Source: Oscillospiraceae bacterium
GTDB taxonomy: Bacteria; Bacillota; Clostridia; Oscillospirales; CAG-272
NCBI GenBank assembly: GCA_015063855.1
Contig: SVTI01000002.1
Coordinates: 1-55,971 of the forward strand
Length of the DNA: 55,971 nt
Direction of reading: 5' to 3'
Part shown: piece by piece, positions 1 through 55,971 of the stretch
Layout of the letters: each line of letters opens with the position of its first letter
Position numbering within the stretch: position 1 is the first letter of the stretch
Program-made: the position numbers and the translations under genes
The notes under the pieces: generated by a model
Seen by the model: only the letters and a program-made list of their open reading frames with translations
The model's database searches: none
Told to the model about the DNA's origin: nothing

Positions 1-236
1 GCGTTTAAGATAGATAAGGTTTTCTATCGTATTAATTAAAGAGTAAACTATTAAATTTGTAATTGTACCCTTTAAATATTACAATCAATTATTCAATGTG
101 GCTTTACGTTCTCCTCATCCGTCATTTGAAATAATTACCAAACGAGTTTAGTAATTATTTCAAATGACACCTTCCCCGCTGGGGAAGGCTATACGTAAAC
201 AGTAAACTGTTCGCCAAACTATAATTTATCGTAACC

Positions 237-265
237 TTGCAATTTGGTATATCTTATGATATAAT
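237..265 (+). promoter_or_regulatory. sigma-70-type promoter candidate for the kinase gene at 296
   Basis: TTGCAA (237-242), a 17-nt spacer, then TGaTATAAT (TATAAT at 260-265). A GGAGA RBS and ATG 296 follow about 30 nt downstream. Confidence 0.5.
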
Positions 266-295
266 GAAAAAAATACGAAAAATACGGAGAATGGC

Positions 296-2227
296 ATGGG
301 CATAGAAAGACTTAATGAATTCTGGCCCGAGTGGAGGATAGAATCCGAGCTTGGCGAGGGTGCATTTGGAAAGGTATATAAGGCGGTAGACGAGGAAGCG
401 GGCTTCCCGGTATATTCCGCTATCAAGGTTCTTAGTATTCCATCATCAAAGGCGGAGCTTGATGCTCTTGAATCGGAGGGTATGACCGAGAGTGAGAGTA
501 AGAGCTATTTTAAGGGAATAGCAGATGATTTCGTAAATGAAATTAAGCTCATGCACGCTCTCAAGGGTGCGCCCAATATTGTAGGCGTTGAGCAGTTTAA
601 GATAGCAGAGAAGCAAAATACCATAGGCTGGGATATCTTTATCCGTATGGAGCTTCTGACTTCATTTAAGGATTATCTTAAAAAACATACTCCCACCGAG
701 GAAGAGATTGTTAAATTAGGTATTGACATCGCAACTGCTCTTGAAATCTGTCAAAAGGAAAATATTATACACCGTGACATTAAACCGGCGAATATTTTTG
801 TTGATAAATACGGCAGCTTTAAGTTGGGTGACTTCGGTATAGCAAAGGAGCTGGAAAAGACTACAGGCGCTGTGTCCTCTAAGGGTACATTCAGTTATAT
901 GGCACCCGAGGTTGCACGCGGACAGCGTTATGACAATACCGTTGATATCTATTCCCTCGGTCTTGTAATGTATTCGCTTCTCAACAATAACCGTCCACCC
1001 TTTGTTGATCCACATAAAACTGATATAAGCTATAATGACCGTAAGAACGCCAATGACAGAAGATTAGCAGGTGAGCCTTTATCTGCGCCTTGTAACGCTT
1101 CTCTTGTTCTTTCCGATATTATTCTCACCGCCTGCGCCTATGATCCCTCAAGGAGATTCATGACAGCGACAGCCTTTAAAAATGCGCTTTTAAATTATAA
1201 AGATATACCGAAAGCGGCAAAGGTCATTCCTCCAAAGCCTGTTGCGAATAAGCCTTCAATAGACGAAACCGTGGCGGTGGCAAGAAAGCCTGAATCAAAG
1301 CCGAAGATAGATGAGACGGTAGCAGTTTCCCATAAGCCCGCTGTGGTTCCGAATACGGTACATAATGCAGAAACGGATAAACAGGAAATTGAAGCTTACG
1401 ACAAGAAGAAAAAAAGGGAAGGAATAACAGCGTTAATTGTTGTAATAGCATTATTGGCTTTAATTGTATTATCGATATCATTTGCAGGAATCTTTAACGA
1501 CAAAAACGATGATGACGGAGCTGTGAAAAAAAGACCGATGGGCACTACGGTTATGTCTGCACCGGAAACGGGAATAGCTATAGGACAAGACCATGATGTT
1601 CCTTCGGATGTAACCTTCATCCCTGATTCTCCTACCGCCGTATATGGAGCAGAAACAATAACCTTCGGAGCATACGAGCAGGACAACGATACTTCAAACG
1701 GCAAGGAAGCAATCAAATGGATAGTACTTGCAAAGGAGGACGGCAAAGCCCTTGTAACAAGCAAGTATGCCCTTGACTGTCAGCCCTATAACGAAGAAGA
1801 CACATCTGTAACTTGGGAAAAATGTACCCTCAGAGAATGGCTGAATAATGATTTCTATAATGCTGCATTTAGTGAAAGCGAAAAAACACAGATAGAAAGC
1901 ACATACGTAGTAAACGATGATAATGCAGTATACGGAACCGAGGGCGGAAAGGATACAAGCGATAAGATATTCTTACTTAGCATAGACGAAGCAGAAGAAT
2001 ATTTCGATTCGGATGAAGAAAGAGAGTGTACGCCAACAGATTATGCAGATGCCAATGGAGCGTATGTAAATAGCGACAATGGCAACTGTTGTTGGTGGAT
2101 TCGTTCCCCCGGCGATACCTACGATGCCTCATATGTGTACACTGATGGTGGCGTCAGCGATAGTGGTCTCATTGTTAGCAACAGTGACAACGCTGTTCGT
2201 CCCGCTTTGTGGATCAATCTTGAATAA
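296..2227 (+). CDS. Hanks-type Ser/Thr protein kinase, single-pass membrane protein with a DUF6273-like extracellular domain
   Basis: Kinase motifs GEGAFGKVYKA, AIKV, HRDIKPANIF, GDFG and YMAPE. A TM helix (ITALIVVIALLALIVLSISFAGIF) follows. The C-terminal domain has CWWIRSPG and RPALWINL motifs typical of DUF6273-type domains. Confidence 0.9.
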   Translation: MGIERLNEFWPEWRIESELGEGAFGKVYKAVDEEAGFPVYSAIKVLSIPSSKAELDALESEGMTESESKSYFKGIADDFVNEIKLMHALKGAPNIVGVEQFKIAEKQNTIGWDIFIRMELLTSFKDYLKKHTPTEEEIVKLGIDIATALEICQKENIIHRDIKPANIFVDKYGSFKLGDFGIAKELEKTTGAVSSKGTFSYMAPEVARGQRYDNTVDIYSLGLVMYSLLNNNRPPFVDPHKTDISYNDRKNANDRRLAGEPLSAPCNASLVLSDIILTACAYDPSRRFMTATAFKNALLNYKDIPKAAKVIPPKPVANKPSIDETVAVARKPESKPKIDETVAVSHKPAVVPNTVHNAETDKQEIEAYDKKKKREGITALIVVIALLALIVLSISFAGIFNDKNDDDGAVKKRPMGTTVMSAPETGIAIGQDHDVPSDVTFIPDSPTAVYGAETITFGAYEQDNDTSNGKEAIKWIVLAKEDGKALVTSKYALDCQPYNEEDTSVTWEKCTLREWLNNDFYNAAFSESEKTQIESTYVVNDDNAVYGTEGGKDTSDKIFLLSIDEAEEYFDSDEERECTPTDYADANGAYVNSDNGNCCWWIRSPGDTYDASYVYTDGGVSDSGLIVSNSDNAVRPALWINLE

Positions 2228-2235
2228 TAACAAAA

Positions 2236-2261
2236 GCAGAGAATTTGAAAAAATTCTCTGC
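2236..2261. terminator. bidirectional rho-independent terminator between convergent genes
   Basis: GCAGAGAATT / AATTCTCTGC 10-bp stem with a 6-nt loop, an A-run upstream and TTGTCTTTT downstream. Confidence 0.65.
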
Positions 2262-2273
2262 TTGTCTTTTATA

Positions 2274-4247
2274 TTACTGTTCTTTCAACGCATTTATCTG
2301 ATCACGGATGATAGCAGCCTTTTCAAATTCAAGAGCGGCGGCAGCTTCGCGCATTTCGGTGTTAAGCTGTTCTATCATAGCGGCCTTCTGTTTTTCGGAG
2401 AGCTTGCGCTCAGGCATCTTCTTTTTCTTCTTGTCGTCCTTTGCACCAAGGTCGATAAGATCACGAACCGCTTTCTGTACACTCTTGGGCTCAATACCGT
2501 GCTCACGGTTATATGCCTCCTGGATCGAACGGCGGCGATTTGTTTCATCAATAGCGGTCTGCATTGCCTTGGTTATCTTCTCTGCATACATGATAACCTT
2601 ACCGTTGACGTTTCGTGCGGCACGACCTATGGTCTGAATAAGGGCGGTCTCGCTGCGCAGCAGACCTTCCTTATCTGCATCAAGTATAGCAACAAGAGAG
2701 ACCTCGGGGATATCAAGACCTTCACGAAGGAGATTGATTCCCACAAGAACATCAAAGTTACCAAGACGAAGATCACGGATGATCTCGGTACGCTCCATTG
2801 TTTCAACATTGTGATGTATATATTTAACCTTGATAAGATTAAGCTCGAGAAATTCGGTTAAATCCTCCGCCATCTTCTTTGTAAGGGTGGTAACAAGAAC
2901 TCGTTCACCTCTTTCGGTTCTGATTCTTATCTCGGAGATAAGATCGTCTATTTGATCCTCCACACCTCTTACCTCAACCTCAGGGTCCAGAAGTCCTGTG
3001 GGACGGATTATCTGCTCAACGGTCTGCTCGGTAGTCTCCTTTTCATAGGGACCGGGGGTAGCACTTACATATATGGTTTGGTTTAATTTATCCTCAAATT
3101 CTTCAAACACAAGGGGACGGTTGTCATAGGCAGAGGGGAGACGGAAACCGTATTCCACCAGATTTTCCTTTCTTGCTCTGTCTCCGCCGCTCATACCTCT
3201 TACCTGGGGCAGAGTAACATGGCTCTCATCCACGAAGAGCAGGAAGTCCTTTGGAAAATAGTCAAGCAGGGTATAGGGAACCGAGTCCGGTTCTCTGCCT
3301 GCAAGCACACGGGAATAGTTCTCAACTCCCGAGCAGTAACCTATCTCACGCATCATCTCAAGATCATAGAGGGTTCTTTCTTCAATTCTCTGAGCCTCTA
3401 TAAGCTTGTTCTGAGATTTGAAGTATTCCACTCTCTCTTCCATTTCTCGCTCAATTTCTTCAAGAGCCTGTTCACGGCGCTCAGGGGAAACCGCATAGTG
3501 AGTTGCGGGGAATATGCAGATATAGGAAACGTCACGGGCAACCTTTCCCGTAACAAGATTAAATTCGGAAATTCGGGTTATTTCATCGTCAAAAAATTCA
3601 ACTCGTATACCCTCGTTATCTCCCGAGGCAGGGAAGACCTCAACCACATCACCGCGAACACGGAATTTATTACGGGTGAAGTTGATGTCATTACGGTCGT
3701 AGTTTATGGCGATAAGGCGGCGGATAAACTCGTCACGGTCCATAATTCCGCCTACCCTTAAGCCTATGAGCATACTGTTATATTCGTTAGGATCACCAAG
3801 AGTATATATGCAGGAAACCGAGGATACTACAATAACGTCCCTTCTTTCAAAAAGGGCAGAGGTGGCGCTGTGACGGAGCTTGTCTATCTCGTCATTAACA
3901 GAGGAGTCCTTCTCGATATAGGTATCCTTGCCGGGGATATATGCTTCAGGCTGATAGTAGTCATAGTAGGAAACAAAGTATTCTACCGCATTATCCGGGA
4001 AAAATTCTTTAAATTCGGAGCAGAGCTGTGCTGCCAAAGTCTTGTTATGAGCTAAAACAAGGGTAGGCTTGTTGGCATTTGCAATTATATTCGCCATGGT
4101 AAAGGTCTTACCCGATCCTGTTACACCAAGCAGTGTTTGTTTCTTTAGCCCTGCTTCTACACCCGCCGAGAGCTTGTCAATAGCTTGCGGCTGGTCACCC
4201 GTTGGCTTGTAGGGTGAAACAAGCTTAAATCTTCTTTCTTCTGCCAT
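2274..4247 (-). CDS. uvrB: excinuclease ABC subunit B
   Basis: 657 aa. Walker [11 protein letters not shown], a DESH box (FVDESHVT), a helicase C-terminal region and a C-terminal UVR domain ([18 protein letters not shown]). GGGGAGG RBS. Confidence 0.97.
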
Positions 4248-4352
4248 TTTATTACCTCCCCGTAAAGATATAATGCCAATAATTCTTTAGAAAACAGTTT
4301 AATCATATTATTATAACATATATATTTTAAAAATAAAAGAGGTTAACAAAAA

Positions 4353-4373
4353 AACGCTGCACTTGACAGCGTT
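4353..4373 (-). terminator. rho-independent terminator of the 4377..5291 gene
   Basis: ACGCTG / CAGCGT stem. On the minus strand it is followed by a T-run (A-run 4346-4354 on plus). Confidence 0.6.
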
Positions 4374-4376
4374 TTA

Positions 4377-5291
4377 TTATTCAAACGTATGTAGGAAAGC
4401 CAGATCGAAATATGTCTTACCCTTATACTCTCGCTCTCTTTGCTCCATTACCATATAATGAGTTTCTGTCTTTGAGGTGGTCTCCATTCCCGTGTAGGTA
4501 TACCGGATAGTCATTTGAGTATCATCATCGATTCTGTAGGGGACAGGCTCGGGGAGCAGACCTTCTCCGAAAAGGCTTTCTTCGTAGGTGATCTCCTTTC
4601 TCGGATAGATGGTATCGTTACGCAGAGCATCCTTGATCTCAACGTAGCTGCAGTTATAGGCGGCAAAGATACAAGCTTCAGCTATCTTCAAGCCATCCTC
4701 GTAATTGTCCTCGGTCAAATTACATATTGTAGTCACTATCTCGAGATCTCCCTCGCAGAATGCCACGCGGATGACTACGTCCTCAAGGGCACAGTCGGTG
4801 GTATAGATTTCCCATGTGTCCCCATCTTCATCTGTGACGGTATGTGTCCATAGGAAATCATTTGGATTAAAAATATCTCCGCAATCGGTTTGGTGTGACG
4901 TGACCGAGGCAAGAATTTTAAAATCCTCATAGACCGCCAGTATCTCACTTCTGCCGCCGGAATTAAAATCGCTGTAGGCGGGGTCATTCTCCTTTTCGGT
5001 TTCAGGGTCTCTGCTTGTTTGCGTTGTTTCTTCTTTTTCTTTAAGCTTTTTTGTTTGCTTATCTCTTATTTGTGTCTGTGCTTCCGAGTCGTTTTTATCA
5101 GGCTGTACAAGCAGAACTATAAGCAGGACAGAGATGAGTATTGCGACTGTCAGAATGAGTATTAGTATCAATTTTATATTTATCGGTCTTTTCGGTGTGA
5201 TATTTTCCTTACATTCAAGAGGACGCATACAGTAGAGACAAAAACTTGCATTCTCCTGAAGCTCGGCATTACAAAACGGGCATCTTTTCAT
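4377..5291 (-). CDS. zinc-ribbon membrane protein, function unknown
   Basis: N-terminal CPFC-x12-CLYC zinc ribbon, one TM helix (IKLILILILTVAILISVLLIVLLV), a charged linker and an extracytoplasmic domain of about 200 aa. Confidence 0.7.
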   Translation of the reverse strand: MKRCPFCNAELQENASFCLYCMRPLECKENITPKRPINIKLILILILTVAILISVLLIVLLVQPDKNDSEAQTQIRDKQTKKLKEKEETTQTSRDPETEKENDPAYSDFNSGGRSEILAVYEDFKILASVTSHQTDCGDIFNPNDFLWTHTVTDEDGDTWEIYTTDCALEDVVIRVAFCEGDLEIVTTICNLTEDNYEDGLKIAEACIFAAYNCSYVEIKDALRNDTIYPRKEITYEESLFGEGLLPEPVPYRIDDDTQMTIRYTYTGMETTSKTETHYMVMEQREREYKGKTYFDLAFLHTFE

Positions 5292-5321
5292 TTTATTATC
5301 CTAATTGTAAGAATTTGATTG

Positions 5322-5747
5322 TTATGACAGTGTTTCCTCTCCGTAGTCATAGAGCAAATAATTGATCTCAGCTACCGTCATTTTTTTGCATATTCCGTAG
5401 ATTATTATACAATCGAAGCTGTTCTTTGCATATAGAGGTGCATATCCGCTGACCTTGAGAAGACTCTGTATCTCCTCAAAGCTTAATTCCATACCGATGC
5501 AAAGATTCAAAAGCTTTTTCTTTTCGGGAACTCTCTTACCCGAGAATATCTGATAGGCATATATCTCATTGATCTCGGCGCGCTTTATGGCATCCGCCTT
5601 TTTAATGCCGTGTATTTCTATAAGCTCGGAGAGAAGCTCGCTTAAGCTCTTTTGTATCATTATGTCCCGATTGCTTTCATGAAAGCTCTTAAAATCGGAG
5701 CAACTCTGCAATTCAGCGAGCATTTCGGAGGTATCCTTTTTGATCAT
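5322..5747 (-). CDS. putative XRE-like helix-turn-helix protein
   Basis: 141 aa with an HTH-like segment (IKKADAIKRAEINEIYAYQIFSGKRVP). AAGGAG RBS. Confidence 0.55.
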   Translation of the reverse strand: MIKKDTSEMLAELQSCSDFKSFHESNRDIMIQKSLSELLSELIEIHGIKKADAIKRAEINEIYAYQIFSGKRVPEKKKLLNLCIGMELSFEEIQSLLKVSGYAPLYAKNSFDCIIIYGICKKMTVAEINYLLYDYGEETLS

Positions 5748-5895
5748 TATAGGCTCCTTTTAATGTGATAACAACATTTTAACACAAAAAATGTCCTTGG
5801 TCAACACAGAATGACAATAATCAGCAATTCGCCGAAATTGTAAAAACTAAGCTGACAGCATAGGACATTCGGTTTATATTAAATTATAATATACT

Positions 5896-6231
5896 TTAAA
5901 GATTGTCTATGTTATCCGCAAGGGCTTTAACTGCGGATATAAAGCTTTTAATCTTCGTTTCATCCTTACCCTCTATCTGTCTGGAGAGGGCATAGAGAAT
6001 GTTGTCGGTATTTGCCGCAGAATCTATCAGAAGATAGTCGGTACTTACGCCGAGCTCACTTGATATTTTTACGATAGTTTCAAGGGATGGAATACGGGTA
6101 CCTCTCTCAATATGACCGATATGGGCGGTGGAGAGGGAGCATATCTCGCCTAATTTTTCCTGAGTTATATTATTTTTCTTTCGTGCCTCGCGTATTCTTG
6201 CGCCGAGAGCCTTGTAATCTATCTGCTTCAT
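5896..6231 (-). CDS. XRE-family transcriptional regulator
   Basis: HTH_3 signature ARIREARKKNNITQEKLGEICSLSTAHIGHIERGTRIPSLETIVKIS. The start was moved to ATG 6231 (MKQIDY), which has an AGGTG RBS. Confidence 0.85.
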   Translation of the reverse strand: MKQIDYKALGARIREARKKNNITQEKLGEICSLSTAHIGHIERGTRIPSLETIVKISSELGVSTDYLLIDSAANTDNILYALSRQIEGKDETKIKSFISAVKALADNIDNL

Positions 6232-6373
6232 AATAACACCTATTCTCATATAGTTATATATATTTTACTGTATTTTTGATAATTTATGAACCTACTGTAA
6301 GAATTATATATTGACTGTAAGCATTATTCGTGCTATAATTATTAATATCCAATATATTAAGGAGATTTTTGTT

Positions 6374-6775
6374 ATGAGAAAAATTATTGCATTTGTTTTA
6401 TCCTTTCTTATCTGCGGTCTTACATTTATGAGCTGCTCGACCTTAAAGACAATGAAGCAATCTGTATTAGGTGCAAGCGAGGATGATATTATTGCAGAGG
6501 CAGAGGTTAGCGCAAAGAAAAAGTTTTATGATGAGTGGGGCATAGTAGCCGATGAAATGTCCTCAGAAATCATTTATTCCAATGACGAAAAAAGCATAGT
6601 TGCCGTGAAGTGCCATTCGGATGATTATGTTGGTGATGATCATTGGGCATCTTCGATCGCTATAGTTATAAGCAACAGCAGTGCAATGTGGCTAGGACAG
6701 ACCAATCTTATGCCGGGTGATTATGATTACAGCGAAAATCTTGAAGCATTAAAGTCAACTCTCAGGGTTGAGTGA
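6374..6775 (+). CDS. small lipoprotein, function unknown
   Basis: Start moved to ATG 6374 after a GGAG RBS. Signal peptide with a lipobox (LTFMSC). Confidence 0.7.
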   Translation: MRKIIAFVLSFLICGLTFMSCSTLKTMKQSVLGASEDDIIAEAEVSAKKKFYDEWGIVADEMSSEIIYSNDEKSIVAVKCHSDDYVGDDHWASSIAIVISNSSAMWLGQTNLMPGDYDYSENLEALKSTLRVE

Positions 6776-6798
6776 TAAAAAGCGGGGAGTGAAAAACA

Positions 6799-8328
6799 AT
6801 GAATGAACAAAGTAACAAAGAGCGTTTATTTAAATTTATTTTTGCATCATCATTTATATTTGGTGTTATAGATTTAATTTTTGGTTTTTGTTTAGTTGAA
6901 ACTTTCGGAATTGTGTTCTTTTGCGCTCTCGGGGTAGGTGCGATTGAGCTGGCAGCTGCCTTCATTTTTTACAAGAAGAGTTCAAAACTTTCTGTAACAG
7001 AGGAGAAAACTGTTGATGAAGCAGATACAGAGAATGCGGAGATTGTACTTGATGATATAACTGAACAAGTACAGGGGAAAGCACCAGTAAAAGGAAAGCT
7101 ATCCTTTGTTTCCGTTATGATCGTTTTGTTGGTGCACATTCTTCTTTTCATGATACCAATATCGGCAATATATATTATTAATAATTTAGAGATTAAGGAT
7201 TATAAACTCGCATTAGTAGGTGAAGTATATCTTGATATAGATCACTATGGAGATGGTGTTGACTGTGAATATGAATTCGTTAATACCAATGAGTGTATAG
7301 TTCGAAAGATTGACAGATCGGGGTACACAGAAGAAGTATTATCTGAAGATAATTATAAATATACTGTAAAATTGAACGATGATGATAATCTCGAAATCAG
7401 TGTTAACGGATATACTTACAATACATCACCCTCTGAATCATCGATCTATTCTTTTGACGGGGAAGCGGGAAACTTTAGTATTGTTGATAATATAATTAAA
7501 ATAAAGCTTCTTTCTGATTTTCAGAATAGCTATAATTCAACTGTTACGGGGGCAAATAATATACCTGGTAAGACTGCAACGACAGACGATATAAAAAGTG
7601 CTGCAACCTCTCATATTTTTGATATACTTAAGTCGCCCGATTCTGCTGTCGTCAATTCTTCAGAGATATTAGAACGTGACAATTACGGCAGAGCAATAGT
7701 ACATCTTGATATATCTGCACAAAACAGCTTTGGAGTGTTTTTAAGAGAGAATTATTATGTGTGCGTATTTGAGGTCAACGGTAATTCATATAAAACCTCA
7801 GGTATAATGAGTTATACAAACAGTTATGATAATCTTTCATCATTAAAGAGTATTAATAATTTCGGGGTAGACCCCGAAGGGAACAAATATGGAAATGTTG
7901 TTATAGATACCGAAAGTAATATATCCTTACCCGATTTTGTGAAAATCGGGGATATTAGCTTAGAACACATAAAAGCATCTACAGATCTTGTTGATTTTGA
8001 TTATTATGTTAATGATGCCGATCAGAATCTTGTATCAGTAAGTGTCAGTGTGTCTATAGCGGAGTTGAATAATACAGCAAGCAGCGATGAAACTTTCGAA
8101 CGTATCGTTACCTCGATTAATAATTCTTTGGAAATGTACGATATCAGGTATTCTACAGAAGAAATCATTGATGATATGCATATGTCGGTAAGTGCAGAGC
8201 CTGTTTTTGTCAGAGGTGGTTATATAATTCATACCAAAGTAAGCGGTTCGGAATATGTGTATACTGTAACCAATGGCAGAATACTTGGTTTTACAGAGAG
8301 CAATTTTTGGACTCCTATTAATAATTGA
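6799..8328 (+). CDS. multi-pass membrane protein with a large extracytoplasmic domain, function unknown
   Basis: 509 aa with a GGGGAG RBS. Two N-terminal TM helices plus a third (LSFVSVMIVLLVHILLFMIPISAIYII). No recognisable catalytic motif. Confidence 0.65.
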   Translation: MNEQSNKERLFKFIFASSFIFGVIDLIFGFCLVETFGIVFFCALGVGAIELAAAFIFYKKSSKLSVTEEKTVDEADTENAEIVLDDITEQVQGKAPVKGKLSFVSVMIVLLVHILLFMIPISAIYIINNLEIKDYKLALVGEVYLDIDHYGDGVDCEYEFVNTNECIVRKIDRSGYTEEVLSEDNYKYTVKLNDDDNLEISVNGYTYNTSPSESSIYSFDGEAGNFSIVDNIIKIKLLSDFQNSYNSTVTGANNIPGKTATTDDIKSAATSHIFDILKSPDSAVVNSSEILERDNYGRAIVHLDISAQNSFGVFLRENYYVCVFEVNGNSYKTSGIMSYTNSYDNLSSLKSINNFGVDPEGNKYGNVVIDTESNISLPDFVKIGDISLEHIKASTDLVDFDYYVNDADQNLVSVSVSVSIAELNNTASSDETFERIVTSINNSLEMYDIRYSTEEIIDDMHMSVSAEPVFVRGGYIIHTKVSGSEYVYTVTNGRILGFTESNFWTPINN

Positions 8329-8428
8329 TCAAAATAACAATTAACCGTAAGATTATCCAATATAAGTTTTAAAATGGAATTGTAAAAATAACAAAAGAAT
8401 TAGTATTATGAAAGAGGTTGAAATCAAA

Positions 8429-9580
8429 ATGAAAAGAATATTAGTTATATTACTATGTTTAACTATATGTATTTTCGTTCTTGCCGCTTGTTCCAAAACA
8501 AGCACTGATAACAGTTCGATAAAGAATGAAGAAAAGGCTGAAAATAATACTAACGCTTCGGATAGCGAAAAGGTAAGTGACAAAAAGGAAACTGAGAATA
8601 TAGTAGAGGATATAGAAGAAAAAGAGCCGGATCAAATAATCGATTACGGTACATATACCGAAAGTGAATTTAAGAATGAATGGGTAGACTTGATATATGT
8701 TCCCCGTAGTGATTTGATATCGTCTCCCGAAGATGATAGGTTGCTGAATGAAGCAACAGATGATGACTCCAGAAAAACATTAATGGATTATTATTCAGAA
8801 TACGAAAAAGGGAAGGACAAAATAGCAGTATACGTACAGAAGGTCGAAACAGGTACTACAGCTGATGTACTTTTAGCAGAGCTTGTGGCAGATGATATCG
8901 AATATTATATCAGGAATGATGTTACTTATACTGAGTACGATAAGGGCACTTATGAGTTGTGTGGAAAAAGCTATGAGTTTCAAACTACCGATACAATTTC
9001 TCCATATGGCTACACCCTTCATTCTAAAGTGATGCTTCGTATAGCTAACGGTTATGCAATTCTCATTATTGCTCAAGGCGAAGATGAAACTGCAACAGAA
9101 GCTTTACTTAACGAGTTTGTCTCATATAAATCCTTTTATGACAGATTCCCCGGTGAATTGAAGGCGGGAATGAGCTATGATGAAATATCTTCGGTCGTAA
9201 TGTCGCTTTCCGATATAGAAAATAATGAAAATATGGGGCTTATGGCGACAGGAACAATGTCAAACTACGATCTGTGCGGCTTCTATATGACAAGCGGTAT
9301 TTTGAGTATACCTACTCCCATGGTGTCGTTCTTGTTTAATGAAGAGGGTCAAATGTATCAGTATAATATTTATTTCTCCAAAGTAAGATCCTATGATGTT
9401 TATGAGGATGTAAAGGTATATTATAATGAGGCTTTCGGATTTGAGGTTGAGGAGACGATTGAAAGTGATTTCAAGAGTTCAACTTGGTCGGATGAAAAAT
9501 ATGAAGTAATACTTATGAGTAATGAGTCGCAAGGTGAGTATTTCATGAACCTGACGGTTACGAGTAAAGAATATAAATAA
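8429..9580 (+). CDS. lipoprotein, function unknown
   Basis: MKRILVILLCLTICIFVLAAC lipobox when started at ATG 8429. The track start at 8408 lacks an RBS. Confidence 0.65.
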   Translation: MKRILVILLCLTICIFVLAACSKTSTDNSSIKNEEKAENNTNASDSEKVSDKKETENIVEDIEEKEPDQIIDYGTYTESEFKNEWVDLIYVPRSDLISSPEDDRLLNEATDDDSRKTLMDYYSEYEKGKDKIAVYVQKVETGTTADVLLAELVADDIEYYIRNDVTYTEYDKGTYELCGKSYEFQTTDTISPYGYTLHSKVMLRIANGYAILIIAQGEDETATEALLNEFVSYKSFYDRFPGELKAGMSYDEISSVVMSLSDIENNENMGLMATGTMSNYDLCGFYMTSGILSIPTPMVSFLFNEEGQMYQYNIYFSKVRSYDVYEDVKVYYNEAFGFEVEETIESDFKSSTWSDEKYEVILMSNESQGEYFMNLTVTSKEYK

Positions 9581-9591
9581 TCATAGTAAAA

Positions 9592-9617
9592 AAAGGCGGA
9601 GCAGTTGCTTCGCCTTT
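9592..9617. terminator. bidirectional terminator between convergent genes
   Basis: AAAGGCGGAGCA / TGCTTCGCCTTT stem flanked by an A-run and a T-rich tract. Confidence 0.6.
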
Positions 9618-9622
9618 AAATT

Positions 9623-10327
9623 TTATAAAGCCTGTATTAATTCCTTGACCGAAACATATCTTCTGTTCGGATCAATGTGTGTACATTTAGCAATTATTCT
9701 GCCAACCTTGCCCTTTGCCATTGTCTTGCTCGGATGCTCTCCTGTCAGCATTACATTGAGCAGTACACCAAGGGCATAGATATCGCTTCTTGCATCGGTT
9801 TGTGATATCCCCATCTGCTCGGGAGAGGCATAGCCTATGGTGCCGAGAACCCTTGTATCATTCGTTTTCAGGGGATCCTGCATTCGGGAGGCATTTAGGT
9901 CGATAAGCTTTACAGCGCCGGCGTTGCTGACGATTATATTCTCCGGCTTTATATCACGGTGGACTATACCGAATGAATGTAATGTTTCTGTTGCAAGACA
10001 TACCTCGGTTATGATAGTTTTTGCTCCGTGATAGGTGTATTTTCCGCTATCGAGAACCTCAGCGACGCTTATACCGTCTATATATTCCTCAAGGACTATC
10101 TGTCCGTCATCAAAATGCAGAGAGTCGTAAACCTCTGGCAGATTATTGTGCTTAAAGCTTTTCAAAATATTGTATGCAGGAACGGGAACTGTATTTTTTC
10201 GAAGAATGATGCAGTTTCCGAGCCTTCTGTGAAGAAGCTTATAGACCGTCGAGCCGTTTTTATCCGAAAGAAGGGCAGTAATCATGAACGTATCTGTAAG
10301 AGTGCGTATATAGCTGTCACAGTTCAT
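9623..10327 (-). CDS. minimal soluble Ser/Thr-kinase-like protein
   Basis: HRDIKPENIIV catalytic loop and GYASPEQ. DLN replaces DFG, and there is no TM segment or sensor domain. Start moved to ATG 10327 (MNCDSY), preceded by AAGGGGGAAT. Confidence 0.8.
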   Translation of the reverse strand: MNCDSYIRTLTDTFMITALLSDKNGSTVYKLLHRRLGNCIILRKNTVPVPAYNILKSFKHNNLPEVYDSLHFDDGQIVLEEYIDGISVAEVLDSGKYTYHGAKTIITEVCLATETLHSFGIVHRDIKPENIIVSNAGAVKLIDLNASRMQDPLKTNDTRVLGTIGYASPEQMGISQTDARSDIYALGVLLNVMLTGEHPSKTMAKGKVGRIIAKCTHIDPNRRYVSVKELIQAL

Positions 10328-10436
10328 TATATTCCCCCTTTGATCTGTTGATATATATATTATAAGGAATAATTCCGCGATAGTCAATAAAAGTGTTGAT
10401 TTTTATATGAATATATGATTTAATTTAGTTAGAGAA

Positions 10437-10470
10437 TGAAACTTTTTTCTTCATATTCTGCACTTTAAAG
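10437..10470 (+). promoter_or_regulatory. ECF-type promoter candidate (TGAAAC-N17-GCACTTTA) upstream of the sigma gene
   Basis: TGAAAC at 10437-10442 and GCACTTTA at 10460-10467. A homologous motif lies upstream of the paralogous sigma gene at 21624-21655. Confidence 0.5.
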
Positions 10471-10488
10471 AACAAGGTGGTGAAGCGT

Positions 10489-11025
10489 ATGACGGATAGG
10501 GAAAAAATATTCAATCAGATTTACGATAAGACCTACAGAGGAGCTCTTATATATGTTACTGCTAAATGCTCCCATGTTCAGGACATTGAGGACATAATGC
10601 AGGAGATATATACCGAGCTGTATTCTGTGATAACAAGGAAGGGCGGGGAATATATTGCTTTTCCCGAGGCGTTTGTCCTTAAAATAGCAAAGCGCAAGGT
10701 ATACCTGCATTACACCTTGAAGGAACGCATACGCGGGGTATCTCTTAACAGCGAGGATGTATACGAAAGAGAGATGATCGATTCTATTCCCGATGATTTT
10801 GATATAGAGGATGATATTTGTACCAAGGATATGCTTGACGAGATAGGGCGGTATATCCTCTCCCGTTCTGAGATAACCGCAAAAATATTTATGCTCTATT
10901 ATCTGCTTGATCTTAAGATATCGGAAATTGCCGAGCAATTATCGGTCAGCGAATCTTACGTTAAGAATAAGCTTTACCGTACCATAAAGGAGCTTAAAGC
11001 ACGTTACGGAGGTGACTATAAATGA
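10489..11025 (+). CDS. sigma-70-family (ECF-like) RNA polymerase sigma factor, copy 1
   Basis: About 178 aa. Region 2-like DIEDIMQEIYTELY and region 4 HTH ISEIAEQLSVSESYVKNKLYRTIKELK. Start taken at ATG 10489 (MTDREK), matching the paralog N-terminus. Confidence 0.8.
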   Translation: MTDREKIFNQIYDKTYRGALIYVTAKCSHVQDIEDIMQEIYTELYSVITRKGGEYIAFPEAFVLKIAKRKVYLHYTLKERIRGVSLNSEDVYEREMIDSIPDDFDIEDDICTKDMLDEIGRYILSRSEITAKIFMLYYLLDLKISEIAEQLSVSESYVKNKLYRTIKELKARYGGDYK

Positions 11026-12758
11026 AGGGAAAGGAGATCATAAAAAGAGCCTTGGAGGGCAGTATTCCCGACAAGGAATCGCTTCGTCAGGAGTGTCTGT
11101 CCCAAAGAAAGAGGGCTGTATCGGTTAAGAGAGTGATGATCGCCGCAGCCTGTATCCTTCTGCTCTGTACAACCTTTGTCTTGATACCCCTTTTGAAAAA
11201 AGATAATAATAAAAAAGGTTTTGACGGTAATGAAGATATCATTCTTCAAAGTGAAGAACTTGAGAGCATAAGTGAAGATATCACCCCCGACACGCAGGAC
11301 GAATACTATGACCCGGGTGCTATCGGCGGCGGTGAGTCCTCTATATGTCCCATTCACAGCATTGAATATCACGCTATCCCGGGACTCCTTATAGATTATG
11401 TGGATGAACAGGCTTACGAGGAATGGAAGTCACAGCTCCGTGATGAGGAGGGCTGGTATATAAGGGATGAAAACGGATGCTACCCCGGCTTTAATATAGT
11501 TGAGTTCATCAACTCCTTCAACATTCCCGATGAGCTGATAATCGAGTGCTATCCCGGATATTACAACAGCAGCTCCGCCTATTGGAACCTTGATCTGCTC
11601 CTTTCAAGAGATGCAGAGGCATACGAGATATTTGCAAGAAAAACGTCGCTTACAAAGGAGGAAAAAAGGTTATATGAAGACAGAGAAAGGGATGGATCCT
11701 TCAAGCGCAGAGTTCTGGATCTGCTGAAGGAGAAAACCGACGAAGGATCTGTTGCCTATTATAATAAAATAACCTGTAACGGTACGAGGTATCTCCTTGA
11801 AGAGTTTTCTATCCTTGATATGGTGGAGAATTCCTCGCTTACCAAGGAGGATATCGAGTCGGCCTGCGGTGTTGACCGACGTACAGGTGTTCAGTCTGTC
11901 AACTTTGTATATAGATATACCTATAATATAGATCTTCTTTTTGAGGAGAAGGCGGCGCTATATGCTGAAATCGAAAAGCTTGAAGATATTCCGTACGTAC
12001 CGCGTGCAGCACAGATAGATGAGCTTTTGCATATAGGATATAACGGAGAGCTTGCCGTAAAGGGAGAAGCAATTGAAACCGAATACGGAATTTATATTCC
12101 GGAGGGCTTACTGCCGCAGAGCGATGAGGATCTTCCGCTTGAAAAGGATATGATACTATACAAAGGCAGAATATATTGGTATACTGCGACCGTAACCGAG
12201 AGTGAAGAGCATATTATCGATCATGTGAAAAGCACAATCCCGGTCGGTCATACTCACGGCGATATTGAAAAGGGTAAAACGAATTGGGATACGTACAGAT
12301 ATTATCATTTTGCTTCGTCTTCGGTTGGCGACGTTTATCTTCTTGATGACTATGACTCAAGCTTCAGAATAATGTTCAATAATTATTTCGGAGATCCCAA
12401 TACAATGAAGATCTACGAGGCTAACAAAGGACTTGTTCTGGATAAAGGAAGCGACCTGTACGGTGAAAAGGGTTTGAATCTTCAAAAGAATTCCGTTTCA
12501 CTTTCAGTGGGAGAGAAGCTTGCAGATGATTCCATGAAAGAAAGGTTAATTTTAGAGCTTCAGGAGGGTGATTTTGTTCTTGATAACAGTGATGTGTCTG
12601 TTTATCGAAGTATTTCATTAAAGATAAATCTGGACGATCTCTCAAACGTAACTCTTACACTTTACGAAAACGGGTACGTTGAATATTCCGAGATATCGGG
12701 GTATGGGGTATATCTCGAAATTGATAATACTGAGTTTGTGCAAGATTTTTTTGAATGA
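11022..12758 (+). CDS. anti-sigma-like single-pass membrane protein carrying the shared uncharacterised ectodomain plus an extra C-terminal region of about 230 aa
   Basis: ATGA overlap with the sigma gene. Cytoplasmic tail of about 35 aa and a TM helix (VMIAAACILLLCTTFVLIPLL). The ectodomain has the IGGGESSICPIHSIEYHAIP, GCYP and FNIPDELIIECY motifs shared with the proteins at 19995, 21770 and 24407. Confidence 0.7.
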   Translation: MKGKEIIKRALEGSIPDKESLRQECLSQRKRAVSVKRVMIAAACILLLCTTFVLIPLLKKDNNKKGFDGNEDIILQSEELESISEDITPDTQDEYYDPGAIGGGESSICPIHSIEYHAIPGLLIDYVDEQAYEEWKSQLRDEEGWYIRDENGCYPGFNIVEFINSFNIPDELIIECYPGYYNSSSAYWNLDLLLSRDAEAYEIFARKTSLTKEEKRLYEDRERDGSFKRRVLDLLKEKTDEGSVAYYNKITCNGTRYLLEEFSILDMVENSSLTKEDIESACGVDRRTGVQSVNFVYRYTYNIDLLFEEKAALYAEIEKLEDIPYVPRAAQIDELLHIGYNGELAVKGEAIETEYGIYIPEGLLPQSDEDLPLEKDMILYKGRIYWYTATVTESEEHIIDHVKSTIPVGHTHGDIEKGKTNWDTYRYYHFASSSVGDVYLLDDYDSSFRIMFNNYFGDPNTMKIYEANKGLVLDKGSDLYGEKGLNLQKNSVSLSVGEKLADDSMKERLILELQEGDFVLDNSDVSVYRSISLKINLDDLSNVTLTLYENGYVEYSEISGYGVYLEIDNTEFVQDFFE

Positions 12759-12761
12759 AAC

Positions 12762-12791
12762 AAAGCCGTTACGCGATTACGTAACGGCTTT
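12762..12791 (+). terminator. rho-independent terminator
   Basis: Perfect 12-bp stem AAAGCCGTTACG / CGTAACGGCTTT with a 6-nt loop, followed by GTGTATATT. Confidence 0.6.
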
Positions 12792-12824
12792 GTGTATATT
12801 AAATCTCCCGAAGGGGATAACGAA

Positions 12825-12853
12825 AAATCAGTGAGTGTAATGCTCACTGATTT
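12825..12853 (-). terminator. hairpin overlapping the stop codon of the 12844..13791 gene
   Basis: AAATCAGTGAG / CTCACTGATTT 11-bp stem with a 7-nt loop. Confidence 0.5.
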
Positions 12854-13791
12854 TCATATAATCTGTTTACCATATACGTAATCGCAACACCTGTATCAAC
12901 ACCGAAGGCAGGGTCGATATCCTCAAGCATAAACTGCTTTAATGGGTGGAACATACGTGCGCTCTCCTCAACAACAACCTCGTCCTGACCTTCAAGCTTC
13001 ATCGTCAACTTGTCGCAGGTAAAGAGACAACGACCCTTTTCACCGCATATCTCTATCGTAAGAGGCCCTGAGGTGACAGAGGAGCATTCGTTAGTTGCTA
13101 TCAGTCCGTCATCGTATGCCATGACAGCAAGGGAGTTGTCCTCAACCATATCCTTGTTCTTTTCAAGAGAGGCCTTGTTTGTTGTAGAAACAGAGAGCAT
13201 TGACTTGTATCTGTTAGGTAGACCAAAGAGGTGATATATAACCGACAATCCGTGCACACCGTGGTCTATGACCGAGCCGCCGCCGGTAGTCTCTCTGTCG
13301 TAGAAGTGAGGGGGCAGCTCATCCTCGCTTGCCGCTGTGTGGGAATAACGGAATCTCACAGAGTTTACCTTGCCAAGCATACCCCGGTCAAGTATCTCAG
13401 CCTTTATTGTCTGGGTGAAGCCGTAGGCAATATTAGGAAAGCATATAGCAAAGAGAAGTCCGCTTTTCTTTACCGCCTCTGCAATCTCTTCGGCATCCTC
13501 GTCTGTTATGGCAAGTACCTTTTCGGTAAAGATATGCTTGCCTGCTTCGATCAGCTTAAGTATTACCTCCTTGTGTCTTGAGGTCTCGGTGCAGACGATA
13601 ACTCCCTCTACATCGGAGGAGAGCATCTCCTCAAGAGACGAATAAGCATATAAATTATGCTTATTACAGAAATCAGTCTGCCACTGACGGTTATCCTCCC
13701 AAACACCCGCTACCTCACCGTAGCGGCTTGCCATATCAACAAAATGTCCTGCGTGTACATGCCACACACCCCATAAAGCTATTTTTTTCAT
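12844..13791 (-). CDS. Gfo/Idh/MocA-family NAD(P)-dependent oxidoreductase
   Basis: N-terminal Rossmann-like region (MKKIALWGVWHVHAGHF) and an EKV motif (HIFTEKVLA). 4-nt overlap with the upstream gene. Confidence 0.8.
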   Translation of the reverse strand: MKKIALWGVWHVHAGHFVDMASRYGEVAGVWEDNRQWQTDFCNKHNLYAYSSLEEMLSSDVEGVIVCTETSRHKEVILKLIEAGKHIFTEKVLAITDEDAEEIAEAVKKSGLLFAICFPNIAYGFTQTIKAEILDRGMLGKVNSVRFRYSHTAASEDELPPHFYDRETTGGGSVIDHGVHGLSVIYHLFGLPNRYKSMLSVSTTNKASLEKNKDMVEDNSLAVMAYDDGLIATNECSSVTSGPLTIEICGEKGRCLFTCDKLTMKLEGQDEVVVEESARMFHPLKQFMLEDIDPAFGVDTGVAITYMVNRLYENQ

Positions 13792-14465
13792 GATAAAACC
13801 TCCACTGTATTTTTGATAGCAAGTGCCTTTTCAGGGTCTAATTTAATAAGGAGTTTGTCTCTGTCACATAATGCGGTATCACCGTCTACGGGATACATAT
13901 CATAGCTTTCATTACTTGCAGAGTCAATGCTGTCGCCAAAGATCGTTTTATAGGTGCAGAGGGCATTTGCATAGCTGCCGTAAGGCCCCGCGTGAGCACC
14001 GTCAAACCAATGTAACCTTATATCGGGATTTGACTTTAATATATTTTCGAACACGTGGCCTACCGGATTCATCGTAACGTCGTACAGTTCGCAGAGGGTA
14101 TAGTATATATCCTTCATTTTTTCAAATTCCTCGGGAATATCAAGCCTTGGCCAAGGGAGTGTCTGAATTACCTTTACCCCCTGTGCCCTTGCCATCTCGA
14201 TTATCTTTCCTGCGTCACGTATGGTCTCCTCCTTTGAGGGACAGGGCTCGTGAGCCGCCTGCTGCATGATTATATAATCATATCCACCCTGCACAAGGGC
14301 GAATCGAAGATCGGTATACTGAGCAAGATGCCACTCATAGGTAACACCGGGAGACGCTATCATTCCAACCTCCACATCCTTGCCGCACTCCTTACAGATC
14401 TTTTTGAAGAGAGCGGGCAGATCGTTATAATAGGTATGGCTGTTGCCTAAAAATAAAATTTTCAT
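13788..14465 (-). CDS. SGNH/GDSL-like hydrolase
   Basis: MKILFLGNSHTYYNDLP block I (GNSxT) and WFDGAHAGPYG near the C-terminus. Confidence 0.7.
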   Translation of the reverse strand: MKILFLGNSHTYYNDLPALFKKICKECGKDVEVGMIASPGVTYEWHLAQYTDLRFALVQGGYDYIIMQQAAHEPCPSKEETIRDAGKIIEMARAQGVKVIQTLPWPRLDIPEEFEKMKDIYYTLCELYDVTMNPVGHVFENILKSNPDIRLHWFDGAHAGPYGSYANALCTYKTIFGDSIDSASNESYDMYPVDGDTALCDRDKLLIKLDPEKALAIKNTVEVLS

Positions 14466-14495
14466 TAGAGTATCCTCGAAAGTATAGTTTTATCA

Positions 14496-14524
14496 ATTAT
14501 AACACAACAAGCACTTTTTTTCAA
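14496..14524 (-). promoter_or_regulatory. sigma-70-type promoter candidate for the SGNH/oxidoreductase pair
   Basis: On the minus strand: TTGAAA, a 17-nt spacer, then TGtTATAAT. Confidence 0.5.
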
Positions 14525-14536
14525 TAGAATATAAAA

Positions 14537-14560
14537 ACGGACGAGAAAAATCTCGTCCGT
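14537..14560 (-). terminator. rho-independent terminator of the PHP-domain gene
   Basis: ACGGACGAG / CTCGTCCGT stem followed on the minus strand by TTTTTATATT. Confidence 0.7.
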
Positions 14561-14578
14561 TTTGCGATTTTAGTTATC

Positions 14579-15688
14579 TTACTTGCGGAACATTTCGGAA
14601 TACTTAGCCTGTGCAGCCTCGATATTCTCTGTTGCTTCGTTTTCGTAATCAATAAGGGTGAATGCAGCCTTAATAAGGTGATCGAACTTGGGGTTCTCAT
14701 AAGCCTTACAGATGAAGGACTGTCTGGGAGTGTTGATGTCCTCACCGCTTATCTGGAAGAAGCCGTGCTCATCGCAGAGAGCCATGATCTTGTCAAGCTG
14801 CTCCATAGTGTTTCTGGTGGGCATGAAGGTAACTGCATCGAAGCCAAGCTCCTTGATGGTCTCGAAGAGAAGATCAATATAATCGTCCTCAAACTTCTGA
14901 GCCTTCTTATCGCCTGTTACAGAGTCTCCAACGTCACCGAGGTATGCGTAAGCCGCAACACCGCCGTTCTCGTGAACCATCTTGATGAACTCAGTTACAT
15001 CGGGAAGCTCATCTGTTGCATCAACGTAGAACTTCTCAACCATGTTACCCTTGAGAGCGCCGAGAATATCATATTCATAGAAATCGGGAGTTTCTCTGCC
15101 GTTTAAGATCTGTTCTCTTACCTTTGCGGAGAGAGCGATACCCATCTTGTTTTCGATGAAGTCAACTGCTTCCTCGGGAGTGGGATATGCAGAGGTAATC
15201 TTCTTAGCAAGAGCGAAGAGAATGTGACGCTCGGTTACTGTAGAAGTAGCAAGGGGTTTAACATCTGTCTCAAAGTCGAGAGTGATGCCGTAAGCCTTGG
15301 TGATCTCGGTGATGTTCTGGCACATCTTTGCATTACGGATATTTCTCTTCTCACGGTAGGGAGCAAAGAATGCATCTACCTTGTCAATGTTCTGATGAGG
15401 AATACCGTGCATAGCAACGTAAGCAACGGAGATCTGGTCAGGGTTGTTGATACGCTTGCCGCAAAGCTTGGTGTTAGCCATGTTTACACGGCACTCAACA
15501 CCAACTGTAACAGGCATGCCTATCTTCTTACCTGCCTCGATGAACTCCTTTGCGCCGCCTACAGAATCATGGTCCATGATACCTGCGGTCTTAAGTCCTG
15601 CCTTTGCCGCAGCCTCAACAGCGGTTGTAGGGGTGTAGGGAGAGAAGGAATATATAGTATGAATGTGATTGTTTACATAAGTAGCCAT
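14579..15688 (-). CDS. PHP (polymerase/histidinol phosphatase) domain metal-dependent phosphoesterase
   Basis: N-terminal HIHTIYSFSPY motif, then GIMDHDSV and AYAYLGDV. Confidence 0.7.
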   Translation of the reverse strand: MATYVNNHIHTIYSFSPYTPTTAVEAAAKAGLKTAGIMDHDSVGGAKEFIEAGKKIGMPVTVGVECRVNMANTKLCGKRINNPDQISVAYVAMHGIPHQNIDKVDAFFAPYREKRNIRNAKMCQNITEITKAYGITLDFETDVKPLATSTVTERHILFALAKKITSAYPTPEEAVDFIENKMGIALSAKVREQILNGRETPDFYEYDILGALKGNMVEKFYVDATDELPDVTEFIKMVHENGGVAAYAYLGDVGDSVTGDKKAQKFEDDYIDLLFETIKELGFDAVTFMPTRNTMEQLDKIMALCDEHGFFQISGEDINTPRQSFICKAYENPKFDHLIKAAFTLIDYENEATENIEAAQAKYSEMFRK

Positions 15689-15717
15689 TTTTTGACCTCA
15701 CAAAATTCAAGGAGGAT

Positions 15718-15739
15718 AAAAGCTGACAAGTCAGCTTTT
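15718..15739 (-). terminator. intercistronic hairpin or weak terminator
   Basis: AAAAGCTGAC / GTCAGCTTTT stem followed by TTTTAT on the minus strand. Confidence 0.45.
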
Positions 15740-15781
15740 ATCAACCTCATTTATTATTTATTCTTTATTATTTATTCTTTA

Positions 15782-17695
15782 TCAGTGGAGCATTACCTGT
15801 CCGCCTGTTACGGGGATAGCCTGTCCTGTTTCGTACTTCTGCTCTACGCAGTACATGATAGCTCTTGCTACGTCAACGGGGAGACAACCTCTGTTGAGGG
15901 GTACCTTAGACATATAGAACTTACGAACATCTTCAACAGTCTTAGCGCCGGGAACCTTACCTGCGTTGAGGTACTGAACGAAGAGACCCTTCTCGGGATC
16001 GGACCAGAGGGGACCGTCAAGGTAGTTACCGGGGCATACTGCGTTAACCTTGATGTTGTAGGGAGCAAGCTCCATAGCGAAGGAAGCGGTAAGACCGATA
16101 CCACCGAACTTAGAACCGGAGTATGCGAAGTTCTTGTTAGAGCCTTCAAGACCGGACTTGGAGTTGTTTTCAACGATATCCATCATGTAATCGGGCGCAA
16201 CGGAGTGCTGGATCTTCATAACTCTGGAAGCATACTTAGCGCAGAGGAAGTAACCTGTGTAGTTAACTGCAGTTACGAACTCGAGAGTACCCTTCTGCAT
16301 TTCCTCAAGGCTGCCTGCCTTTGCAATGCCTGCATTGTTTACGAATACGTCGAGACCGCCGTAGTTTACAACAACAGCATCAACCATTGCCTTAACGCTG
16401 TCCTCGTCGGTTACGTTAACTGCAACTGCCATAGCGTTGGGGAGCTTGTCAGCAGCAGCCTTAGCACCGTCATAGTTCATATCAGCGATAGCAACGTAAG
16501 CGCCGTTAGCAGCAAGCTCTTCTGCGATACCGAGACCGAAGCCCTGAGCACCGCCTGTTACGATGATAACCTTCTTGTCAAGACGCTTTGCACCGCCTGC
16601 AGCAAGGCTAACCTTTGCTCTGTAGCTTTCAACTTCCCAGTTGATGATGAATGTTTCAAGCCATTCGGGCATGGTGGAGATACCACCGAAGGACTGAGCG
16701 AATACACTGATCTTGATTGCATCCTGGAATACGATTTCTGCTGTCTTTGCATTCTTGTAAGTATCAGCCATAGCGAACATACCGAGACCAACGTAGTAAG
16801 CAACCTTGGGCTTGTAGCCGTTAGCTGCTACATAAGCGTCATACTTTTCCTTGATATCGTCACCGTCGGCAAGCACCAGGGGAGAAGCCTTGCAGTATAC
16901 GATATGGTCGGGTGTGAAGCTCTTGGTTGCGGGATCGTAATCAAGAACTGCCTTGGATGTGGAGAAGATAACACTTGCTGCCTCGCCGTCACCTGTGAGC
17001 ATACGAAGTACGGGAGCAACTGCGGTAACCTTATCTACATCATATTCAACGGGTGTGAAGTCGGGCTCTGCCTTGATCTCAGCCTTGATCTTACCCATAA
17101 CGTCTGCAACGATAACATCGAGCTCCTCGGTGGTGTCTGCTGCGAAGAATACGCCGTGGTTTTCAAGGAAGATGAGGTTGGGGCAAGCACCCTTTTCAGC
17201 CTTTGCTGCTTCAAGAGTCTTTAAGCAGAGCATAGCGAGGGTGTAGCCGGGCTTGGAGTTTGCAACCCAGATAGCATCGGGGAAGAGACGCTTGATGGTA
17301 GCCTCACCCGACTTAGAACAGGTGATACCGTTAACGGTTGCGGGATGGAGGTGGAGAACATACTTGTACTCCATAAGGTCATGAAGAACAGTCTCAACGC
17401 TGGGACGACGGGTTTCGCCCTTAACGCGTGCGTTCATCATGTCTTCAAGAACCTCAGCCTCACACTCAGCCTCCACATCGGAGTACTTCTTGGTTCTGAT
17501 CTCATTCAAGAGTGCGCGTTCCATTCTTACGAACTCATCAGGCTTGATGGTTGCAAGAGCTGTACCGGAACCCTTGATAAAGAGTAATTCGTCATTTTTA
17601 AAGGATGTATTGCCGCCGCCTGCAAGAACGAACTCGGGATTGGAGCCGTACTTGTTGGACATATCGGCTAATGCCTGTAACTGCTTGTCTAACAT
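15782..17695 (-). CDS. bifunctional class II aldolase/adducin-domain and short-chain dehydrogenase fusion (RhaEW/YuxG-like)
   Basis: 637 aa. The C-terminal half has SDR motifs (TGGAQGFG, NNAG, YSGSK). The N-terminal half is aldolase-like (GGGNTSFK, HLHP). Confidence 0.8.
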   Translation of the reverse strand: MLDKQLQALADMSNKYGSNPEFVLAGGGNTSFKNDELLFIKGSGTALATIKPDEFVRMERALLNEIRTKKYSDVEAECEAEVLEDMMNARVKGETRRPSVETVLHDLMEYKYVLHLHPATVNGITCSKSGEATIKRLFPDAIWVANSKPGYTLAMLCLKTLEAAKAEKGACPNLIFLENHGVFFAADTTEELDVIVADVMGKIKAEIKAEPDFTPVEYDVDKVTAVAPVLRMLTGDGEAASVIFSTSKAVLDYDPATKSFTPDHIVYCKASPLVLADGDDIKEKYDAYVAANGYKPKVAYYVGLGMFAMADTYKNAKTAEIVFQDAIKISVFAQSFGGISTMPEWLETFIINWEVESYRAKVSLAAGGAKRLDKKVIIVTGGAQGFGLGIAEELAANGAYVAIADMNYDGAKAAADKLPNAMAVAVNVTDEDSVKAMVDAVVVNYGGLDVFVNNAGIAKAGSLEEMQKGTLEFVTAVNYTGYFLCAKYASRVMKIQHSVAPDYMMDIVENNSKSGLEGSNKNFAYSGSKFGGIGLTASFAMELAPYNIKVNAVCPGNYLDGPLWSDPEKGLFVQYLNAGKVPGAKTVEDVRKFYMSKVPLNRGCLPVDVARAIMYCVEQKYETGQAIPVTGGQVMLH

Positions 17696-17849
17696 TGTAG
17701 TAATTTCCTTTCGGTTAAAGTAATTAGAAATTATGAGTCAGGATGAGGACTTATTATCCTCATCCTTGTTATTTTCATTTTATTTCGGGCATAAAACTGA
17801 AAGTATCAGTTTACTTTATACCCGAAGCGTCGCCGTGGGGCGGCCCCGC

Positions 17850-19133
17850 TTAGATGTTCTTTGCGTTTTCGAGAACGTACTTCTCAGCCTCGAGACACCA
17901 GAGACCGTTGTTAGCGGAAACGATAGCGTCAAGGTCTGCATAGAACTTATCGGTCTTACCAAGCTCAGCGAAGTCAGCGATTGCAACCATGGGCATATCC
18001 TTGTTGGTGTAAACGAGCTTCTTACCGCCGGGGATCTTGGGAAGGTTCATTGTGGTGTCGATAACGGAGTTAAGACCGCCAACGTGTGTGATCATAGCAG
18101 CGGGATTGAGCTTGCCTGTCTCCATCATGGTGATAGACTCGATCATGTCAGCAGTGTTACCGCCGGAGGTACCGCAGATGTGAGTTGCAGAGTAGTGAAC
18201 GTTGTAGAAGTTGAACATTGCGGAGAAGTCGGTCTTTGTAGGACCTGCGAAGAAGTTGAGACAGCCGTCACGGGCTAAGAGTCTGTCACCCATTTCAACA
18301 ACAGGCTTAACGGGAGCGTATACGAATACATCGTTGTAGCCCTTGCCGTCGGTGAGGCTCATGAGGTATGCATCGGGATCTTCATATTCGCTTGTGTTTA
18401 CATAGAGAAGCTTAACGCCGTTCTTTGCAGCTTCCTCGGGAGAGAGGATCTGAGCAGCTCTTGCAAGTCTTGCGGTGTCGAGGTCTGTTACAACAACGAG
18501 AGCGGGCTTTCTGTCGCAGTGGATAGCGTAGTCGATAGCACCGAGACCCATAGGACCTGCGCCTGCGAGGATTGCACAGTTACCGCCTTCAACGATACCC
18601 ATATCGTGAACGTAGCTGCCTGCGGTGGTGTGGTAGTTAGCATGGTAACCGCCAACGATACAGCTCATAGGCTCTGCGAGAGAACCGTAGAAGAATGCAT
18701 CACCCTTGTAGCTGAGAAGACAGCCTGTCTCCATAACCTCGTGAGGGATGATAACGTAGGTAGCGTCACCGCCGATATACTGATAGGAGTAACCGGGAGC
18801 TGCAAGGCTTCCCTTGTAGTTCATTGCAGGCTGGATAGCGAACTTGTCGCCGGGCTTGAACTGGTCAGCCCACTTTGCACCAACCTCAACGATCTCACCG
18901 CAGAACTCATGACCGATGATAACAGGATTCTCTGCAACATCGTCGGGAACTCTCTTATGGTTGGGACCCTGGATAGCAGCCTTGTGGGAGGACATACAAA
19001 TACTGTCGGAGATTACATGAGCGAGTATTTCATCGTCCTTAATTGCGGGGAGCTCGAACTCCTCAAGTCTTAAATCATTTGTGCCGTAAATACGAACCGC
19101 TTTGGTCTTCATATTCTCGTACCTTTCGCCCAA
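17850..19133 (-). CDS. zinc-dependent medium-chain alcohol/polyol(-phosphate) dehydrogenase
   Basis: GHEFCGEIVEVG zinc motif and GAGPMGLGAIDY Rossmann motif. The start is either TTG 19133 (AAGGAAG RBS) or ATG 19112 (MKTKAV). Confidence 0.8.
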   Translation of the reverse strand: MGERYENMKTKAVRIYGTNDLRLEEFELPAIKDDEILAHVISDSICMSSHKAAIQGPNHKRVPDDVAENPVIIGHEFCGEIVEVGAKWADQFKPGDKFAIQPAMNYKGSLAAPGYSYQYIGGDATYVIIPHEVMETGCLLSYKGDAFFYGSLAEPMSCIVGGYHANYHTTAGSYVHDMGIVEGGNCAILAGAGPMGLGAIDYAIHCDRKPALVVVTDLDTARLARAAQILSPEEAAKNGVKLLYVNTSEYEDPDAYLMSLTDGKGYNDVFVYAPVKPVVEMGDRLLARDGCLNFFAGPTKTDFSAMFNFYNVHYSATHICGTSGGNTADMIESITMMETGKLNPAAMITHVGGLNSVIDTTMNLPKIPGGKKLVYTNKDMPMVAIADFAELGKTDKFYADLDAIVSANNGLWCLEAEKYVLENAKNI

Positions 19134-19191
19134 TCGGGCTTCCTTTCTGATTTGGATATATATATATTATTATTTATAAACATACATATTT

Positions 19192-19220
19192 ATTTTATCA
19201 TTATTATATTTAAGTGTCAA
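19192..19220 (-). promoter_or_regulatory. sigma-70-type promoter candidate for the dehydrogenase/aldolase cluster
   Basis: On the minus strand: TTGACA, a 17-nt spacer, then TGaTAAAAT, in an AT-rich 180-bp intergenic region. Confidence 0.5.
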
Positions 19221-19284
19221 TGGTAATAATCTGTTAATTGTTATTATTTTGTTATTTTTTAATGCATATTATTTAAATATTGAA

Positions 19285-19318
19285 AACAACCACCATTCTT
19301 AACAGAACGATGGTTGTT
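19285..19318 (-). terminator. terminator hairpin of the 19317..19547 gene
   Basis: AACAACCA(c)C / G(a)TGGTTGTT stem followed on the minus strand by TTTCAATATTT. It overlaps the stop codon. Confidence 0.5.
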
Positions 19319-19547
19319 AATCGATATTAAATATGTCATCGTAGGATATTTTTAATATCTCTTTAATTAAAATTATTTCATCCGGATATATGTGTCTTTG
19401 ACCAACTTCGATTTTTGCGAGTGCGCTTCTTGTAATATCGCAACCCATAGTTTGCATTTTTGATGAAAGCTGTTCTTGGGTTTTCCCGGAGGCTTCTCTT
19501 AATTTACGGATATTAGAGCCTATTTTATACTCGATTTTTCTATCCAT
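19317..19547 (-). CDS. XRE-family HTH regulator (76 aa)
   Basis: IRKLREASGKTQEQLSSKMQTMGCDITRSALAKIEVGQRHI, an HTH_3 signature. Confidence 0.8.
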   Translation of the reverse strand: MDRKIEYKIGSNIRKLREASGKTQEQLSSKMQTMGCDITRSALAKIEVGQRHIYPDEIILIKEILKISYDDIFNID

Positions 19548-19580
19548 AAAACATACACCTCCTTAAATTTACGATTTCTA

Positions 19581-19632
19581 TTGATTTTATTATAATATAA
19601 TGTTATAATAAAAATGCACCTGAATAAGTGCA
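19581..19632 (+). promoter_or_regulatory. promoter candidate plus a palindromic operator-like site in a divergent XRE intergenic region
   Basis: TTGATT (19581-19586), a 17-nt spacer, then TGtTATAAT (19604-19609). The inverted repeat TGCAC-N8-GTGCA lies at 19615-19632. Confidence 0.45.
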
Positions 19633-19656
19633 AATGCTCATTTTAAGGAGTTAATA

Positions 19657-19953
19657 ATGGATTTTACACAACAAATATTTTGTGATAATCTAAGATTTCT
19701 AAAAAAAACAGAAGGCTTGGATAATAGGGAAATGTCTGAAATTTTAGGAGTTTCGGAGTCGGTTATAGATTATTTTATTAATGGAATTCTTCCTTACGAT
19801 ACACCAATATCGGTGTTGTACAATATTCATTTGAATTTCGGGGTTCCGCCGGATGCTATGATAGGAGACAGCGAGGATATTATTAAATGTTATATTGAGC
19901 GTTTCAAAAACGAAATATCTTGCTTTAATGAACATATAATCCCCTCAGGATAG
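19657..19953 (+). CDS. XRE-like HTH protein (98 aa)
   Basis: LRFLKKTEGLDNREMSEILGVSESVIDYFINGILP HTH-like segment. AAGGAG RBS. Confidence 0.65.
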   Translation: MDFTQQIFCDNLRFLKKTEGLDNREMSEILGVSESVIDYFINGILPYDTPISVLYNIHLNFGVPPDAMIGDSEDIIKCYIERFKNEISCFNEHIIPSG

Positions 19954-19980
19954 TTTTGAAGCTGTTCTGAGGGGATTATA
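19935..19980. terminator. long hairpin between convergent genes
   Basis: TATAATCCCCTCAG / CTGAGGGGATTATA 14-bp stem with an 18-nt loop. Confidence 0.5.
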
Positions 19981-19994
19981 TTAATCATTTGTTG

Positions 19995-21071
19995 TTAATA
20001 AGCTACATGGTCATCGCTCTTTTCTCCTACATGGAGCAGAGCATCTGCCATTTTAACCCTTGATTCATAGTAAGGAATCTCAAGATTATCTATCATCTTT
20101 GTTAGGGTCTCTGTATCTCCAAAGAGAAGATCAAGGTTGTATTCGAAACGCTGAATATCACCGTTTTCGTCCTTCTGGTTTGTCGGATTCAGAACCTCTG
20201 CAAATTCATTTTTAGTGATTGATGTGTTAATGACAATATCAATTATAGATACTTCACACCATGGAATTTTTGTGCCGTTATCTGATATACGGTTATAGTA
20301 TTCTATAGTTTTTGCATCTGTTTTTGTTTTTAGTATATCAAACAATCGCTCTTTCAAGTCGCGTTCATTATAAAGCTTTGTTCTGTATATGTTGTATTCC
20401 GGATTACTTCTTGATTCACGGGATATTTTATCGAAACTTTCTGCATCTCTTGCCAAGAGGCTTTCCATATCCCAGTCGCAGTTGTAGAAATCATTTTGAT
20501 ATGCTTCTATTATTACTTCGTCGGGAATATTAAAGTGTTCAACACATTTTAGAATGTCACCCTCAGGATAACAACCGTTTTTATCGCGGACAAGCGCTGT
20601 AGGGTCTACCCACTTCCTGAATTCCTCCTGACCTATATAATTGGTTATTATGCTCGGAAATGCATGGTAATAGTATGTGTGGATCGGGCACAACACATCC
20701 CCGCCACCAATAGGATCAGGCTCTTCATTGTTTGTAGCCGGTACATCTGTTATTTCTTCTGTGATGTTAGGCTCTGTTATATTGTTTGCGGATTCGACTG
20801 CAGGTGCTTTGTTTTCCGTAACTGAGGCTTCTTCTGTTTCAATTATGCTTATGGGTGTGTGCGGAATTTCGGGATCTTTGTGTTGTGACGGCTTGATTAC
20901 AGAGAATGCCGTTAGCAGAGAAAGGGAAAGCATAGTGATAAGGGTAGCGGCAAGCAGAAGGTTTTTTATTCTGCTTTTTGCGGTATTGTGTGCTATACAT
21001 ACAGAATATATTTTTTCTTTGTCGGGAACAAGAGGAGTCAATGCCGAGGATAAAATTTCGTTATGTGTCAT
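19995..21071 (-). CDS. anti-sigma-like single-pass membrane protein with the shared ectodomain (copy 2)
   Basis: ATGA overlap with the sigma gene at 21068. TM helix LLLAATLITMLSLSLLTAFSVI. Motifs IGGGDVLCPIHTYYYHAFP, GCYP, FNIPDEVIIEAY and ADALLHVGEKSDDHVAY. Confidence 0.7.
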   Translation of the reverse strand: MTHNEILSSALTPLVPDKEKIYSVCIAHNTAKSRIKNLLLAATLITMLSLSLLTAFSVIKPSQHKDPEIPHTPISIIETEEASVTENKAPAVESANNITEPNITEEITDVPATNNEEPDPIGGGDVLCPIHTYYYHAFPSIITNYIGQEEFRKWVDPTALVRDKNGCYPEGDILKCVEHFNIPDEVIIEAYQNDFYNCDWDMESLLARDAESFDKISRESRSNPEYNIYRTKLYNERDLKERLFDILKTKTDAKTIEYYNRISDNGTKIPWCEVSIIDIVINTSITKNEFAEVLNPTNQKDENGDIQRFEYNLDLLFGDTETLTKMIDNLEIPYYESRVKMADALLHVGEKSDDHVAY

Positions 21072-21604
21072 TGTTCTTCACCTCTATAGAGATTTTTGAT
21101 TTCTTTTAACGTGCGGTATAGCTTGTTTTTAACATAGGACTCATTGACGCACAGAAGGAGTGCTATTCTTGGTATGGTGAGATTATATGAATAGTAGAGC
21201 AGGAAAATTTTTTGTACGATCAAGGGCTTAGACAGAACGAAGGCTCGTATGGAATCCAAGGCTTCCTTGGTACATATAGCATCCTCTATTATCAGATCAT
21301 CCGGGATAAAATTGATAATTTCCGCATCATTTTCATTAGAAGTATTCAAGGATATACCCTGTATTTTTTCTTTAAGGGAATAATGCTTGTATATTTTGCG
21401 ATTGCTTATCTTGATAACAAGGCGTTCAGGTGCTTGGACATAATCGATTCCCTTGCGTAATAAAGTTCTGTACAGCTCTGTATAGGTTTCTTGCAATATA
21501 TCTTCGATGTCATGAATGTTGGAGCACTTTGATGTTATATGTATAAGGGTGTTTTTGTAGGTCTTATCATAAATATCATTAAAATAATTTGTAATATCTG
21601 ACAT
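21068..21604 (-). CDS. sigma-70-family (ECF-like) sigma factor, copy 2 (paralog of 10489..11025)
   Basis: N-terminus MSDITNYFNDIYDKTYKN aligns with MTDREKIFNQIYDKTYRG. The region 4 motif ESYVKNKLYRT is shared. Confidence 0.8.
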   Translation of the reverse strand: MSDITNYFNDIYDKTYKNTLIHITSKCSNIHDIEDILQETYTELYRTLLRKGIDYVQAPERLVIKISNRKIYKHYSLKEKIQGISLNTSNENDAEIINFIPDDLIIEDAICTKEALDSIRAFVLSKPLIVQKIFLLYYSYNLTIPRIALLLCVNESYVKNKLYRTLKEIKNLYRGEEQ

Positions 21605-21623
21605 GATCTCACCGCCTTCGTTA

Positions 21624-21655
21624 TATAAAGTGCCCCAAAATATGAAAAAGTTTCA
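21624..21655 (-). promoter_or_regulatory. ECF-type promoter candidate (TGAAAC-N16-GCACTTTA) upstream of sigma copy 2
   Basis: The minus strand reads CTGAAACTTTTTCATATTTTGGGGCACTTTATATAACGAAGGCGGTGAGATCATG. It is collinear with 10437-10491. Confidence 0.5.
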
Positions 21656-21721
21656 GTATAAAATTAAAATTTGTCTATAAGTATATGATATATCCGATAT
21701 CTGCAATAATCAAGTGTTATT

Positions 21722-21756
21722 AAAAAAAAGCACCTGCAGGTGTTATCTGCAGGTGC
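21722..21756 (-). terminator. rho-independent terminator of the lipoprotein gene
   Basis: Perfect GCACCTGCAG / CTGCAGGTGC stem followed on the minus strand by an 8-nt T-run. Confidence 0.8.
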
Positions 21757-21769
21757 TTTGGGATTTCTA

Positions 21770-22708
21770 TTAATAAGCTACATGGTCATTGCTCTTTTCT
21801 CCTACATGGAGCAGAGCATCTGCCATTTTGACCCTTGATTCGTATTCGGGGATGTCGAGGTTATTAATTGTATTTGTCATAACGCTTGCATCTCCGAAGA
21901 GAAGATCAAGGTTGTATTCGAAGTAGGGGGTAACAAAATCTTCTCTGTTGTTAGACGTAGCATCTCCAAGTGCGTTTATAAAGTCGTCTTTGGTTAGCGA
22001 AGTGTTTGATATCATATCATATAACGTTATTTCAGAACAAGGAAAATAAGATCCGTTGTTGGTTATAGTATTATAATAATCAACGGTTTTTTTATCTGTT
22101 TTTGTTTTCATGAAATCAAATAATCGAAATTTTAATGATTGTTCTGATGATAATTTTGCAGAAGAATTGGTGGTAATGGAGTTTCTTGCATATCGTTCAA
22201 ATGCTTCGTGATCTCTTTCAAGCAGTGCCTTTATATCCCAGTCCCGATTATAATAATCATTCTGATATGCTTCGATTATTATTTCGTCGGGAACATCAAA
22301 ATATTCTATACAAAGAAGGATATTTCCGTTTGGCCAACAGCCTTCTTCATTGGTTGTAGAATGAGCTTCATTCGACCATTTACGAAAATGTTCTTCTCCT
22401 ATATAATCTTTGATTTCTTTAGGATAACAGTGGTATCCAAAGTTATGAACTTCACATATGCCCGTACCGCCTATTGGCTTAGGATCATTGTTAGTGTCAG
22501 TAGTACCGGGAGTGGGTATCACTTCTTCGGTAATATCAATTTCCGTTTCTGAATCGGGCAAATCGGTGTCTGCGATGTATGAAGTATCCGAACTTTCGGG
22601 TATGTTTACATATTCGTCAGTTTCTTTTTGTGAGCTTTCAGGCTTTGAACAGGATATAAAAGTCGTTAAAACTGAACAAACCAAAAATATTATCAAAGTA
22701 TTTTTCAT
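21770..22708 (-). CDS. lipoprotein consisting only of the shared ectodomain (copy 3, no sigma partner)
   Basis: Signal peptide with a lipobox (TTFISC). The domain is identical over about 180 aa to the ectodomain of 24407..25633. The AGGAGG RBS lies inside the last codons of the upstream M23 gene. Confidence 0.75.
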   Translation of the reverse strand: MKNTLIIFLVCSVLTTFISCSKPESSQKETDEYVNIPESSDTSYIADTDLPDSETEIDITEEVIPTPGTTDTNNDPKPIGGTGICEVHNFGYHCYPKEIKDYIGEEHFRKWSNEAHSTTNEEGCWPNGNILLCIEYFDVPDEIIIEAYQNDYYNRDWDIKALLERDHEAFERYARNSITTNSSAKLSSEQSLKFRLFDFMKTKTDKKTVDYYNTITNNGSYFPCSEITLYDMISNTSLTKDDFINALGDATSNNREDFVTPYFEYNLDLLFGDASVMTNTINNLDIPEYESRVKMADALLHVGEKSNDHVAY

Positions 22709-22710
22709 AA

Positions 22711-24150
22711 TTAACCTCCTACGGGATTTCCGTTGTAATCATAGTCGTGATATGGGGATTGGTATCTTATAAAAGCCAAAGGATCCATATATTCTCTGCT
22801 TGACAGACCATAATCGTCTGTGTTCGATATCGAGAAATGTAAATGATATCCATAGTTAGCGCCGGTATTTCCGACGGTTCCAATTCGCTGTTCTTGCTGC
22901 ACATCAACACCGACATTCACCAATATTGAATTTAAATGCTGATAAATCATAAAGTAGAATTTATCCTTACTATTGTCTTCAGGATCATCATGATAACACG
23001 TCTCTATTTGTATTAAATTCCCACAGGAGCCATATTCATCCGCCATTTTGACTTTTCCTGATGAAACACTATATACCGAAGTCCCTATTGTTCTTGCGAT
23101 ATCTATACCTTGATGATATTCAAGCTGGCTTGCGGTACCGTACCTCCAACCAAAATTTCGGCATTGATTCAAATAATTACGGGTGTTTGTCCATTCCGTC
23201 ATATTGTTGAATCCTGCAATCGGTAAGCTATACCCACCGCCGGTGCCAAGAGCCATTTCGATCGTATTAATGAAGTTGTTACGAGTAAGTGTAGTATTGG
23301 TCAGGCCTTGTCTGTAATTTATGGCAAAGGCATTAGCGGCAAATGCCAGATTGCTTGATGTAGACAAACAAGCTATACCGTAAGTGTTTGTTTTTATAGG
23401 CTGTTCGGGATATTTATCAGCCGGAGCATTTGTGTTTTCGAAATAAATATACACGGTCGCATTTGCAATAGGCGCTCCGCTTGTTGAACGTACATAGAAC
23501 AATATTTCATTTCCGGGGTACTTGTTTATAGCATACATTTTTGAAAGCATTGTTGCACCGCTTGATCTGTCAATGGTACCTGTCGGATCGAAGCTGCCAT
23601 TAGGTTTACCGGTGATTATTTCGGCCTTTGCCAAGGTCATTACAGCAGTCTGAGACCATGAGGCTATTGAAGACTGATCGGTAAAGCTAATATTGGGCTT
23701 GGTTACCGGTATCGTGGCATTGGTTACGTTTAACGCACGGTATACCAAGGTGGCGAATTCCTGACGCGTTATCACCGTGTCGGGACTGAAGAGACCGTTG
23801 CCGGTTCCGTTGGTTATGTTATTATCATATGCCCATTTAATGCTACCCGAGTAATCGGATGAATAGGGAACGTCGGAAAACGGGGTGTCTGCATATTTCG
23901 GAACATTGATGTCAAGCATTCTTCTTATTCCGTCAACCGCTATATCTCTTCTCAATCCGCCGTAAGGGTAAAAGAGGTTGGATTGAGAGTAAAATGCTCC
24001 GTGGTAATAACAAAAGCAAATACTGTCCTCTGCCCAAAAGTTTTCGGGCAGGTCGGTGAATCTGCTGTCTGCGCTTGAGCTGAAGGTCAATACCGCTGAG
24101 AATAAAGCGGTAAAAACAATAACTGCAAATAATATTTTAACTTTCTTCAT
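22711..24150 (-). CDS. secreted SLH-domain M23 (LytM-type) metallopeptidase
   Basis: Signal peptide. SLH repeats (FTDLPENFWAEDS..., FSDVPYSSDYSGSIKWAYDNNITNGTGNGLFSP...). M23 catalytic motifs HQGIDIA (HxxxD) and GYHLHFS (HxH). Confidence 0.85.
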   Translation of the reverse strand: MKKVKILFAVIVFTALFSAVLTFSSSADSRFTDLPENFWAEDSICFCYYHGAFYSQSNLFYPYGGLRRDIAVDGIRRMLDINVPKYADTPFSDVPYSSDYSGSIKWAYDNNITNGTGNGLFSPDTVITRQEFATLVYRALNVTNATIPVTKPNISFTDQSSIASWSQTAVMTLAKAEIITGKPNGSFDPTGTIDRSSGATMLSKMYAINKYPGNEILFYVRSTSGAPIANATVYIYFENTNAPADKYPEQPIKTNTYGIACLSTSSNLAFAANAFAINYRQGLTNTTLTRNNFINTIEMALGTGGGYSLPIAGFNNMTEWTNTRNYLNQCRNFGWRYGTASQLEYHQGIDIARTIGTSVYSVSSGKVKMADEYGSCGNLIQIETCYHDDPEDNSKDKFYFMIYQHLNSILVNVGVDVQQEQRIGTVGNTGANYGYHLHFSISNTDDYGLSSREYMDPLAFIRYQSPYHDYDYNGNPVGG

Positions 24151-24303
24151 TTTCTTCTCCTTTCGAGGTTGTTAAAGTTAATGGTTCTTAAACTTAACGG
24201 ATGAATATACTTCGGAAGGTTTATTGATTTGAAGCTGAAGCTCAAATCGATATTATATTTTCATAACGATTTCCCCCTTTAAAGAGGTTGAATTATTTAC
24301 CTC

Positions 24304-24345
24304 TTCATTACAGTAATGTCACCCAAAACACAAAATAGCAGGTTT
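24304..24345 (-). promoter_or_regulatory. conserved 43-nt motif upstream of the SLH-M23 gene, shared with the sigma copy 3 upstream region
   Basis: 36 of 43 nt are identical to 26231-26273 in the same orientation. It sits just downstream (minus sense) of terminator 24367-24397. Confidence 0.5.
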
Positions 24346-24366
24346 TATATGAAAAAAAAGTAAAAA

Positions 24367-24397
24367 AATCTCATCCCGATTTTTTTGGGATGAGATT
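24367..24397 (-). terminator. rho-independent terminator of the sigma/anti-sigma copy 3 operon
   Basis: AATCTCATCCC / GGGATGAGATT 11-bp stem followed on the minus strand by TTTTTTTAC. Confidence 0.75.
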
Positions 24398-24406
24398 TTA
24401 ATTTAC

Positions 24407-25633
24407 TTACTCCGCTATATGCAATAAGGCATCTGCCATTTTAACCCTTGATTCATAGTAAGGAATCTCAAGATTATCTATCATCTTTGTTAGGGTCTCT
24501 GTATCTCCAAAGAGAAGATCAAGGTTGTATTCGAAGTAGGGGGTAACAAAATCTTCTCTGTTGTTAGACGTAGCATCTCCAAGTGCGTTTATAAAGTCGT
24601 CTTTGGTTAGCGAAGTGTTTGATATCATATCATATAACGTTATTTCAGAACAAGGAAAATAAGATCCGTTGTTGGTTATAGTATTATAATAATCAACGGT
24701 TTTTTTATCTGTTTTTGTTTTCATGAAATCAAATAATCGAAATTTTAATGATTGTTCTGATGATAATTTTGCAGAAGAATTGGTGGTAATGGAGTTTCTT
24801 GCATATCGTTCAAATGCTTCGTGATCTCTTTCAAGCAGTGCCTTTATATCCCAGTCCCGATTATAATAATCATTCTGATATGCTTCGATTATTATTTCGT
24901 CGGGAACATCAAAATATTCTATACAAAGAAGGATATTTCCGTTTGGCCAACAGCCTTCTTCATTGGTTGTAGAATGAGCTTCATTCGACCATTTACGAAA
25001 ATGTTCTTCTCCTATATAATCTTTGATTTCTTTAGGATAACAGTGGTATCCGAAGTTATGAACCTCACAGATACCGGTTCCGCCTATTGGCTTAGGATCA
25101 TCATTGCTTGTAACCGGTACATCGGTTATTGGTTCTGTAATATACGGTTCTGTTATAATGTTTTCTTCTGTTATAATACTATCTGTTTCGTTATTTAATG
25201 TATTGGAGTCGGTACTTGGAGCGTCGGTATCGGGAGACGGTTCCTTTTTTGTAATATCAATTGGGTCTATCGGAATATCTGTATTTTTATCCGAGGTATT
25301 TAACACCGAAAGGGTAGATACCGTTAATGCACTCATCATTACAAGAACTGCGGCTATAAGTAATACACGTTTAAGGGTAATTGACTTTGATTTTTTATTA
25401 TTTATTATATTTCTTGCATTTTTCTCCGCCTCCTTATCAAGTGTGGTTATGTCTTCACCATTTAATATGAGAAGTGCTTCTACCGCTTCGTCTATAAGCT
25501 CGTAATTTCTGTATTCATAGGGGAGAGACTCTTCTTTACTTAATATCTCTTCTATCGCCTCGGTAAGCTCGGCATCGTTACCTACAGGCTTTTTTTCTTC
25601 ATATTCACTGAGCTTCTGCTCAAGTTCGCTCAT
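24407..25633 (-). CDS. anti-sigma-like single-pass membrane protein with the shared ectodomain (copy 4, mosaic)
   Basis: Acidic cytoplasmic N-terminus of about 90 aa, unrelated to copies 1 and 2. TM helix VLLIAAVLVMMSALTVSTLSVL. The ectodomain is identical to the lipoprotein 21770..22708. The C-terminal tail is identical to 19995..21071. Confidence 0.75.
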   Translation of the reverse strand: MSELEQKLSEYEEKKPVGNDAELTEAIEEILSKEESLPYEYRNYELIDEAVEALLILNGEDITTLDKEAEKNARNIINNKKSKSITLKRVLLIAAVLVMMSALTVSTLSVLNTSDKNTDIPIDPIDITKKEPSPDTDAPSTDSNTLNNETDSIITEENIITEPYITEPITDVPVTSNDDPKPIGGTGICEVHNFGYHCYPKEIKDYIGEEHFRKWSNEAHSTTNEEGCWPNGNILLCIEYFDVPDEIIIEAYQNDYYNRDWDIKALLERDHEAFERYARNSITTNSSAKLSSEQSLKFRLFDFMKTKTDKKTVDYYNTITNNGSYFPCSEITLYDMISNTSLTKDDFINALGDATSNNREDFVTPYFEYNLDLLFGDTETLTKMIDNLEIPYYESRVKMADALLHIAE

Positions 25634-25650
25634 TTTTGAATGCTCCTTAT

Positions 25651-26160
25651 TTAATCGTTTATGATACTCCTGACGGCATTTTCGACCTTTGCTAATCTTA
25701 GCCGCAGTGTGGAATAGGGGATATGTTTTATATCCGCTATTTCCTTTAGTGTTTTTTCTTCTATATATCTAAGGACAAAAAGCTCTTTTAGATCTTTCGT
25801 AAGCATATCGGCTATTTCATCCATTCGTTTTTCAATATTCTTTACGAAATACTCATCAACACTACTTGCCTCGGATAATTCACCTCTTTCCTTTGTTTCC
25901 TCAAGGGAAAGGGTCCGGGCGTAATAACGGTTGTGTTTTCGCAGAGAATTTTTTATGCACATATCCGCCACGCGGTACAGATAGGCTCTCAGACTCTCAC
26001 CCCGCTCAACCTTGTCCCATTTTTCGTATAGAATACGGAAAATATCGTTTTGAGTTTCTTCGGTCAATTCCTTGTTACAGCGGAGCTTGAGATAACAGTA
26101 TCTGTACAGCGGCTTTGAATACTGCATGACTATCGCTTCATATTCTTTGATGTCAAACAT
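25651..26160 (-). CDS. ECF-type sigma-70-family sigma factor, copy 3 (a different lineage from copies 1 and 2)
   Basis: Region 2 (YRYCYLKL..., DIFRILYEKW) and region 4 HTH (LKEIADIKHIPYSTLRLRLAKV). AGAGGT RBS. Confidence 0.85.
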   Translation of the reverse strand: MFDIKEYEAIVMQYSKPLYRYCYLKLRCNKELTEETQNDIFRILYEKWDKVERGESLRAYLYRVADMCIKNSLRKHNRYYARTLSLEETKERGELSEASSVDEYFVKNIEKRMDEIADMLTKDLKELFVLRYIEEKTLKEIADIKHIPYSTLRLRLAKVENAVRSIIND

Positions 26161-26230
26161 TTCTTTACCTCTGTATTATGGCCATAATAACAGTTTACCT
26201 CGAAAGAAGGAGTATGTCAATCCCCTTGCC

Positions 26231-26274
26231 TTCATAACAGTAATGTCGCGGAAAACGTAAAATAGCAGCTTTTT
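26231..26274 (-). promoter_or_regulatory. conserved 43-nt motif upstream of sigma copy 3 (see 24304-24345)
   Basis: TTCATAACAGTAATGTCGCGGAAAACGTAAAATAGCAGCTTTT on plus, about 70 nt upstream of the sigma start codon. Confidence 0.5.
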
Positions 26275-26285
26275 GATAAAAAATA

Positions 26286-26314
26286 TTGAAAGATTTTTTG
26301 AAATATGATAAAAT
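26286..26314 (+). promoter_or_regulatory. sigma-70-type promoter candidate for the SLH gene pair
   Basis: TTGAAA, a 17-nt spacer, then TGaTAAAAT. Confidence 0.5.
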
Positions 26315-26343
26315 TAATCTATAAAAGCTGTTTGGAGGCAAAA

Positions 26344-28467
26344 ATGAAAAGATTTATTAGTGTTATGATATCTATTGTCATGCTTGTTTCGATGATACCC
26401 TTCTCGGTATCTGCCGAGACGGTACTTTCCTATACCGACATAGGTGACGGCAGAGCCAGACTGGATTCGGTAGAGATAGTTGAGGGCGTGGCTAAGTGTG
26501 ATGTGAAGCTTGAGGGACTCACGGTGGTTGAGCTTGGTGAAGAGATATGTGCCTATACCTCTGTCAAGAGTGTTGAGCTTCCCGATACCCTTGAGCGAAT
26601 AGGTTATTCTGCCTTTATAGGCTGTGATTCTCTCGAATCTGTAGAGATCCCCTTGACGGTGAAATTTATCGAGACCTTTGCCTTTACCGAGTGCTACTCT
26701 CTTAAGAGTATAGTCATCCCCGAGACGGTAGAATATCTCGGAGAGTGGGCATTTGATTTCGAAGACATTGAGGTTAAGGTGTACAAGGACAGCTATGCAG
26801 AAAAATACTGTATAGAAAATAACTATCCCTATATCCTTGCAGACGAGGGCTGCTCTCATAAGAATACCGAGAACGTAACTGCAGAATACGCAACCTGTAC
26901 ATATAGCGGCGAGGCTGCCGAGAGATGTACCGATTGCGGTAAGCTGACAGAGAGAACCGAGCTTTCGCCTCTCGGTCATGATCTTGCGGCATGGAGCGTG
27001 GACAAAGACGGCAGATGCCGTGAATGTAAGCGCTGCGGTAACGTTTTTACCGATTTTGAAAGAAGCTATGGTGAGATGCCCTTTACTGATATCAAGGCAG
27101 GAAGCTGGTACTATGATTCTGTAGGCTTTTGCTATGCAAATTCTCTTGTAAACGGAACAACAGCCACTACCTTCGATCCCGATACCAACACCACCAGAGC
27201 AATGGTGGTACAGATCCTTTCAAAGTATGCGGGTGCAGACCTTACAAGCTATAAGGAAAGCGGATTCAAGGACGTTAAGATTTCCTCATGGTACGGTCCC
27301 GCAGTAGCATGGGCGAAGGAAAGCGGAGTTGTAAACGGTAATGACAAGGGTGAATTCATGCCTGATGTTAACGTAAACCGTGAACAGCTTACCGTTATTA
27401 TGAAGAATTTTGCCGATTACATGGGTTATGGCTATCCCGAAAGTGATGTTGACATTACAAAGGCATTTTCTGACGGAAATAAGACCGCATCCTGGGCAAA
27501 AACAGCTATGGAATGGGCAGTTTCTCTTGAGATCGTCAACGGTGTTGGCGGCGGCAAGCTCAACCCCAAGGGTCTTGCGGGAAGGAATCAGATAGTTAAG
27601 ATAATCAAGTATTTTGCCGATATCTTTGAGCTGGAGACAGTTTACGGCTACGACAGAGTGGTTGTATTTATGATAGACGGAGCGGGCGATTTCTTTAAGG
27701 ATGCCAACACCTCCAATATAGACAGGATATTCGATCTCGGCGTTACCTCCAAGGCAAAGGAGCCCGTTAACTGTATGAGCGAGAGAGCCTCTATACTTAC
27801 GGGTACCGATCCTTCGGTTCACTCTCTCTATCACAGAGAGGATGCGGCAAGGGATGTTTATAATGAGCGTAATGCCGTCAAGACCTTCCTCGGTGAGGTC
27901 AAAGAAGCATATCCCGACAAGGAGGTTGCCTGCTTTGCATCGAGCCTCGAGATATCTCAGCTTGTCGAGGAGGAGGGCGGTGTTTATGCGCCTGTTGATG
28001 AAAGCTATGTGGACGACGGTATAACCGAAATGCTTGTAAAGGATGGGGGTTATCTTGACACCAATGATCCATCCTTACTGCTTGTTGAGATGCGTCAGGT
28101 GCTTCAGGGCGGTGTTCACTTCGAAGGCGGTTTTGGAAGCCGCGACTACATGATGCAGCTTTCTCTTACCGACGGTTACATTGGCAGAATATATAATAAG
28201 TATGAAGAATTGGGCAGAAACGAGAATACTCTCTATATCCTCACCACCGATCACGGCGGAGTTGTCGGCGGTACCTCCTACGCGGGTTCAAGCGAGGATG
28301 AGATAAATTCCTTCTTTGCCATAGGCGGTAAGGGCGTAAATAAGAACGCAGATCTTACAGGCTTCTGCAATACCGATGTTTACGGAATAATTCTTGACGT
28401 TTTCGGCATTGACAGACCTTACACTTCGGTATCTGAAAAATACAATGATCTTTTTATCGGTGAATAA
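26344..28467 (+). CDS. secreted multidomain protein: BspA-type leucine-rich repeats, Cys-rich linker, 3 SLH repeats and an alkaline-phosphatase-superfamily (sulfatase/phosphodiesterase-like) domain
   Basis: Start at ATG 26344 (MKRFISVMISIVMLVSMIPFSVSA). LRR_5-like repeats (IGYSAFIGCDSLESVEIP...). SLH motifs (FTDIKAGSWYYDS, FKDVKISSWYGPAV, FSDGNKTASWAKTA). C-terminal FMIDGAGD, CMSERASILTG and TTDHGG. Confidence 0.75.
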   Translation: MKRFISVMISIVMLVSMIPFSVSAETVLSYTDIGDGRARLDSVEIVEGVAKCDVKLEGLTVVELGEEICAYTSVKSVELPDTLERIGYSAFIGCDSLESVEIPLTVKFIETFAFTECYSLKSIVIPETVEYLGEWAFDFEDIEVKVYKDSYAEKYCIENNYPYILADEGCSHKNTENVTAEYATCTYSGEAAERCTDCGKLTERTELSPLGHDLAAWSVDKDGRCRECKRCGNVFTDFERSYGEMPFTDIKAGSWYYDSVGFCYANSLVNGTTATTFDPDTNTTRAMVVQILSKYAGADLTSYKESGFKDVKISSWYGPAVAWAKESGVVNGNDKGEFMPDVNVNREQLTVIMKNFADYMGYGYPESDVDITKAFSDGNKTASWAKTAMEWAVSLEIVNGVGGGKLNPKGLAGRNQIVKIIKYFADIFELETVYGYDRVVVFMIDGAGDFFKDANTSNIDRIFDLGVTSKAKEPVNCMSERASILTGTDPSVHSLYHREDAARDVYNERNAVKTFLGEVKEAYPDKEVACFASSLEISQLVEEEGGVYAPVDESYVDDGITEMLVKDGGYLDTNDPSLLLVEMRQVLQGGVHFEGGFGSRDYMMQLSLTDGYIGRIYNKYEELGRNENTLYILTTDHGGVVGGTSYAGSSEDEINSFFAIGGKGVNKNADLTGFCNTDVYGIILDVFGIDRPYTSVSEKYNDLFIGE

Positions 28468-28469
28468 TA

Positions 28470-31094
28470 ATGAAAAGAGTTTTATCAATACTTTTATGTA
28501 CATTAATGCTTTTACCCTTATCGGTAAATGCGCTTAATATAGGTGAAATACAAAGTCAGACGGCTTATTCAGAACTTGAGCTCTATGAGGGTGTGACCCA
28601 TACCCATATCGCTACAGACTCAACGTCCCGCTATAAGACTCAGAATTTTAATGTTATCGAGTTTGACCCCTCAAACGAAAATCTTTATATCGACGTTACC
28701 GGCGGCGGGGACTATGCCAATAAGCTTTCGAGAACCAGCGATACCGTGGCTAAGTTTGCCAAAGCCAATCCCGACAAGGAGCCTATAGCGGCTATCAACG
28801 GTGACCTCTGGATGGTGGCTTATGCCCACGCGAGAATAGAGGGTAAGGGTACAAATTATAACGGATATACAGATGCGGTGGTTAAGAAGGAGCAGACCTT
28901 ACCTCGCGGTTTCAATATGTATAACGGAGAAATAATAACCTCTGATTATATGCTTCAGGAGACACCCTACGAGGGACAGTTCTGGGCATTCGGTACTACA
29001 GCCGATAATCAGGTGGCTATAGGCTGTCCCAAGCTTGATATCACTCTCGATTCGGTGAAGGCGGACGGACTTAACCGTCTTCCCGCAAACAACGCACTTG
29101 TTGTTTATACCGACAAGGGCTGTCTTAATACCTACGCTCTTGACGATGCGGTGGAGCTTCTTGTAAAAACCGACGGTTACACCGTTAAGCACGGAACCGA
29201 GATTAAGGGTGAGATAATAGGTATCTATGATGAATTTTCCGATTCAGACCCCAAAATGGCAGAGGATCATATCATTCTTTGTGCAAGGGGTACTGCCGTG
29301 GAAAAGGTGAACGGCTATAAGGTAGGTGATACTATATCCCTTAGCTTTGAGGTATACGAGAAATTCGGTCGTGACACGGAGCTTTGGCAAAATATGACCA
29401 ATTGTGTGGGAGGACATACGCCCTTCGTTATCGACGGTGTCAAGAACGAAAGCGGTACCACCACGGGCTATCCTACTACTATTGTCGGTATTAAGAATGA
29501 CGGTAACGTGGTTTTCCTTGTAAATGACGGAAGACAGAGCGGCTTTAGTAACGGTCTTAATTTCAACAGATATTGGGATATAGCGGACGAGCTTGACCTT
29601 AACACCGCCTTTATCCTTGACGGTGGCGGCTCATCCACCATGGTGCTGGCAGATGAGGGTGAATATAAGGTGGTTAACAGCCCCTGCGATACCGGTAATG
29701 CCGAGAGAACTGTTGTAAACTCTGTGATCCTTTCCTCAGGCAAGGCTCATAAGACTGCGAAGAATACACCCGAGATCCCTTCGGAGTATATAGAGTTCGG
29801 TGCAGTACATTATGCGGCAAGCGATGTGAGATGCCTTATTCCCGATGCATCTCAGCTTAATGTCAAAACTACTAAAGAGGGAATAGATTTTACGGTTGAG
29901 GAGCTTTACAGCGATCCCGCCGTTACCTTGAGCTTCGGACTTCCCAACACAAGACTTGATAACCCCGATTCAAGTGTTTCGCATGATTATCCTTACGTGG
30001 ATCTTTCCGAATATAAATATGCTATTATCGACATGAAACTCGATCACAAGGATACAAGTCCGTATATGTTCCAGGCGGTATATGCTACCACGGGTACACA
30101 GACGGGTATAGACGGCAATGCCTTTGTAGGATTCATCAATGCGATAAATGACGGACAGTATCATACATATATTATAGATCTTTCCGCCTTTTCGGGTAAG
30201 CTTAACACCCTTCGTCTTTGCTTTATGTCTGTCAACGGAACAAAGGTCAATGAAGGGGATGTGATATCTGTCCACTCGATCAGACTTGCAAGCAGTGCAA
30301 GCGAGGCAAACACCTTGGCTCAAAGGGGTCATTACAAGACCTATACCATCGATTTCTACGATCAGAACAACAACCATATCGGCTCAAAGCAGGTGGTTGG
30401 CGGCAGAAAATATATGGATTTCCCAAAGGTTGACACCGAGGGATATATAGTTGACGGTTGGTGCTTCGACGACGGTGAGGCGGTTTGTGAGAGCGACGTT
30501 GTAAATCTTTACGAGGATACAGCGATATATCTAAAGGCTAAAACTCCCTTTACTGATGTACCCACGGGAAAATGGTTTACCGATCCTGTCGTTAAAGCGG
30601 CAGGTAAGGGATTTTTTAAGGGTAATGATAAGGGCATGTTCCTTCCCAATGATGCCCTTACCCGTGAGCAGTTCGTTGTGGTGCTTGCAAGAATGGCAGG
30701 GGCAGACCTTTCGGGGTATGAGGGGATATCTCCCTTCAGCGACGTTAAGGCGGGTCAGTGGTATTCTTCTGCCATAGCATGGGCAAGCGCAGAGGGATAC
30801 GTTAAGGGTATCGGTAACGGCAGGTTCGGTCTCGGTGTCAAAATAAGCCGTGAACAGCTGGCACAGCTCTTCTTCAACTATGCAGAGGGTAATGGTATAG
30901 ATACCGATATGAGGATCCAGCTCGGTGTATTCAATGATGCAAATGCGGTATCGGGCTGGGCAAGGGAAGCAGTTTCCTGGGCGGTGGCCTTCGGACTTAT
31001 AAACGGTACGTCCGATACAACTGTATCCCCCCTTATGATCGCTACAAGGAGTCAGGCCGCCAAGATCTGCGTAAGCTTTGACGTATATCTTTGA
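28470..31094 (+). CDS. secreted phosphodiester glycosidase (NAGPA/DUF2233-like) with 3 C-terminal SLH repeats
   Basis: AAINGDLW and ILDGGGSSTMV motifs of the phosphodiester glycosidase family. C-terminal FTDVPTGKWFTDPV, FSDVKAGQWYSSAIAWA and FNDANAVSGWAREAVSWA. Confidence 0.75.
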   Translation: MKRVLSILLCTLMLLPLSVNALNIGEIQSQTAYSELELYEGVTHTHIATDSTSRYKTQNFNVIEFDPSNENLYIDVTGGGDYANKLSRTSDTVAKFAKANPDKEPIAAINGDLWMVAYAHARIEGKGTNYNGYTDAVVKKEQTLPRGFNMYNGEIITSDYMLQETPYEGQFWAFGTTADNQVAIGCPKLDITLDSVKADGLNRLPANNALVVYTDKGCLNTYALDDAVELLVKTDGYTVKHGTEIKGEIIGIYDEFSDSDPKMAEDHIILCARGTAVEKVNGYKVGDTISLSFEVYEKFGRDTELWQNMTNCVGGHTPFVIDGVKNESGTTTGYPTTIVGIKNDGNVVFLVNDGRQSGFSNGLNFNRYWDIADELDLNTAFILDGGGSSTMVLADEGEYKVVNSPCDTGNAERTVVNSVILSSGKAHKTAKNTPEIPSEYIEFGAVHYAASDVRCLIPDASQLNVKTTKEGIDFTVEELYSDPAVTLSFGLPNTRLDNPDSSVSHDYPYVDLSEYKYAIIDMKLDHKDTSPYMFQAVYATTGTQTGIDGNAFVGFINAINDGQYHTYIIDLSAFSGKLNTLRLCFMSVNGTKVNEGDVISVHSIRLASSASEANTLAQRGHYKTYTIDFYDQNNNHIGSKQVVGGRKYMDFPKVDTEGYIVDGWCFDDGEAVCESDVVNLYEDTAIYLKAKTPFTDVPTGKWFTDPVVKAAGKGFFKGNDKGMFLPNDALTREQFVVVLARMAGADLSGYEGISPFSDVKAGQWYSSAIAWASAEGYVKGIGNGRFGLGVKISREQLAQLFFNYAEGNGIDTDMRIQLGVFNDANAVSGWAREAVSWAVAFGLINGTSDTTVSPLMIATRSQAAKICVSFDVYL

Positions 31095-31100
31095 AAAGGG

Positions 31101-31129
31101 TTGATTTATTGAACAAAATCTGCTATAAT
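31101..31129 (+). promoter_or_regulatory. sigma-70-type promoter candidate for the SLH-kinase gene
   Basis: TTGATT, a 17-nt spacer, then TATAAT. Confidence 0.5.
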
Positions 31130-31168
31130 AGATCATTATAGTTAAAAATATCAGTATCAGAGGTTTTT

Positions 31169-33172
31169 ATGGGAATTGAAAGAATAAGCGAATTCTGGCC
31201 TGAATGGAAGATAGAAGGCTGTGTAGGAGAGGGTACCTACGGTAAGGTGTATAAGGTCTTTAAGGATGATCCCAATATGAAGTCTTATTCTGCCGTAAAG
31301 GTTATATCCTTGCCCGATTCTGCGGCAGAGCTTGAGTCCCTTCGTGCCAAGGGCATGGACTCGGATGCCATCAAAGCTTATTATGAAAGAATAATACATA
31401 AGTACATAAATGATCTTAAGGTGTTGGAGAGCTTGAAGGGCCATGCAAATATCCTTTCTGTCGAAGGCTGTAATGTGATAGAAAAAAATGACAGCGCAGG
31501 ATGGGAGATATTCGTACGCACCGAGCTTCTTGAACCCTTTAAGGATTATACACAGCGTCATCCTCTTGATGAAAAGGAAATGATCCGTATGGCTATCGAT
31601 GTCAGCCGTGCTCTTGAGGAATTTCATAATAACGGACTTATTCACCGTGATATCAAGCCTGCGAATATTTTTGTTACGGCAAACGGAGATTTTAAGCTTG
31701 GTGATCCGGGCATGGAAAAGGAGATCGATAAATCTCTCGACGGTCCGTGTTACTATTTGGCTCCCGAGCTTGTACACGGCAAGGACTATGATTCTACCGT
31801 TGATATTTATTCTCTCGGTCTTGTTATGTACAGCATGCTTAATGCCAACCGTCCTCCCTTTGTCAGAGAGGCTGTTCCTTCTCTTAACGAAAGAAGAACG
31901 GCGGAAAGCAGACGTCTCGGAGGCGAGGAGCTGATCCCTCCCACAGAGGCTACTCCCGAGCTTGCGAAAATAGTTCTCTGTGCCTGCAGCTTTGATGCGA
32001 AGCACAGATTTAAGAATCCCACCGAATTTAAAAATGCACTTGAAAACTTTTTGAATCCACCGCCTAAGGTAGCGGCCGTGCCTAAGCCCGAGCCTACCGT
32101 TCCTCCTAAGAATATCGTTCCGATAAGCGATGCGGAGGCGGAGAAGATCATCAAAAAATTCAAAAGAAAGAAAAAATCGGGTAAGGGTCCCTTGATACTC
32201 TTGATTATACTTCTTATAGCGGTTCTGGGTGCTGCTTCGGTATTTACCGTTCTGGCACTTCTCGATAATAAGGATGATAAATCAAAGGTCGAGGAGAAGG
32301 AGCCTGTAGACGAGATAATCGATATCACAGAGGCGGAAGAGACAGAGCCTTCTGTCATCATTCCTAAGGATTCAGAGACTCAAGACGACGAGGAGAAGGA
32401 TAACGAGGCATTTGTCATACCCTGCAGCGACGGTACCTCTGCTCACATACCTCAAGAGGAGTGGGTAGTTATGAACGAGCCTACCTATCTTGAAGAGGGA
32501 CGTAGAGTTAAGCTGTGCAGTCAGTGTGACAAGATAGCTGTAGACGAGCCTATTCCCGTTCTTGAATATGAGGGATTCTCGGATGTTCCAAAGGATGCAT
32601 GGTATGCAACCGCTGTTGAGCATTGCGTGGTTCAGGGTTATTTTTCGGGCTATAGTGACGGAAGCTTTAAGCCTGACGATGTTCTCACAAGAGAGGCATT
32701 TGCCACTATTCTGGCAAGAGCCTCAGGTGCAGAGCTAGATTCCTATACCGATGTTATTTTTGAAGATGTTAAATCGGGCGATTGGTTTATGAGCTCGGTG
32801 CTCTGGGCGGCTGATATGGGTTATATGACAGGAGTCGGAGACGGTACAAGCTTCGGAGTCGGTAAGGCGGTAAATCGTCAGGAGATAGCCGTGATCTTCC
32901 ACAGATACGCTGTTTCTGTTGGTGTTACCGTTGAGAAGGATATAAACCTTGAGGATTATTCGGATCACGAGAGTATAGCTGATTGGGCTAAGGATTCGGT
33001 AAGTTGGGCGATATCCTACGGACTTCTCGGTTCTACGTCCACAGATATACCTACCTTCTCTCCCGAAAAAACGGTAACGAGAGCTCAGGCGGCACAGATA
33101 TTCAAGAATTTCAATAATTTTACCGTAACAAATAAAACGGAAGAAATTACAGAAGAAAATACAGAAGAATAA
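31169..33172 (+). CDS. Hanks-type Ser/Thr kinase, single-pass, with a Cys-rich linker and triple-SLH extracellular domain
   Basis: N-terminus MGIERISEFWPEWKIEG is paralogous to the 296 kinase. GEGTYGKVYKV, AVKV and HRDIKPANIF are present. GDPG replaces GDFG. TM helix GPLILLIILLIAVLGAASVFTVLALL. Three SLH repeats (FSDVPKDAWYATAV, FEDVKSGDWFMSSV, YSDHESIADWAKDSV). Confidence 0.85.
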   Translation: MGIERISEFWPEWKIEGCVGEGTYGKVYKVFKDDPNMKSYSAVKVISLPDSAAELESLRAKGMDSDAIKAYYERIIHKYINDLKVLESLKGHANILSVEGCNVIEKNDSAGWEIFVRTELLEPFKDYTQRHPLDEKEMIRMAIDVSRALEEFHNNGLIHRDIKPANIFVTANGDFKLGDPGMEKEIDKSLDGPCYYLAPELVHGKDYDSTVDIYSLGLVMYSMLNANRPPFVREAVPSLNERRTAESRRLGGEELIPPTEATPELAKIVLCACSFDAKHRFKNPTEFKNALENFLNPPPKVAAVPKPEPTVPPKNIVPISDAEAEKIIKKFKRKKKSGKGPLILLIILLIAVLGAASVFTVLALLDNKDDKSKVEEKEPVDEIIDITEAEETEPSVIIPKDSETQDDEEKDNEAFVIPCSDGTSAHIPQEEWVVMNEPTYLEEGRRVKLCSQCDKIAVDEPIPVLEYEGFSDVPKDAWYATAVEHCVVQGYFSGYSDGSFKPDDVLTREAFATILARASGAELDSYTDVIFEDVKSGDWFMSSVLWAADMGYMTGVGDGTSFGVGKAVNRQEIAVIFHRYAVSVGVTVEKDINLEDYSDHESIADWAKDSVSWAISYGLLGSTSTDIPTFSPEKTVTRAQAAQIFKNFNNFTVTNKTEEITEENTEE

Positions 33173-33204
33173 AATGAGGTTGTCCAAGCGGACAACCTCA
33201 TTTT
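33172..33204. terminator. bidirectional terminator overlapping both stop codons
   Basis: AAATGAGGTTGTCC / GGACAACCTCATTT 14-bp stem with a 4-nt loop. Confidence 0.75.
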
Positions 33205-33925
33205 ATAATTCGAACATTTCTATCAAAGCATCTGCGGTGCTTTCAGCATGATGGGTAACAAATTCATTGAATCTCTCGGGTACGTTGCCTATAGCAACTG
33301 ACGTTCCTGCATATCTGAGCATTTTTTCATCGTTTTCGCTGTCGCCGAAGGCTATCATATCGCAGGGGTCGATGCCGTATTTCTCACCGATAAGCTTCAT
33401 TCCCGTAGCCTTGGAGAAGCCCTTGGGATTACCCTCAAAATAGCGCGGCATTATGACCGTGGTTACCTCGGGAAAGAGCTTTTTTGCCTCTTCTTCATCT
33501 ATATGAGTAAGGACCGTTACACAGGTAACATCATGGGTATCGTCTATATTTTCGTCGGTCAGAAGAACCTCGGTGACAGGATAGGGAACAGAGGTGTAAA
33601 TGGTATATACACCCTCGAATATACCTACGGCATTTCTTTCTTTACAGAAATTATAAAGCTTTCTTACCGTTTCTGTCGGTAACGATTCATTGCACACCGT
33701 ATCACCGTCAAATCTGACATACCCCGTTCCTGCAATAATTCCGTCCCATTCTATTGCATTGAGTATCTTTTTTGAAATATGTGAAAGACCTCTGCCCGTA
33801 TTGATTATTACCTTATGTCCCATAGCCTGAAGCTTTTTTAAGCATTCAAGCTCCCTTGGGGCAACTGTATCTCCGTCAAAGGAAACGGTTCCGTCGAGAT
33901 CAAAAAACAAGTATTTGGTATTCAT
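33203..33925 (-). CDS. Cof-type HAD-superfamily phosphatase
   Basis: FFDLDGT motif I and GDSENDEKM motif IV. Start moved to ATG 33925, which has a GGAGG RBS. Confidence 0.85.
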   Translation of the reverse strand: MNTKYLFFDLDGTVSFDGDTVAPRELECLKKLQAMGHKVIINTGRGLSHISKKILNAIEWDGIIAGTGYVRFDGDTVCNESLPTETVRKLYNFCKERNAVGIFEGVYTIYTSVPYPVTEVLLTDENIDDTHDVTCVTVLTHIDEEEAKKLFPEVTTVIMPRYFEGNPKGFSKATGMKLIGEKYGIDPCDMIAFGDSENDEKMLRYAGTSVAIGNVPERFNEFVTHHAESTADALIEMFEL

Positions 33926-33998
33926 GATTCCTCCGTTTGACAATGAATGAAGTATATGATATAATATAACATTATAACAGATTTTCCGAGGAATGTAA

Positions 33999-36308
33999 AT
34001 GAAAAAATACTTAATTTTTGACGATGTTTTTCCGGGCAGACACTTTGAAAGAAGCTTTTTTAAATTTTGTCTTATAAAACAGCTTAGCTTGATAAGGTTT
34101 CTGCCCCTTTATTTGGTTTATAATTTTCTTTACTTTTTCCGTATTAAAAAAAGAGAGGCATATCTTTCGGTCAGATGGAGCTTTATCGGCGAGGTTAAGG
34201 CTCTTGATGTCAAAATCGAAAGCTTCCTTAACCGTAAAATGAAGAGGGTATATATTCCCGATAAGGACGTTTGTATTTTGAGCGAGCATCCGAGACAGCT
34301 TTTGGAAAACCGCTTCGATAGTCTTACAGCCAATATCTACGATTGTGAAAAGAGAAGCTTCCCGTGCTTCAAGCGTTCTTTTGATTTTATCGAAGAAGAG
34401 CATTATGAGGCTTACGGCGCTATGTTCACCTCGGTGATGCGTAATGCGGCTGTCAGACATTATATCCGTGGAAAAAAGGTGTTCGGCTCGGCCGCAGCAT
34501 ATATAGCTAAGGTCGTGTTTCATTATGCCGTATCCTATTCGGTGATGACCGCCTGGTCCTTTGCCATAGGATTAAGCACACTTTATTTTGCTTGCAGGCA
34601 TCATCTTCAGCACGCCAACATTTTCTTTTCCTATCTTGAGCGTCCGACTGTACTTTTGCTAAACGTGATGCCCGTGGTCTTTCTTTGTTGGCTCTTATAT
34701 TTTATTTTCAACAATACGGCGATCGCATGCCTTCTTTCTTCGGGTATATGCCTTGTACTGTCTTGGATAAATTATTATAAGATCTTTTTCAGAAACGACC
34801 CATTCCTTTTCGGTGATCTTGCCATAGCCATGGAAGCGAAAATGATGACCGAAAGCTATAAGGTAGTGCTGACTCCCTTGATAAAGGTCATGATAATAGC
34901 GGTGATACTTTTTGCCGTTGTTATGCTAATATATTTCAGAGCTCCGATAAAGAATCTTTTTATCAGGCTTATATGCCTCGTGCTGACTGTATTAATAGGC
35001 TATAATTGCTTTGTCAACGTATATCTCGATGTTGATAAATACACAGAGGCTCTTGACGGAAGATATATCAAGGCATGGGCTACAAACGAGCATTTTATCA
35101 GTCGCGGATTTCTCTACCCCTTTATATACAGCTATAAGGATGCCTTTGATACTGAACCTGAGGGATATAATGAAGAATATGCCGTTTCTCTTCTTTCGGA
35201 TTATAAATATGCCGATATCCCTGAGGAAAAGAAGGTCAACGTTATCAGCATTATGCTTGAAAGCTGGGGTGATTTTTCAAAATTCGAAAGCGTGGAATTT
35301 CTTGAGGGCAAAAATCCCTATGAGATGCTTGAGCCCTTATATGAGATGTCCTATCATGGCGAGCTTGTAAACGATATATTTTCTGCAGGTACCGTTAATA
35401 CGGAAAGACAATTTCTTACAGGTCTGAATAAGCTTTTTAATTTCAGAAAGCCCACGAACAGCTACGCTTGGTATTTTGCCGATCAGGGCTATACCGTTGA
35501 GGGTGGACATCCCTGCCATGATTGGTTCTATAACAGACAGAATATCAACAGAAATCTCGGATTTGAGAAATACTATTTCGATCAGAACAGATATCTTGAT
35601 CTGACAGGCAAGTACAACTGTACAGATTCCGAAATGTTCCCCGATATAATGACTCTTTTCGATGCAGCTATGGACAGAGGCGAGGATTATTTTTCCTTTA
35701 ACGTTACCTACGAGGGACACGGACCCTACGCCTATGACGTCAAGTATCCCTATGAGTATATCGAGCGAAAGGATATCAGCGAGCAGAACTTCAATAATTT
35801 TAACAATTATCTTGCGAAGATGGAGTCTGTAAATAAAGCTGTTACGGAGCTTGCGGACGAGGTCATGGACAGAGACGAGCCGCTGGTGCTTATTCTCTTC
35901 GGAGACCATATGCCCGGATTGGGTGAAAACAATTCGGGATATGCCTCGCTCGGTATAAATATAGATCTTTCCACCGAGGAGGGCTTCCTTAATTATTATT
36001 CCACGCCCTATGTAATTTTGGCAAATGATGCGGCAAAAAAGACCCTTGATAATGATTTTACAGGTCAAGGACCGACTATTGGCCCGTGTTTCCTTATGAC
36101 CGAATTTTTCAGGCAGGCGGGATATATCGGAGACGAATATATGCAGTATCTTGCGGATATGTATAAGGAATTTCAGGTATACCACAGCTTCGGTGTGATA
36201 ATGGACGAGGGTAAGCTTATGTTAAAGGATTATTCGGATTATTCTAAGAGCAAATCTGATTTTAATATCGTTCAGTATTACCGCAGAAATGAGTTTATCT
36301 ACGGATGA
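33999..36308 (+). CDS. LTA-synthase/sulfatase-family polytopic membrane protein with an additional N-terminal region
   Basis: Multiple TM helices at about aa 170-340. The extracellular domain has IMLESWGDF, a TVNTERQFLTG nucleophile region and FGDHMPG. Confidence 0.75.
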   Translation: MKKYLIFDDVFPGRHFERSFFKFCLIKQLSLIRFLPLYLVYNFLYFFRIKKREAYLSVRWSFIGEVKALDVKIESFLNRKMKRVYIPDKDVCILSEHPRQLLENRFDSLTANIYDCEKRSFPCFKRSFDFIEEEHYEAYGAMFTSVMRNAAVRHYIRGKKVFGSAAAYIAKVVFHYAVSYSVMTAWSFAIGLSTLYFACRHHLQHANIFFSYLERPTVLLLNVMPVVFLCWLLYFIFNNTAIACLLSSGICLVLSWINYYKIFFRNDPFLFGDLAIAMEAKMMTESYKVVLTPLIKVMIIAVILFAVVMLIYFRAPIKNLFIRLICLVLTVLIGYNCFVNVYLDVDKYTEALDGRYIKAWATNEHFISRGFLYPFIYSYKDAFDTEPEGYNEEYAVSLLSDYKYADIPEEKKVNVISIMLESWGDFSKFESVEFLEGKNPYEMLEPLYEMSYHGELVNDIFSAGTVNTERQFLTGLNKLFNFRKPTNSYAWYFADQGYTVEGGHPCHDWFYNRQNINRNLGFEKYYFDQNRYLDLTGKYNCTDSEMFPDIMTLFDAAMDRGEDYFSFNVTYEGHGPYAYDVKYPYEYIERKDISEQNFNNFNNYLAKMESVNKAVTELADEVMDRDEPLVLILFGDHMPGLGENNSGYASLGINIDLSTEEGFLNYYSTPYVILANDAAKKTLDNDFTGQGPTIGPCFLMTEFFRQAGYIGDEYMQYLADMYKEFQVYHSFGVIMDEGKLMLKDYSDYSKSKSDFNIVQYYRRNEFIYG

Positions 36309-37223
36309 TCACAGTATTAAGGATTTGAAAAGCATTTTTCTTATAGAAACATAAATAGGTATAAGATCGCTTGGCGGCAGAGGGTTGGTACCTCTGCCGC
36401 ATTCTATTGTATAGGCAGGGGCATCGTACTCTGATACATACCAATCCTTTAATCCACCATAGCTTGCCGCTCCCGATTCGGGCTGACAGAGGGTATATCC
36501 CGAGGCATTAGCCAGCACCGATGCTGCTCTCCGGCTGCCTTTTGGCTCGTGACCGTTATAGCCTGAGTATATCTCTTCGCCTTGTGTGTGAAGGGTGAAA
36601 ATATATTTAAAGGGAGAAAGTGTGCGTATGAATGCTGTTATGGCAGAGGTCTCGGGCTCGCTTTCGGGGTATTCTCCCGAATATCGTGTGGCACTGCCGC
36701 CGTAAATACCGAGCTCCTTTTCGATATTCTTGTATTCCTCAAATCCTGCATTATAGTTATGGTTGAGATCTACTCCCCTTGCATTTGCCTGCCAATGTGA
36801 AAAATCCGAGCTTTTGTTATTCATTTCGATCAGCCTTTGGTACATGATATTATCCTCGGTTACCCCATGAAGCTGTATATCCGCACCGTCAGGATTTAGC
36901 ATAGGTATCATATAGATGCATCGGGTCTTTAATATGTATTCCGAGCTTACACCGTAGATCATTCTGCTATATGAAAGGTACTCGCACAGCTCCTCAAGAA
37001 AACGTATCAGTATGCCTGTGGTGATACGCTCCATTCCGTGATGAGTACCTACGTACAGAAGCTTGCTTTTACCCTCGCCTATTCTTACAGCGGGTATCGG
37101 TTTTCCCAAAAGAGAGCTTCCGATGGTGGTCATGAAGAGCTTGTCGTATTTTTTAGAAAGAGTGTTAAGCGCGATCAAAAGCGATTTATGGTCTATTTCA
37201 TTTTTATAAAAATTCTTGTCCAT
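36309..37223 (-). CDS. M14-family zinc carboxypeptidase (gamma-D-glutamyl-diamino-acid peptidase-like)
   Basis: HHGMERIT (HxxE zinc site), NPDG and HTQGEEIY motifs. AAGGAG RBS. Confidence 0.75.
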   Translation of the reverse strand: MDKNFYKNEIDHKSLLIALNTLSKKYDKLFMTTIGSSLLGKPIPAVRIGEGKSKLLYVGTHHGMERITTGILIRFLEELCEYLSYSRMIYGVSSEYILKTRCIYMIPMLNPDGADIQLHGVTEDNIMYQRLIEMNNKSSDFSHWQANARGVDLNHNYNAGFEEYKNIEKELGIYGGSATRYSGEYPESEPETSAITAFIRTLSPFKYIFTLHTQGEEIYSGYNGHEPKGSRRAASVLANASGYTLCQPESGAASYGGLKDWYVSEYDAPAYTIECGRGTNPLPPSDLIPIYVSIRKMLFKSLIL

Positions 37224-37276
37224 TATATTCTCCTTTATCTAAATGATACATTTTATGAAAAAAAGAGAAAAAATAT

Positions 37277-37290
37277 GCGAACATTTGTTT
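37277..37290. promoter_or_regulatory. LexA (Cheo/SOS) box
   Basis: CGAACATTTGTTTG compared with the Firmicute consensus CGAAC-N4-GTTCG. It overlaps the -35 of the lexA promoter. Confidence 0.7.
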
Positions 37291-37316
37291 GACAAATCGT
37301 ATCATATATGATATAA
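37288..37316 (+). promoter_or_regulatory. lexA promoter
   Basis: TTGACA (37288-37293), a 17-nt spacer, then TATAAT (37311-37316). Confidence 0.65.
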
Positions 37317-37349
37317 TAACTCTATATAAATAAATGGGAGGAGAAATAT

Positions 37350-37961
37350 ATGCAGCCCCTGACCAAGAAGGAACAGCAGGTATATGATTATATTTACGAA
37401 GCGATAAGCCGTGAGGGCTTTTCGCCCAGTATTCGCGATATTCAGACTAACGTAGGTATTAAAAGCACCTCCACCGTTCATGCCTATCTTGCTCGTTTGG
37501 AGGAGAAGGGATATATACATAAGGAAAACGGTAAGAGCCGAAGTCTGCGTATAGATTCGGTAAACAGGGACAGCCGTCAGATAACCAAGGTGCCTCTTTT
37601 AGGCAAGGTTACCGCAGGTATGCCTATTTTAGCTGTTGAGAACTTTGAGGGATATCTTGATTTTCCCTTGATGAACCGCTCATACGGAAGAAATGAACTT
37701 TTTGCCCTTCGCGTATCCGGCGAGAGTATGATAGATGCCGGTATTATGGACGGAGATATCGTTGTGATAAAGAAGGAGCAATATGCAGAGAACGGTCAGA
37801 TCGTTGTAGCTCTGGTGGATGATGAGGCTACTGTAAAGACCTTCTATAAGGAGAACGGTCATTACAGACTTCAGCCCGAGAACCCTACAATGGAGCCTAT
37901 TATAGTCGAGGATGTTTATATACTCGGCAAGGTAGTGTCTGTATTGCGATATTATCAATGA
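37350..37961 (+). CDS. lexA: LexA repressor
   Basis: Winged-helix N-terminus (LTKKEQQVYDYIYEAISREGFSPSIRDI). AG cleavage site (VTAGMPILA). S24 peptidase motifs GESM and K in VVIKK. Confidence 0.95.
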   Translation: MQPLTKKEQQVYDYIYEAISREGFSPSIRDIQTNVGIKSTSTVHAYLARLEEKGYIHKENGKSRSLRIDSVNRDSRQITKVPLLGKVTAGMPILAVENFEGYLDFPLMNRSYGRNELFALRVSGESMIDAGIMDGDIVVIKKEQYAENGQIVVALVDDEATVKTFYKENGHYRLQPENPTMEPIIVEDVYILGKVVSVLRYYQ

Positions 37962-38047
37962 AATTCATAAAATTTATTGACTTTAAATTACCGATATATT
38001 ATAATAAAAACAACTAGTTTAAAATCAAAATACGGAGGTATTTAATA

Positions 38048-39139
38048 ATGGATAAGGTAAGAGTTGGTATAATTGGCTGTGGCGGTATTGCCAACGGCAA
38101 GCACATGCCCTCACTTGCACAGGTTAAAGAATGTGAAATGGTTGCTTTCTGCGATCTCATCGAAGAGAAGGCAAAGGCAGCAGCTAAGAAGTTCGGCATT
38201 GAAGGTGCAAAGGTTTACACCGATTATAAGGAGCTTCTTGCTGACAAGAGCATTGACGTAGTTCATGTATGTACTCCTAATCGTTCTCACAGCTTCATTA
38301 CTGTTGATGCTCTTGAGGCAGGCAAGCATGTTATGTGTGAAAAGCCCATGGCTATCAACTCCGCAGAGGCACAGAAGATGATCGATGCGGCAAAACGTAC
38401 CGGTAAGAAGCTTACTATCGGTTATCAGAACAGACACCGTCCCGATTCCCTCTTTATGAAGCAGGAGGCTTTGGATGGTACATTCGGCGAAATTTATTAT
38501 GCGAAAGCTATTGCTCTTCGCCGCCGCGCAGTTCCCACATGGGGTGTATTTCTCAACGAGTATGAGCAGGGTGGCGGTCCCCTTATTGATATCGGTACTC
38601 ACGCTCTTGACCTTACTCTCTGGATGATGGACAACTACAAGCCCAAGTATTGTGTAGGTACTACATACCATAAGCTCAACAAGGACACTGAAACAGGTAA
38701 TGCGTGGGGAGACTGGGATACAGAAGCATTCACCGTTGAGGACTCCGCATTCGGTTTTGTTGTGATGGAGAACGGCGCTACTATCAATCTCGAATCCTCC
38801 TGGGCGCTCAATAAGAGGGGCTCCAAGGAAGCTATTACTACTATTTGCGGTACCAAGGGCGGTGCGGATATGCTTGATGGTCTTACACTTAACGGTGTAA
38901 GACACGGTAGAAAGTTTACTACTAAGATCAGTTTTGATGCAGGCGGAGTAGACTTCTATGATGGCGGTAACAGCGATGATCCCGCATTCCGTGAGGCTAA
39001 GCTTTGGATCGATGCGGTTATTAATGATAAGGAACCCTTCGTTCTTCCCGAGCAGGCATTCGCTATTACTCAGATCCTTGAAGGTATCTACGAATCTGCT
39101 AAAACAGGTAAAGCATTCTACTTTAATGAAGAAAAGTGA
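38048..39139 (+). CDS. Gfo/Idh/MocA-family oxidoreductase
   Basis: VGIIGCGGIANGKH Rossmann motif and CEKPMA motif. Confidence 0.85.
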   Translation: MDKVRVGIIGCGGIANGKHMPSLAQVKECEMVAFCDLIEEKAKAAAKKFGIEGAKVYTDYKELLADKSIDVVHVCTPNRSHSFITVDALEAGKHVMCEKPMAINSAEAQKMIDAAKRTGKKLTIGYQNRHRPDSLFMKQEALDGTFGEIYYAKAIALRRRAVPTWGVFLNEYEQGGGPLIDIGTHALDLTLWMMDNYKPKYCVGTTYHKLNKDTETGNAWGDWDTEAFTVEDSAFGFVVMENGATINLESSWALNKRGSKEAITTICGTKGGADMLDGLTLNGVRHGRKFTTKISFDAGGVDFYDGGNSDDPAFREAKLWIDAVINDKEPFVLPEQAFAITQILEGIYESAKTGKAFYFNEEK

Positions 39140-39149
39140 GGCAATATAG

Positions 39150-40118
39150 ATGAAACTCGGACTTTTAATAAGCCTTTACAGAACTGAAAAGCTTGACGAT
39201 GTTCTCGCAAAGATCAAGGAAAAAGGCGTTGAAATGATTGAAATTGCGGCAGGTGGTTACGGCGGCGATGATCACTGCAATCCTGCCCAGCTCCTTGCAA
39301 ACGAGGATAAGTTCCTTGAATTTGCTCATACAATAGAGAAGCACGGATTACAGATCTCCGCTTTCTCTGTGCACGGCAACCCTGTTCACCCCAATAAGGA
39401 GATCGCAAAGAAGTTTGATGATGACTATCGTAACTGCGTTCTTTTAGCAGAGCGTATGGGTGTTGATACCATCACACTCTTCTCAGGTTGTCCCGGTGGC
39501 AGCCCTGAGGATAAGACTCCTAACTGGGCTACATGTGCATGGCCTGATGATTTCCTTTCGGTTCTCGATTACCAGTGGAACGAGGTTCTTATTCCTTACT
39601 GGAAGGAAGCAGGAGCATTTGCCCAGGCTCACGGTGTAACCAAGCTTGCATTTGAGATGCATCCCGGCTTCTGTGTATATAATCCCGAGACCCTTCTTAA
39701 ATTAAGAAAGGCCGTGGGTCCCGTTATCGGTTGTAACTTTGACCCCTCTCATATCGTATGGCAGGGTATCGATCCCGTTGCCGCTATCCGCGAGCTTGAG
39801 GGTGCTATCTACCATTGTCACGCTAAGGATACCAAGGTTGATAAGTATAACACCGCAAAGAACGGTGTGCTTGATACCAAGCATTACAGCGATGAGCTTC
39901 ACCGCTCTTGGGTATTCCGTTCGGTTGGTTACGGCAACGATATGACCTACTGGCGCGATATGATAAGCAATCTCCGCCTTACAGGCTACGATTATGTAAT
40001 GTCCATCGAGCACGAGGATAGCGTAATGAGCATCGACGAAGGCTTTGATAAGGCAGTATATTTCTTAAAGCAGGCATTAATTAAAGAAGAAAAGCCCACA
40101 TCAATGGCTTGGGCATAA
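39150..40118 (+). CDS. sugar phosphate isomerase/epimerase (xylose isomerase-like TIM barrel)
   Basis: 322 aa with an AP endonuclease 2/xylose-isomerase-like pattern (LAFEMHPG, HCHAKD, SIEHED). Confidence 0.75.
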   Translation: MKLGLLISLYRTEKLDDVLAKIKEKGVEMIEIAAGGYGGDDHCNPAQLLANEDKFLEFAHTIEKHGLQISAFSVHGNPVHPNKEIAKKFDDDYRNCVLLAERMGVDTITLFSGCPGGSPEDKTPNWATCAWPDDFLSVLDYQWNEVLIPYWKEAGAFAQAHGVTKLAFEMHPGFCVYNPETLLKLRKAVGPVIGCNFDPSHIVWQGIDPVAAIRELEGAIYHCHAKDTKVDKYNTAKNGVLDTKHYSDELHRSWVFRSVGYGNDMTYWRDMISNLRLTGYDYVMSIEHEDSVMSIDEGFDKAVYFLKQALIKEEKPTSMAWA

Positions 40119-40144
40119 CAGCTGTTACAAAAGCATGTAAAAAA

Positions 40145-40336
40145 GCGGGCGCCGACCCGCACCGATGATCGGGCATGAACTACGTCAAAACCTCTAACTT
40201 CAATACCCGAAACGGAGCAATTTCCTATATATTTAAAAAAGTGGGCGCCGGCCCGCACCGATGATCGGGCATGAACTACGTCAAAACCTCTAACTTCAAT
40301 GCCCGAAACGGAGCAATTTCCTATATATTAAAAAAG
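40145..40336. repeat. tandem direct repeat, 2 x 96 bp, each unit containing two hairpins
   Basis: Units 40145-40240 and 40241-40336 differ at 5 of 96 positions. Read on the minus strand, each unit ends in a GC-rich hairpin followed by TTTTTT. Confidence 0.9.
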
Positions 40337-40357
40337 CACCCGAAAGGGTGCTTTTTG
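40330..40357. terminator. bidirectional terminator downstream of plsY
   Basis: GCACCC-GAAA-GGGTGC flanked by AAAAA and TTTTT. Confidence 0.8.
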
Positions 40358-40362
40358 TGTCA

Positions 40363-40989
40363 TTATTCTTCGTTTTTTCTCTTTGAGAATAGGAACTTCT
40401 TCATAAACACTCTTGCCTTAATATCCTCGCCTCTTGCCACTCTGCGGATTACAGGGATGTGCTTTATAATCAGCAACAGACTTATTGCTGTGGAAATCAG
40501 GGTTAGCGATAAATCCTTATGGCGCAATCCGGTCAGGATGGGGAAAATACAAGCGGCAGAAAGAGTAAGGGCTACACCGTAGTTGATAATTACCATTATT
40601 ACAAGACAAAGCACCAGAAGCATAATGAATATCAAAGGATCGAATGCAAGCACCATTCCTCCGTAGGATGCCAGCCCTTTGCCTCCTTTAAATTTCATGT
40701 AGAAGGGGAACATGTGTCCGATTACTGTGGAGGCTCCGGCGATAAGGGGTGCACAGATAATACCGGGAAAAGCAAGAGCTGCAAGCTTTACCGCCAGTAC
40801 TGCCTTTGTGATATCGAATACCATTACAAATATTCCGTATAATTTACCTATCACCATTAAGGTGTTGGTTGCACCCAAGTTTCCTGTGCCCTCCTTACGG
40901 AGATCTACCTTTTTAAGTTTAGATATCAAAGCAGCCGGACTTACCGAACCCAACAGATATCCCAGTAATATACATAAAGCTATTTTCAT
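40363..40989 (-). CDS. plsY: glycerol-3-phosphate acyltransferase PlsY
   Basis: LLGYLLGSVSPA, GTGNLGATN and FKGGKG motifs in a polytopic protein of 208 aa. Confidence 0.92.
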   Translation of the reverse strand: MKIALCILLGYLLGSVSPAALISKLKKVDLRKEGTGNLGATNTLMVIGKLYGIFVMVFDITKAVLAVKLAALAFPGIICAPLIAGASTVIGHMFPFYMKFKGGKGLASYGGMVLAFDPLIFIMLLVLCLVIMVIINYGVALTLSAACIFPILTGLRHKDLSLTLISTAISLLLIIKHIPVIRRVARGEDIKARVFMKKFLFSKRKNEE

Positions 40990-41165
40990 TGGAACTAATT
41001 ATCCTTTTTAATATTTACATGATATATATTATCATAAATTGTAAAAAAATTCAAGAAAATATTATTTTTATAACAAAATTTTAACGACATAAGGTTATAA
41101 TATGAAAAATTAGCACTCTCGACTACCAATTAACAAATAATTCACAATAAAAATTATGAAATCTC

Positions 41166-41194
41166 TTGACATAATCGGCGCTAAGTGGTAAATT
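41166..41194 (+). promoter_or_regulatory. hrcA operon promoter candidate
   Basis: TTGACA, a 17-nt spacer, then TGgTAAATT, immediately upstream of CIRCE. Confidence 0.55.
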
Positions 41195-41205
41195 ATAATC
41201 ATAGT

Positions 41206-41232
41206 TTAGCACTTGAATGTATTGAGTGCTAA
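41206..41232. promoter_or_regulatory. CIRCE operator (HrcA binding site)
   Basis: TTAGCACTT-N9-GAGTGCTAA compared with the consensus TTAGCACTC-N9-GAGTGCTAA. Confidence 0.9.
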
Positions 41233-41249
41233 AATTGGAGGTGAAAAGG

Positions 41250-42326
41250 ATGGGAATAGAGTTTTCTGATCTCAGTGAACGAAAAAAGCTGATATTAAAG
41301 GCTATAATCGATGCTCATATCCGTGGCGGTGAGCCTGTGGGTTCAAAATATCTGACTCAGAACCTGCCCATAAGCATATCCTCCGCAACTATCCGAAATG
41401 AGATGTCCGAGCTTGAGGAGATGGGACTTCTTGAACAACCTCATACCTCTGCAGGAAGGGTGCCGAGTGAATACGGTTACCGCTTCTATGTGGATTCTCT
41501 TATGAGAAGCTATGAGATGACCATGAATGAGCTTCAGGAGCTTAACCGTCTTACCAAAAGCAAGGTGGAAAGGCTTGATGAGATCCTTGAGGGAGCGGCA
41601 CAGGTCATGGGTAACCTTACCAACTATACAGCGCTTGCCTTTAAAGGAAGAAGAGCGGCTACCGTTATAACTCAGTTCAAGACGATGAGAATGGGAATAG
41701 GTAAATTTCTGCTCGTTATGATGACCAGTAACGATAACGTACAGACCAAGGTGATCAATCACAGCTTTGAGGTAAGTGATGAAACTCTTGAGCGTCTGGA
41801 ACTTGTACTGAACAGATATCTCTGCTCGGTAAATCTTGAAGCGGTCACTCTGTCCGTTATCTCCGAGATGGAGAGAGCGGTCGGATATGAGGCGGCTCCG
41901 CTTATAAGTCCTATAGTCAAGGGAGTTTATGACGTTATTAATCAGAACTCCGAGGAGGAGCTTAAGTTTGCCGGTGTAGACAGACTCCTTCAATATCCCG
42001 AGTTTTCAGATGTGGGCAAGTTCAGACAGCTTCTCGGTGCTATAGAGAAGAAGGACGATATCCTTGATCTTGTATCCCATTCAAAGAAGGATGAGATCAA
42101 TGTATATATCGGCTCTGAAAATTCTGTGGATGTTATGAATAATTCCACGCTTATTTTCAGAACCATAACACAGAACGATAAGGTGGTAGGAGCTATCGGA
42201 GTTATAGGACCTTGCAGAATGGATTATTCCAAGGTTATAGCCACCATTGATTATCTGTCGAAGAATATTCAGCAGATGATGAACAACGATAATAAATTAC
42301 TTCCCGAAAGTGAGGATAAACAATGA
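41250..42326 (+). CDS. hrcA: heat-inducible transcription repressor HrcA
   Basis: LSERKKLILKAIIDAHIRGGEPVGSKYL winged-helix N-terminus. Start at ATG 41250 after a GGAGGTG RBS. Located in the hrcA-grpE-dnaK-dnaJ context. Confidence 0.93.
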   Translation: MGIEFSDLSERKKLILKAIIDAHIRGGEPVGSKYLTQNLPISISSATIRNEMSELEEMGLLEQPHTSAGRVPSEYGYRFYVDSLMRSYEMTMNELQELNRLTKSKVERLDEILEGAAQVMGNLTNYTALAFKGRRAATVITQFKTMRMGIGKFLLVMMTSNDNVQTKVINHSFEVSDETLERLELVLNRYLCSVNLEAVTLSVISEMERAVGYEAAPLISPIVKGVYDVINQNSEEELKFAGVDRLLQYPEFSDVGKFRQLLGAIEKKDDILDLVSHSKKDEINVYIGSENSVDVMNNSTLIFRTITQNDKVVGAIGVIGPCRMDYSKVIATIDYLSKNIQQMMNNDNKLLPESEDKQ

Positions 42327-42871
42327 CAGAAGAGATCAAGGAAGAGGAGCTTGTGACCGAGGAAGAGGTACAGGCCGAGGAAACGGTAGAAGAAAAGCCC
42401 AAAAAATCAAAGAAAAAGAATGACAAAAAGGATGCTGAAATTGAAGCGCTTAAGAACGAGATGGCAGATCTCAACGATAAGTATCTTCGTGTGGTAGCAG
42501 AGTATGATAACTTCCGCCGCCGTGCACAGAAGGAAAGAGAGGGTGCGTACACCGACGCTTACGTTGATGCTATAAAGGAAATTCTCCCTGTTATTGATAA
42601 TCTGGAGAGAGCGACCGCTTTCAGCGATAACGACAAGGTTTCTGAGGGTGTAGCACTTACCCTTACACAGTTCAAGGCAACTCTTGAAAGAATGGGTGTT
42701 GCAGAGATCACAGCGGAAAAGGGAACAAAGTTTGACCCTAACTTCCACAATGCGATGATGCACGTTGATGACGAATCTCTTGGTGATAATGAGATATCCT
42801 CTGTTCTTCAGAAGGGATATATCAAGGGCGAAAAGGTTATCCGCTATTCAATGGTAGTGGTAGCTAATTAA
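42323..42871 (+). CDS. grpE: nucleotide exchange factor GrpE
   Basis: Acidic N-terminus, then YLRVVAEYDNFRRRAQKE and the C-terminal FDPNFHNAMMHV motif. ATGA overlap with hrcA. Confidence 0.93.
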   Translation: MTEEIKEEELVTEEEVQAEETVEEKPKKSKKKNDKKDAEIEALKNEMADLNDKYLRVVAEYDNFRRRAQKEREGAYTDAYVDAIKEILPVIDNLERATAFSDNDKVSEGVALTLTQFKATLERMGVAEITAEKGTKFDPNFHNAMMHVDDESLGDNEISSVLQKGYIKGEKVIRYSMVVVAN

Positions 42872-42938
42872 ACAACAACACGAAGGTGTTTATATATAAA
42901 TTAAAAAAAGAACTTTACCTATTTAGGAGGAAAATAAA

Positions 42939-44786
42939 ATGGCAAAGATTATTGGTATCGACTTAGGTACAACTAACTCATGTGTAGCGGTATACGAGGG
43001 CGGCGAGCCTATCGTTATCCCCAACCCCGAAGGTGCAAGAACTACACCTTCCGTAGTAGCATTCTCCAAGGACGGAGAAAGAATGGTAGGTCAGGTTGCT
43101 AAGCGCCAGGCTATTACCAATCCCGATAAGACAATAATGAGTATCAAGCGTGAGATGGGTACTAACTACAAGGTAGCTATCGACGATAAGAACTATACTC
43201 CCCAGGAAATTTCCGCAATGATCCTTCAGAAGCTCAAGGCTGATGCAGAGGCATATCTCGGTACTACAGTATCTCAGGCGGTTATCACAGTTCCCGCATA
43301 CTTCTCCGACGCTCAGCGTCAGGCGACAAAGGATGCAGGTAAGATCGCAGGTCTTGAGGTTATGAGAATTATTAATGAGCCTACAGCGGCTGCGCTTGCT
43401 TACGGCATGGATAAGGAGCAGGATCAGAAGATCCTTATCTTCGACCTCGGCGGCGGTACCTTCGACGTATCTCTGCTTGAGATCTCCGACGGTGTATTCG
43501 AGGTTCTTGCAACTGCAGGTAACAACCGTCTCGGCGGTGATGACTTTGATAAGAGAGTTATCGACTGGATAGCAGAGACATTTGCTAAGGAAAACGGCGG
43601 TCTTGATCTCCGTAAGGATAAGATGGCTCTCCAGAGACTTAAAGAGGCTGCAGAGAAGGCTAAGATCGAGCTTTCCGGCATGGCTTCCTCTAACATTAAC
43701 CTTCCCTTCATCACAGCAGACGCTACAGGTCCCAAGCATTTTGATGCAACTCTTTCCAGAGCTAAGTTCAACGAGATCACAGCAGATCTCGTAGAGGCTA
43801 CAATGGAGCCTACAAGACGTGTTCTTAAGGATTCCGGACTCAGCACATCTCAGGTTGATAAGGTGCTTCTCGTTGGTGGTTCCAGCCGTATTCCCGCAGT
43901 TCAGGAAGCGGTTAAGAACTTTATCGGTAAGGAACCCTTTAAGGGTATTAATCCCGACGAATGTGTAGCACTCGGTGCGGCAGTTCAGGCAGGCGTTCTC
44001 GGAGGCGACGTAAAGGACCTTCTCTTACTTGACGTAACACCCCTTTCTCTCGGTATCGAGACCCTCGGTGGTGTATTCAATAAGATCATCGAAAGAAATA
44101 CTACCATTCCTACCAAGAAGAGCCAGATCTATTCTACCGCGGCAGACGGTCAGACCTCTGTAACGGTTCACGTTCTTCAGGGTGAAAGAGAAATGGCAAG
44201 CGGTAATACTACTCTCGGTCAGTTCAACCTTGACGGTATCGCTCCCGCTCCCCGCGGTGTTCCTCAGATCGAGGTAACCTTCGATATCGACGCTAACGGT
44301 ATCGTTAATGTAACTGCGCAGGATAAGGGTACAGGTAAGGAGCAGCATATCACCATAACCTCCTCCACCAATATGTCACAGGAGGATATCGATCGCGCAG
44401 TTAAGGAAGCTGAAAAGTTCGCAGAAGAGGACAAGAAGCTTAAGGAAGCTGTTGAGATCAAGAATCGTGCAGAGTCTATGATCTTCCAGAGCGAAAAGAC
44501 TCTCGGTGAGATCGGTGATAAGGTTTCCGAAGAGGATAAAGCTCCCGTTAAGGAAGCTCTTGAGAAGCTTAAGGAAACAGTAAAGACTGATAATACAGAT
44601 GCTATCAAGGCTGATACAGAGGCTCTTGAGCAGGCATTCTATAAGATATCCGAAAAGCTCTACCAGCAGGCAGGAGCACAGGGGGAAACCTCAGGCTTTG
44701 CAGGTGCCCAGGGCAATCCCGGTGCAGGTGCTGACGGCACATACTATGATGCCGACTACGAGGATAAGACAGGCGACAATAACTAA
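42939..44786 (+). CDS. dnaK: molecular chaperone DnaK (Hsp70)
   Basis: [24 protein letters not shown] and [14 protein letters not shown] signatures. Confidence 0.98.
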
Positions 44787-44798
44787 TTAGCGAAAGGA

Positions 44799-44828
44799 AA
44801 TGCACACTGCCGAAAGACAGTGTGCATT
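44799..44828 (+). terminator. dnaK-dnaJ intercistronic hairpin (partial terminator or processing site)
   Basis: AATGCACACTG / CAGTGTGCATT 11-bp stem. A T6 run begins 8 nt downstream. Confidence 0.5.
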
Positions 44829-44844
44829 TACACGGTTTTTTCAG

Positions 44845-45978
44845 ATGGCTGACAAAAGAGATTATTATGAGGTGCTCGGTATAGAGAAGGGTGCGAGTGA
44901 GACTGAGATCAAAAAGGCTTACCGTACTATGGCGAAGAAATACCATCCCGATCTTAATCCAGGGGACAAGGATGCCGAGCAGAATTTTAAAGAGGTAAAC
45001 GAGGCTTACTCCGTTCTTTCCGATGCCGATAAAAAAGCGAGATACGACCAGTACGGTCACGCAGGTGTCGATCCTACAATGGGTGGGGACGGCGGCTTTG
45101 GCGGCTTTGGAGGCTTCGGCGGCTTCGGCGGCTTCGATTTCGGAGATATTTTCGGAGACATATTTGGAGGTGCAAGCTCTGGCAGAGCAAGAAACGGTCC
45201 TGTAAGGGGTAATGATATAACCGTAGAGGTTACCATTTCCTTCGAGGATTCCTTCTTTGGCTGTAAGAAGGAGATTAATTACAAGAAGATAGAAAAATGT
45301 CCCGAATGCTCGGGAAGCGGTGCCAAGAAGGGAACGTCTCCCGAGACCTGTCCTACCTGTCACGGTTCGGGTACCGTGCGCGTTCAGCAGAGAACCGCAT
45401 TCGGAGTAATGCAGTCTACACGTCAGTGCGATAACTGTCGCGGTACAGGTAAGATCATCAAGAACCCCTGTGATAACTGCAGAGGAACGGGCTACGTAAG
45501 GGTATCAAAGAAGATAGACGTAAATATACCCCAGGGTATTTCGGACGGACAGAGAATATCTCTTCGCGGCTTGGGTGATGACGGAAGAAACGGCGGATCG
45601 GCAGGTGACCTTCTTATTTACGTTAACGTTCGTCCCCATCATATTTTTGAGCGCGGCGGCAATACGCTATACTGTGAGCTTCCCATAACCTTTACCGAGG
45701 CGGCACTCGGTGCTGAGATAACAGTACCCACGCTTGAGGGTGACGTTAAATACGTGATTCCCGAGGGAACTCAGACCGGCAGTATCTTCAGACTTAAGAA
45801 TAAGGGTATGCCCAACGTAAACAATCCCAAGAATAAGGGTGATCTTGAGTTTACTGTGGTTGTCGAGGTTCCGAAGAATCTTGACTCCAAGCAGAAGGAT
45901 CTGCTTCGCAGCTTCGCAGACGCTTGCGGTGAGAAGAATTATCAAAAGAAGAAAAAATTCTTTGACAGGAAGAAATAA
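44845..45978 (+). CDS. dnaJ: molecular chaperone DnaJ
   Basis: J domain ([22 protein letters not shown]...HPD). G/F-rich region. Four CxxCxGxG zinc-finger repeats. Start taken at ATG 44845 (MADKRDYY), which has no clear SD. Confidence 0.93.
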
Positions 45979-45990
45979 GGGGTAGAAGAA

Positions 45991-46920
45991 ATGAATTGGA
46001 TTCAAATTAAGGTTACGTGCAGAACAGAGGATCTCGACTCTGTTGTATCCCTTATGAGTGTGCTTGACAGTCACCTTATGATCGAGGACTACAGCGACAT
46101 AGAGACAGGTCTTAATACCTGCTACGGTGAGCTTATAGACGAGAGTATACTTAATGCGGACAAGACTCATGCCAAGGTAAGCATGTATGTCGACGAGACC
46201 AAGAATTACAACGATTACGTTCTTTTCATTAAGGACAGGCTTCGTGATCTCGATCTTGCGGATAAGACCGAGGTAGAGATAATCGGTGTAGATGATGAGG
46301 ATTGGTTCAACTCCTGGAAGCGCTTCTACCATCCCTTGAAGATAGGAGAGCATCTTAAGATCGTGCCCATGTGGGAGGATTATGAACCCGAAGAGGGTGA
46401 GATAGTTGTTAAGATGGATTCCGGTATGGCTTTCGGATCGGGAACTCATGAGACCACCCGTCTCTGTGCTACTCTTATAGAGAAGTATATGGAAAAGGAT
46501 ATGCATGTGCTTGATGTGGGTACGGGAAGCGGTATTCTTGCTATATGTGAGTCAAAGCTCGGTGCTAAGGATATCAATGCCTACGATATCGACCCTATTG
46601 CTGTTCGTGTGGCTCTTGAAAACGCGGAGAAGAACGATGTCCATAACATTAAGTGCGGAGTGTCCGATCTTTTGAAGGACGTTGATATGTCGGGTGGTGC
46701 TTACGACTTTATAAGTGCCAACATTGTGGCAGAGATAATAATTCGTATGACTCCCGATCTTGCGAGGGTTACCAAGATCGGTTCTCTTGTATGCGTGTCA
46801 GGTGTTATTGAGGAATATGCAAACGATGTTATCGAATGTATGGAAAAGCATGGATTTGCCATAGTTGACATTATGACCGACAATGACTGGAAGGGCATAG
46901 TATTTAAGCGAGTTTTATGA
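45991..46920 (+). CDS. prmA: ribosomal protein L11 methyltransferase
   Basis: GMAFGSGTHETTRLC and VLDVGTGSGILAI SAM-binding motifs. Lies downstream of dnaJ. Confidence 0.9.
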   Translation: MNWIQIKVTCRTEDLDSVVSLMSVLDSHLMIEDYSDIETGLNTCYGELIDESILNADKTHAKVSMYVDETKNYNDYVLFIKDRLRDLDLADKTEVEIIGVDDEDWFNSWKRFYHPLKIGEHLKIVPMWEDYEPEEGEIVVKMDSGMAFGSGTHETTRLCATLIEKYMEKDMHVLDVGTGSGILAICESKLGAKDINAYDIDPIAVRVALENAEKNDVHNIKCGVSDLLKDVDMSGGAYDFISANIVAEIIIRMTPDLARVTKIGSLVCVSGVIEEYANDVIECMEKHGFAIVDIMTDNDWKGIVFKRVL

Positions 46921-46933
46921 TTTATATACAAAG

Positions 46934-46957
46934 AAGGCTTCTTTCGGAGCCTTTTTT
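46934..46957 (+). terminator. rho-independent terminator of the dnaK operon
   Basis: AAGGCTTC / GGAGCCTT stem followed by TTTTTT. Confidence 0.7.
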
Positions 46958-47153
46958 GTGTTATATTCTGTGTAAACAGCGAGTTTTTTGACAGTTGTTT
47001 ACATATTTGTTTTAATGAAATATTAATAATTCATAGTGCAAATTATACAAATCAAATGGGGATAACCCTTATAAATAAACGCTTTTATCGACTTTGTGCA
47101 TTTTCCCTAACATGATTCAATTGTTAATATTCTATAAAAAATAGCGTGTGTAT

Positions 47154-47182
47154 TTGACAAATTGACGAATTTGTAGTATAAT
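47154..47182 (+). promoter_or_regulatory. sigma-70-type promoter candidate with a leader of about 200 nt
   Basis: TTGACA, a 17-nt spacer, then TATAAT. Confidence 0.5.
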
Positions 47183-47382
47183 TGTACAGTAATCGGGAAC
47201 TAAAACTGTATAACTTGGCTATCCGACCGATTTCGGCAAATTGTGTATGAGTCGGTCTGTTGTTATTTTAGACAAACTGTCATGTATAAAGTTTATCGTA
47301 AACCGATTTGCTGTGTTTATATAACACGTATACAAAAATGCTTTCTTAAAAAAAACATGGATTCGTAAAAGGGGATTCTAAT

Positions 47383-48468
47383 ATGTCAAACAGACTTTTT
47401 CAAGGCATTATCCAGCAGATGAAGGATGCTATAGGACGTACTATCGGTATTATTGATGAGAACGGAACCGTTATAGCATGCAGCGAGCTTACCAGAATAG
47501 GCGAAGCACGTCAGGGTGTACGTGACGAGCTTGCATATTCAGAGGAATTTCTCGTATATAAGGAGAGTACATACCGTCCTATCGGCGGAAATGTAAAGTC
47601 CGAGTATGTCGTTTTCGTTGAAGGCGAGGATGAATACGCTCAGCGTAATTCCTTCATTCTTTCCATTATGCTCAACAATATCAAGAGCTTGTATGACGAA
47701 AAATACGATAAGAGTTCTTTTATCAAGAATATTATTCTTGATAATATTCTTCCCAGCGATATTTATATTAAATCCAAGGAGCTTCATTTCAATTCTGACG
47801 TGTACAGAATAGTTTACCTTATCAAGTTCTACGGTAAGCTTGACGTTGTGCCCTTTGAATTGGTACAGAATATGTATCCCGATAAGTCAAAGGACTACGT
47901 TATCAGCGTCGGTGAGAACGATATCGTTCTCGTTCGTGAGGTAAAGCCCAACTATGATTCCAAGGAGATAGAGAAGGTTGCTCATTCTATGGCTGATACC
48001 TTCTCAGGTGAATTCTATACCAGAGTATCCATAGGTATAGGTACGGCTGTTGACAATATCAAGGACCTTGCACGTTCCTACAAGGAGGCGCAGGTTGCTC
48101 TTGAGGTAGGCAAGGTATTTGATACAGAGAAAAACATCATCAGCTATGAGAATCTCGGTATAGGCAGACTTATTTATCAGCTTCCCACCACACTCTGTGA
48201 AATGTTTTTACAAGAGGTCTTTAAGAAGGGCTCACTCGAATCTCTTGACAGCGAGACACTCATGACTATTCAGTGCTTCTTTGAGAATAACCTCAACGTT
48301 TCCGAAACCTCGAGAAAGCTCTTTGTACACAGAAATACTCTTGTCTACAGACTTGAGAAGATCCGTAAGCTTACCGGCCTTGACCTTCGCGAATTCGAGC
48401 ACGCTATCACCTTCAAGGTAGCGCTGATGGTTAAGAAATATCTTACTTCCAAGCCGGTTAAGTTTTAA
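47383..48468 (+). CDS. PucR/CdaR-family transcriptional regulator
   Basis: C-terminal PucR-type HTH (NLNVSETSRKLFVHRNTLVYRLEKIRKLTGLDL). Confidence 0.75.
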   Translation: MSNRLFQGIIQQMKDAIGRTIGIIDENGTVIACSELTRIGEARQGVRDELAYSEEFLVYKESTYRPIGGNVKSEYVVFVEGEDEYAQRNSFILSIMLNNIKSLYDEKYDKSSFIKNIILDNILPSDIYIKSKELHFNSDVYRIVYLIKFYGKLDVVPFELVQNMYPDKSKDYVISVGENDIVLVREVKPNYDSKEIEKVAHSMADTFSGEFYTRVSIGIGTAVDNIKDLARSYKEAQVALEVGKVFDTEKNIISYENLGIGRLIYQLPTTLCEMFLQEVFKKGSLESLDSETLMTIQCFFENNLNVSETSRKLFVHRNTLVYRLEKIRKLTGLDLREFEHAITFKVALMVKKYLTSKPVKF

Positions 48469-48512
48469 GCCCCTTACCGTACACGGTACGGTTATTCCAA
48501 GGAGGAAAACAT

Positions 48513-49196
48513 ATGATTGAATTCAAAAATGTCAGCAAGAAGTATTCAAACGGTACCCTTGCTCTCGATGATGTCAGTCTTACTATAAATGACGGTGAAT
48601 TCGTGTTTATCGTCGGAGAATCGGGCGCAGGTAAGTCTACCATGCTCAAGACCCTTTTCCGTGAAGAGAAGATATCTGCGGGAAAGCTTATTGTAGACGG
48701 ATATGACCTTACAAAGACTCCTAACCGTAAGATCCCATACTATCGCCGTAAGTTAGGTATAGTATTCCAGGATTTTAGACTTTTCCCGAATAAGACGGTA
48801 TTCGAAAATGTAGCCTTTGCCATGCGTGCTATCGGTGTGCCCACAAAGGAGATAAACCGTCGCGTCCCTCAGATACTCAGTATAGTGAACCTTCAGGACA
48901 AATTAAAGAATTTTCCCAGAGAGCTTTCCGGTGGTGAGCAGCAGAGAGTTGCTTTAGCGCGCGCTCTTGCCAACAACCCCAGTATTATAATCGCGGACGA
49001 GCCCACAGGTAATATCGACCCTAAGCTCAGTCTTGAAATAATGAATCTTCTTATAAAGATACATAAGATAGGAAAAACAGTTATAGTTGTTACTCATGAA
49101 AAGAACTTCGTTGATTACTTCAAGCAGAGAGTAATTACCATTAAGGACGGTCATGTAGTTGATGACAAAATAGGAGGTATGTTCGATGCGCAGTAG
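48513..49196 (+). CDS. ftsE: cell division ATP-binding protein FtsE
   Basis: Walker [19 protein letters not shown] signature and Walker B IIIADEPT. Followed by ftsX. Confidence 0.92.
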
Positions 49197-50097
49197 ATAC
49201 AGCTTAACGTACCTTATAGGACAATCGATCAAGAGTCTTTCCAGAAACAGTATGATGACTCTTGCTTCGGTAGCAGTTCTTTTATCCTGTCTTTTAGTTA
49301 TGGGAACCTTCTCATTACTTGTTCTTAATATCGACCATAACCTTGAAAAATTAGGAGACATGAATCAGCTCGTGGTATTCTGCGACGTCGACCTCACAGA
49401 GCGGGAGGTAAAGGACGTTGAAAAGAAGATAAGAGCTATTGATAACGTCGACGGTCAAAGCGTAAAGTTTGTTTCCAAGGACGATGTATTAAAGGAAGAG
49501 AAGGCGAAGTATAAGAATAACGAAAAAACTCTTGAGCTCTTCAATGATATTGAGAGGAATAAAAAGAATCCTTATCCCGATAATTTCGTTATTACATATA
49601 AGGATGCATCAAAGGTTGAGGATATGGAATATGAAATATCCAAAATCGAAGGTGTTGAAAAGGTAAATTGCCGTGCCGATCTTGCAGAGTCTATAGAAAA
49701 TCTTAAGAACGGTGTAGTATTTATCTTTATATGGTTCTTGGCAATACTCTTTATTGTAAGTGTATTTGTAATCATCAATACCATTAAACTGGCGGTATTT
49801 TCGCGCAGACAGGAGATATCCATTATGCGTTACGTAGGTGCCACAAGATGGTTTATTACGACTCCCTTTATTTTTGAGGGTGTTATAATAGGTCTTTTAT
49901 CCTCATTACCTGCATTCGGAATACAGTGGTATGCATATTCCACTGTTGTGAAGATAGTTGCAGAGGATTATACAATGCTTTCGTTTATGTCCTTTGATCA
50001 GGTCAAGATAATTATGCTTATCGCCTTTGTCGGTGTTGGTGTAATTACCGGTATTATAGGCAGTGTGATCTCTCTTCGTAAGTATCTTAAGGCGTAA
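49186..50097 (+). CDS. ftsX: cell division permease-like protein FtsX
   Basis: Four TM helices with a large first extracellular loop. 11-nt overlap with ftsE. Confidence 0.88.
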   Translation: MRSRYSLTYLIGQSIKSLSRNSMMTLASVAVLLSCLLVMGTFSLLVLNIDHNLEKLGDMNQLVVFCDVDLTEREVKDVEKKIRAIDNVDGQSVKFVSKDDVLKEEKAKYKNNEKTLELFNDIERNKKNPYPDNFVITYKDASKVEDMEYEISKIEGVEKVNCRADLAESIENLKNGVVFIFIWFLAILFIVSVFVIINTIKLAVFSRRQEISIMRYVGATRWFITTPFIFEGVIIGLLSSLPAFGIQWYAYSTVVKIVAEDYTMLSFMSFDQVKIIMLIAFVGVGVITGIIGSVISLRKYLKA

Positions 50098-50111
50098 GCA
50101 GGGAGGTAATT

Positions 50112-51356
50112 ATGAAAAATACAACAAAAAAATTATTGGCAGCACTTCTTGCGGCAGTAACCTTATTCGCGCTTTTTACTGCGATACCCTGCTCCAAGCT
50201 TGAGGTAGAGGCAGCCCCGGAGATAGATACAAGTCCTGAGGCTGAACAGGCGCTTCGAGATGAGCTTGCCACACTCCAGAGTCAGCAGGCGGATATCAAG
50301 GCACAGCTTGATGCCGCTAAGAATAATGAGGCGGGAGCGATCGCCGAGAAGGAATATCTTGACGCGCTTATCACCTCTACTCTTACAGAGATAGATAAGA
50401 CCAATGCTCTTATCGCTGAATATGATGCACAGATAGCAGACAAGGAAGCGAATATCGCCGATCTTGAGATCGCGTATAACGATAAGCTTGCAGAGCTTTG
50501 CGAAAGACTTCATTTCAATTACATCGAAGGCGAATCCAGTTATCTTGAGATGCTCTTAAACTCGGACAGCTTTGTGGATTTCCTTGTAACTGCCGAGAGA
50601 GTAGGCTATCTGCTCGATTACGACAAGGCGCTTTTAGAGGATGTTGTAAAAACTCTCAGTGATCTGAATACAGAGCATGCGCTTCTTAAGGAATCCAGAG
50701 CCTCTCAGGATGCTCTTCTTGCTGAGCTTGTACAGACCGAGGCAGAGCTTGAAACTCAGCTGGCTGATAACGCGGTATATCTTGAGTCGCTTCAGGGCGA
50801 CAAAGAGGTTCTTCAGGCGGATTACGATGAATTGAAGCGTTTGGAGGATGAGGCTAACGATCAGATCACCCAGATACTTTTAAACAGACCCGTTCCCGAA
50901 CCCGAGCCTGAGCCCGAACCTGAACCTGAGCCTGACAACGGCCCCGGTCCGAGTGTTGCCCCAAATCCTTCAGGAGGCTTTATTCGTCCCGTTTCCGGAT
51001 ATTATGTAAGCTCCGAGTACGGTTGGAGAACACTTTGGGGATATCAGGATTTCCATCTCGGTGTAGATCTTGCGGCGTCCTACGGAACCCCCATATATGC
51101 GGCGGCAGGCGGAACGGTAGTTATTTCCGGTTATCATTACAGCTACGGTAACTATATCCTTATCGACCACGGTAACGGAAAGGCAACGCTTTATGCACAC
51201 AACTCTCAGAACTTTGTTTATGAGGGTCAGACGGTAGCTCAGGGTGAGCATATAGGTAATATCGGATCTACAGGATCTTCTTCCGGTCCCCATCTTCATT
51301 TTGAAGTAAGAGTAAACGGAGAGCATACCAATCCGAGAGACCATTTGTCTTTATAA
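50112..51356 (+). CDS. secreted coiled-coil M23 peptidase (EnvC/PcsB-analogous FtsEX partner)
   Basis: Signal peptide and a coiled coil of about 230 aa. (PE)n linker PVPEPEPEPEPEPEPD. M23 motifs HLGVDLA and GPHLHFEV. Confidence 0.85.
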   Translation: MKNTTKKLLAALLAAVTLFALFTAIPCSKLEVEAAPEIDTSPEAEQALRDELATLQSQQADIKAQLDAAKNNEAGAIAEKEYLDALITSTLTEIDKTNALIAEYDAQIADKEANIADLEIAYNDKLAELCERLHFNYIEGESSYLEMLLNSDSFVDFLVTAERVGYLLDYDKALLEDVVKTLSDLNTEHALLKESRASQDALLAELVQTEAELETQLADNAVYLESLQGDKEVLQADYDELKRLEDEANDQITQILLNRPVPEPEPEPEPEPEPDNGPGPSVAPNPSGGFIRPVSGYYVSSEYGWRTLWGYQDFHLGVDLAASYGTPIYAAAGGTVVISGYHYSYGNYILIDHGNGKATLYAHNSQNFVYEGQTVAQGEHIGNIGSTGSSSGPHLHFEVRVNGEHTNPRDHLSL

Positions 51357-51371
51357 AAGATATGTAATATG

Positions 51372-51402
51372 TGGCATTGGCGGCAGTTTTGCCGCCATGC
51401 CA
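51372..51402 (+). terminator. rho-independent terminator
   Basis: TGGCATTGGCGGCA / TGCCGCCATGCCA stem (one bulge), with T5 9 nt downstream. Confidence 0.55.
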
Positions 51403-51492
51403 TATACCTGTTTTTAACATGTGATGTTAAAAACCGTATATTTGTGTCGTTTTCAGTAATTACGACCTTTTTCCATTAAAACGGAGTATATA

Positions 51493-52692
51493 ATGAAAAA
51501 AAGATTTTCCCTATTGACCCTTATTATCAGTATACTTGTTGCTATATTGGTAACCTTTCAGATAACCTTTGTTGTATCCTATAAGATAAATCGCGGTGAT
51601 AATTCAGACGTGCAAGAGCTTGTATCCGAAATGGATGATCTTGCGGCTGTTGATTATGTATATAAGAATTATTATTACGGTGATATAGATAAGGAAAAGC
51701 TTGAGCGAGGTCTTATCGAGGGTTATATATACGGTACGGGTGACAGATACGGCGAATATATGGATGCCGAACGTTATGCCGAGTTTACCAGTGATAATAA
51801 CGGTGAGAATGTTGGTATCGGTATCAACGTTGTCGAAAACCGGGACAGTTCCGCTATAGAGATAGTTAACGTCGTTCCCGATTCTCCTGCAGAAAAGGCA
51901 GGCCTCCTTGTAGGAGATATGATAATCTCGGTAGAGGGTGAATCGGTAGTTGATATCGGATATTCCTTTGCCCTTGTGAAAATGCAGGGTGAGAAGGGCA
52001 CTAAGGCAAGCTTTGTTGTCCTTCGCGATTCCGAGACTATAGAATTTTCCGTCAAGCGCGCTACCATAACACAGCTTAACGTAGCAGGAAGAATGAATGA
52101 TGACGGTGTGACGGGTATTATCCGAATAGAGGAATTTGATACCACAACTCCAAAGCAATTTAAGAGTGAGATCGAGAAGCTTATCGACGATGGTGCCGAG
52201 AGATTTGTGTTCGATGTAAGAAACAATCCCGGCGGTGACCTTGACAGTATAGTAGAGATCCTTGATTATCTCTTGCCCAAGGGTCCTATCATCCGTATAG
52301 AGGATAAGGATGGTAATGAGACTACTATGGATTCTGATAAGGAGCATCTTGATATGCCTATGGCGGTACTGACCAACGGCGGTACTGCAAGTGCGGCAGA
52401 GCTTTTTGCCTCGGCATTACAGGATTATGAGGCGGCAGCACTTGTGGGAGAGACCACCTACGGAAAGGGAAGTATGCAGACGATAGTTCCCTTGAATGAC
52501 GGTGCAGCCCTTCGAATAACCTACAGAATGTATAAGCCGCCAAAGTCGGAGTGCTATGACGGTATCGGTGTCAAGCCTGATATCAAGTGTGAGCTTTCCG
52601 AAGAAGCGGCAAATAAGAGCATTTATAAGCTGACAGACGAAGAGGATACACAGCTTATGCGTGCAATAGAATATTTAAATACAGGAAAATAA
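51493..52692 (+). CDS. S41-family carboxy-terminal processing protease
   Basis: N-terminal TM anchor. PDZ domain (VVPDSPAEKAGLLVGDMIISVEG). RNNPGG, GGTASAAE (Ser nucleophile) and TYGKG (Lys) motifs. Confidence 0.88.
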   Translation: MKKRFSLLTLIISILVAILVTFQITFVVSYKINRGDNSDVQELVSEMDDLAAVDYVYKNYYYGDIDKEKLERGLIEGYIYGTGDRYGEYMDAERYAEFTSDNNGENVGIGINVVENRDSSAIEIVNVVPDSPAEKAGLLVGDMIISVEGESVVDIGYSFALVKMQGEKGTKASFVVLRDSETIEFSVKRATITQLNVAGRMNDDGVTGIIRIEEFDTTTPKQFKSEIEKLIDDGAERFVFDVRNNPGGDLDSIVEILDYLLPKGPIIRIEDKDGNETTMDSDKEHLDMPMAVLTNGGTASAAELFASALQDYEAAALVGETTYGKGSMQTIVPLNDGAALRITYRMYKPPKSECYDGIGVKPDIKCELSEEAANKSIYKLTDEEDTQLMRAIEYLNTGK

Positions 52693-52711
52693 TTTTTAAG
52701 GAGATATGATC

Positions 52712-53182
52712 ATGGAACCCATCAAAGTAACCCCCGAAGGTTTAAAAAAATTACAGGATGAGCTTGAGTATTTAAAGACTACCAAGCGTAAGGAAAACGT
52801 TGAGGCTATCAGAGTTGCGCTTTCCTTCGGTGACCTTTCCGAGAACAGTGAGTACGACGAGGCTAAGACCGAGCAGGGTAAGACCGAGAGCCGTATTATA
52901 GAGCTCGAGGAGATGCTCAAGAACGTTAAGGTTATTAGCGAACATGAGATCAAGACCGATATTGTTAACGTTGGTAACTTAGTTCTTGTTTATGACGTCG
53001 ATTTCGATGAAGAGATCGAGTACAGCGTTGTAGGTTCTACAGAGGCTAATCCCCTTGAGAACAAGATCTCCGATCAGTCTCCTATCGGCAAGGCACTCCT
53101 TGGCGCAAAGGTTGGAGATACCGTTGCCTTTGAAACTCCCGGCGGAGAAGCAAGCTTAAAGATTTTAAAGATCTCCAAGTAA
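52712..53182 (+). CDS. greA: transcription elongation factor GreA
   Basis: LTPEG-like N-terminus ([16 protein letters not shown]), then [13 protein letters not shown] and SPIGKALLG. Start taken at ATG 52712, 8 nt after AAGGAGA. Confidence 0.93.
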
Positions 53183-53206
53183 TCGATAATAAGAAGGACA
53201 CTAAAA

Positions 53207-55147
53207 ATGGAAAATACAAATGTAAACGAAGCAGCAGTTCAGGAGGATCTTTCCGAAATTCTGCAGATCAGAAGAGATAAGCTTGCAGCACTCCGTGAGG
53301 CAGGCAAAGATCCCTTTGAAATAACCAAGTTTGATTTTACACATACAAGTAATACTATCAAGAACAATTTTGCCGAGCTTGAGAATCAGACCGTAGTTCT
53401 TGCGGGCAGAATGATGAGCCGCCGTATCATGGGTAAGGCTTCCTTCTGCCACCTTCAGGACAATGATGGCAGAATCCAGGTTTACGTTAAGCGCGATGAT
53501 GTAGGTGAGGATGTATATCCCGAGTTTAAGAAGTGGGATATCGGTGATATCATCGGTATCAAGGGCTTTGTTTTCACTACAAAGACCGGAGAGATTTCCG
53601 TTCATGCACAGGAGATCACCCTTCTTGCAAAGTCTCTGCTTCCCCTTCCCGAGAAGTTCCATGGTCTTACCGACCGAGAGACCAGATACCGTCAGAGATA
53701 CGTTGACCTTATCGTTAATCCCGAGGTTAAGGATACCTTCGTTAAGCGTAGCCTTATCCTTCGTGAGCTCCGTCATTTTCTCGATTCCAAGGGCTTTCTT
53801 GAGGTTGATACTCCCATACTTACACCCTTCGAGATAGGCGCATCCGCACGTCCCTTCTATACTCATCACAATACTCTTGATATGGATATGGTTCTCCGTA
53901 TCGAGACAGAGCTTTACTTAAAGAGACTTATTGTTGGCGGTATGGACAGAGTGTATGAGGTTGGACGTATCTTCCGTAATGAGGGTATGGACCCCAAGCA
54001 TAATCCTGAGTTTACCTCCATCGAGCTCTATCAGGCATACACCGATTATCACGGTCTTATGGATCTTGTTGAGGATATGATGAAGACCGTTACACTTAAG
54101 GTTTGCGGTACTCTCCAGATTCCTTATCAGGGTCATATCATTGATATTTCCAACTGGGAAAAGCTCACTATGGTTGAGGCAGTTAAGAAGTACAGCGGTG
54201 TTGACTTTAACGAAGTTAAGACCGATGAAGAGGCTATCGAGCTTGCTAAGAAGCATCATGTAGAGCTTCCCGAGATACCCAGCAAGGGTGCTATTATTGC
54301 TGAGTTCTTTGATGCATTTGTTGAGGAGAAGCTCATTCAGCCTACATTTATCTACGATTATCCCGTAGAGATCAGCCCCCTCGCTAAGCGTAAGCCCGAG
54401 GATCCCATGTTTACCGAGCGTTTTGAGTACTTTATCAATGCTACCGAGTTTGGCAACGCATTCTCCGAGCTTAACGATCCTATCGATCAGAAGCAGAGAT
54501 TTGAGAAGCAGGTAGCAGACCGTCGTGCCATCGAGCCCGATACCAAGGCTGAGGTAGACTATGACTACATCAATGCTCTTGAGTACGGTATGCCCCCCAC
54601 AGGAGGCCTTGGCTTCGGTATTGACAGACTTGTAATGCTTCTTACCGACAGCGCATCCATCCGTGACGTTCTCCTTTTCCCCACCATGAAGCCTACAGAT
54701 GCTCCCAAGAAGGAAAAGACAGAGGAGAAGAGTGCAGCTGTTCCCGCAGTTGAGGTTAAGCCCGAGGTTATCGACTTCTCCAAGGTTGAGATCGAGCCTC
54801 TCTTTGAAGATTGTGTTGATTTTGAGACTTTCTCAAAGTCCGATTTCAGAGCAGTCAAGGTTAAAGCTTGTGAGGCTGTAAAGAAGTCAAAGAAGCTTCT
54901 TCAGTTCACCCTTGATGACGGTACCGGTAATGACCGTACCATCTTAAGCGGTATTCATGCATTCTATGAGCCCGAAGAGCTTGTAGGCAAGACACTTATC
55001 GCAATCACCAACCTTCCCCCCAGAGCTATGATGGGTATCGAATCCAACGGTATGCTCCTCTCCGCTATTCATAACGAGGAAGGCGAAGAAAAGCTCCACC
55101 TTCTCATGGTTGATCCCCATATCCCCGCAGGCGCAAAGCTTTATTAA
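53207..55147 (+). CDS. lysS: lysine--tRNA ligase (class II) fused to a C-terminal Trbp111/CsaA-type tRNA-binding domain
   Basis: Class II core (FRNEGMDPKHNPEFTSIELY, GGLGFGIDRLVM). A linker of about 45 aa and an OB-fold tRNA-binding domain follow (DFRAVKVKACEAV...LLQFTLDDG...NLPPRAMMGIESNGMLLSA). Confidence 0.9.
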   Translation: MENTNVNEAAVQEDLSEILQIRRDKLAALREAGKDPFEITKFDFTHTSNTIKNNFAELENQTVVLAGRMMSRRIMGKASFCHLQDNDGRIQVYVKRDDVGEDVYPEFKKWDIGDIIGIKGFVFTTKTGEISVHAQEITLLAKSLLPLPEKFHGLTDRETRYRQRYVDLIVNPEVKDTFVKRSLILRELRHFLDSKGFLEVDTPILTPFEIGASARPFYTHHNTLDMDMVLRIETELYLKRLIVGGMDRVYEVGRIFRNEGMDPKHNPEFTSIELYQAYTDYHGLMDLVEDMMKTVTLKVCGTLQIPYQGHIIDISNWEKLTMVEAVKKYSGVDFNEVKTDEEAIELAKKHHVELPEIPSKGAIIAEFFDAFVEEKLIQPTFIYDYPVEISPLAKRKPEDPMFTERFEYFINATEFGNAFSELNDPIDQKQRFEKQVADRRAIEPDTKAEVDYDYINALEYGMPPTGGLGFGIDRLVMLLTDSASIRDVLLFPTMKPTDAPKKEKTEEKSAAVPAVEVKPEVIDFSKVEIEPLFEDCVDFETFSKSDFRAVKVKACEAVKKSKKLLQFTLDDGTGNDRTILSGIHAFYEPEELVGKTLIAITNLPPRAMMGIESNGMLLSAIHNEEGEEKLHLLMVDPHIPAGAKLY

Positions 55148-55158
55148 TTAAATAATTA

Positions 55159-55190
55159 AGGACTATGATTATTATTTCATAGTCCTTTTT
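55159..55190 (+). terminator. rho-independent terminator of lysS
   Basis: AGGACTATGA / TCATAGTCCT stem followed by TTTTT. Confidence 0.75.
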
Positions 55191-55195
55191 GTATA

Positions 55196-55870
55196 GTAAA
55201 ACCACACGTTAGACGTGTGGTTCAAAAAAGGTTAACCGAAGAGGAAGAAATAAAAACTCCTTTGTTGTATAATGAAAGTGCGGTCGGCCAACTGCACATA
55301 AAAAACAACAAAGGAGGTCATTAACGATGAGTATTAATGACATAAATAGTTTATCACATACAAAGTGGAATTGCAAGTACCATATAGTATTTGCGCCAAA
55401 GTACAGAAGAAAGATATTCTATGGAGAAAAACGAACAGAAATAGGAAAGATATTAAGACAACTATGTGAATGGAAGGGAGTAAAGATAGTAGAGGCAGAA
55501 GTATGTCCGGATCACATACATATGTTGTTGGAAATACCACCAAAGCTGAGCGTATCAAGTTTTATGGGATATCTGAAAGGGAAAAGCAGTACGATGTTGT
55601 ACGAGCAATTCGGCGAGTTAAAATATAAGTATCGAAGTAGAGAATTTTGGTGTAAAGGATATTACGTAGATACAGTGGGAAAGAATACTAGCCGAATTGC
55701 GGAATATATAGCAAATCAATTAAAAGAAGACCAACTAGGCGAACAGATAACGATAAGCGAAGTCGGCCCGTTTACGGGTAGCAGGTAACAGTCCTACGCA
55801 GTTGGCAGATCGTATAAGTGCGTTTACGCACTTGCGAAGAACAGAGGGCTATGCCCGCATATGAAAAACC
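55196..55870 (+). mobile_element. IS200-type insertion sequence (IS200/IS605 family, tnpA only); boundaries approximate
   Basis: Y1 transposase gene flanked by subterminal hairpins (AACCACACG/CGTGTGGTT at 55199-55222 and AAGTGCG/CGCACTT at 55826-55843). No tnpB is present. Confidence 0.6.
55327..55788 (+). CDS. tnpA: IS200/IS605-family Y1 (HUH) transposase TnpA
   Basis: KYHIVFAPKYRRKIF, the HUH motif DHIHMLLEIPPK and a catalytic-Tyr region near the C-terminus. 153 aa. Confidence 0.9.
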   Translation: MSINDINSLSHTKWNCKYHIVFAPKYRRKIFYGEKRTEIGKILRQLCEWKGVKIVEAEVCPDHIHMLLEIPPKLSVSSFMGYLKGKSSTMLYEQFGELKYKYRSREFWCKGYYVDTVGKNTSRIAEYIANQLKEDQLGEQITISEVGPFTGSR

Positions 55871-55971
55871 ACCCGTTTTTGAAGTGAACCCCAAAGTTTA
55901 GACAAAATTAAATATTAAATTGCTTGTGAATGAGTTCGGTATTGCACCGGACTCATTCCTTTTAGCTTTAA

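Follow-up and report, generated by a model that had tools for sequence, protein, structure and literature searches.

In this work, we describe four copies of one extracytoplasmic domain in a window of 55,971 nt, the whole stretch of DNA that was analysed, from an uncultured Clostridia bacterium of gut or rumen. Three copies stand beside small sigma genes. The closest described systems are the pairs of an ECF sigma factor and a single-pass anti-sigma factor, with SigV/RsiV and SigW/RsiW of Bacillus as examples, whose general features have been reviewed (PMC7826278). The window resembles such pairs in its small sigma factors with regions 2 and 4 only, in their apparently co-transcribed and often translationally coupled single-TM partners, whose N-terminus lies in the cytoplasm and whose C-terminal domain lies on the extracytoplasmic side, in the likely autoregulation of sigma-1 and sigma-2 from a promoter with a TGAAAC -35 box, and in the zf-HC2 heads found on relatives of its proteins. 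It differs in three respects: its ectodomain has an all-alpha fold that is unannotated and lacks a PDB match; no anti-sigma model recognises the heads of copies 1, 2 and 4, two of which count just ~35 aa; and a free lipoprotein, whose gene lies in the putative regulon, carries the ectodomain as well.

The SigI/RsgI systems of cellulolytic clostridia likewise place multiple paralogous sigma/anti-sigma pairs in a single Clostridia genome, with single-pass anti-sigma factors bearing extracellular sensing modules that vary among RsgI paralogs (CBMs and others) (PMC6582324). A first-pass annotation of this DNA had drawn that parallel. It stands for the multiple pairs but is an analogy only, as the window sigma factors match ECF region-4 models and not the SigI-specific C-terminal domain, the heads lack a match to the RsgI_N beta-barrel, and one sensor family spans different sigma lineages.

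Two further groups of systems invite comparison. Two relatives (P0092 and P0101) carry the domain in the extracellular part of a Peptidase_M56 transducer of the BlaR1/MecR1-BlaI type, and hence in an equivalent extracellular sensor position, whereas the window proteins have no M56 domain and their sensor is not a penicillin-binding domain. RseB, IseA and the PliC/MliC-type lipoproteins are envelope lipoproteins or periplasmic proteins that modulate an anti-sigma ectodomain or bind a muralytic enzyme. The window lipoprotein is similarly encoded with a peptidoglycan peptidase, but it has no sequence or fold similarity to these proteins or RseA, a corresponding interaction is hypothetical here, and the sole IseA link of the domain family is one fusion protein.

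We consider it probable that a modular ectodomain is carried here by three ECF-paired anti-sigma factors and one lipoprotein, with an M23 peptidase unit under sigma-3. Beyond the first-pass annotation, the analysis adds the linkage to an SLH-M23 peptidase, a shared upstream element, an internal duplication within the domain and gene conversion between copies 3 and 4.

Results

Four copies of one ectodomain

The common domain of ~240 aa is found in four ORFs (Table 1), as the first-pass annotation had claimed. Copy 1 aligns with copies 2-4 over the full length (~240 aa) at 35-37% identity, 57 alignment columns are invariant even with an outside homolog included, and a domain HMM, which retrieves exactly these four copies from the window, matches them with E-values of 1e-77 to 1e-87. 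The domain comprises aa 95-345 of copy 1 (11304-12056), aa ~117-358 of copy 2, where it follows a Thr/Glu/Asn/Pro-rich linker, aa ~73-312 of copy 3, where the linker is acidic, and aa ~177-408 of copy 4. The additional C-terminal region of ~230 aa noted earlier in copy 1 (aa ~346-578) is conserved among copy-1 orthologs.

Table 1. Features of the window discussed in the text.
Feature	Coordinates	Strand	Basis
Candidate autoregulatory ECF promoter of sigma-1, TGAAAC-N17-GCACTTTA	10437..10467	+	Motif, conserved layout
ECF sigma factor 1	10489..11025	+	Sigma70_r4_2 1.6e-9; TIGR02937 46.3 bits (cutoff 42.9)
Anti-sigma-like copy 1, 578 aa	11022..12758	+	Tail, one TM, shared domain, C-terminal extra
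Anti-sigma-like copy 2, 358 aa	19995..21071	-	Tail, one TM, linker, shared domain
ECF sigma factor 2, sigma-1 paralog	21068..21604	-	55% identity to sigma-1
Candidate autoregulatory ECF promoter of sigma-2, TGAAAC...GCACTTTA	21626..21655	-	Motif
Terminator-like hairpin and T-run after lipoprotein (copy 3) gene	21727..21759	-	Sequence
Free lipoprotein copy 3, 312 aa	21770..22708	-	Signal peptide, lipobox (FISC, Cys20)
SLH-anchored M23 (LytM-type) peptidase, 479 aa	22711..24150	-	SLH 6e-25; Peptidase_M23 2.5e-21 (Pfam)
Conserved M23-leader block AAGGGGGAAnnCGTT ATG AAA ATA TAA	24253..24280	-	Comparison of leaders
32-nt element CTGCTATTTTnnGTTTTnnnnGACATTACTGT, upstream of M23 gene	24310..24341	-	Repeated element
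Terminator-like hairpin and T-run directly after copy-4 gene	24365..24399	-	Sequence
Anti-sigma-like copy 4, 408 aa	24407..25633	-	Tail, one TM, linker, shared domain
ECF sigma factor 3	25651..26160	-	Sigma70_r2 2.8e-7; Sigma70_r4_2 1e-7
Sigma-70-like promoter match TTGACA-17-TAAACT, upstream of sigma-3	26192..26220	-	Consensus match only
32-nt element, second copy, upstream of sigma-3	26237..26268	-	Repeated element

The landmark motifs listed previously (IGG..C..H...YH, GC.P, F.IPDE.IIE.Y, LL.RD.E, YYN.I..NG, YN.DLLF and LLH) occur in all four copies, but most of them are subfamily-specific, because only C109, H112, H117, W135, C153 and F166 (copy-1 numbering) are conserved in at least 90% of 112 family members. 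C109 and C153 are invariant in an alignment of 28 domain sequences, in which H117 is substituted in several members; C153 is missing from the ortholog P0155. Copies 3 and 4 are not independent: across 675 nt of ectodomain DNA they share 95.9% identity, a sign of recent gene conversion. The 3' end of the copy-4 gene is 95% identical to copy 2.

The domain family

The domain could not be assigned to a named family at first inspection, and no match was found in Pfam, NCBIfam, PADLOC, PHROGs or a sequence-profile search of the PDB, nor by Foldseek against PDB and BFVD with a confident AlphaFold model (pLDDT 89.4, pTM 0.85, about 14 helices). It is all-alpha and originated by internal duplication of a ~75-aa unit; its N- and C-terminal halves are homologous according to hhalign (probability 91.8%, E 7e-7). 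The ~240 aa define an extracytoplasmic domain family of uncultured Clostridia that had not been annotated before. It counts 216 representative clusters at E ≤ 1e-3 and, at the stricter E ≤ 1e-10, 101. Nearly all members are unnamed metagenomic proteins, and the few named ones belong to Oscillospiraceae/Ruminococcaceae/Clostridia.

The lipoprotein is the commonest form, with about half of the members (76 of the top 153), followed by proteins with a cytoplasmic tail and a TM segment (40, about a quarter) and proteins with a signal peptide (14). Some single proteins carry tandem domain copies. The cytoplasmic heads of family members are of five or more kinds, among them canonical zf-HC2 anti-sigma domains that score above the Pfam cutoff (P0078 and P0086), and P0092 and P0101 are fusions to BlaR1/M56, the P0101 gene being preceded by a BlaI repressor gene. 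These heads and fusions bear out and widen the earlier proposal that the same sensor was placed on different signalling modules, and the zf-HC2 heads and M56 transducers on relatives mark the domain as a putative modular sensor or binding domain of the extracytoplasmic side. One BlaR1-type member (1/112 proteins) also bears an IseA-like endopeptidase-inhibitor domain. In none of the five lineages read does a lipoprotein member adjoin a sigma gene; in one of them, L009, the M23-lipoprotein unit is located just downstream of a sigma/anti-sigma pair. Another lipoprotein gene adjoins a SpoIIP gene and a PF00144 (beta-lactamase family) gene, the latter with a presumed PBP/DD-peptidase role.

Sigma factors and their membrane-anchored partners

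The small genes upstream of copies 1, 2 and 4, earlier annotated as sigma genes, are all ECF-type by model matches, those of sigma-2 to sigma-70 models being weak and below the curated cutoffs; sigma-3 reaches 53.7 bits against TIGR02937 (cutoff 42.9). The sigma-1 ORF opens at GTG 10477, with ATG 10489, preceded by AAGGTGGTGA, as the likely start. Two sigma lineages, as proposed before, are recovered: sigma-1 and sigma-2 are 55% identical, with sigma-1 compared from M5 onward, whereas BLAST detected no similarity of sigma-3 to sigma-1, and by this measure the sigma-3 lineage is unrelated to sigma-1 and sigma-2.

Both ATGA overlaps reported earlier are present, 4 nt each, at 11022-11025 (sigma-1/copy 1) and 21068-21071 (sigma-2/copy 2); a 17-nt gap separates the sigma-3 and copy 4 genes. 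Overlap and synteny of the sigma-1/copy 1 pair are kept in L002-L007. The window has just two occurrences of the TGAAAC-type motif, one before sigma-1 and one before sigma-2 (0.02 expected by chance), and TGAAAC-N17-CAC(T/A)T also precedes the sigma orthologs of L006, L002 and L013, giving five loci in total.

The first TM segment starts at residues 32-37 in copies 1 and 2 and at residue 84 in copy 4, which leaves two kinds of tail, as described at first: ~35 aa in copy 1 (motif EIIkrAle..PDKE) and ~36 aa of the same type in copy 2, versus ~85 acidic aa in copy 4. The motif EII..A...PDKE.IR co-occurs with the sigma-1/2 lineage. None of the three tails matched an anti-sigma model of Pfam or NCBIfam. 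With just ~35 cytoplasmic residues, copies 1 and 2 fall short of a classical anti-sigma domain, a point against the main reading. The sigma linkage extends to homologs elsewhere: all nine members with tail and TM whose context was read (the three of the window, P0011, P0014, P0009, P0012, P0016 and P0018) lie directly behind an ECF sigma gene, in many cases with 4 nt of overlap.

The sigma-3 cassette

The peptidase encoded downstream of copy 4 has HQGID and HLH motifs, and the lipoprotein gene starts 3 nt after its gene. The same cassette of sigma-3, anti-sigma factor, SLH-M23 peptidase and lipoprotein is found in a second lineage (L009), where the copy-4 ortholog P0009 occupies the corresponding place and sensor and lipoprotein share just 38% identity. 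A family lipoprotein follows all full-length M23 orthologs (L009, L008/L010) at 2-16 nt, the window included, and a 5'-truncated M23 ORF in L001 at 20 nt, a linkage seen in only three independent lineages. Three lipoprotein members (L011, L016 and L018) have no M23 neighbour.

Exactly two copies of the 32-nt element are present in the window, before the sigma-3 gene and before the M23 gene (0 expected), and L009 has the element before its M23 gene as well; in L008/L010, the M23 gene lacks both this element and an adjacent sigma gene. Because the sigma-3 and M23 genes share it, the M23-lipoprotein pair would most likely be the output of sigma-3. The element is unlike a textbook ECF promoter and could be an operator for another regulator; at the sigma-3 gene, the sigma-70-like promoter match lies downstream of it. 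The leader block before the M23 gene, which is kept in the window, L009, L008 and L010 and has no match in Rfam, allows two readings: a putative SD-like run followed by a mini-ORF of 3 codons (MKI), or a -10 hexamer, TATAAT, at 24252-24257. Terminator-like hairpins mark a transcription-unit boundary between copy 4 and the M23 gene and divide the M23-lipoprotein unit from the sigma-2 unit.

Discussion

In the reading that we favour, the domain serves in the window as the ectodomain of three single-pass anti-sigma factors, each presumably co-transcribed with its own ECF sigma factor, and in copy 3 as a lipoprotein tethered to the membrane. On the model of ECF systems in general, the short head in the cytoplasm would keep the sigma factor inactive, and a signal at the ectodomain would set it free. 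Released sigma-1 and sigma-2 would then transcribe from their own TGAAAC-type promoters. At sigma-3, one anti-sigma switch probably controls the adjacent cell-wall-cutting enzyme, and the lipoprotein, by displaying the ligand-binding domain of the sensor, may lend feedback or protection to a circuit that remodels the cell wall or responds to stress.

The tight adjacency of M23 and lipoprotein genes in three lineages and the 96% identity of sensor and lipoprotein ectodomains in the window would also suit a domain that binds peptidoglycan hydrolases specifically and acts as their inhibitor, as a receptor or as an immunity factor. At the membrane surface, the lipoprotein would then bind and hold in check either the neighbouring SLH-M23 peptidase or a foreign lysin of the M23 type. 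Binding of this enzyme to the anti-sigma ectodomain too would couple free hydrolase to sigma-3 release; the binding of lysozyme by RsiV is an analogue. The IseA-like fusion and the lipoprotein gene beside PF00144 and SpoIIP genes point in this direction. We nevertheless hold it to be rather unlikely, given the divergence of the L009 pair, the lack of a hydrolase neighbour at modules 1 and 2, L011 and L018, and the restriction of the IseA fusion to a single protein. That same L009 divergence, together with the lack of a nearby sigma or anti-sigma gene for most lipoprotein members, makes it improbable that the lipoprotein is a homotypic, RseB-like partner of the anti-sigma ectodomain, induced by sigma-3 and shielding the sensor from site-1 cleavage in a negative feedback without external ligand. 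This idea would account for two nearly identical ectodomains, kept so by gene conversion, and for both genes lying in one cassette with a common upstream element; tandem domains within single proteins show that two such domains can be placed next to each other.

The first-pass annotation had suggested metal or redox chemistry from the conserved Cys-x2-His...His...Cys. C109, H112, H117 and C153 are indeed among the most conserved residues. However, two Cys and one or two His are all that such an enzyme or sensor could build on, the invariant Cys pair could form a plain extracytoplasmic disulfide, H117 and C153 are not kept throughout, no enzyme fold was matched in PDB or BFVD, and the repeated helical units look more like a binding scaffold; we regard such a function as doubtful. 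The unmatched and, in copies 1 and 2, very short tails could further mean that the membrane proteins are envelope proteins under sigma control, encoded in the operons of the sigma genes without acting as anti-sigma factors. This is very improbable, as the position after the sigma gene and the 4-nt overlap are kept in proteins with only 24-36% identity to copy 1, the tail motif tracks the sigma-1/2 lineage, and homologous ectodomains sit on bona fide zf-HC2 anti-sigma heads.

Four copies of one extracytoplasmic domain

The first-pass annotation had listed four open reading frames (ORFs) with a common domain of about 240 amino acids (aa), landmark motifs for this domain, and a C-terminal extension of about 230 aa in copy 1. 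All four ORFs are present and align over about 240 residues, every landmark motif is found in their alignment, and the extension is present and is kept in the copy-1 orthologs P0011, P0014 and P0155 (P-numbers denote family member proteins, L-numbers loci or contigs of other genomes). Copy 1 is 35-37% identical to the other copies across the whole alignment, in which 57 invariant columns persist when one outside homolog is added. A family profile matches the four copies with E-values of 1e-77 to 1e-87, and a search of the whole window with it revealed no further copy. Copies 1, 2 and 4 are the membrane proteins of modules 1, 2 and 3. Copy 3 is a lipoprotein, a class assigned by signal peptide and lipobox motif alone: its N-terminus, MKNTLIIFLVCSVLTTFIS-C20, is a signal peptide ending in a lipobox with the Cys at residue 20.

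Not all copies within the window are independent. Over 675 nt, the ectodomain DNAs of copies 3 and 4 share 95.9% identity, and the 3' end of copy 4 (the last ~120 nt) is 95% identical to copy 2. Copy 4 is thus a mosaic, which suggests that the paralogs underwent recent gene conversion. In the orthologous cassette of another genome (L009), the ectodomains of anti-sigma factor and lipoprotein are only 38% identical, so the homogenisation is lineage-specific.

Positions of the genes and sequence elements in the window and in related loci
Feature	Sequence	Position	Strand	Remark
Secreted/lipoprotein-like ORF	window	6799-8328	+	509 aa
Secreted/lipoprotein-like ORF	window	8408-9580	+	390 aa
Ser/Thr protein-kinase-domain protein	window	9623-10387	-	divergent from sigma-1
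Sigma-1	window	10489-11025	+	module 1
ATGA overlap	window	11022-11025		sigma-1/copy 1
Copy 1	window	11022-12758	+	578 aa
Copy 2	window	19995-21071	-	358 aa
Tract in copy 2	window	20027-20147		similar to copy 4, 24415-24535
ATGA overlap	window	21068-21071		sigma-2/copy 2
Sigma-2	window	21068-21604	-	module 2
Copy 3	window	21770-22708	-	312 aa
Tract in copy 3	window	21816-22488		similar to copy 4, 24429-25101
SLH-M23 peptidase	window	22711-24150	-	479 aa
M23 leader block	window	24253-24280	-
32-nt element	window	24310-24341	-	5' of SLH-M23 gene
Copy 4	window	24407-25633	-	408 aa
Sigma-3	window	25651-26160	-	module 3
32-nt element	window	26237-26268	-	5' of sigma-3
LRR-SLH-phosphodiesterase and NAGPA-SLH	window	26305-31094
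SLH-anchored envelope cluster	window	26305-33172	+	divergent from sigma-3
Second M23-domain protein	window	50112-51356	+
STnc490 match	window	55200-55314	+
Overlapping sigma ORFs	L002-L005	5464-5787, 5780-6004		107 and 74 aa
Kinase	L006	2759-3463
Kinase	L007	2657-3361
M23 leader block	L008	~4285-4315
32-nt element	L009	1631-1663		5' of M23 gene
M23 leader block	L009	~1690-1720
M23 leader block	L010	~5475-5505
NAGPA-SLH gene	L015	752-3235
P0101	L017	4001-11113		2370 aa

A helical domain family in uncultured Clostridia

HMM and structure searches bear out the initial impression that the domain belongs to no named family, as they returned no significant profile or fold match. Nothing significant was found on the four copies in Pfam, NCBIfam, PADLOC and PHROGs, no Pfam family covers the domain in 112 full-length relatives, and a profile search of PDB sequences gave a best E-value of 1.8. 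An AlphaFold2 model built from a 28-sequence alignment (pLDDT 89.4, pTM 0.85) has about 14 helices and essentially no strands; it was used instead of a first model from a 5-sequence alignment, which was dropped (pLDDT 65.7). Foldseek comparison gave a best E-value of 1.9 against PDB (TM ≤ 0.18) and also 1.9 against BFVD. A literature search retrieved no report on the domain or on the cassette of sigma-3, copy 4, M23 peptidase and copy 3.

The N-terminal and C-terminal halves of the domain align with each other (hhalign probability 91.8%, E 7e-7), the N-half unit reading LIxYVG..F..W...GC...NI..FI..F.IP.E.I...Y...YY..WD.DLL and the C-half unit L..L....YYN.IT.NG...SI.E.V.N..IT.E.LE......F.YN.DLLF. 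The domain therefore arose when a helical unit of about 75 aa was duplicated internally, which accounts for the extra N-terminal halves of several relatives.

Word-indexed homolog searches returned only 4, 6 and 13 proteins, and an exhaustive profile search was needed to reveal the family: among 1.84 billion representatives, 216 clusters match at E ≤ 1e-3, 101 at E ≤ 1e-10 and 15 at E ≤ 1e-30. Almost all members are unnamed metagenomic proteins, and a cluster look-up of ten of them gave no informative names. Only a few bear names, and these derive from Ruminococcaceae, Oscillospiraceae or Clostridia metagenome-assembled genomes (MAGs); named members of uncultured Clostridia are Oscillospiraceae. 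A genome-collection scan with a close alignment found one locus (L008), and a metagenome scan with the domain gave no match. Classified by N-terminal features, the best 153 members comprise 76 lipoproteins, 40 proteins with a cytoplasmic tail and one transmembrane (TM) segment, 14 with a signal peptide only, and 23 that are fragmentary or unclear.

Linkage of membrane-anchored members to ECF sigma genes

Each membrane-anchored copy had been described as following a sigma-type gene, and the small ORFs at these places match ECF sigma-70 models. Sigma-3 matches Sigma70_r2 (30.7 bits), r4_2 (31.9 bits) and TIGR02937 (53.7 bits, cutoff 42.9), and sigma-1 matches r4_2 (37.7 bits) and TIGR02937 (46.3 bits, same cutoff). 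Sigma-2 stays under the model cutoffs (33.3 bits), yet is 55% identical to sigma-1, whereas sigma-3 has no BLAST-detectable similarity to sigma-1, in line with the two lineages proposed at the outset. The proteins thus fit the ECF (group 4) sigma-70 factors, a class with sigma regions 2 and 4 only, about 170-200 aa long and matching ECF profiles. Sigma-1 probably starts at the ATG at 10489 rather than at the GTG at 10477. Both ATGA overlaps noted earlier are found, 4 nt each, and 17 nt separate sigma-3 from copy 4.

Genomic context was read for six tail-plus-TM relatives in other genomes, namely P0011 (L002-L005), P0014 (L006, L007), P0009 (L009), P0012 (L013), P0016 (L014) and P0018 (L015), which are 24-51% identical to the copy-1 ortholog P0005. 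An ECF sigma gene lies immediately 5' on the same strand in all six, with a 4-nt overlap in four; the linkage to sigma genes that was to be checked in homologs elsewhere is thus seen in each of these membrane-anchored cases. Together with the three modules in the window, tail-plus-TM members directly follow an ECF sigma gene in 9/9 cases.

Gene calling split the sigma gene 5' of the copy-1 ortholog P0011, from a Ruminococcaceae lineage, into two overlapping ORFs in three of the four independent assemblies; in L004 it gave only the 107-aa ORF. This sigma gene may be frameshifted or decaying beside an intact anti-sigma gene. The kinase gene divergent from sigma-1 is kept in L006 and L007, where it encodes, as in the window, a kinase domain only (234-254 aa); its product might give module 1 a second level of regulation. 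The two secreted or lipoprotein-like ORFs 5' of module 1 have no Pfam match.

Cytoplasmic heads and signalling contexts

Two unrelated kinds of cytoplasmic tail had been distinguished, and copies 1 and 2 indeed carry one of about 35 aa and copy 4 an acidic one of about 85 aa (first put at about 90). At least five head types occur among family members. The short head EI(I/L)..A...PDKE.IR of copies 1 and 2, P0011, P0012 and P0014 always accompanies the sigma-1/2 lineage, and the acidic head is found in copy 4 and P0009. The head ELL..IG.ID.KYI.EA occurs in about 18 members, the head YEEMAETVFRRIDEY in about seven, and a canonical zf-HC2 (ZAS) anti-sigma head in P0078 (35.3 bits) and P0086 (29.5 bits; cutoff 22.2).

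In two BlaR1-type M56 transducers, P0092 and P0101, the domain belongs to the extracellular part. The P0101 gene comes directly after one for a BlaI-type repressor, and the protein has the domain at aa 1826-2031 and ends in an IseA-like endopeptidase-inhibitor domain. Since ECF heads of several types and BlaR1-type fusions share the domain, the idea that one sensor domain was grafted onto different signalling modules is correct, and its reach is broader than proposed.

SigI/RsgI systems are defined by a SigI-specific C-terminal domain and an anti-sigma factor with an RsgI_N head (PMC6582324). The sigma factors in the window match Sigma70_r4_2 and ECF models, so that they are of the ECF type and, as had been suggested, not SigI; an RsgI_N head was found in none of the four copies with Pfam and NCBIfam. 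The modules are therefore not SigI/RsgI systems.

Association with an SLH-anchored M23 peptidase

The gene between copies 4 and 3 encodes SLH domains and a peptidase (Pfam Peptidase_M23, 2.5e-21) with the M23 (LytM-type) motifs HxxxD and HxH, here HQGID and HLH. Copy 3 starts 3 nt past this gene. In L009, from a different organism, the order is a sigma fragment, the copy-4-like anti-sigma factor P0009, SLH-M23 and a family lipoprotein. In L008 (Oscillospiraceae SIG630), L010 and L001, SLH-M23 precedes family lipoprotein genes without an adjacent sigma gene, two each in L008 and L010 and one on the truncated L001 contig. All full-length M23 orthologs found, from three independent lineages, are followed by a family lipoprotein. 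A metagenome scan with the M23 alignment revealed no further cassette, its matches all being generic SLH proteins. Elsewhere, lipoprotein members stand alone after an EF-G gene (L011), after a PF00144 (Beta-lactamase family) gene near a SpoIIP gene (L016), or divergent from a His_kinase/AraC two-component pair (L018).

SLH-anchored envelope enzymes are abundant in family neighbourhoods, among them the LRR-SLH-phosphodiesterase and NAGPA-SLH proteins in the window. These two (the former an LRR_5 protein) form a cluster with a third SLH-matching protein. In L015, which encodes the distant member P0018, a NAGPA-SLH gene lies just 5' of the partner sigma gene.

Candidate regulatory elements

The sequence TGAAAC-N17-GCACTTTA stands 5' of both sigma-1 and sigma-2 and nowhere else in the window, where chance would give 0.02 matches. 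The sigma orthologs in L006, L002 and L013 are likewise preceded by TGAAAC-N17-CAC(T/A)T, five loci altogether. ECF factors are characterised by an autoregulated promoter, 5' of their own operon, whose -35 contains AAC. As TGAAAC is a typical ECF -35 motif, the sigma-1 and sigma-2 modules are probably autoregulated. No further promoter of this type was found in the window: the strict pattern returned only the two putative autoregulatory sites and a degenerate consensus none.

A different, 32-nt element, CTGCTATTTTnnGTTTTnnnnGACATTACTGT, precedes sigma-3 and the SLH-M23 gene, in the latter case just after the copy-4 terminator hairpin. These are its only sites in the window (zero expected by chance), and it is kept 5' of the M23 gene in L009. 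A simple tandem duplication was rejected as the source of the pair: the spacing of 1927 nt differs from the 2613 nt between the coding repeats, so that the pair is not the by-product of one collinear duplication, and the conservation in L009 also speaks against this origin. We infer from the element that the operons of sigma-3 and of M23 and lipoprotein are regulated together; it is a candidate for a shared site, either the sigma-3 promoter or an operator for another factor. A sigma-70-like match, TTGACA-17-TAAACT, lies 3' of the element at sigma-3.

The M23 gene is also preceded by a leader block, AAGGGGGAAnnCGTT ATG AAA ATA TAA, kept in L009, L008 and L010. It reads as a putative SD-like run with a 3-codon mini-ORF (Met-Lys-Ile-stop), also containing a TATAAT hexamer. 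Rfam returned no riboswitch or leader for the M23 5' region, and the conserved block had no match.

Proposed function and alternatives

Anti-sigma ectodomains set what an ECF switch senses, and most are uncharacterised; unannotated ones are common. In the best-supported reading, a new extracytoplasmic sensor or binding domain would report an envelope-related signal through ECF anti-sigma factors. The output of module 3 would be the SLH-M23 peptidase and a lipoprotein carrying the sensor's own domain, which could serve feedback or protection. Such a system would work like standard ECF sigma/anti-sigma pairs (general features in PMC7826278).

In an unlikely alternative, the membrane proteins would be no anti-sigma factors. 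Pfam and NCBIfam gave no match at E ≤ 1 on the heads of copies 1, 2 and 4, two of these tails are shorter than a classical anti-sigma domain, and a recognisable N-terminal anti-sigma domain, of which zf-HC2/ZAS, RskA and DUF4179 are examples, occurs only in the relatives P0078 and P0086 (zf-HC2). On the other side, each of the three copies has one hydrophobic segment and a gene adjacent to and co-oriented with a sigma gene, and the ectodomain must be outside because the same domain occurs on lipoproteins. Membrane anti-sigma factors of ECF sigmas usually show such a gene order, mostly with translational coupling, and one TM helix with the N-terminus inside; copies 1, 2 and 4 are predicted to be anti-sigma factors of the adjacent ECF sigmas. 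Metal or redox chemistry by the Cys and His residues is another alternative. The only residues conserved in at least 90% of 112 members (copy-1 numbering) are C109, H112, H117, W135, C153 and F166; two Cys, one Trp, one Phe and one Tyr are invariant in the 28-sequence alignment, H117 is replaced in some members, and ortholog P0155 lacks C153. The Cys pair may form either a disulfide or part of a metal site.

The lipoprotein could also be a homotypic, RseB-like partner of the sensor. The most interesting of the rivals is that the domain binds the hydrolase itself, as receptor or inhibitor, and what speaks for it is that M23 and lipoprotein genes adjoin in three lineages, that one member is an IseA fusion and that one neighbouring gene belongs to the beta-lactamase/DD-peptidase family. 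In its full form, the domain would be a new class of protein receptor or inhibitor whose targets are peptidoglycan hydrolases. An M23 lysin, either a competitor's or the SLH-anchored autolysin of the cell itself, would bind directly to the anti-sigma ectodomain and so be sensed by the sigma-3 circuit, which would respond with the lipoprotein as decoy or immunity factor; paralogous modules and BlaR1-type fusions would sense other envelope-active enzymes. We consider this full form unlikely. Envelope-signal sensing through ECF anti-sigma factors is preferred here.

What is new is the domain family itself, its use in anti-sigma, BlaR1 and lipoprotein contexts, and the sensor-plus-output cassette with an M23 peptidase. 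The family counts at least 200 sequence clusters in uncultured Clostridia and is confidently modelled with no match among solved (PDB) or viral (BFVD) folds. Three signalling architectures use the domain interchangeably: free lipoproteins, BlaR1/BlaI transducers and ECF anti-sigma factors with several head kinds. With its second occurrence in another lineage, the sigma/anti-sigma/SLH-M23/lipoprotein cassette offers a concrete, testable circuit from sensor to cell-wall hydrolase in which the sensor domain is duplicated in the output. If the ligand were the hydrolase or its product, the cassette would allow autolysin homeostasis or lysin defence in uncultured Clostridia to be studied in a compact model, and a new Pfam entry would also be justified.

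Other features of the contig

The second M23-domain protein in the window is not adjacent to any family member. Near the end of the window, Rfam reports STnc490, a Salmonella Hfq-binding sRNA family, at 57.8 bits (gathering score 56); in a Clostridia-like contig this match is unexpected, and it is probably a different, structured element.

Follow-up and report, generated by a model that had tools for sequence, protein, structure and literature searches.

A three-gene ectodomain mosaic in an Oscillospiraceae bacterium, with evidence for recent gene conversion between neighbouring paralogs

How do genes of different architecture, two for putative anti-sigma factors and one for a lipoprotein, come to share segments that are identical down to the last nucleotide? 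The question is raised by a stretch of 55,971 nt from an Oscillospiraceae bacterium (hereafter, the window), in which the original prediction had described a three-way mosaic among ectodomain paralogs. Very probably, the mosaic arose by ectopic, non-reciprocal homologous recombination (gene conversion) between neighbouring paralogs, in at least three to four events.

Genes and control elements of the locus

Three minus-strand transcription units make up the locus: sigC-C, M23-B, and sigA-A. The C-terminal parts of C, B, and A encode a common helical extracytoplasmic domain of about 230 aa, and a fourth paralog, D, lies on the plus strand of the window:

25651-26160, minus strand: sigC, an ECF-type sigma factor of 169 aa, with Sigma70_r2 and r4_2 above the Pfam cut-offs
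24407-25633, minus strand: gene C, an ORF for a 408-aa single-pass membrane protein, putative anti-sigma factor and probable mosaic recipient
22711-24150, minus strand: SLH-anchored M23 peptidoglycan peptidase of 479 aa (Pfam SLH, 6e-25; Peptidase_M23, 2.5e-21)
21770-22708, minus strand: gene B, an ORF for a 312-aa lipoprotein paralog with signal peptide ...TTFISC
21068-21604, minus strand: sigA, an ECF-like sigma factor of 178 aa with a 4-nt overlap with gene A
19995-21071, minus strand: gene A, a 358-aa putative anti-sigma paralog, its tail blocks common with C and with B
10477-11025, plus strand: sigD, passing the TIGR02937 and Pfam r2 and r4 cut-offs
11022-12758, plus strand: gene D, 578 aa, a fourth, distant paralog with an additional C-terminal domain, downstream of sigD

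All four paralogs are complete ORFs, each with a start, a stop, and an operon context of its own. D, at 33-38% protein identity to the mosaic paralogs, stands outside the mosaic. Against TIGR02937 (cut-off 42.9 bits), sigC scores 53.7 bits and sigA 33.3 bits; the Sigma70_r4_2 and ECF matches of sigA are weak and below cut-off, and its identity to sigD is 55%. Sigma and anti-sigma genes overlap by 4 nt in sigA/A and sigD/D, and 17 nt separate sigC from C. One hydrophobic segment each is seen on inspection of the A, C, and D translations. Gene B starts 2 nt past the M23 stop; by inspection of its translation only, its signal peptide end and lipobox cysteine read MKNTLIIFLVCSVLTTFISC, followed by S, and its orthologs, likewise inspected, read LISC, MISC, TVSC, and LVGC at the lipobox column. 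This pairing of M23 and lipoprotein is kept in two other loci, L023 and L024, described below.

The shared ectodomain has no Pfam or NCBIfam match. Its AF2 model is confident (pLDDT 87.5), and a Foldseek comparison of the model with the PDB gave no match with E below 2; the sole PDB sequence match, a beta-lactamase, was rejected as spurious, arising from a low-complexity N-terminal stretch. The family comprises about 330 clusters at 50% identity, and its carriers include anti-sigma factors of two unrelated ECF groups, lipoproteins, and BlaR1-type proteins; one protein pairs the ectodomain with an IseA-like inhibitor domain. The full protein of gene C also lacks a Pfam or NCBIfam match, and its N-terminal 110 aa, used as a query, found no homologs. 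The AF2 model of residues 1-110 is helical, but its low confidence (pLDDT 59) precluded a fold search; the label of putative anti-sigma factor is drawn from gene context.

Two cis motifs and two hairpins accompany these units:

26237-26268, minus strand: second copy of the 32-nt motif CTGCTATTTT-N11-GACATTACTGT, upstream of sigC
24310-24341, minus strand: the 32-nt motif CTGCTATTTT-N11-GACATTACTGT, upstream of the M23-B operon
21626-21654, minus strand: motif GAAACTTTTT-N11-GCACTTTA, upstream of sigA
10438-10467, plus strand: sigD copy of the motif GAAACTTTTT-N11-GCACTTTA, shared with sigA
24365-24399, no strand assigned: hairpin with T-runs after C, dividing the sigC-C unit from the M23-B unit
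21727-21759, minus strand: terminator-like hairpin and T-run after B, dividing the M23-B unit from the sigA-A unit

The 32-nt motif has two matches in the whole window, those upstream of sigC and M23-B, and none in shuffled sequence, and it is kept upstream of M23 in L024. The sigA/sigD motif likewise has two matches, with none expected. Rfam gave no hit anywhere in the locus; the conserved M23 leader thus matches no known riboswitch.

Structure of the mosaic

The shared segments, all direct copies on the minus strand as had been predicted, are as follows:

24510-25051, minus strand: repeat R, copy in C, read as a B-to-C conversion tract
21897-22438, minus strand: repeat R, the B copy, a 542-bp perfect match to 24510-25051
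25052-25103, minus strand: 5' decay zone between B and C, partner 22439-22490
24429-24535, minus strand: 107-bp block in C, identical to 20041-20147 of A
20041-20147, minus strand: 107-bp block in A, identical to 24429-24535 of C
19995-20066, minus strand: 3' end of A, 72 bp with the VGEKSDDHVAY extension and stop, matching 21770-21841 of B
21770-21841, minus strand: 3' end of B, 72 bp, matching 19995-20066 of A
25099-25175, minus strand: A-like linker patch in C (compared with 20723-20791 of A), just 5' of the B-derived core

The three segments named in the original prediction all stand. In the first (21891-22490 against 24504-25103, offset 2613), 9 of 600 nt are mismatched, and the 542 bp of perfect identity that it had placed at 21897-22438 is indeed unbroken. 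The decay that it described toward the 5' side of the genes is also present: all six mismatches in 22439-22488 are third-position and synonymous, and homology between B and C is gone past about 22490. The second segment is identical at 107 of 107 positions; its 26 nt at 24510-24535, which encode FEYNLDLLF, are the same in all three genes and mark the switch point. In the third, 70 of 72 nt agree, the two mismatches lying at 20015 and 20055. Outside the tracts identity is 50-60%, against 542/542, 107/107, and 70/72 inside.

Alignments and segment trees agree with the description of C as a chimera, which combines its own N-terminus, a lipoprotein-type core, an A-type tail block, and its own stop region. 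C ends in ...ADALLHIAE and, as predicted, lacks the VGEKS(D/N)DHVAY extension of A and B. This end (...LLHIAE-stop) resembles that of the positional ortholog P0003 (...LLHVEE-stop) and is thus the native C-type end, not a novel one. The linker patch goes beyond the three segments first noted: it matches A at 54 of 68 positions (79%) with the same indel pattern, over a background of about 50%, and on alignment is a fourth, apparently older patch of the mosaic. By part, A and C share 79% identity over the linker and 59% over the core, and their tails are 100% identical.

The breakpoint check suggested for these genes was run as a GENECONV-style permutation (420 polymorphic sites of a codon alignment, 10,000 permutations). 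The longest concordant run was 223 sites for B-C (permutation maximum, 30), 24 for A-C (8), and 9 for A-B (6), with P ≤ 1e-4 for each of the three pairs. Across its 180 codons, R shows no difference at any codon position, every synonymous site included; protein-level selection thus cannot account for the identity of B and C. The segment trees are discordant: the C core groups with B in the lipoprotein clade, the C tail with A, and the C N-terminus with P0003. In the core tree, B and C fall inside a clade of lipoprotein orthologs, P0005-P0008 (52-59% identity), and P0003 is 45% identical to the B/C core.

Gene conversion, presumably of the RecA type, would explain this pattern by a series of events whose number and order are put forward here as the likeliest. 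Very recently, the anti-sigma gene C would have received 542 bp or more of the core of lipoprotein B, and, also very recently, A and C would have exchanged 107 bp of tail. A slightly older A/B exchange may have covered the last 72 bp, including the VGEKS(D/N)DHVAY extension, and older events would account for the A-like patch in the C linker and for the decay zone between B and C with its synonymous differences only. The tract ends fall in the most conserved nucleotide blocks of the family, chiefly the 26-nt FEYNLDLLF block; initiation would rely on such short conserved blocks because the partners are so diverged elsewhere. B was probably the donor of the core and C its recipient, since the shared core clusters with lipoprotein orthologs and R is foreign to the otherwise A-like context of C. 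Two observations count against this direction: P0009, the M23-adjacent lipoprotein of L024, lies outside the P0005-P0008 clade, and the B core is equally close to P0003 and P0009 (45% each).

Relatives, assemblies, and competing explanations

The age of the exchange can be read from relatives. In L024, a locus from a related species (M23 68% and sigC 56% identical to those of the window), gene order is that of the window: sigma factor, the C-type gene P0003, M23, and the lipoprotein P0009. P0003 is the positional ortholog of C (N-termini 49% identical). The two ectodomain genes of L024, however, share no long identical block in alignment and are divergent at most positions, with 38% identity between the P0003 and P0009 cores (L024 holds the first 288 residues of full-length P0009). 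L024 therefore does not carry the mosaic as a fixed arrangement with proportionate divergence; instead, the paralogs are already present there in divergent form at matching positions, which is the ancestral state. Given the same order but divergent ectodomains, the B/C identity in the window reflects recent, lineage-specific conversion. The claim of very recent recombination is thereby upheld, with zero differences in both the 542-bp and the 107-bp tracts.

Conversion of the 3' tail has occurred a second time, in another lineage. The locus L023/L027, from an Oscillospiraceae MAG of a third species, encodes two tandem lipoprotein paralogs that are divergent over most of their length and have only 4 mismatches in their last ~160 nt, the boundary, at an FDYDLDLLF motif, being the same as that in the window. 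A scan of genome contigs with the family alignment returned two loci only, L027 (the L023 species) and L028, neither of them from the genome of the window or from a close sister. Scans of a metagenome contig collection with a 594-nt pattern covering R plus either type of flank, and with a 40-mer internal to R, gave no hit; as the longer pattern does match the window and 10 of the loci, the collection lacks these contigs and the null carries no weight.

A rival reading is a standing, high-frequency recombination system: the repeats would actively produce deletion, duplication or circle, and B::A fusion alleles, which would coexist in a heterogeneous population resembling phase variation. We consider this unlikely. 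The M23 gene sits between the two 542-bp direct repeats, and variants lacking or duplicating it had been predicted; a deletion would fuse the C N-terminus to the B tail, and a duplication or circle the B N-terminus to the C tail. The predicted joins are indeed present in public short-read contigs, but they are not evidence of real heterogeneity. L030 follows the deletion path (C N-terminus, R, B tail, sigA, A); L007-L009 carry the 3' part of M23, the B N-terminus, R, the C tail, and the 5' part of M23, encoding the 304-aa P0015; L010 and L011 run from the B N-terminus through R to the A tail and the genes downstream of A (P0016); and L012 holds an A gene with the B-type Asn. The join in L010 and L011 walks the shared block, whose 107 bp fall short of the final k of 141. 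Yet the variant contigs otherwise equal the window, with no SNPs of their own to mark a distinct lineage, and thus are inseparable from assembler path choices. At 1.4-3.7 kb they are short, and the assemblies that they derive from are fragmented, the organism's contigs there being mostly 1-4 kb; as multi-k assemblers carry low-k contigs upward, joins across repeats of 107-542 bp are expected artefacts. The best assembly, from sample 3300031555 with its 19- and 24.6-kb contigs, has the window arrangement. None of four constructed tail-swap proteins (C carrying the tail of B or of A, and A carrying that of C or of B) had an exact full-length match in the protein collection. For both C-type constructs this null is weak evidence, as assemblies hardly ever yield a full-length C-type gene.

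One contig, L007, was considered separately as a circular excision product (its 2624 nt equal 2613 + 11) and rejected, as an 11-nt overlap fits no assembler k; the overlap stems from a single gap in coverage within M23, a single-copy gene, and this gap bounds both contig ends.

Highly improbable is a recent duplication or domain insertion, in which C was made by copying part of B beside a sigma gene with nothing replaced. The end product, an identical segment in two genes, looks alike under both accounts, and domain shuffling across anti-sigma factors, lipoproteins, and BlaR1-type proteins is evident in the family. L024, however, shows that a C-type anti-sigma gene with this ectodomain, at the matching position upstream of M23, predates the species split, and C retains both its C-type stop region and A-like, not B-like, sequence on either side of R.

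Assembly collapse, raised as a caveat in the original prediction, is largely removed by independent contigs. In at least 10 other metagenome samples, contigs pass from sigC into C and break off 13-141 nt inside R (the k141 contig L018 at exactly 141 nt), and L001 and L003 begin 127 nt inside R from its other, 3' side, joined to the C-specific tail. All of these C-context contigs are 100% identical to the window, and L013 and L001, from a single sample, jointly give its order, X-R-Y-R-Z. An artefact of collapse, mis-joining, or gap filling that placed the block in C or B, one true core being divergent, is extremely improbable, even though the window is a 56-kb contig of unstated sequencing technology, a 542-bp exact repeat exceeds short-read length, and public short-read assemblies take inconsistent paths through R: the C-specific N-terminus joins the start of R in 10 other samples, and the end of R joins the C tail in two contigs; contigs of a C gene with its own core would continue into that core rather than end at about k-1 nt; X-R-Y-R-Z is the sole linear order that uses every unique segment once; and 5.8 billion protein clusters, a search of which found 12 family members (nearest C-type, 45% identical), contain no alternative C-like core, not even as a fragment. 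The independent contigs cover both ends of R in the C context, its middle ~274 nt coming from the window's assembly alone. The public contigs are all at least 99.8% identical to the window and represent one near-clonal population, not independent strains.

Implications and comparison with known systems

The locus, from an uncultured Oscillospiraceae-like bacterium of the rumen or gut, offers a textbook-clean, well-bounded case of multi-partner conversion, and it shows that a paralog of other architecture can overwrite the sensor domain of a signal transducer. It also holds a caution for assembly and annotation, as every short-read assembly of the region is broken or scrambled at the 542-bp exact repeat. 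The putative sensor core of C is now amino-acid-identical to that of lipoprotein B, which is co-transcribed and translationally coupled with the M23 hydrolase; together with the cis motif common to both operons, this identity defines a concrete, testable circuit for an unannotated domain family. Speculatively, and with a modest chance of being right, C and B might form a sensor/decoy or sensor/co-receptor pair for SLH-M23 or its products, with M23-B in the SigC regulon via the 32-nt motif and recurrent conversion keeping the C sensor matched to the regulon's lipoprotein. If so, concerted evolution would be a means of keeping a feedback loop specific and not just neutral churn, and the ectodomain would be a previously undescribed sensing module for the control of cell-wall hydrolases.

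Control of cell-wall hydrolases by a sigma/anti-sigma pair is described in Firmicutes for sigma-I/RsgI of Bacillus subtilis (PMC9732909). As in that account, a membrane anti-sigma factor (here putative) with an extracytoplasmic sensing part adjoins cell-wall hydrolase genes; in the window, regulation is suggested by the motif common to sigC and M23-B. RsgI bears no sequence or Pfam relationship to the proteins studied here, and a disordered region is its proposed sensor, whereas that of the window would be a folded, helical domain whose family is undescribed.

Gene conversion drives surface and antigen diversity in the pilE/pilS, vlsE, and tprK systems. Gene-conversion-driven diversity is also described for the PE/PPE genes of M. 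tuberculosis (PMC13061034). All of these systems share with the window a segmental mosaicism of genes for extracytoplasmic proteins, produced by recombination between paralogs. Unlike pilE/pilS-type systems, the window has no silent cassettes, its four copies being complete genes; cassette-based antigenic or phase variation is ruled against by these complete ORFs, their own operons, and the terminators between them. Moreover, the outcome here is homogenisation, in contrast to the diversification of antigen families.

The closest parallels are intragenomic conversion and concerted evolution of bacterial paralogs, as in tufA/tufB of Salmonella (PMC5485169) and RF1/RF2 (PMC4530459). In these systems, transfer between dispersed or neighbouring paralogs of a single genome is non-reciprocal, as is proposed for the window; there as here, the tracts span tens to hundreds of bp, limited by the extent of homology, and paralogs within a genome become closer than orthologs. 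The partners in the window are far less alike outside the tracts (only ~50-60%) than tufA and tufB. Unlike either pair, its genes also have dissimilar architectures, a lipoprotein alongside two anti-sigma factors from unrelated ECF groups, and form a three-gene mosaic. In kind, nonetheless, the mosaic is clean but ordinary bacterial gene conversion, and its mechanism is a known one.

Gene conversion among the ectodomain paralogs

Three neighbouring genes encoding related ectodomains, the putative anti-sigma factor genes A and C and the lipoprotein gene B, form a mosaic that is the product of real, recent and multi-event gene conversion. These genes, their neighbours and a fourth unit with a distant paralog are listed below.

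Genes of the mosaic locus and of the fourth unit
25651-26160, minus strand: sigC, ECF sigma factor (Pfam r2 and r4 domains; TIGR02937, 53.7 bits)
24407-25633, minus strand: C, single-pass membrane protein of 408 aa
22711-24150, minus strand: SLH-M23 peptidase
21770-22708, minus strand: B, 312-aa lipoprotein, starting 2 nt past the M23 stop codon
21068-21604, minus strand: sigA, sigma factor
19995-21071, minus strand: A, 358 aa, overlapping sigA by 4 nt
10477-11025, plus strand: sigD, sigma factor of the fourth unit
11022-12758, plus strand: D, distant paralog (33-38% amino acid identity)

The shared segments of the original prediction were reproduced: positions 21897-22438 of B recur at 24510-25051 of C (offset 2613) as an exact repeat, R, with 0 mismatches (542/542 bp); 20041-20147 of A is identical to 24429-24535 of C (107/107 bp); and 19995-20066 of A differs from 21770-21841 of B by 2 mismatches (70/72 nt). 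In a GENECONV-style permutation test on a codon alignment with 420 polymorphic sites, the longest concordant runs spanned 223 (B-C), 24 (A-C) and 9 (A-B) sites, against permutation maxima of 30, 8 and 6, respectively (P <= 1e-4 for every pair). In the 5' decay zone (22439-22488), six differences, all third-position and synonymous, leave the peptide DPKPIGGTGICEVHNF unchanged, a synonymous-only pattern that suggests an older tract edge. Positions 25099-25175 of C are 79% identical to 20723-20791 of A, with the same indels, over a background of about 50%; thus, C is A-like on both sides of its B-identical core. The switch from the B/C tract to the A/C tract falls within a 26-nt block, coding for FEYNLDLLF, that A, B and C share without a difference. 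The description of C as a chimera therefore stands, with a B-identical core amid A-like flanks and the A-identical 107-bp block in its tail. The VGEKS(D/N)DHVAY extension is missing from C and was seen in no ortholog examined.

Evidence that the identity of B and C is derived and recent came from the Logan contig L024, which belongs to a related species (M23 68% and sigC 56% identical). Its gene order is that of the window: a sigma factor gene, the gene for the C-type protein P0003 (49% identity to C at the N-terminus), M23, and a lipoprotein gene truncated by the contig end, whose 288 encoded residues match the beginning of P0009, a full-length protein, without a difference. The two ectodomain genes share no long identical block and differ at the majority of positions, matching well only over the final ~30 nt, and the cores of P0003 and P0009 are 38% identical, indicating that the ancestral state was two divergent paralogs. 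The predicted very recent recombination is thus borne out by 0 mismatches over 542 bp in the window versus a divergent pair in the same order in L024, which is the opposite of a fixed arrangement with proportionate divergence among relatives.

As to the direction of transfer, B and C group in a core tree with the lipoprotein orthologs P0005-P0008 (52-59% identity; 45% for P0003), and A-C identity runs from 79% in the linker through 59% in the core to 100% in the tail, so that the core interrupts an otherwise A-like context of C. Judged from this tree and identity profile, C was quite likely the recipient and B the donor, with some caution because P0009 falls outside the lipoprotein clade.

Tail homogenisation also appears in a second lineage. 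In the Oscillospiraceae MAG SIG630 (contigs L023 and L027), two lipoprotein paralogs lie in tandem after M23 (8001-8891 and 9020-9883 in L023; the same in L027): P0005, which has a B-type core, and a 287-aa protein with an A-type core. The paralogs are clearly divergent over most of their length, with only 4 mismatches in the last ~160 nt; the tract boundary lies at FDYDLDLLF, the same motif site as in the window, and the tract extends ~20 nt past the stop codon. The pair is an independent case of tail conversion, and within-genome homogenisation of the tail is thus not a one-off.

The repeat in independent assemblies

Public contigs recovered by exact-protein look-ups come from the same near-clonal organism (>=99.8% identical to the window). 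Ten of them, each from a different sample, run from sigC onward into C and end inside R or just before it, at depths inside R of 13, 72, 99, 102, 103, 123, 124, 124 and 141 nt; a k141 MEGAHIT contig ends at exactly 141 nt. From the 3' side, L001 and L003 begin 127 nt inside R; from there they reach across the C tail, M23, all of B, and the sigA and A genes, with 100% identity to the window. This is the pattern typical of a real repeat longer than k that occurs in two contexts. In one sample, L013 and L001 jointly give the window order, and the 12 members of the family that a search of 5.8 billion protein clusters returned include no alternative C-type core. The assembly collapse that the original prediction wished to see excluded is thereby largely set aside: R is not an assembly artefact, since independent contigs end and start within it and both C-context edges are attested, the central ~274 nt of R in the C context being represented by the window assembly alone.

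Contigs that traverse R follow several paths, listed below by N-terminal part (-N) and 3' end (-tail) of each gene.

Contig paths across R
B-N, R, B-tail (window path): 6 contigs, L001-L006
B-N, R, C-tail, 5' part of M23 (P0015, 304 aa): 3 contigs, L007-L009
B-N, R, A-tail, then genes downstream of A (P0016): 2 contigs, L010 and L011
C-N, R, B-tail, sigA, A (predicted 2613-bp deletion): 1 contig, L030

The path of L002 was read from its full-length BLAST match, as the pattern check did not list it, and a further contig, L012, carries gene A with a B-type Asn. The joins in L007-L011 and L030 match the fusion alleles that had been predicted. However, these variant contigs are short, come from fragmented assemblies (the organism's contigs are mostly 1-4 kb) and have no SNPs of their own, and multi-k de Bruijn assemblers can generate such joins at exact repeats of 107-542 bp; they are compatible with real recombinants, not evidence for them. 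None of four designed tail-swap proteins (C carrying the tail of B or of A, and A carrying that of C or of B) has an exact full-length match in the protein collection.

The ectodomain family and a putative regulatory circuit

The ectodomain has no Pfam or NCBIfam match. For the B ectodomain, AF2 gave a confident model (pLDDT 87.5, pTM 0.82) that consists largely of helices and has a small strand element at the C-terminal end, and Foldseek returned no PDB match with E < 2. Searching 1.84 billion representatives with a profile gave 329 clusters at E <= 1e-3, most of them lipoprotein-sized (260-330 aa). In the distant members P0087 (1096 aa) and P0128 (2370 aa), the ectodomain lies behind a BlaR1-type Peptidase_M56 transducer, and P0128 additionally carries an IseA DL-endopeptidase-inhibitor domain; these fusions suggest that the domain is a portable sensor module connected to the control of cell-wall hydrolases. 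Taken with the translationally coupled M23-lipoprotein pair, conserved in the window, L023 and L024, this domain evidence would make the ectodomain a sensing or regulatory module associated with cell-wall hydrolases. An additional C-terminal domain of ~230 aa, likewise without a Pfam match, follows the shared ectodomain in D and in its relative P0012.

The minus-strand order is sigC, C, a hairpin with T-runs, SLH-M23, B, a terminator, sigA, A and a hairpin. A hairpin scan found terminator-like structures 3' of C and of B; a similar hairpin 3' of A, which has no entry in the scan, is visible in the printed sequence. Together, these hairpins delimit three transcription units. GC content is 37.6% in the locus, 33.4% in the repeat and 42.5% in the window. 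On the sigC side (26305-31094 and beyond, plus strand; also in L013), large SLH-domain surface proteins of the LRR_5+SLH, NAGPA+SLH and Pkinase+SLH types stand in a row, placing the locus within a cell-envelope gene neighbourhood. Elsewhere, immediately upstream of sigD and oriented against it (9623-10387, minus), a 254-aa ORF shows protein-kinase motifs (HRDIKPEN, DLN, GT.GY.SPE) but lacks any membrane or sensor part. An Rfam match to STnc490, a Salmonella Hfq-binding sRNA family, sits in a gap between two plus-strand ORFs (55200-55314, plus; 57.8 bits, gathering score 56); such a match is surprising for a Firmicute-like genome, and it may be a false positive.

The window contains exactly two copies of a 32-nt motif, CTGCTATTTT-N11-GACATTACTGT, one upstream of sigC (26237-26268, minus) and one upstream of M23-B (24310-24341, minus); the motif was absent from shuffled sequences and is conserved upstream of M23 in L024 (about 1625-1670). 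It is probably a SigC-dependent promoter or operator, and the simplest reading of the shared motif would place M23-B in the SigC regulon. In that case, the putative anti-sigma factor C would sense through a core identical to a protein that its own regulon produces. sigA and sigD are 55% identical, and BLAST found no relationship of sigC to either. Both have the upstream motif GAAACTTTTT-N11-12-GCACTTTA (21626-21654, minus; 10438-10467, plus), with an ECF-like GAAAC -35 element, which suggests autoregulated promoters in this group. In the M23 leader (24151-24406), where Rfam gave no known RNA family, a second element, GGGGGAA(A/C)(T/C)CGTTATGAAAATATAA (about 24262-24286, minus), recurs upstream of M23 in 3/3 species (window, L024 and L023); it may represent a leader element or the -10 region of a housekeeping promoter.

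The main interest of the locus lies in its unannotated sensor domain and a possible sensor-lipoprotein-hydrolase circuit. Gene conversion as a mechanism is well known from tufA/tufB (PMC5485169) and RF1/RF2 (PMC4530459), and the present case is an unusually clean one.

Follow-up and report, generated by a model that had tools for sequence, protein, structure and literature searches.

An SLH-anchored M23 peptidase and its probable lipoprotein partner beside an ECF sigma/anti-sigma pair with a paralogous sensor domain

Why a gut bacterium should encode, directly behind the gene of a wall-cutting enzyme, a lipoprotein whose outer domain is the same as that of a neighbouring anti-sigma-like membrane protein is the question raised by this locus. 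The window analysed here is the whole stretch of 55,971 nucleotides from an Oscillospiraceae bacterium (contig SVTI01000002.1). The stretch of interest within it is a two-gene operon on the minus strand, in which the SLH-M23 peptidase gene comes first and the lipoprotein gene follows. The genes concerned and their boundaries, in the order in which they would be transcribed, are given below.

25651..26160, minus strand: ECF sigma factor (sigma 3), 169 aa, matching Sigma70_r2, Sigma70_r4_2 and TIGR02937.
24407..25633, minus strand: anti-sigma-like protein (anti-sigma 3), 408 aa, assigned from context.
24355..24399, minus strand: intrinsic terminator 3' of anti-sigma 3, AAATCTCATCCC-loop-GGGATGAGATTT followed by a T-run; hairpin detected at 24365-24399.
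22711..24150, minus strand: SLH-anchored M23 peptidoglycan endopeptidase, 479 aa, with Pfam, NCBIfam and PDB sequence matches.
22706..22720, minus strand: predicted coupling junction, AGGAGG-T-TAA-TT-ATG, with the Shine-Dalgarno sequence within the last M23 codons; the same junction is present in locus L006.
21770..22708, minus strand: lipoprotein, 312 aa, with lipobox, disordered tether and a domain here termed X; no Pfam or NCBIfam match.
21727..21759, minus strand: intrinsic terminator 3' of the lipoprotein gene, a 13-bp stem followed by a T-run.

The peptidase consists of a signal peptide, SLH repeats at about residues 30-210, a middle domain and a catalytic M23 domain at about residues 330-460. 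It belongs to the M23 family according to PF01551 (76.1 bits against a Pfam cut-off of 28.7), and to the SLH surface proteins according to PF00395, which scored 87.3 bits against 20.8 with two stretches counted behind the signal peptide. In the PDB sequence search, ShyA, lysostaphin, LytM, zoocin A and TagE were matched by the peptidase and the S-layer protein Sap by the SLH region. The zinc-ligand and catalytic residues, HxxxD (H346-Q-G-I-D350), H405 and HxH (H436-L-H438), are intact and are invariant in six orthologues. Their presence sets the enzyme apart from degenerate LytM factors, of which EnvC and NlpD are examples. Judging from its sequence, the enzyme is a catalytically intact endopeptidase of the active type, and it is predicted to be held on the cell's own wall via the SLH repeats. 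The two genes might also be seen as a bacteriocin with its immunity protein, but the SLH repeats would anchor the enzyme to the wall of its own producer and hallmarks of export or immunity are missing, so that an autolysin with a regulator is likelier.

The lipoprotein begins with a signal peptide and the lipobox FIS-C20, the N-terminus reading MKNTLIIFLVCSVLTTFIS-C20; in this position its relatives carry L/V/I-x-S/A-C, and lipidation is a prediction. An acidic, disordered tether of about 60 residues (21 to about 78, pLDDT below 50) leads to the X domain at about residues 83-304, which is predicted to be all-alpha, mostly with pLDDT above 85, and which contains a conserved Cys/His motif. No match to X was obtained among Pfam or NCBIfam families, in a PDB sequence-profile search (best E-value 0.25), or in fold searches of the PDB (best Foldseek E-value 5.1) and BFVD. 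Likewise, no sequence or fold similarity to IseA (PF16800), to the TPR of NlpI/LbcA or to the ectodomain of RsiV emerged from the Pfam, NCBIfam and PDB searches. On the predicted structure, X is an uncharacterised all-alpha fold with a Cys/His motif.

Reading the minus strand confirmed the gene coordinates, the spacing between stop and ATG, and the AGGAGG in the last M23 codons that had been reported in the initial annotation. The AGGAGG occupies 22720-22715 and the M23 stop codon TAA 22713-22711; TT and the lipoprotein ATG at 22708-22706 follow. Thus there is no overlap between the genes, which lie 2 nt apart, and 6 nt separate the end of the Shine-Dalgarno sequence from the ATG. A 25-nt segment of the junction, CCCGTAGGAGGTTAATTATGAAAAA, is identical in the window and L006, though the M23 proteins are only about 70% identical. 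Since terminators bound the M23-lipoprotein pair on both sides, it forms a separate transcription unit. Co-transcription of the two genes and their coupling by termination-reinitiation are predicted from this layout. The claim of co-transcription and probable co-translation made at the outset therefore agrees with the junction, the Shine-Dalgarno sequence inside M23 and the flanking terminators, whereas RNA contigs did not add to it: a search for the bicistronic mRNA in gut metatranscriptome contigs gave two short matches, one per gene, neither of which spans the junction. The first is one contig of 203 nt (X15), identical at 100% to the lipoprotein-specific 5' part, and the second one contig of 175 nt within M23 (X20); for both, DNA carry-over is possible. 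They are a weak sign that both operon genes are expressed in the gut.

As for the genes upstream, sigma 3 contains regions 2 and 4 only and scores 53.7 bits against the cut-off of 42.9 for TIGR02937 (sigma70-ECF), which places it among the ECF factors. The gene directly 3' of it encodes a protein with N-in single-pass topology, made up of a cytoplasmic N-terminus of about 85 residues, one transmembrane segment at about 87-111, an acidic Thr/Pro-rich linker and an extracytoplasmic C-terminal X domain at about 179-405. These features are those of an anti-sigma factor. No class I anti-sigma N-terminal domain was found in the N-terminal 117 residues with Pfam or with a PDB sequence search to E=10, so the label anti-sigma 3 is one of context only. 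The same pairing, an ECF sigma gene adjoining the gene of a single-pass protein that ends in X, is seen three times in the window and likewise in L006, L012 and L015. Three further elements lie upstream of the sigma and peptidase genes.

26230..26268, minus strand: first copy of a 39-nt motif, CTGCTATTTT-NN-GTTTT-NNNN-GACATTACTGTWATGAAG, lying about 70 nt before the sigma-3 ATG.
24303..24341, minus strand: second copy of the 39-nt motif, lying about 153 nt before the M23 ATG, with the palindrome CATTAC-T-GTAATG inside.
24253..24278, minus strand: leader element, a strong Shine-Dalgarno sequence AGGGGGAA followed by a 3-codon mini-ORF, ATG-AAA-ATA-TAA.

The 39-nt motif has only these two matches in the window, 5' of sigma 3 and 5' of M23, while none is expected from shuffles. 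In L006 it is present at the same position, between the anti-sigma terminator and M23. It is a putative promoter or operator of the sigma-3 type; because of the near-palindrome inside, it could also be the operator of another regulator. The earlier supposition that the peptidase operon is driven by sigma 3 is made plausible by this motif, which is common to both operons and recurs in L006, and the operon would then be a member of the sigma-3 regulon, the promoter role of the motif being putative. The leader element has one match in the window (none expected) and is conserved 5' of M23 or lipoprotein genes in L006, L001 (twice) and L004. An Rfam scan of positions 21500-26400, including the 153-nt M23 leader, revealed no known RNA family.

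The likeness between the lipoprotein and the sensor proved larger than the approximately 180 residues noticed initially. Residues 75-273 of the lipoprotein and residues 179-377 of anti-sigma 3 are identical over 199 aa (100%), and at the DNA level 594 of 602 nt match between the two genes. A perfect tract is found in both.

21897..22438, unstranded: perfect 542-nt conversion tract, lipoprotein copy; twin at 24510-25051.
24510..25051, unstranded: perfect 542-nt conversion tract, anti-sigma-3 copy; twin at 21897-22438.

All nucleotide differences inside the 199-aa identical stretch (7 of 7) are synonymous and the orthologue dN/dS is 0.27-0.34, from which it follows that both X copies are constrained. 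The window also displays a three-way mosaic, with conversion tracts that link anti-sigma 2 to anti-sigma 3 (107 nt, 100%) and to the 3' end of the lipoprotein gene, and the L006 lipoprotein shares only 41% identity with the ectodomain of the L006 anti-sigma. Both observations indicate that identity at the level of a replica reflects recent conversion and is not a design rule. As far as the sequence tells, the 199-aa identity in the window goes back to a recent gene conversion by which two neighbouring paralogues came to share 542 nt. The idea that the system exports a replica of its own sensor is therefore not upheld as a conserved feature, while the predicted coupling and the plausible control by sigma 3 survive from the earlier interpretation. 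The donor of the conversion was sought in a tree of 19 ectodomains, in which the relevant node is an unresolved polytomy; the converted domain is 58% identical to lipoA of L001 as against 47-48% to the L006 anti-sigma, a slight but not decisive lean to an origin of the lipoprotein type.

A perfect repeat of this kind could also come from a metagenome repeat that was collapsed or mis-threaded, the genes being truly more different. The window is a metagenome-type contig with a coverage of only about 4-8x in the best runs; the chimera-like lipoprotein variants P0013 and P0014 could be graph artefacts, and so could an X2 contig that threads an anti-sigma-type 3' end into the lipoprotein 5' part. 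In run X3, however, the tract forms a 542-nt contig of its own, whose two ends coincide exactly with the repeat boundaries, with a depth of 8.3 against 4.1-5.1 in the flanks (X3 is possibly one of the samples behind the window's assembly, and thus not fully independent). Such a roughly doubled depth is as expected for two identical copies and rules against the collapsed repeat. With flanks that are gene-specific and in frame on both sides, an assembly artefact is hardly credible.

The company kept by the lipoprotein elsewhere bears on its function. The neighbourhood survey comprised 12 individually examined loci; a search for loci with peptide patterns, which were too specific, gave two loci each in genome contigs and metagenome contigs. 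SLH-M23 adjoins an X lipoprotein at six loci, namely the window, L006, L001, L004 together with L005, L011 and L013, and the arrangement of L001 is repeated in L008 and that of L013 in L014. The order at L004 plus L005 is lipoprotein, M23, lipoprotein, and the lipoprotein of L013 reaches only 155 bits against the family profile. The six loci span at least four diverged lineages, with M23 identity to the window falling to 36-39%. From these neighbourhoods, gut bacteria of the Oscillospiraceae type have long kept the enzyme and the lipoprotein together as a conserved module of two genes.

At most of these six loci, no sigma/anti-sigma pair was found in the available flanks, and no sigma gene was called in the shown flanks of L001, L004/L005 and L013. 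Because the pairing is kept there, the lipoprotein is to be regarded first as the partner of the peptidase, and it is probably dedicated to this M23 enzyme. For the same reason, the anti-sigma sensor seems to have been copied from the peptidase's partner, and not vice versa. One other genome, L006, has the four genes in the order seen here (sigma, anti-sigma, M23, lipoprotein); its sigma factor is 59% and its M23 71% identical to those of the window, and the junction and the 39-nt motif are the same. In this one sub-lineage, consisting of the window genome and L006, the module lies directly 3' of an ECF sigma/anti-sigma pair with a paralogous X sensor. The link to M23 is not universal across the X family, since the X lipoproteins of L002, L009 and L010 have no adjacent M23.

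The X family as a whole comprises about 336 clusters. Its commonest form is the lipoprotein, with 76 of 150 representatives lipoprotein-like by a crude rule. Lipoprotein variants with different 3' ends are present in public data. In Pfam scans of 20 longer relatives, two BlaR1/M56 transducers were found to end in X, and no other informative fusion was seen; none of the 20 has X fused to M23 or another hydrolase. The BlaR1-X fusion L018 lies on a contig too short for its neighbourhood to be informative. One of the two transducers, the giant BlaR1-type relative P0134, combines X with an IseA-like endopeptidase-inhibitor domain, which is a single case. Two X domains in tandem are carried by the anti-sigma-like relatives P0023 and P0026, and the predicted structure of P0023 (pLDDT 59.8, pTM 0.48) is too poor for judging how they pack. 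P0150 looks like a low-complexity false match.

The reading that best accounts for these results, and that is given about an even chance of being right, is that of a sigma-controlled endopeptidase and partner module in which the anti-sigma sensor uses the partner's domain. The M23 module is placed as an output of sigma 3 because its upstream motif is common with the sigma operon. X would recognise either the M23 enzyme or a wall feature cut or made by it. The tethered lipoprotein would hold the peptidase in position, restrain it or activate it close to the membrane, with translational coupling supplying the two at about 1:1, and anti-sigma 3 would read the state of enzyme and wall by the same X recognition and set operon transcription accordingly. 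If the lipoprotein competed for the common ligand and so damped the signal, this would be a by-product of the shared specificity. It may also be proposed that X is a dedicated M23 binder, the lipoprotein a membrane-proximal inhibitor or governor, and the anti-sigma a counter of uncaptured peptidase, with recurrent conversion keeping the specificities matched; such an extracytoplasmic partner-titration circuit for autolysin homeostasis is quite improbable.

Alternatively, the lipoprotein may act mainly on signalling, either as a sigma-3-induced decoy that titrates the inducing ligand, in a negative feedback, or as a co-receptor or shield of the anti-sigma, comparable to RseB/MucB, and M23 would then be a ligand generator or a co-regulated output. 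Domains identical over 199 aa must share specificity here, the operon has the sigma-3 upstream motif, the L006 module also keeps a paralogous lipoprotein, and the tandem X of P0023 and P0026 fits a domain that works in pairs. Yet the tandem-X model is of too low a quality to reveal packing, and the low identity of sensor and lipoprotein in L006 stands against this view. The M23-lipoprotein pair is moreover found at several loci without sigma/anti-sigma in the flanks shown, so signalling is not the lipoprotein's ancestral job, and this alternative appears rather doubtful. It may also be argued that there is paralogy without cross-talk, X being a generic wall-binding or structural module, the lipoprotein, M23 and the anti-sigma factors having separate jobs, and the conversion incidental and of no regulatory significance. 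The family is large and consists mostly of stand-alone lipoproteins, the variants in public data have other 3' ends, and a conversion that also ties anti-sigma 2 to anti-sigma 3 and to the lipoprotein 3' end looks proximity-driven. Against this, at least four diverged lineages have kept the adjacency to SLH-M23, two genomes have an identical coupling junction, the upstream motif is common with the sigma operon, and the identical stretch contains synonymous differences only; separate jobs are thus decidedly unlikely.

Gaps persist in the understanding of how Gram-positive bacteria control their wall-cutting enzymes, and outside Proteobacteria we know of very few proteins that serve M23 endopeptidases as dedicated partners. 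The finding presented here is a testable conserved pair, predicted to consist of an SLH-M23 enzyme of the active type and a lipoprotein from a Cys/His all-alpha family that is uncharacterised; ECF anti-sigma factors and BlaR1-type transducers have taken over the X domain of this family as their outside sensor. If X binds the enzyme or a wall product, the locus would be a compact and rebuildable circuit with one recognition module in both the sensor and the effector-partner, and the gene conversion would be a natural experiment showing that one can stand in for the other. If X binds neither, an ordinary ECF-controlled wall-hydrolase operon with a locally recombining paralogue family would be left.

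Several known systems resemble the favoured reading of a sigma-controlled enzyme-partner module in part. In Bacillus subtilis, sigma-I/RsgI controls the endopeptidase LytE in homeostatic wall hydrolysis (PMC9732909). As there, a membrane anti-sigma with a long extracytoplasmic disordered region would report the wall state and the sigma factor would raise endopeptidase expression; unlike there, the sigma factor is of the ECF type, the sensor ends in a folded X domain, and the output is an M23 enzyme, not NlpC/P60. RsgI/LytE is also without a partner lipoprotein carrying the sensor's domain, in contrast to the present operon. The sigma-I/RsgI sensors of Clostridium thermocellum carry CBM or PA14 modules (PMC4711584, PMC6852018). 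In these, as in the window, the ectodomain copies a module of sigma-controlled secreted proteins and several paralogous sigma/anti-sigma pairs exist per genome, but the modules bind plant polysaccharides and belong to a cellulosome regulon, whereas the window has an unknown fold and a wall peptidase.

In the sigma-V/RsiV system, the anti-sigma is the direct receptor for lysozyme, a wall hydrolase (PMC4183432, PMC5014341). RsiV thus shows that the ectodomain of an ECF anti-sigma can have a peptidoglycan hydrolase as its direct ligand, and such a ligand is among the two options considered here. Unlike in the present proposal, the enzyme sensed by RsiV is foreign and the response induced is wall modification; the RsiV ectodomain is also unrelated to X, which is without any Pfam match. 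We know of no co-expressed free paralogue of the RsiV ectodomain.

Other likenesses concern the lipoprotein. NlpI-Prc acts on MepS. In Gram-negative bacteria, LbcA-CtpA acts on MepM and other hydrolases (PMC6050968). Like LbcA and NlpI, the lipoprotein here would be a helical, dedicated partner governing a peptidoglycan endopeptidase, M23 enzymes included. NlpI and LbcA are TPR proteins working with a C-terminal processing protease, whereas X has no TPR or other fold match and the operon has no CTP protease gene, so that the resemblance is functional only. RseB and MucB are periplasmic partners of the anti-sigma factors RseA and MucA, and they illustrate how an exported protein encoded beside a sigma/anti-sigma pair, as here, can modulate signalling at the anti-sigma ectodomain. 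Unlike the lipoprotein, RseB is encoded in the sigma operon, and it is not known to be paralogous to the ectodomain of RseA or to be linked to a hydrolase. IseA (YoeB, PF16800), a protein of small size, is exported and both binds wall DL-endopeptidases and inhibits them. X itself is not similar to PF16800; an IseA-like domain and an X domain stand together in one protein, P0134.

The genes of sigma/anti-sigma copy 3 and of the adjoining M23-lipoprotein pair are arranged in the window as follows.

25651-26160, minus strand: sigma 3, an ECF sigma factor of 169 aa (Pfam Sigma70_r2 and r4_2; TIGR02937)
24407-25633, minus strand: anti-sigma 3, a single-pass membrane protein of 408 aa
about 24355-24399, minus strand: hairpin and T-run 3' of anti-sigma 3
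22711-24150, minus strand: M23 protein of 479 aa, with signal peptide, SLH repeats and M23 peptidase domain
AGGAGG 22720-22715, T, TAA 22713-22711, TT, ATG 22708-22706, minus strand: M23/lipoprotein junction
21770-22708, minus strand: lipoprotein of 312 aa, N-terminus MKNTLIIFLVCSVLTTFIS-C20, a lipoprotein signal
21727-21759, minus strand: hairpin and T-run 3' of the lipoprotein gene

Sigma 3 scores 53.7 bits against TIGR02937 (cut-off 42.9), and the 408-aa protein is a putative anti-sigma factor, assigned from gene context. In the M23 protein, the SLH (87.3 bits) and Peptidase_M23 (76.1 bits) matches each exceed the Pfam cut-off. The peptidase domain retains HxxxD (H346-D350), H405, and HxH (H436, H438), all invariant in 6/6 aligned orthologues, and the protein is predicted to be an active-type enzyme, not a degenerate LytM factor. 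Terminator-type hairpins 3' of both anti-sigma 3 and the lipoprotein gene indicate that the pair is its own transcription unit; no element lies between its two genes. The M23 stop and lipoprotein ATG reported in the initial annotation were exact on re-reading of the sequence. The bicistron is tightly coupled, joining a predicted active-type, wall-anchored endopeptidase to a tethered lipoprotein carrying the X domain, an all-alpha domain common to the lipoprotein and the C-terminal ectodomain of anti-sigma 3. Expression is supported in gut metatranscriptomes by no more than two short contigs, one per gene.

Only 10 close relatives emerged when 5.8 billion proteins were searched with a word index; each comes from a ruminant or faecal metagenome, and one is named in a Ruminococcaceae/Oscillospiraceae MAG. 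The relatives' loci with the pairing are ordered as follows.

L006: sigma (truncated by contig end), anti-sigma with X ectodomain (P0010), SLH-M23, lipoprotein (P0008)
L001, with L008 arranged alike: SLH-M23, lipoA (P0004), lipoB
L004 and L005 (one sample, ends overlapping): lipoA, SLH-M23, lipoB
L011: SLH-M23, then lipoprotein P0019
L013 (= L014): SLH-M23, then lipoprotein P0024, a distant member

It can be seen that SLH-M23 and lipoprotein are kept together across deep divergence (relatives' M23 proteins are 70%, 53%, 39%, and 36% identical to the window enzyme) and in varying gene order. Such retention points to a link in function that joins enzyme and lipoprotein without depending on a sigma/anti-sigma pair, and the lipoprotein is, with good confidence, functionally tied to M23. 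At L001, the 6.5 kb upstream and the 8 kb downstream contain no called sigma gene; at L002, L009, and L010, no M23 gene lies beside the X lipoprotein. Only L006 has the whole four-gene layout (sigma 59% and M23 about 70% identical to the window), and its junction shares 25 identical nt and the 2-nt spacer with that of the window. The lipoA proteins of the closely related strains L001 and L004/L005 are 95% identical, and the order M23, lipoA, lipoB (L001 6563-9883) versus lipoA, M23, lipoB (L004 7890-9626 plus L005 1-1593) is a local rearrangement inside the module. At L013 (2913-4298), the tblastn match to the window M23 begins at 2913, about 345 nt 5' of the called gene (3258-4298, 346 aa), with an in-frame TAG between 2913 and the called start; possible causes are a break in the SLH part of this orthologue or a wrongly called start.

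When a profile of the X family was run against 1.84 billion cluster representatives, 336 clusters matched at E<=1e-3, of which 154 reached E<=1e-10. Pfam and NCBIfam scans gave no match for X, and neither a fold match in PDB or BFVD nor a profile match in PDB was found. AlphaFold2, run on a 12-sequence family alignment, predicts X as confidently all-helical (residues about 83-304, block means mostly 86-98) and lipoprotein residues 17-82 as a disordered acidic tether (pLDDT <50). The signature of the family is the pattern G-G-x(2-4)-C-x2-H-x3-[YF]-H ... W ... C, conserved among representatives at C85 (139/145), H88 (140/147), H93 (144/148), W111 (146/148), and C124 (121/141); a Cys2His2 metal site is the probable prediction for its Cys and His residues. 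By a simple rule, the best 150 representatives include 76 lipoproteins and 35 N-in single-pass proteins. An ECF sigma gene is directly followed by an X-domain single-pass protein three times in the window and at L006, L012, and L015, and some anti-sigma-like proteins carry a tandem X pair (P0023, P0026). X also forms the C-terminal part of two BlaR1/Peptidase_M56 transducers, P0102 (1096 aa) and P0134 (2370 aa), the latter also bearing an IseA-type endopeptidase-inhibitor domain. Therefore, with carriers as varied as lipoproteins, sigma-linked single-pass proteins, and BlaR1-type transducers, X recurs as an extracytoplasmic recognition module, carried most often by lipoproteins. Anti-sigma-like copy 1 (11022-12758, plus strand) continues past X with a further C-terminal domain (about 230 aa), which is also present in P0020 and P0022 and is without a Pfam match.

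The amino-acid identity between lipoprotein and sensor, first put at about 180 residues, in fact extends over 199 aa with zero differences (lipoprotein 75-273, anti-sigma 3 179-377). At the DNA level 594/602 nt match, including a perfect 542-nt run (21897-22438 = 24510-25051). Within the identical protein stretch all 7 nt differences are synonymous, 6 of them grouped in codons 81-90, immediately outside the perfect tract. Past the tract, anti-sigma 2 (19995-21071) matches the 3' end of anti-sigma 3 at 100% over 107 nt and that of the lipoprotein gene at 86%. These three neighbouring paralogues are a three-way mosaic of conversion tracts; recent gene conversion rendered sensor and lipoprotein identical, with both reading frames intact. 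In run X3, which may be one of the source samples of the window and so is not fully independent evidence, the tract is a separate 542-nt contig ending exactly on both boundaries, at depth 8.3 versus 4.1-5.1 in the flanks. Assembly collapse of the repeat was rejected on these exact ends and the higher depth.

Public lipoprotein variants (P0013 and P0014, clustered with the window lipoprotein at 90%) are window-identical to residue 273 and then have an anti-sigma-3-type or anti-sigma-2-type C-terminus. A variant contig of run X2 is placed at window 24429-25101, and one of run X7 joins 24382 to 21801. In a related strain, the gene upstream of M23 ends with a lipoprotein-type 3' end. All of these arose either by natural recombination within the same mosaic or as chimeras joined across the repeat during assembly.

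Three short elements lie upstream of sigma 3 or M23.

26230-26268: 39-nt motif, upstream of sigma 3
24303-24341: 39-nt motif, upstream of M23
24253-24278, minus strand: strong SD and 3-codon mini-ORF ATG AAA ATA TAA, in the 153-nt M23 leader

The 39-nt motif, CTGCTATTTT-NN-GTTTT-NNNN-GACATTACTGTWATGAAG, has exactly two copies in the window, with none expected by chance, and is also found in L006 between the anti-sigma terminator and M23. This distribution supports co-regulation of the M23 operon with sigma 3; most simply, the two copies would be the promoter by which an ECF sigma gene regulates itself and a promoter of its regulon. The operon is more probably sigma-3 dependent than otherwise. 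The motif contains the palindrome CATTAC-T-GTAATG (24310-24322, minus strand), which is perfect upstream of M23, whereas the sigma-3 copy and the L006 copy each have one mismatch. It would fit an operator bound by a dimeric regulator just as it would a promoter. The leader element (consensus about 33 nt, RGGGGRGGAAAYMGTT-ATG-AAA-AWA-TAA, encoding MKI or MKK; no Rfam match) occurs in five leaders, each belonging to an M23 or X-lipoprotein gene, both at loci that have a sigma pair close by and at loci that do not, including L006 (about 1700-1730), L001 (about 6515-6545 and 8950-8985), and L004 (about 8835-8870).

In the mechanism proposed here, X would recognise the M23 enzyme, or a wall feature that M23 cuts or makes. 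Near the membrane, the lipoprotein might position, restrain, or activate the enzyme, while the anti-sigma factor would read the same cue and tune operon transcription; long tethers on both could bring X to the wall layer holding the SLH-bound enzyme. A shared ligand is very likely, since lipoprotein-type sequence could replace that of the sensor, or sensor-type sequence that of the lipoprotein, with purifying selection still acting on both copies. The initial annotation considered the lipoprotein a possible decoy titrating the ligand, or a possible co-receptor. A shared ligand is the precondition of such titration, so a decoy effect is possible, though it would follow from that sharing and would not be why the lipoprotein exists. 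Export of a replica of its own sensor is not a conserved feature of the system, as lipoprotein and anti-sigma ectodomain are only 41% identical within L006; the conserved module includes a paralogous lipoprotein, not a replica-grade copy. Measurable modulation of sigma-3 signalling by the lipoprotein is rather unlikely, and the reading preferred here is a lipoprotein serving the enzyme.

In Gram-negatives, NlpI is a lipoprotein partner of endopeptidases. LbcA is likewise such a partner there (PMC6050968). The circuit logic of the locus is like that by which sigma-I/RsgI controls LytE in B. subtilis (PMC9732909), and also like that of RsiV, the receptor for lysozyme (PMC4183432, PMC5014341), if the ligand of X is the enzyme. 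Sharing of X between lipoprotein and sensor recalls the C. thermocellum RsgI sensors, in which a module is common to anti-sigma sensor and regulon proteins (PMC4711584, PMC6852018). None of these systems is homologous to X, which is an undescribed domain family, and in none of them does a lipoprotein linked to a hydrolase occur together with an anti-sigma sensor of the same domain.

Additionally, the regions upstream of sigma 2 (21605-21660, minus strand) and sigma 1 (10420-10476, plus strand), whose proteins are 55% identical, have a common motif, GAAACTTTTT...CATATT...GCACTTTA.A.AAC. It differs from the 39-nt motif and has an AAC-type -35, as many ECF promoters have, and suggests that the window may hold a second autoregulated sigma type.

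Follow-up and report, generated by a model that had tools for sequence, protein, structure and literature searches.

Two 43-nt sequences in the window, the 55,971-nt stretch of Oscillospiraceae DNA (contig SVTI01000002.1) analysed here, are most likely copies of one promoter, recognised when RNA polymerase carries the ECF-type sigma factor of the gene at 25651-26160. One copy (26231-26273, minus strand) lies ahead of the sigma gene and the other (24304-24346, minus strand) ahead of a cell-wall peptidase operon, an arrangement that a first-pass annotation had read as an autoregulated ECF promoter together with its target operon. Comparative genomics supports that main reading. At every sigma-family locus that was retrieved, a bipartite element with a fixed 17-nt spacing recurs in intergenic sequence and in the orientation of the gene that follows, which argues strongly for the shared promoter proposed there.

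All genes of the locus lie on the minus strand. Sigma gene 3 (25651-26160) encodes a 169-aa ECF-type protein made of regions 2 and 4 only (Pfam Sigma70_r2, residues 11-78; Sigma70_r4_2, residues 113-157), its size and its lack of regions 1 and 3 being those of the ECF class (group 4). The protein matches TIGR02937 with 53.7 bits (cutoff 42.9), and its best relative with a solved structure is SigW (5wuq). Beginning 17 nt past the sigma stop codon, the next gene (24407-25633) encodes a putative cognate anti-sigma factor of 408 aa, in which a single transmembrane helix separates a cytoplasmic N-terminal domain (about 65 aa) from an extracytoplasmic one that contains Cys and His residues (about 230 aa). 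The N-terminal domain is conserved in the sigma partner at every locus of the family. An intrinsic terminator (24365-24399, minus strand; 15-bp stem followed by a T-run) closes the sigma/anti-sigma operon. Beyond it stands the gene for a 479-aa SLH-anchored M23 peptidoglycan metallopeptidase (22711-24150; Pfam SLH and Peptidase_M23, the latter with E = 2.5e-21), whose zinc-binding motifs are intact and readable in the translation (HxxxD as HQGID, HxH as HLH), as would befit a catalytically active enzyme of the M23 (LytM-type) family. Its stop codon is followed without a gap by the ATG of a 312-aa lipoprotein gene (21770-22708), and a second intrinsic terminator (21727-21759, minus strand; 13-bp stem followed by a T-run) closes the M23-lipoprotein operon. 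Some 700 nt encoding the C-terminal part of the lipoprotein recur at about 99% identity in the anti-sigma gene, where they correspond to its sensor domain (repeat families D1 and D2, 2613 nt apart). Invariant residues of this domain are C85, H88, H93, C124 and C133.

The two 43-nt copies share their orientation and are identical at 36 of 43 positions (84%), as had been reported from the window alone. Both sequences are present as then quoted, and the coordinates of the sigma-side copy (26231-26273) hold, only the end of the M23-side copy having to be moved by one base, from 24345 to 24346. Given the size and composition of the window, about 5e-6 pairs of 43-nt sequences this alike would be expected by chance. 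A search for further copies, which the first-pass annotation had recommended for the genome, covered the window and found no third there; each motif half occurs solely at these two sites, and sigma copies 1 (10477-11025) and 2 (21068-21604) have no such motif. The sigma-side copy lies 79 nt upstream of sigma gene 3 (start at 26160) and the M23-side copy 162 nt upstream of the SLH-M23 operon (start at 24150); measured from the motif edge, the distances of 70 and 153 nt agree with the earlier estimates of about 70 and 155. The M23-side copy begins about 19 nt past the terminator at 24365-24399, directly after the sigma/anti-sigma operon as described, and four independent assemblies show the same junction. 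A/T-rich tracts flank both copies, in keeping with the A-rich tract first noticed at each, and the sequence beyond the 43 nt is unrelated between them.

Read on the coding (minus) strand, each copy has the same bipartite layout of CTGCTA, TTTT, 13 further spacer bases and CATTAC, with conservation running beyond the -10 box through ATGA(A/G)G. At the sigma gene, the -35 box CTGCTA occupies 26263-26268, the T-tract 26259-26262 and the -10 box CATTAC 26240-26245; at the M23 operon, the corresponding positions are 24336-24341, 24332-24335 and 24313-24318. Transcription would probably begin a few bases 3' of CATTAC, near ATGAAG, from which we infer start sites near 26233 and near 24306, respectively. 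None of the seven mismatches between the copies touches the two hexamers or the T-tract, which together make up 16 positions (P about 0.03). When the window was scanned for CTGCTA-N15-19-CRTTAC, only these two sites matched, against 0.06 expected, a number reached in none of 100 shuffles. Moreover, a matrix trained solely on sites outside the window scores the predicted autoregulatory promoter of sigma 3 at 39.0 bits and the predicted sigma-3-dependent promoter of the SLH-M23 operon at 26.8 bits; the next-best site in the window reaches 2.6 and the top score in 20 shuffles is 14.7.

In other gut and rumen Clostridia, the element C(T/C)GCTA-N17-C(G/A)TTAC is present at all 13 non-redundant loci of the sigma family, with at least one site each and at most one mismatch, and the roughly 200 kb covered hold 13 exact sites versus 0.03 expected. 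The spacer between the -35 and -10 boxes is exactly 17 nt in every instance, a T-tract (at least three T in four positions) is found in 17 of 21 sites, and the element is always intergenic and points toward the downstream gene. It lies upstream of the sigma gene or operon at seven loci (the window, L015, L016, L017, L026, L028 and L029), between sigma and anti-sigma genes at seven, and before a neighbouring operon at six; in the ortholog locus L015 it takes the same place as the sigma-side copy of the window. The family thereby appears to share the ECF trait of a sigma operon preceded by a conserved promoter through which it autoregulates. The pairing of the sigma operon with the next operon is seen again in L017 and L028, and L029 has a single copy ahead of an M23 peptidase-sigma-anti-sigma operon. 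A scan of metagenome contigs for CTGCTATTTT-N13-CATTACTG, in a collection that does not include the species of the window, returned 25 matches, none with the flanking features and none from this organism.

Site variants are consistent inside each locus but not from one locus to the next, with CTGCTA/CATTAC twice in the window, CGTTAC three times in L017, CCGCTA/CGTTAA twice in L028, CCGCTA/CATTAC twice in L027 and CCGATA/CATTACATATATGA twice in L025. Changes in the sites are matched by residue changes in regions 2.4 and 4.2 of the sigma protein, a co-variation that spans few independent lineages. CATTAC is paired with a Cys two residues past LYRVAD in all eight such sigmas with intact coding sequence, and CGTTA(C/A), a -10 box limited to the P0005-P0007 and L028 clades, with a Glu at that position (4/4 sigmas). 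Additionally, the variant PYASL(Y/H)LR in region 4.2, carried by two sigmas, goes with a GATA rather than a GCTA -35 box.

The genes downstream of the element further support the promoter reading, in that they encode envelope proteins, as expected of targets of the ECF class. They include M23 peptidases in the window and L029, a C39-like secreted peptidase in L023, and SLH proteins and an ABC-2-like membrane protein in L017 and L028. At L061, a homolog of the lipoprotein gene has the motif with no family sigma gene adjoining. The link between the motif and the M23-lipoprotein operon is not universal, because the operons of this type in L060 and L063 show no clear -35 box; there the lipoprotein gene, with M23 in L060 and without it in L063, sits among unrelated genes and retains at most the -10-proximal half of the motif.

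Housekeeping-type sequences are also present at both sites, and it could be asked whether the copies are simply ordinary sigma-A promoters that resemble each other by coincidence. This is very unlikely. The motif overlaps a good TTGAC(A/G)-16-TAT(T/A)AT match in L017, L022 and L026 and has UP-element-like A/T-rich tracts upstream, but the window copies are poor matches to the sigma-A hexamers (TTTACG or TTTGTG with TATGAA or TAATGA at 18-19 nt), and L016 and the second L017 site keep CTGCTA and CGTTAC with no TTGACA match. It was this persistence of CTGCTA and CRTTAC where matches to TTGACA and TATAAT vanish that led us to reject the sigma-A reading. Better sigma-A-type promoter candidates, moreover, lie downstream of the motif in both leaders. 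Between the motif and the sigma gene stands TTGACA-17-TAAACT (26192-26220, minus strand), found in L015 as TTGACT-17-TAAACT followed by GTTATTATGGCC, which probably gives basal expression. The M23 leader contains the block GGGGGAAATCGTTATGAAAATATAATA (24251-24277, minus strand), in which a perfect TATAAT at 24252-24257 may be the -10 box of a housekeeping promoter; the block recurs, conserved, ahead of the M23 ortholog in L060, where the -35 box of the motif is missing. An RNA element in this leader is unlikely, since Rfam gave nothing but sub-threshold matches on the terminators over 19800-26600 and the 162-nt leader folds no better than its shuffles (z = -1.5).

The first-pass annotation had spoken of a shared promoter or operator, and the comparison favours the former. 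An operator for a separate dimeric DNA-binding regulator controlling both units is improbable, even if the M23-side copy carries a perfect 6-1-6 palindrome (CATTAC-T-GTAATG), the palindrome CACCTCAT-N8-ATGAGGTG is present in the sites that separate sigma from anti-sigma genes at L023, L024 and L027, and the conserved stretch continues past the -10 box to ATGA(A/G)G. The 6-1-6 palindrome is imperfect in the sigma-side copy and absent in L015, and on that ground the palindrome was rejected as the functional feature. What is conserved instead are two asymmetric hexamers at a fixed distance of 17 nt, always facing the downstream gene, which favours a promoter over an operator; the loci have no regulator gene in common besides the sigma/anti-sigma pair, and the motif variants track the sequence of the sigma factor.

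The other explanation raised at the outset, that insertion or duplication of the 1.93-kb sigma/anti-sigma cassette left the two copies behind as direct repeats with no regulatory role of their own, fared no better and has very little probability left. The copies do flank the cassette, with a like geometry in L017 and L028, where they are separated by 1683 and 1543 nt, respectively, and the approximately 700-nt repeats, about 99% identical and 2613 nt apart, are clear evidence of recent duplication or gene conversion at this locus. The spacers of the two window copies are alike at 11 of 17 positions, more than orthologous spacers are, which would fit one promoter having been copied from the other, and ahead of M23 in the cassette-less L060 only the -10-proximal half of the motif is left. 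Against a mere scar, however, the seven mismatches spare the functional boxes, the copies have no related sequence around the 43 nt, and the 1927-nt repeat spacing is out of register with the 2613-nt duplication. The copies, at 84% identity, also bound a cassette with no integrase or transposase gene, unlike what a mobile element would present. Elsewhere the copies do not delimit the cassette, in that a third copy in L017 lies inside it, those in L027 and L025 bound other genes, and the single copy in L029 precedes the M23-sigma-anti-sigma operon. Among 17 contigs of the species there was no cassette-free variant, a weak point as most of these contigs break at the 700-nt repeat, and the relatives without the cassette (L060 and L063, at 58-59% protein identity) are too divergent to serve as the empty-site controls that had been suggested. 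A duplicative origin of the copies is, in any case, compatible with promoter function.

With the copies taken as ECF-type promoters, the sigma-side copy would drive the sigma/anti-sigma operon, producing positive autoregulation with built-in negative feedback, and this autoregulation would sit atop the basal housekeeping-type promoter. The M23-side copy would drive the next unit, bringing the SLH-anchored peptidase and the lipoprotein under the same sigma factor. Presumably, sigma 3 is kept inactive by the membrane anti-sigma factor as long as no envelope signal reaches the extracytoplasmic domain of the latter.

In several respects this predicted circuit resembles the autoregulated ECF sigma/anti-sigma modules of Firmicutes, such as SigW-RsiW, SigV-RsiV and SigM of Bacillus subtilis and RpoE1 of Thermoanaerobacter tengcongensis. 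In both, a sigma factor made up of two domains (regions 2 and 4) is followed by the gene for a membrane partner with a single pass, and a bipartite promoter whose spacer measures 16-17 nt precedes the sigma operon itself as well as envelope-related targets. A housekeeping-type promoter stands alongside, and a T-tract adjoins the -35 box, as has been described for ECF promoters (PMC5758882). The boxes themselves differ. ECF promoters typically have AAC in the -35 box and CGT in the -10 box, a consensus that is characteristic of the class and not strictly defining (PMC5758882), and the RpoE1 promoter reads tGTTAC-N16-CGTC (PMC3397946), whereas the -35 box of the present family, C(T/C)GCTA, lacks AAC and its -10 box is C(A/G)TTAC (CATTAC in the window) rather than CGTC or CGTA. 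Also unlike those modules, sigma 3 remains below every NCBIfam equivalog cutoff, its best scores against named ECF families (SigW, SigM, SigV, SigX, SigY, SigZ, BldN, RpoE and others) being 25-56 bits versus cutoffs of 126-265, and the putative anti-sigma factor has no Pfam or NCBIfam match, its N-terminal domain included when known anti-sigma domain models are searched.

A second point of comparison is the SigI/RsgI system of cellulolytic clostridia, which likewise has several paralogous sigma/anti-sigma pairs per genome, autoregulation and a three-part anti-sigma factor (PMC6056542). Sigma 3 differs from SigI in having an ordinary region 4 (Sigma70_r4_2) and in matching ECF models, and no SigI/RsgI model appears among the Pfam and NCBIfam matches of sigma 3 or its partner protein. 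The promoter sequence is also different, and in place of glycoside hydrolases the predicted targets here are a cell-wall peptidase and a lipoprotein. In SigI/RsgI systems, the sensor module outside the cell has homologs among the modules of the secreted proteins that the system regulates. The sensor domain that the anti-sigma factor here has in common with the lipoprotein of the target operon is a parallel to this; its predicted structure is all-helical, with a mean pLDDT of 53.6, too poor for a fold search.

The layout of an autoregulated sigma gene with an adjacent target operon is textbook, and the sigma family could not be placed in any named ECF family. More speculatively, these sequences could represent a compact, unplaced ECF lineage of uncultured gut and rumen Clostridia with an AAC-less promoter (C(T/C)GCTA, T-tract, N13, C(A/G)TTAC), and in this genome the lipoprotein of the sigma-dependent operon would be a free copy of the anti-sigma sensor domain, acting as a decoy or co-receptor. 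Gene conversion would then hold lipoprotein and anti-sigma sensor at about 99% identity, and the lipoprotein could feed back on signalling, coupled to the SLH-anchored M23 wall peptidase; we regard this combined proposal as a doubtful one, offered tentatively. The duplicated domain does suggest how the sensor might work, and the circuit would tie envelope signalling to a cell-wall endopeptidase. The sites provide a promoter consensus and a first minimal regulon, open to test, for an uncharacterised sigma/anti-sigma family, and the motif can be used for regulon prediction in complete genomes of these organisms. Unlike the Firmicutes modules named above, the family is small, comprising 40 clusters (50% identity) when 1.84 billion representatives are searched with E up to 1e-30, and, as far as databases show, it is found only in uncultured Clostridia of animal guts. 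The same samples also contain P0007, a second paralog of the family that might in principle recognise these sites too.

Both 43-nt sequences reported in the first-pass annotation are present in the window and identical at 36 of 43 positions. The copy before the sigma gene (copy 2) lies at 26231-26273 as given there, and the end assigned to the copy before the M23 peptidase operon (copy 1), 24345, was one base short of its true span, 24304-24346. On the coding strand, copy 2 reads AAAAGCTGCTATTTTACGTTTTCCGCGACATTACTGTTATGAAG and copy 1 reads AAAACCTGCTATTTTGTGTTTTGGGTGACATTACTGTAATGAAG. For the size and composition of the window, ~5e-6 pairs this alike are expected by chance; each half of the motif is found at these two window sites only, and a repeat search of the window returned no longer repeat containing the copies. 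The motif is bipartite, comprising CTGCTA with TTTT, a spacer, and CATTAC. None of the seven mismatches touches CTGCTA, TTTT or CATTAC (chance 0.028 for seven random mismatches in 43 positions): one lies 1 base before CTGCTA, five lie in the spacer, and one follows CATTAC. Contigs from other samples confirm both junctions, with the identical sigma gene and motif on 17 and the junction from the anti-sigma 3' end through terminator and motif to the M23 gene on 4, most of these contigs ending inside a 700-nt repeat, such that a cassette-free variant could not show.

The same element recurs around relatives of this sigma factor. DNA was fetched around every reachable sigma homolog and eight more from species-representative genomes; the sources are animal-gut MAGs of uncultured Clostridia or Eubacteriales, one of which bears the label Roseburia. 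At five fetched loci (L015, L016, L017, L022 and L026) the sigma homolog is preceded by AAACCTGCTA, TTTT and C(G/A)TTAC, and every match to CTGCTA-N15-19-CRTTAC has a spacer of exactly 17 nt. A relaxed search, tolerating a single mismatch and either C or T at position 2, found at least one site at 13/13 non-redundant sigma loci, located before the sigma gene or its operon (7 loci), between the sigma and anti-sigma genes (7 loci) or upstream of a neighbouring operon (6 loci). All sites are intergenic and oriented toward the downstream gene, except one at 10785 in L025 that is a probable false positive. Across ~200 kb of non-redundant loci, 13 exact sites compare with 0.03 expected, and 23 one-mismatch sites with 2.5. 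Trained solely on the 19 non-window sites, a weight matrix gives the two window copies 39.0 and 26.8 bits and the third-best window site 2.6, the best score over 20 shuffled windows having a mean of 4.3 and a maximum of 14.7. At 17 of 21 sites, at least three T occupy the four positions directly after the -35 box, a T-tract in that place having been described for ECF promoters (PMC5758882). The proposal that the motif is a shared promoter is thus strongly supported by a bipartite element with a fixed spacer, found at all retrieved loci of the sigma family and directed toward downstream genes.

Other readings of the repeat fit less well. An operator might be suspected from the perfect palindrome CATTAC-T-GTAATG in copy 1, but neither copy 2 nor L015 preserves this palindrome and the conserved motif parts are asymmetric, making an operator unlikely. 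That the copies are plain housekeeping promoters is still less probable, as they fit housekeeping hexamers poorly, and the L016 site and the second L017 site keep CTGCTA/CGTTAC without any TTGACA or TATAAT match. Equally hard to credit is the first-pass alternative of a scar left by insertion or duplication of the 1.93-kb sigma/anti-sigma cassette: the flanks of the two copies are unrelated, the mismatches avoid the promoter boxes, the cassette contains no mobility gene, the 1927-nt copy spacing is out of register with a 2613-nt duplication, and copies at further loci flank different genes or sit inside the cassette. It is possible that one promoter was duplicated from the other, the two spacers being identical at 11/17 positions, and such an origin would not conflict with function.

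Returning to the promoter reading, variants of the motif are concordant within a locus and different between loci, and they track the sigma protein. A Cys two residues after LYRVAD in region 2.4 accompanies CATTAC in 8/8 sigmas with intact coding sequence, and Glu at that position accompanies CGTTA(C/A) in 4/4; a GATA instead of GCTA -35 core occurs with the two sigmas carrying PYASL(Y/H)LR, not PYS(T/S)LRLR, in region 4.2. This co-variation is consistent with recognition of the motif by the sigma factor and is supportive rather than decisive, since few lineages are involved and they are not independent. The sigma factor (sigma 3) is ECF-type by domain content, passing the superfamily model TIGR02937 and none of the specific family models, and reaches no named family; its nearest solved relative is SigW. 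The protein is rare: a word-indexed search found 8 clusters only, and a profile run against 1.84 billion representatives found 40 at E<=1e-30 versus 21,245 general ECF-like matches at E<=1e-3. Its -35 box differs from those of usual ECF promoters in lacking AAC. Two more ECF-like sigma genes, at 10477-11025 (plus) and 21068-21604 (minus), lie within 10477-12758 and 19995-21604, each followed by a large protein without family assignment; the motif was found at neither.

All relevant genes lie on the minus strand. An A/T-rich tract and copy 2 are followed by a good match to a housekeeping-type promoter, TTGACA-17-TAAACT (26220-26192), the 169-aa sigma gene (26160-25651; Sigma70_r2 and Sigma70_r4_2) and, 17 nt later, a 408-aa membrane protein (25633-24407). 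A domain model search of this partner found no known anti-sigma domain, and we therefore regard it from context as a putative anti-sigma factor; its first ~65 residues, preceding a transmembrane helix, are kept in the partner of every family locus, and its extracytoplasmic part varies among them. An intrinsic terminator (24399-24365) follows, with copy 1 19 nt past it, then a 162-nt leader, the SLH-M23 peptidase gene (24150-22711), the lipoprotein gene without a gap (22708-21770), a terminator (21759-21727) and an unrelated second sigma/anti-sigma pair (21604-19995). An RNA element in the leader is unlikely, Rfam giving no finding and the leader folding no better than shuffles. Copy 2 lies in a divergent intergenic region; the plus-strand gene there, for an SLH/LRR/phosphodiesterase protein, has a promoter-like site of its own (26286-26314). 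Divergent from the sigma gene, 26344-33172 encodes a run of SLH-anchored surface proteins, namely LRR_5+SLH+phosphodiesterase, NAGPA+SLH and an SLH-domain Ser/Thr protein kinase. Elsewhere, 40135-40326 is an intergenic tandem duplication of a 96-nt unit (96% identity).

In the circuit we propose, a presumed envelope signal would free the sigma factor from its membrane partner, and the holoenzyme would then initiate at both CTGCTA-N17-CATTAC sites, start sites and sigma dependence being inferred. This would induce the lipoprotein and the wall-anchored M23 endopeptidase and, through a positive loop that limits itself, raise sigma and anti-sigma levels. Basal expression probably comes from TTGACA-17-TAAACT, kept in L015, and probably also from a TATAAT block in the M23 leader, kept in L060. 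Directly past the -10 box, the conserved ATGAAG (24301-24312, 26230-26241 and ~228-245 in L015) would open very short ORFs, reading MKR-stop at copy 1 and MKATT-stop in L015 and spanning 19 codons at copy 2; speculatively, these would be leaderless if transcription starts at or near its A.

Envelope genes follow the motif elsewhere. In L017, site 4495 precedes the sigma gene, site 5167 the anti-sigma gene and site 6178 the next operon, whose products are an ABC-2-like membrane protein, a 473-aa SLH protein and one further protein; L028 has the same arrangement (sites 7888 and 9431). L029 has one site only, before a PcsB-like M23 peptidase gene that the sigma and anti-sigma genes follow, and in L023 a site lies before a secreted C39-like peptidase. 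In L061, CCGCTA-N17-CATTAG ends 24 nt before the start codon of a lipoprotein homolog (53% identity to that of the window), with no family sigma gene adjacent. The association of sigma family, motif and envelope proteins, M23 peptidases included, thus extends beyond the window.

Further arrangements were seen at these loci. In L060 (4989-5563) and L063 (6414-7001), both Ruminococcaceae-like, the lipoprotein homolog follows VWA and Glucodextran_B-like genes without a sigma cassette. Of the two, only L060 has M23, and it also retains CATTAA-TGTAATGAGG and the TATAAT block but no CYGCTA box. Where the motif separates sigma from anti-sigma in L023, L024, L025, L027, L030 and L011, a strong ribosome-binding site (GAGGTGAT) comes next, together with a two-codon mini-ORF that immediately precedes the anti-sigma start codon and reads ATG ACA TAG/TAA (ATG ATA TAG in L025; codons not read out for L011), often inside a palindrome, CACCTCAT-N8-ATGAGGTG. 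Such an arrangement, absent from the window, may serve translational coupling or attenuation. The L030 sigma gene (8001-8530) seems frameshifted after ~residue 75, which may reflect a pseudogene or misassembly of the MAG; the motif downstream of it is intact.

The circuit would work like the classic autoregulated ECF modules SigW, SigV, SigM and Tt-RpoE1 (PMC3397946, PMC5758882). Its most unusual feature is that the target operon encodes a near-identical copy of the anti-sigma sensor domain: 21802-22500 and 24415-25113 share ~99% identity over ~700 nt, the extracytoplasmic domain of the anti-sigma (24407-25633) being the same as the C-terminal domain of the lipoprotein (21770-22708). The last ~35 anti-sigma residues instead match the second anti-sigma-like protein (19995-21071), the partner of the 21068-21604 sigma, which carries the same sensor domain; such a pattern points to mosaic gene conversion. 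Cys and His residues are invariant in the sensor domain, which has been assigned to no family, has 7 database homologs only and gave a poor structure model. In sharing a sensor module, the circuit resembles the SigI/RsgI systems of clostridia (PMC6056542).
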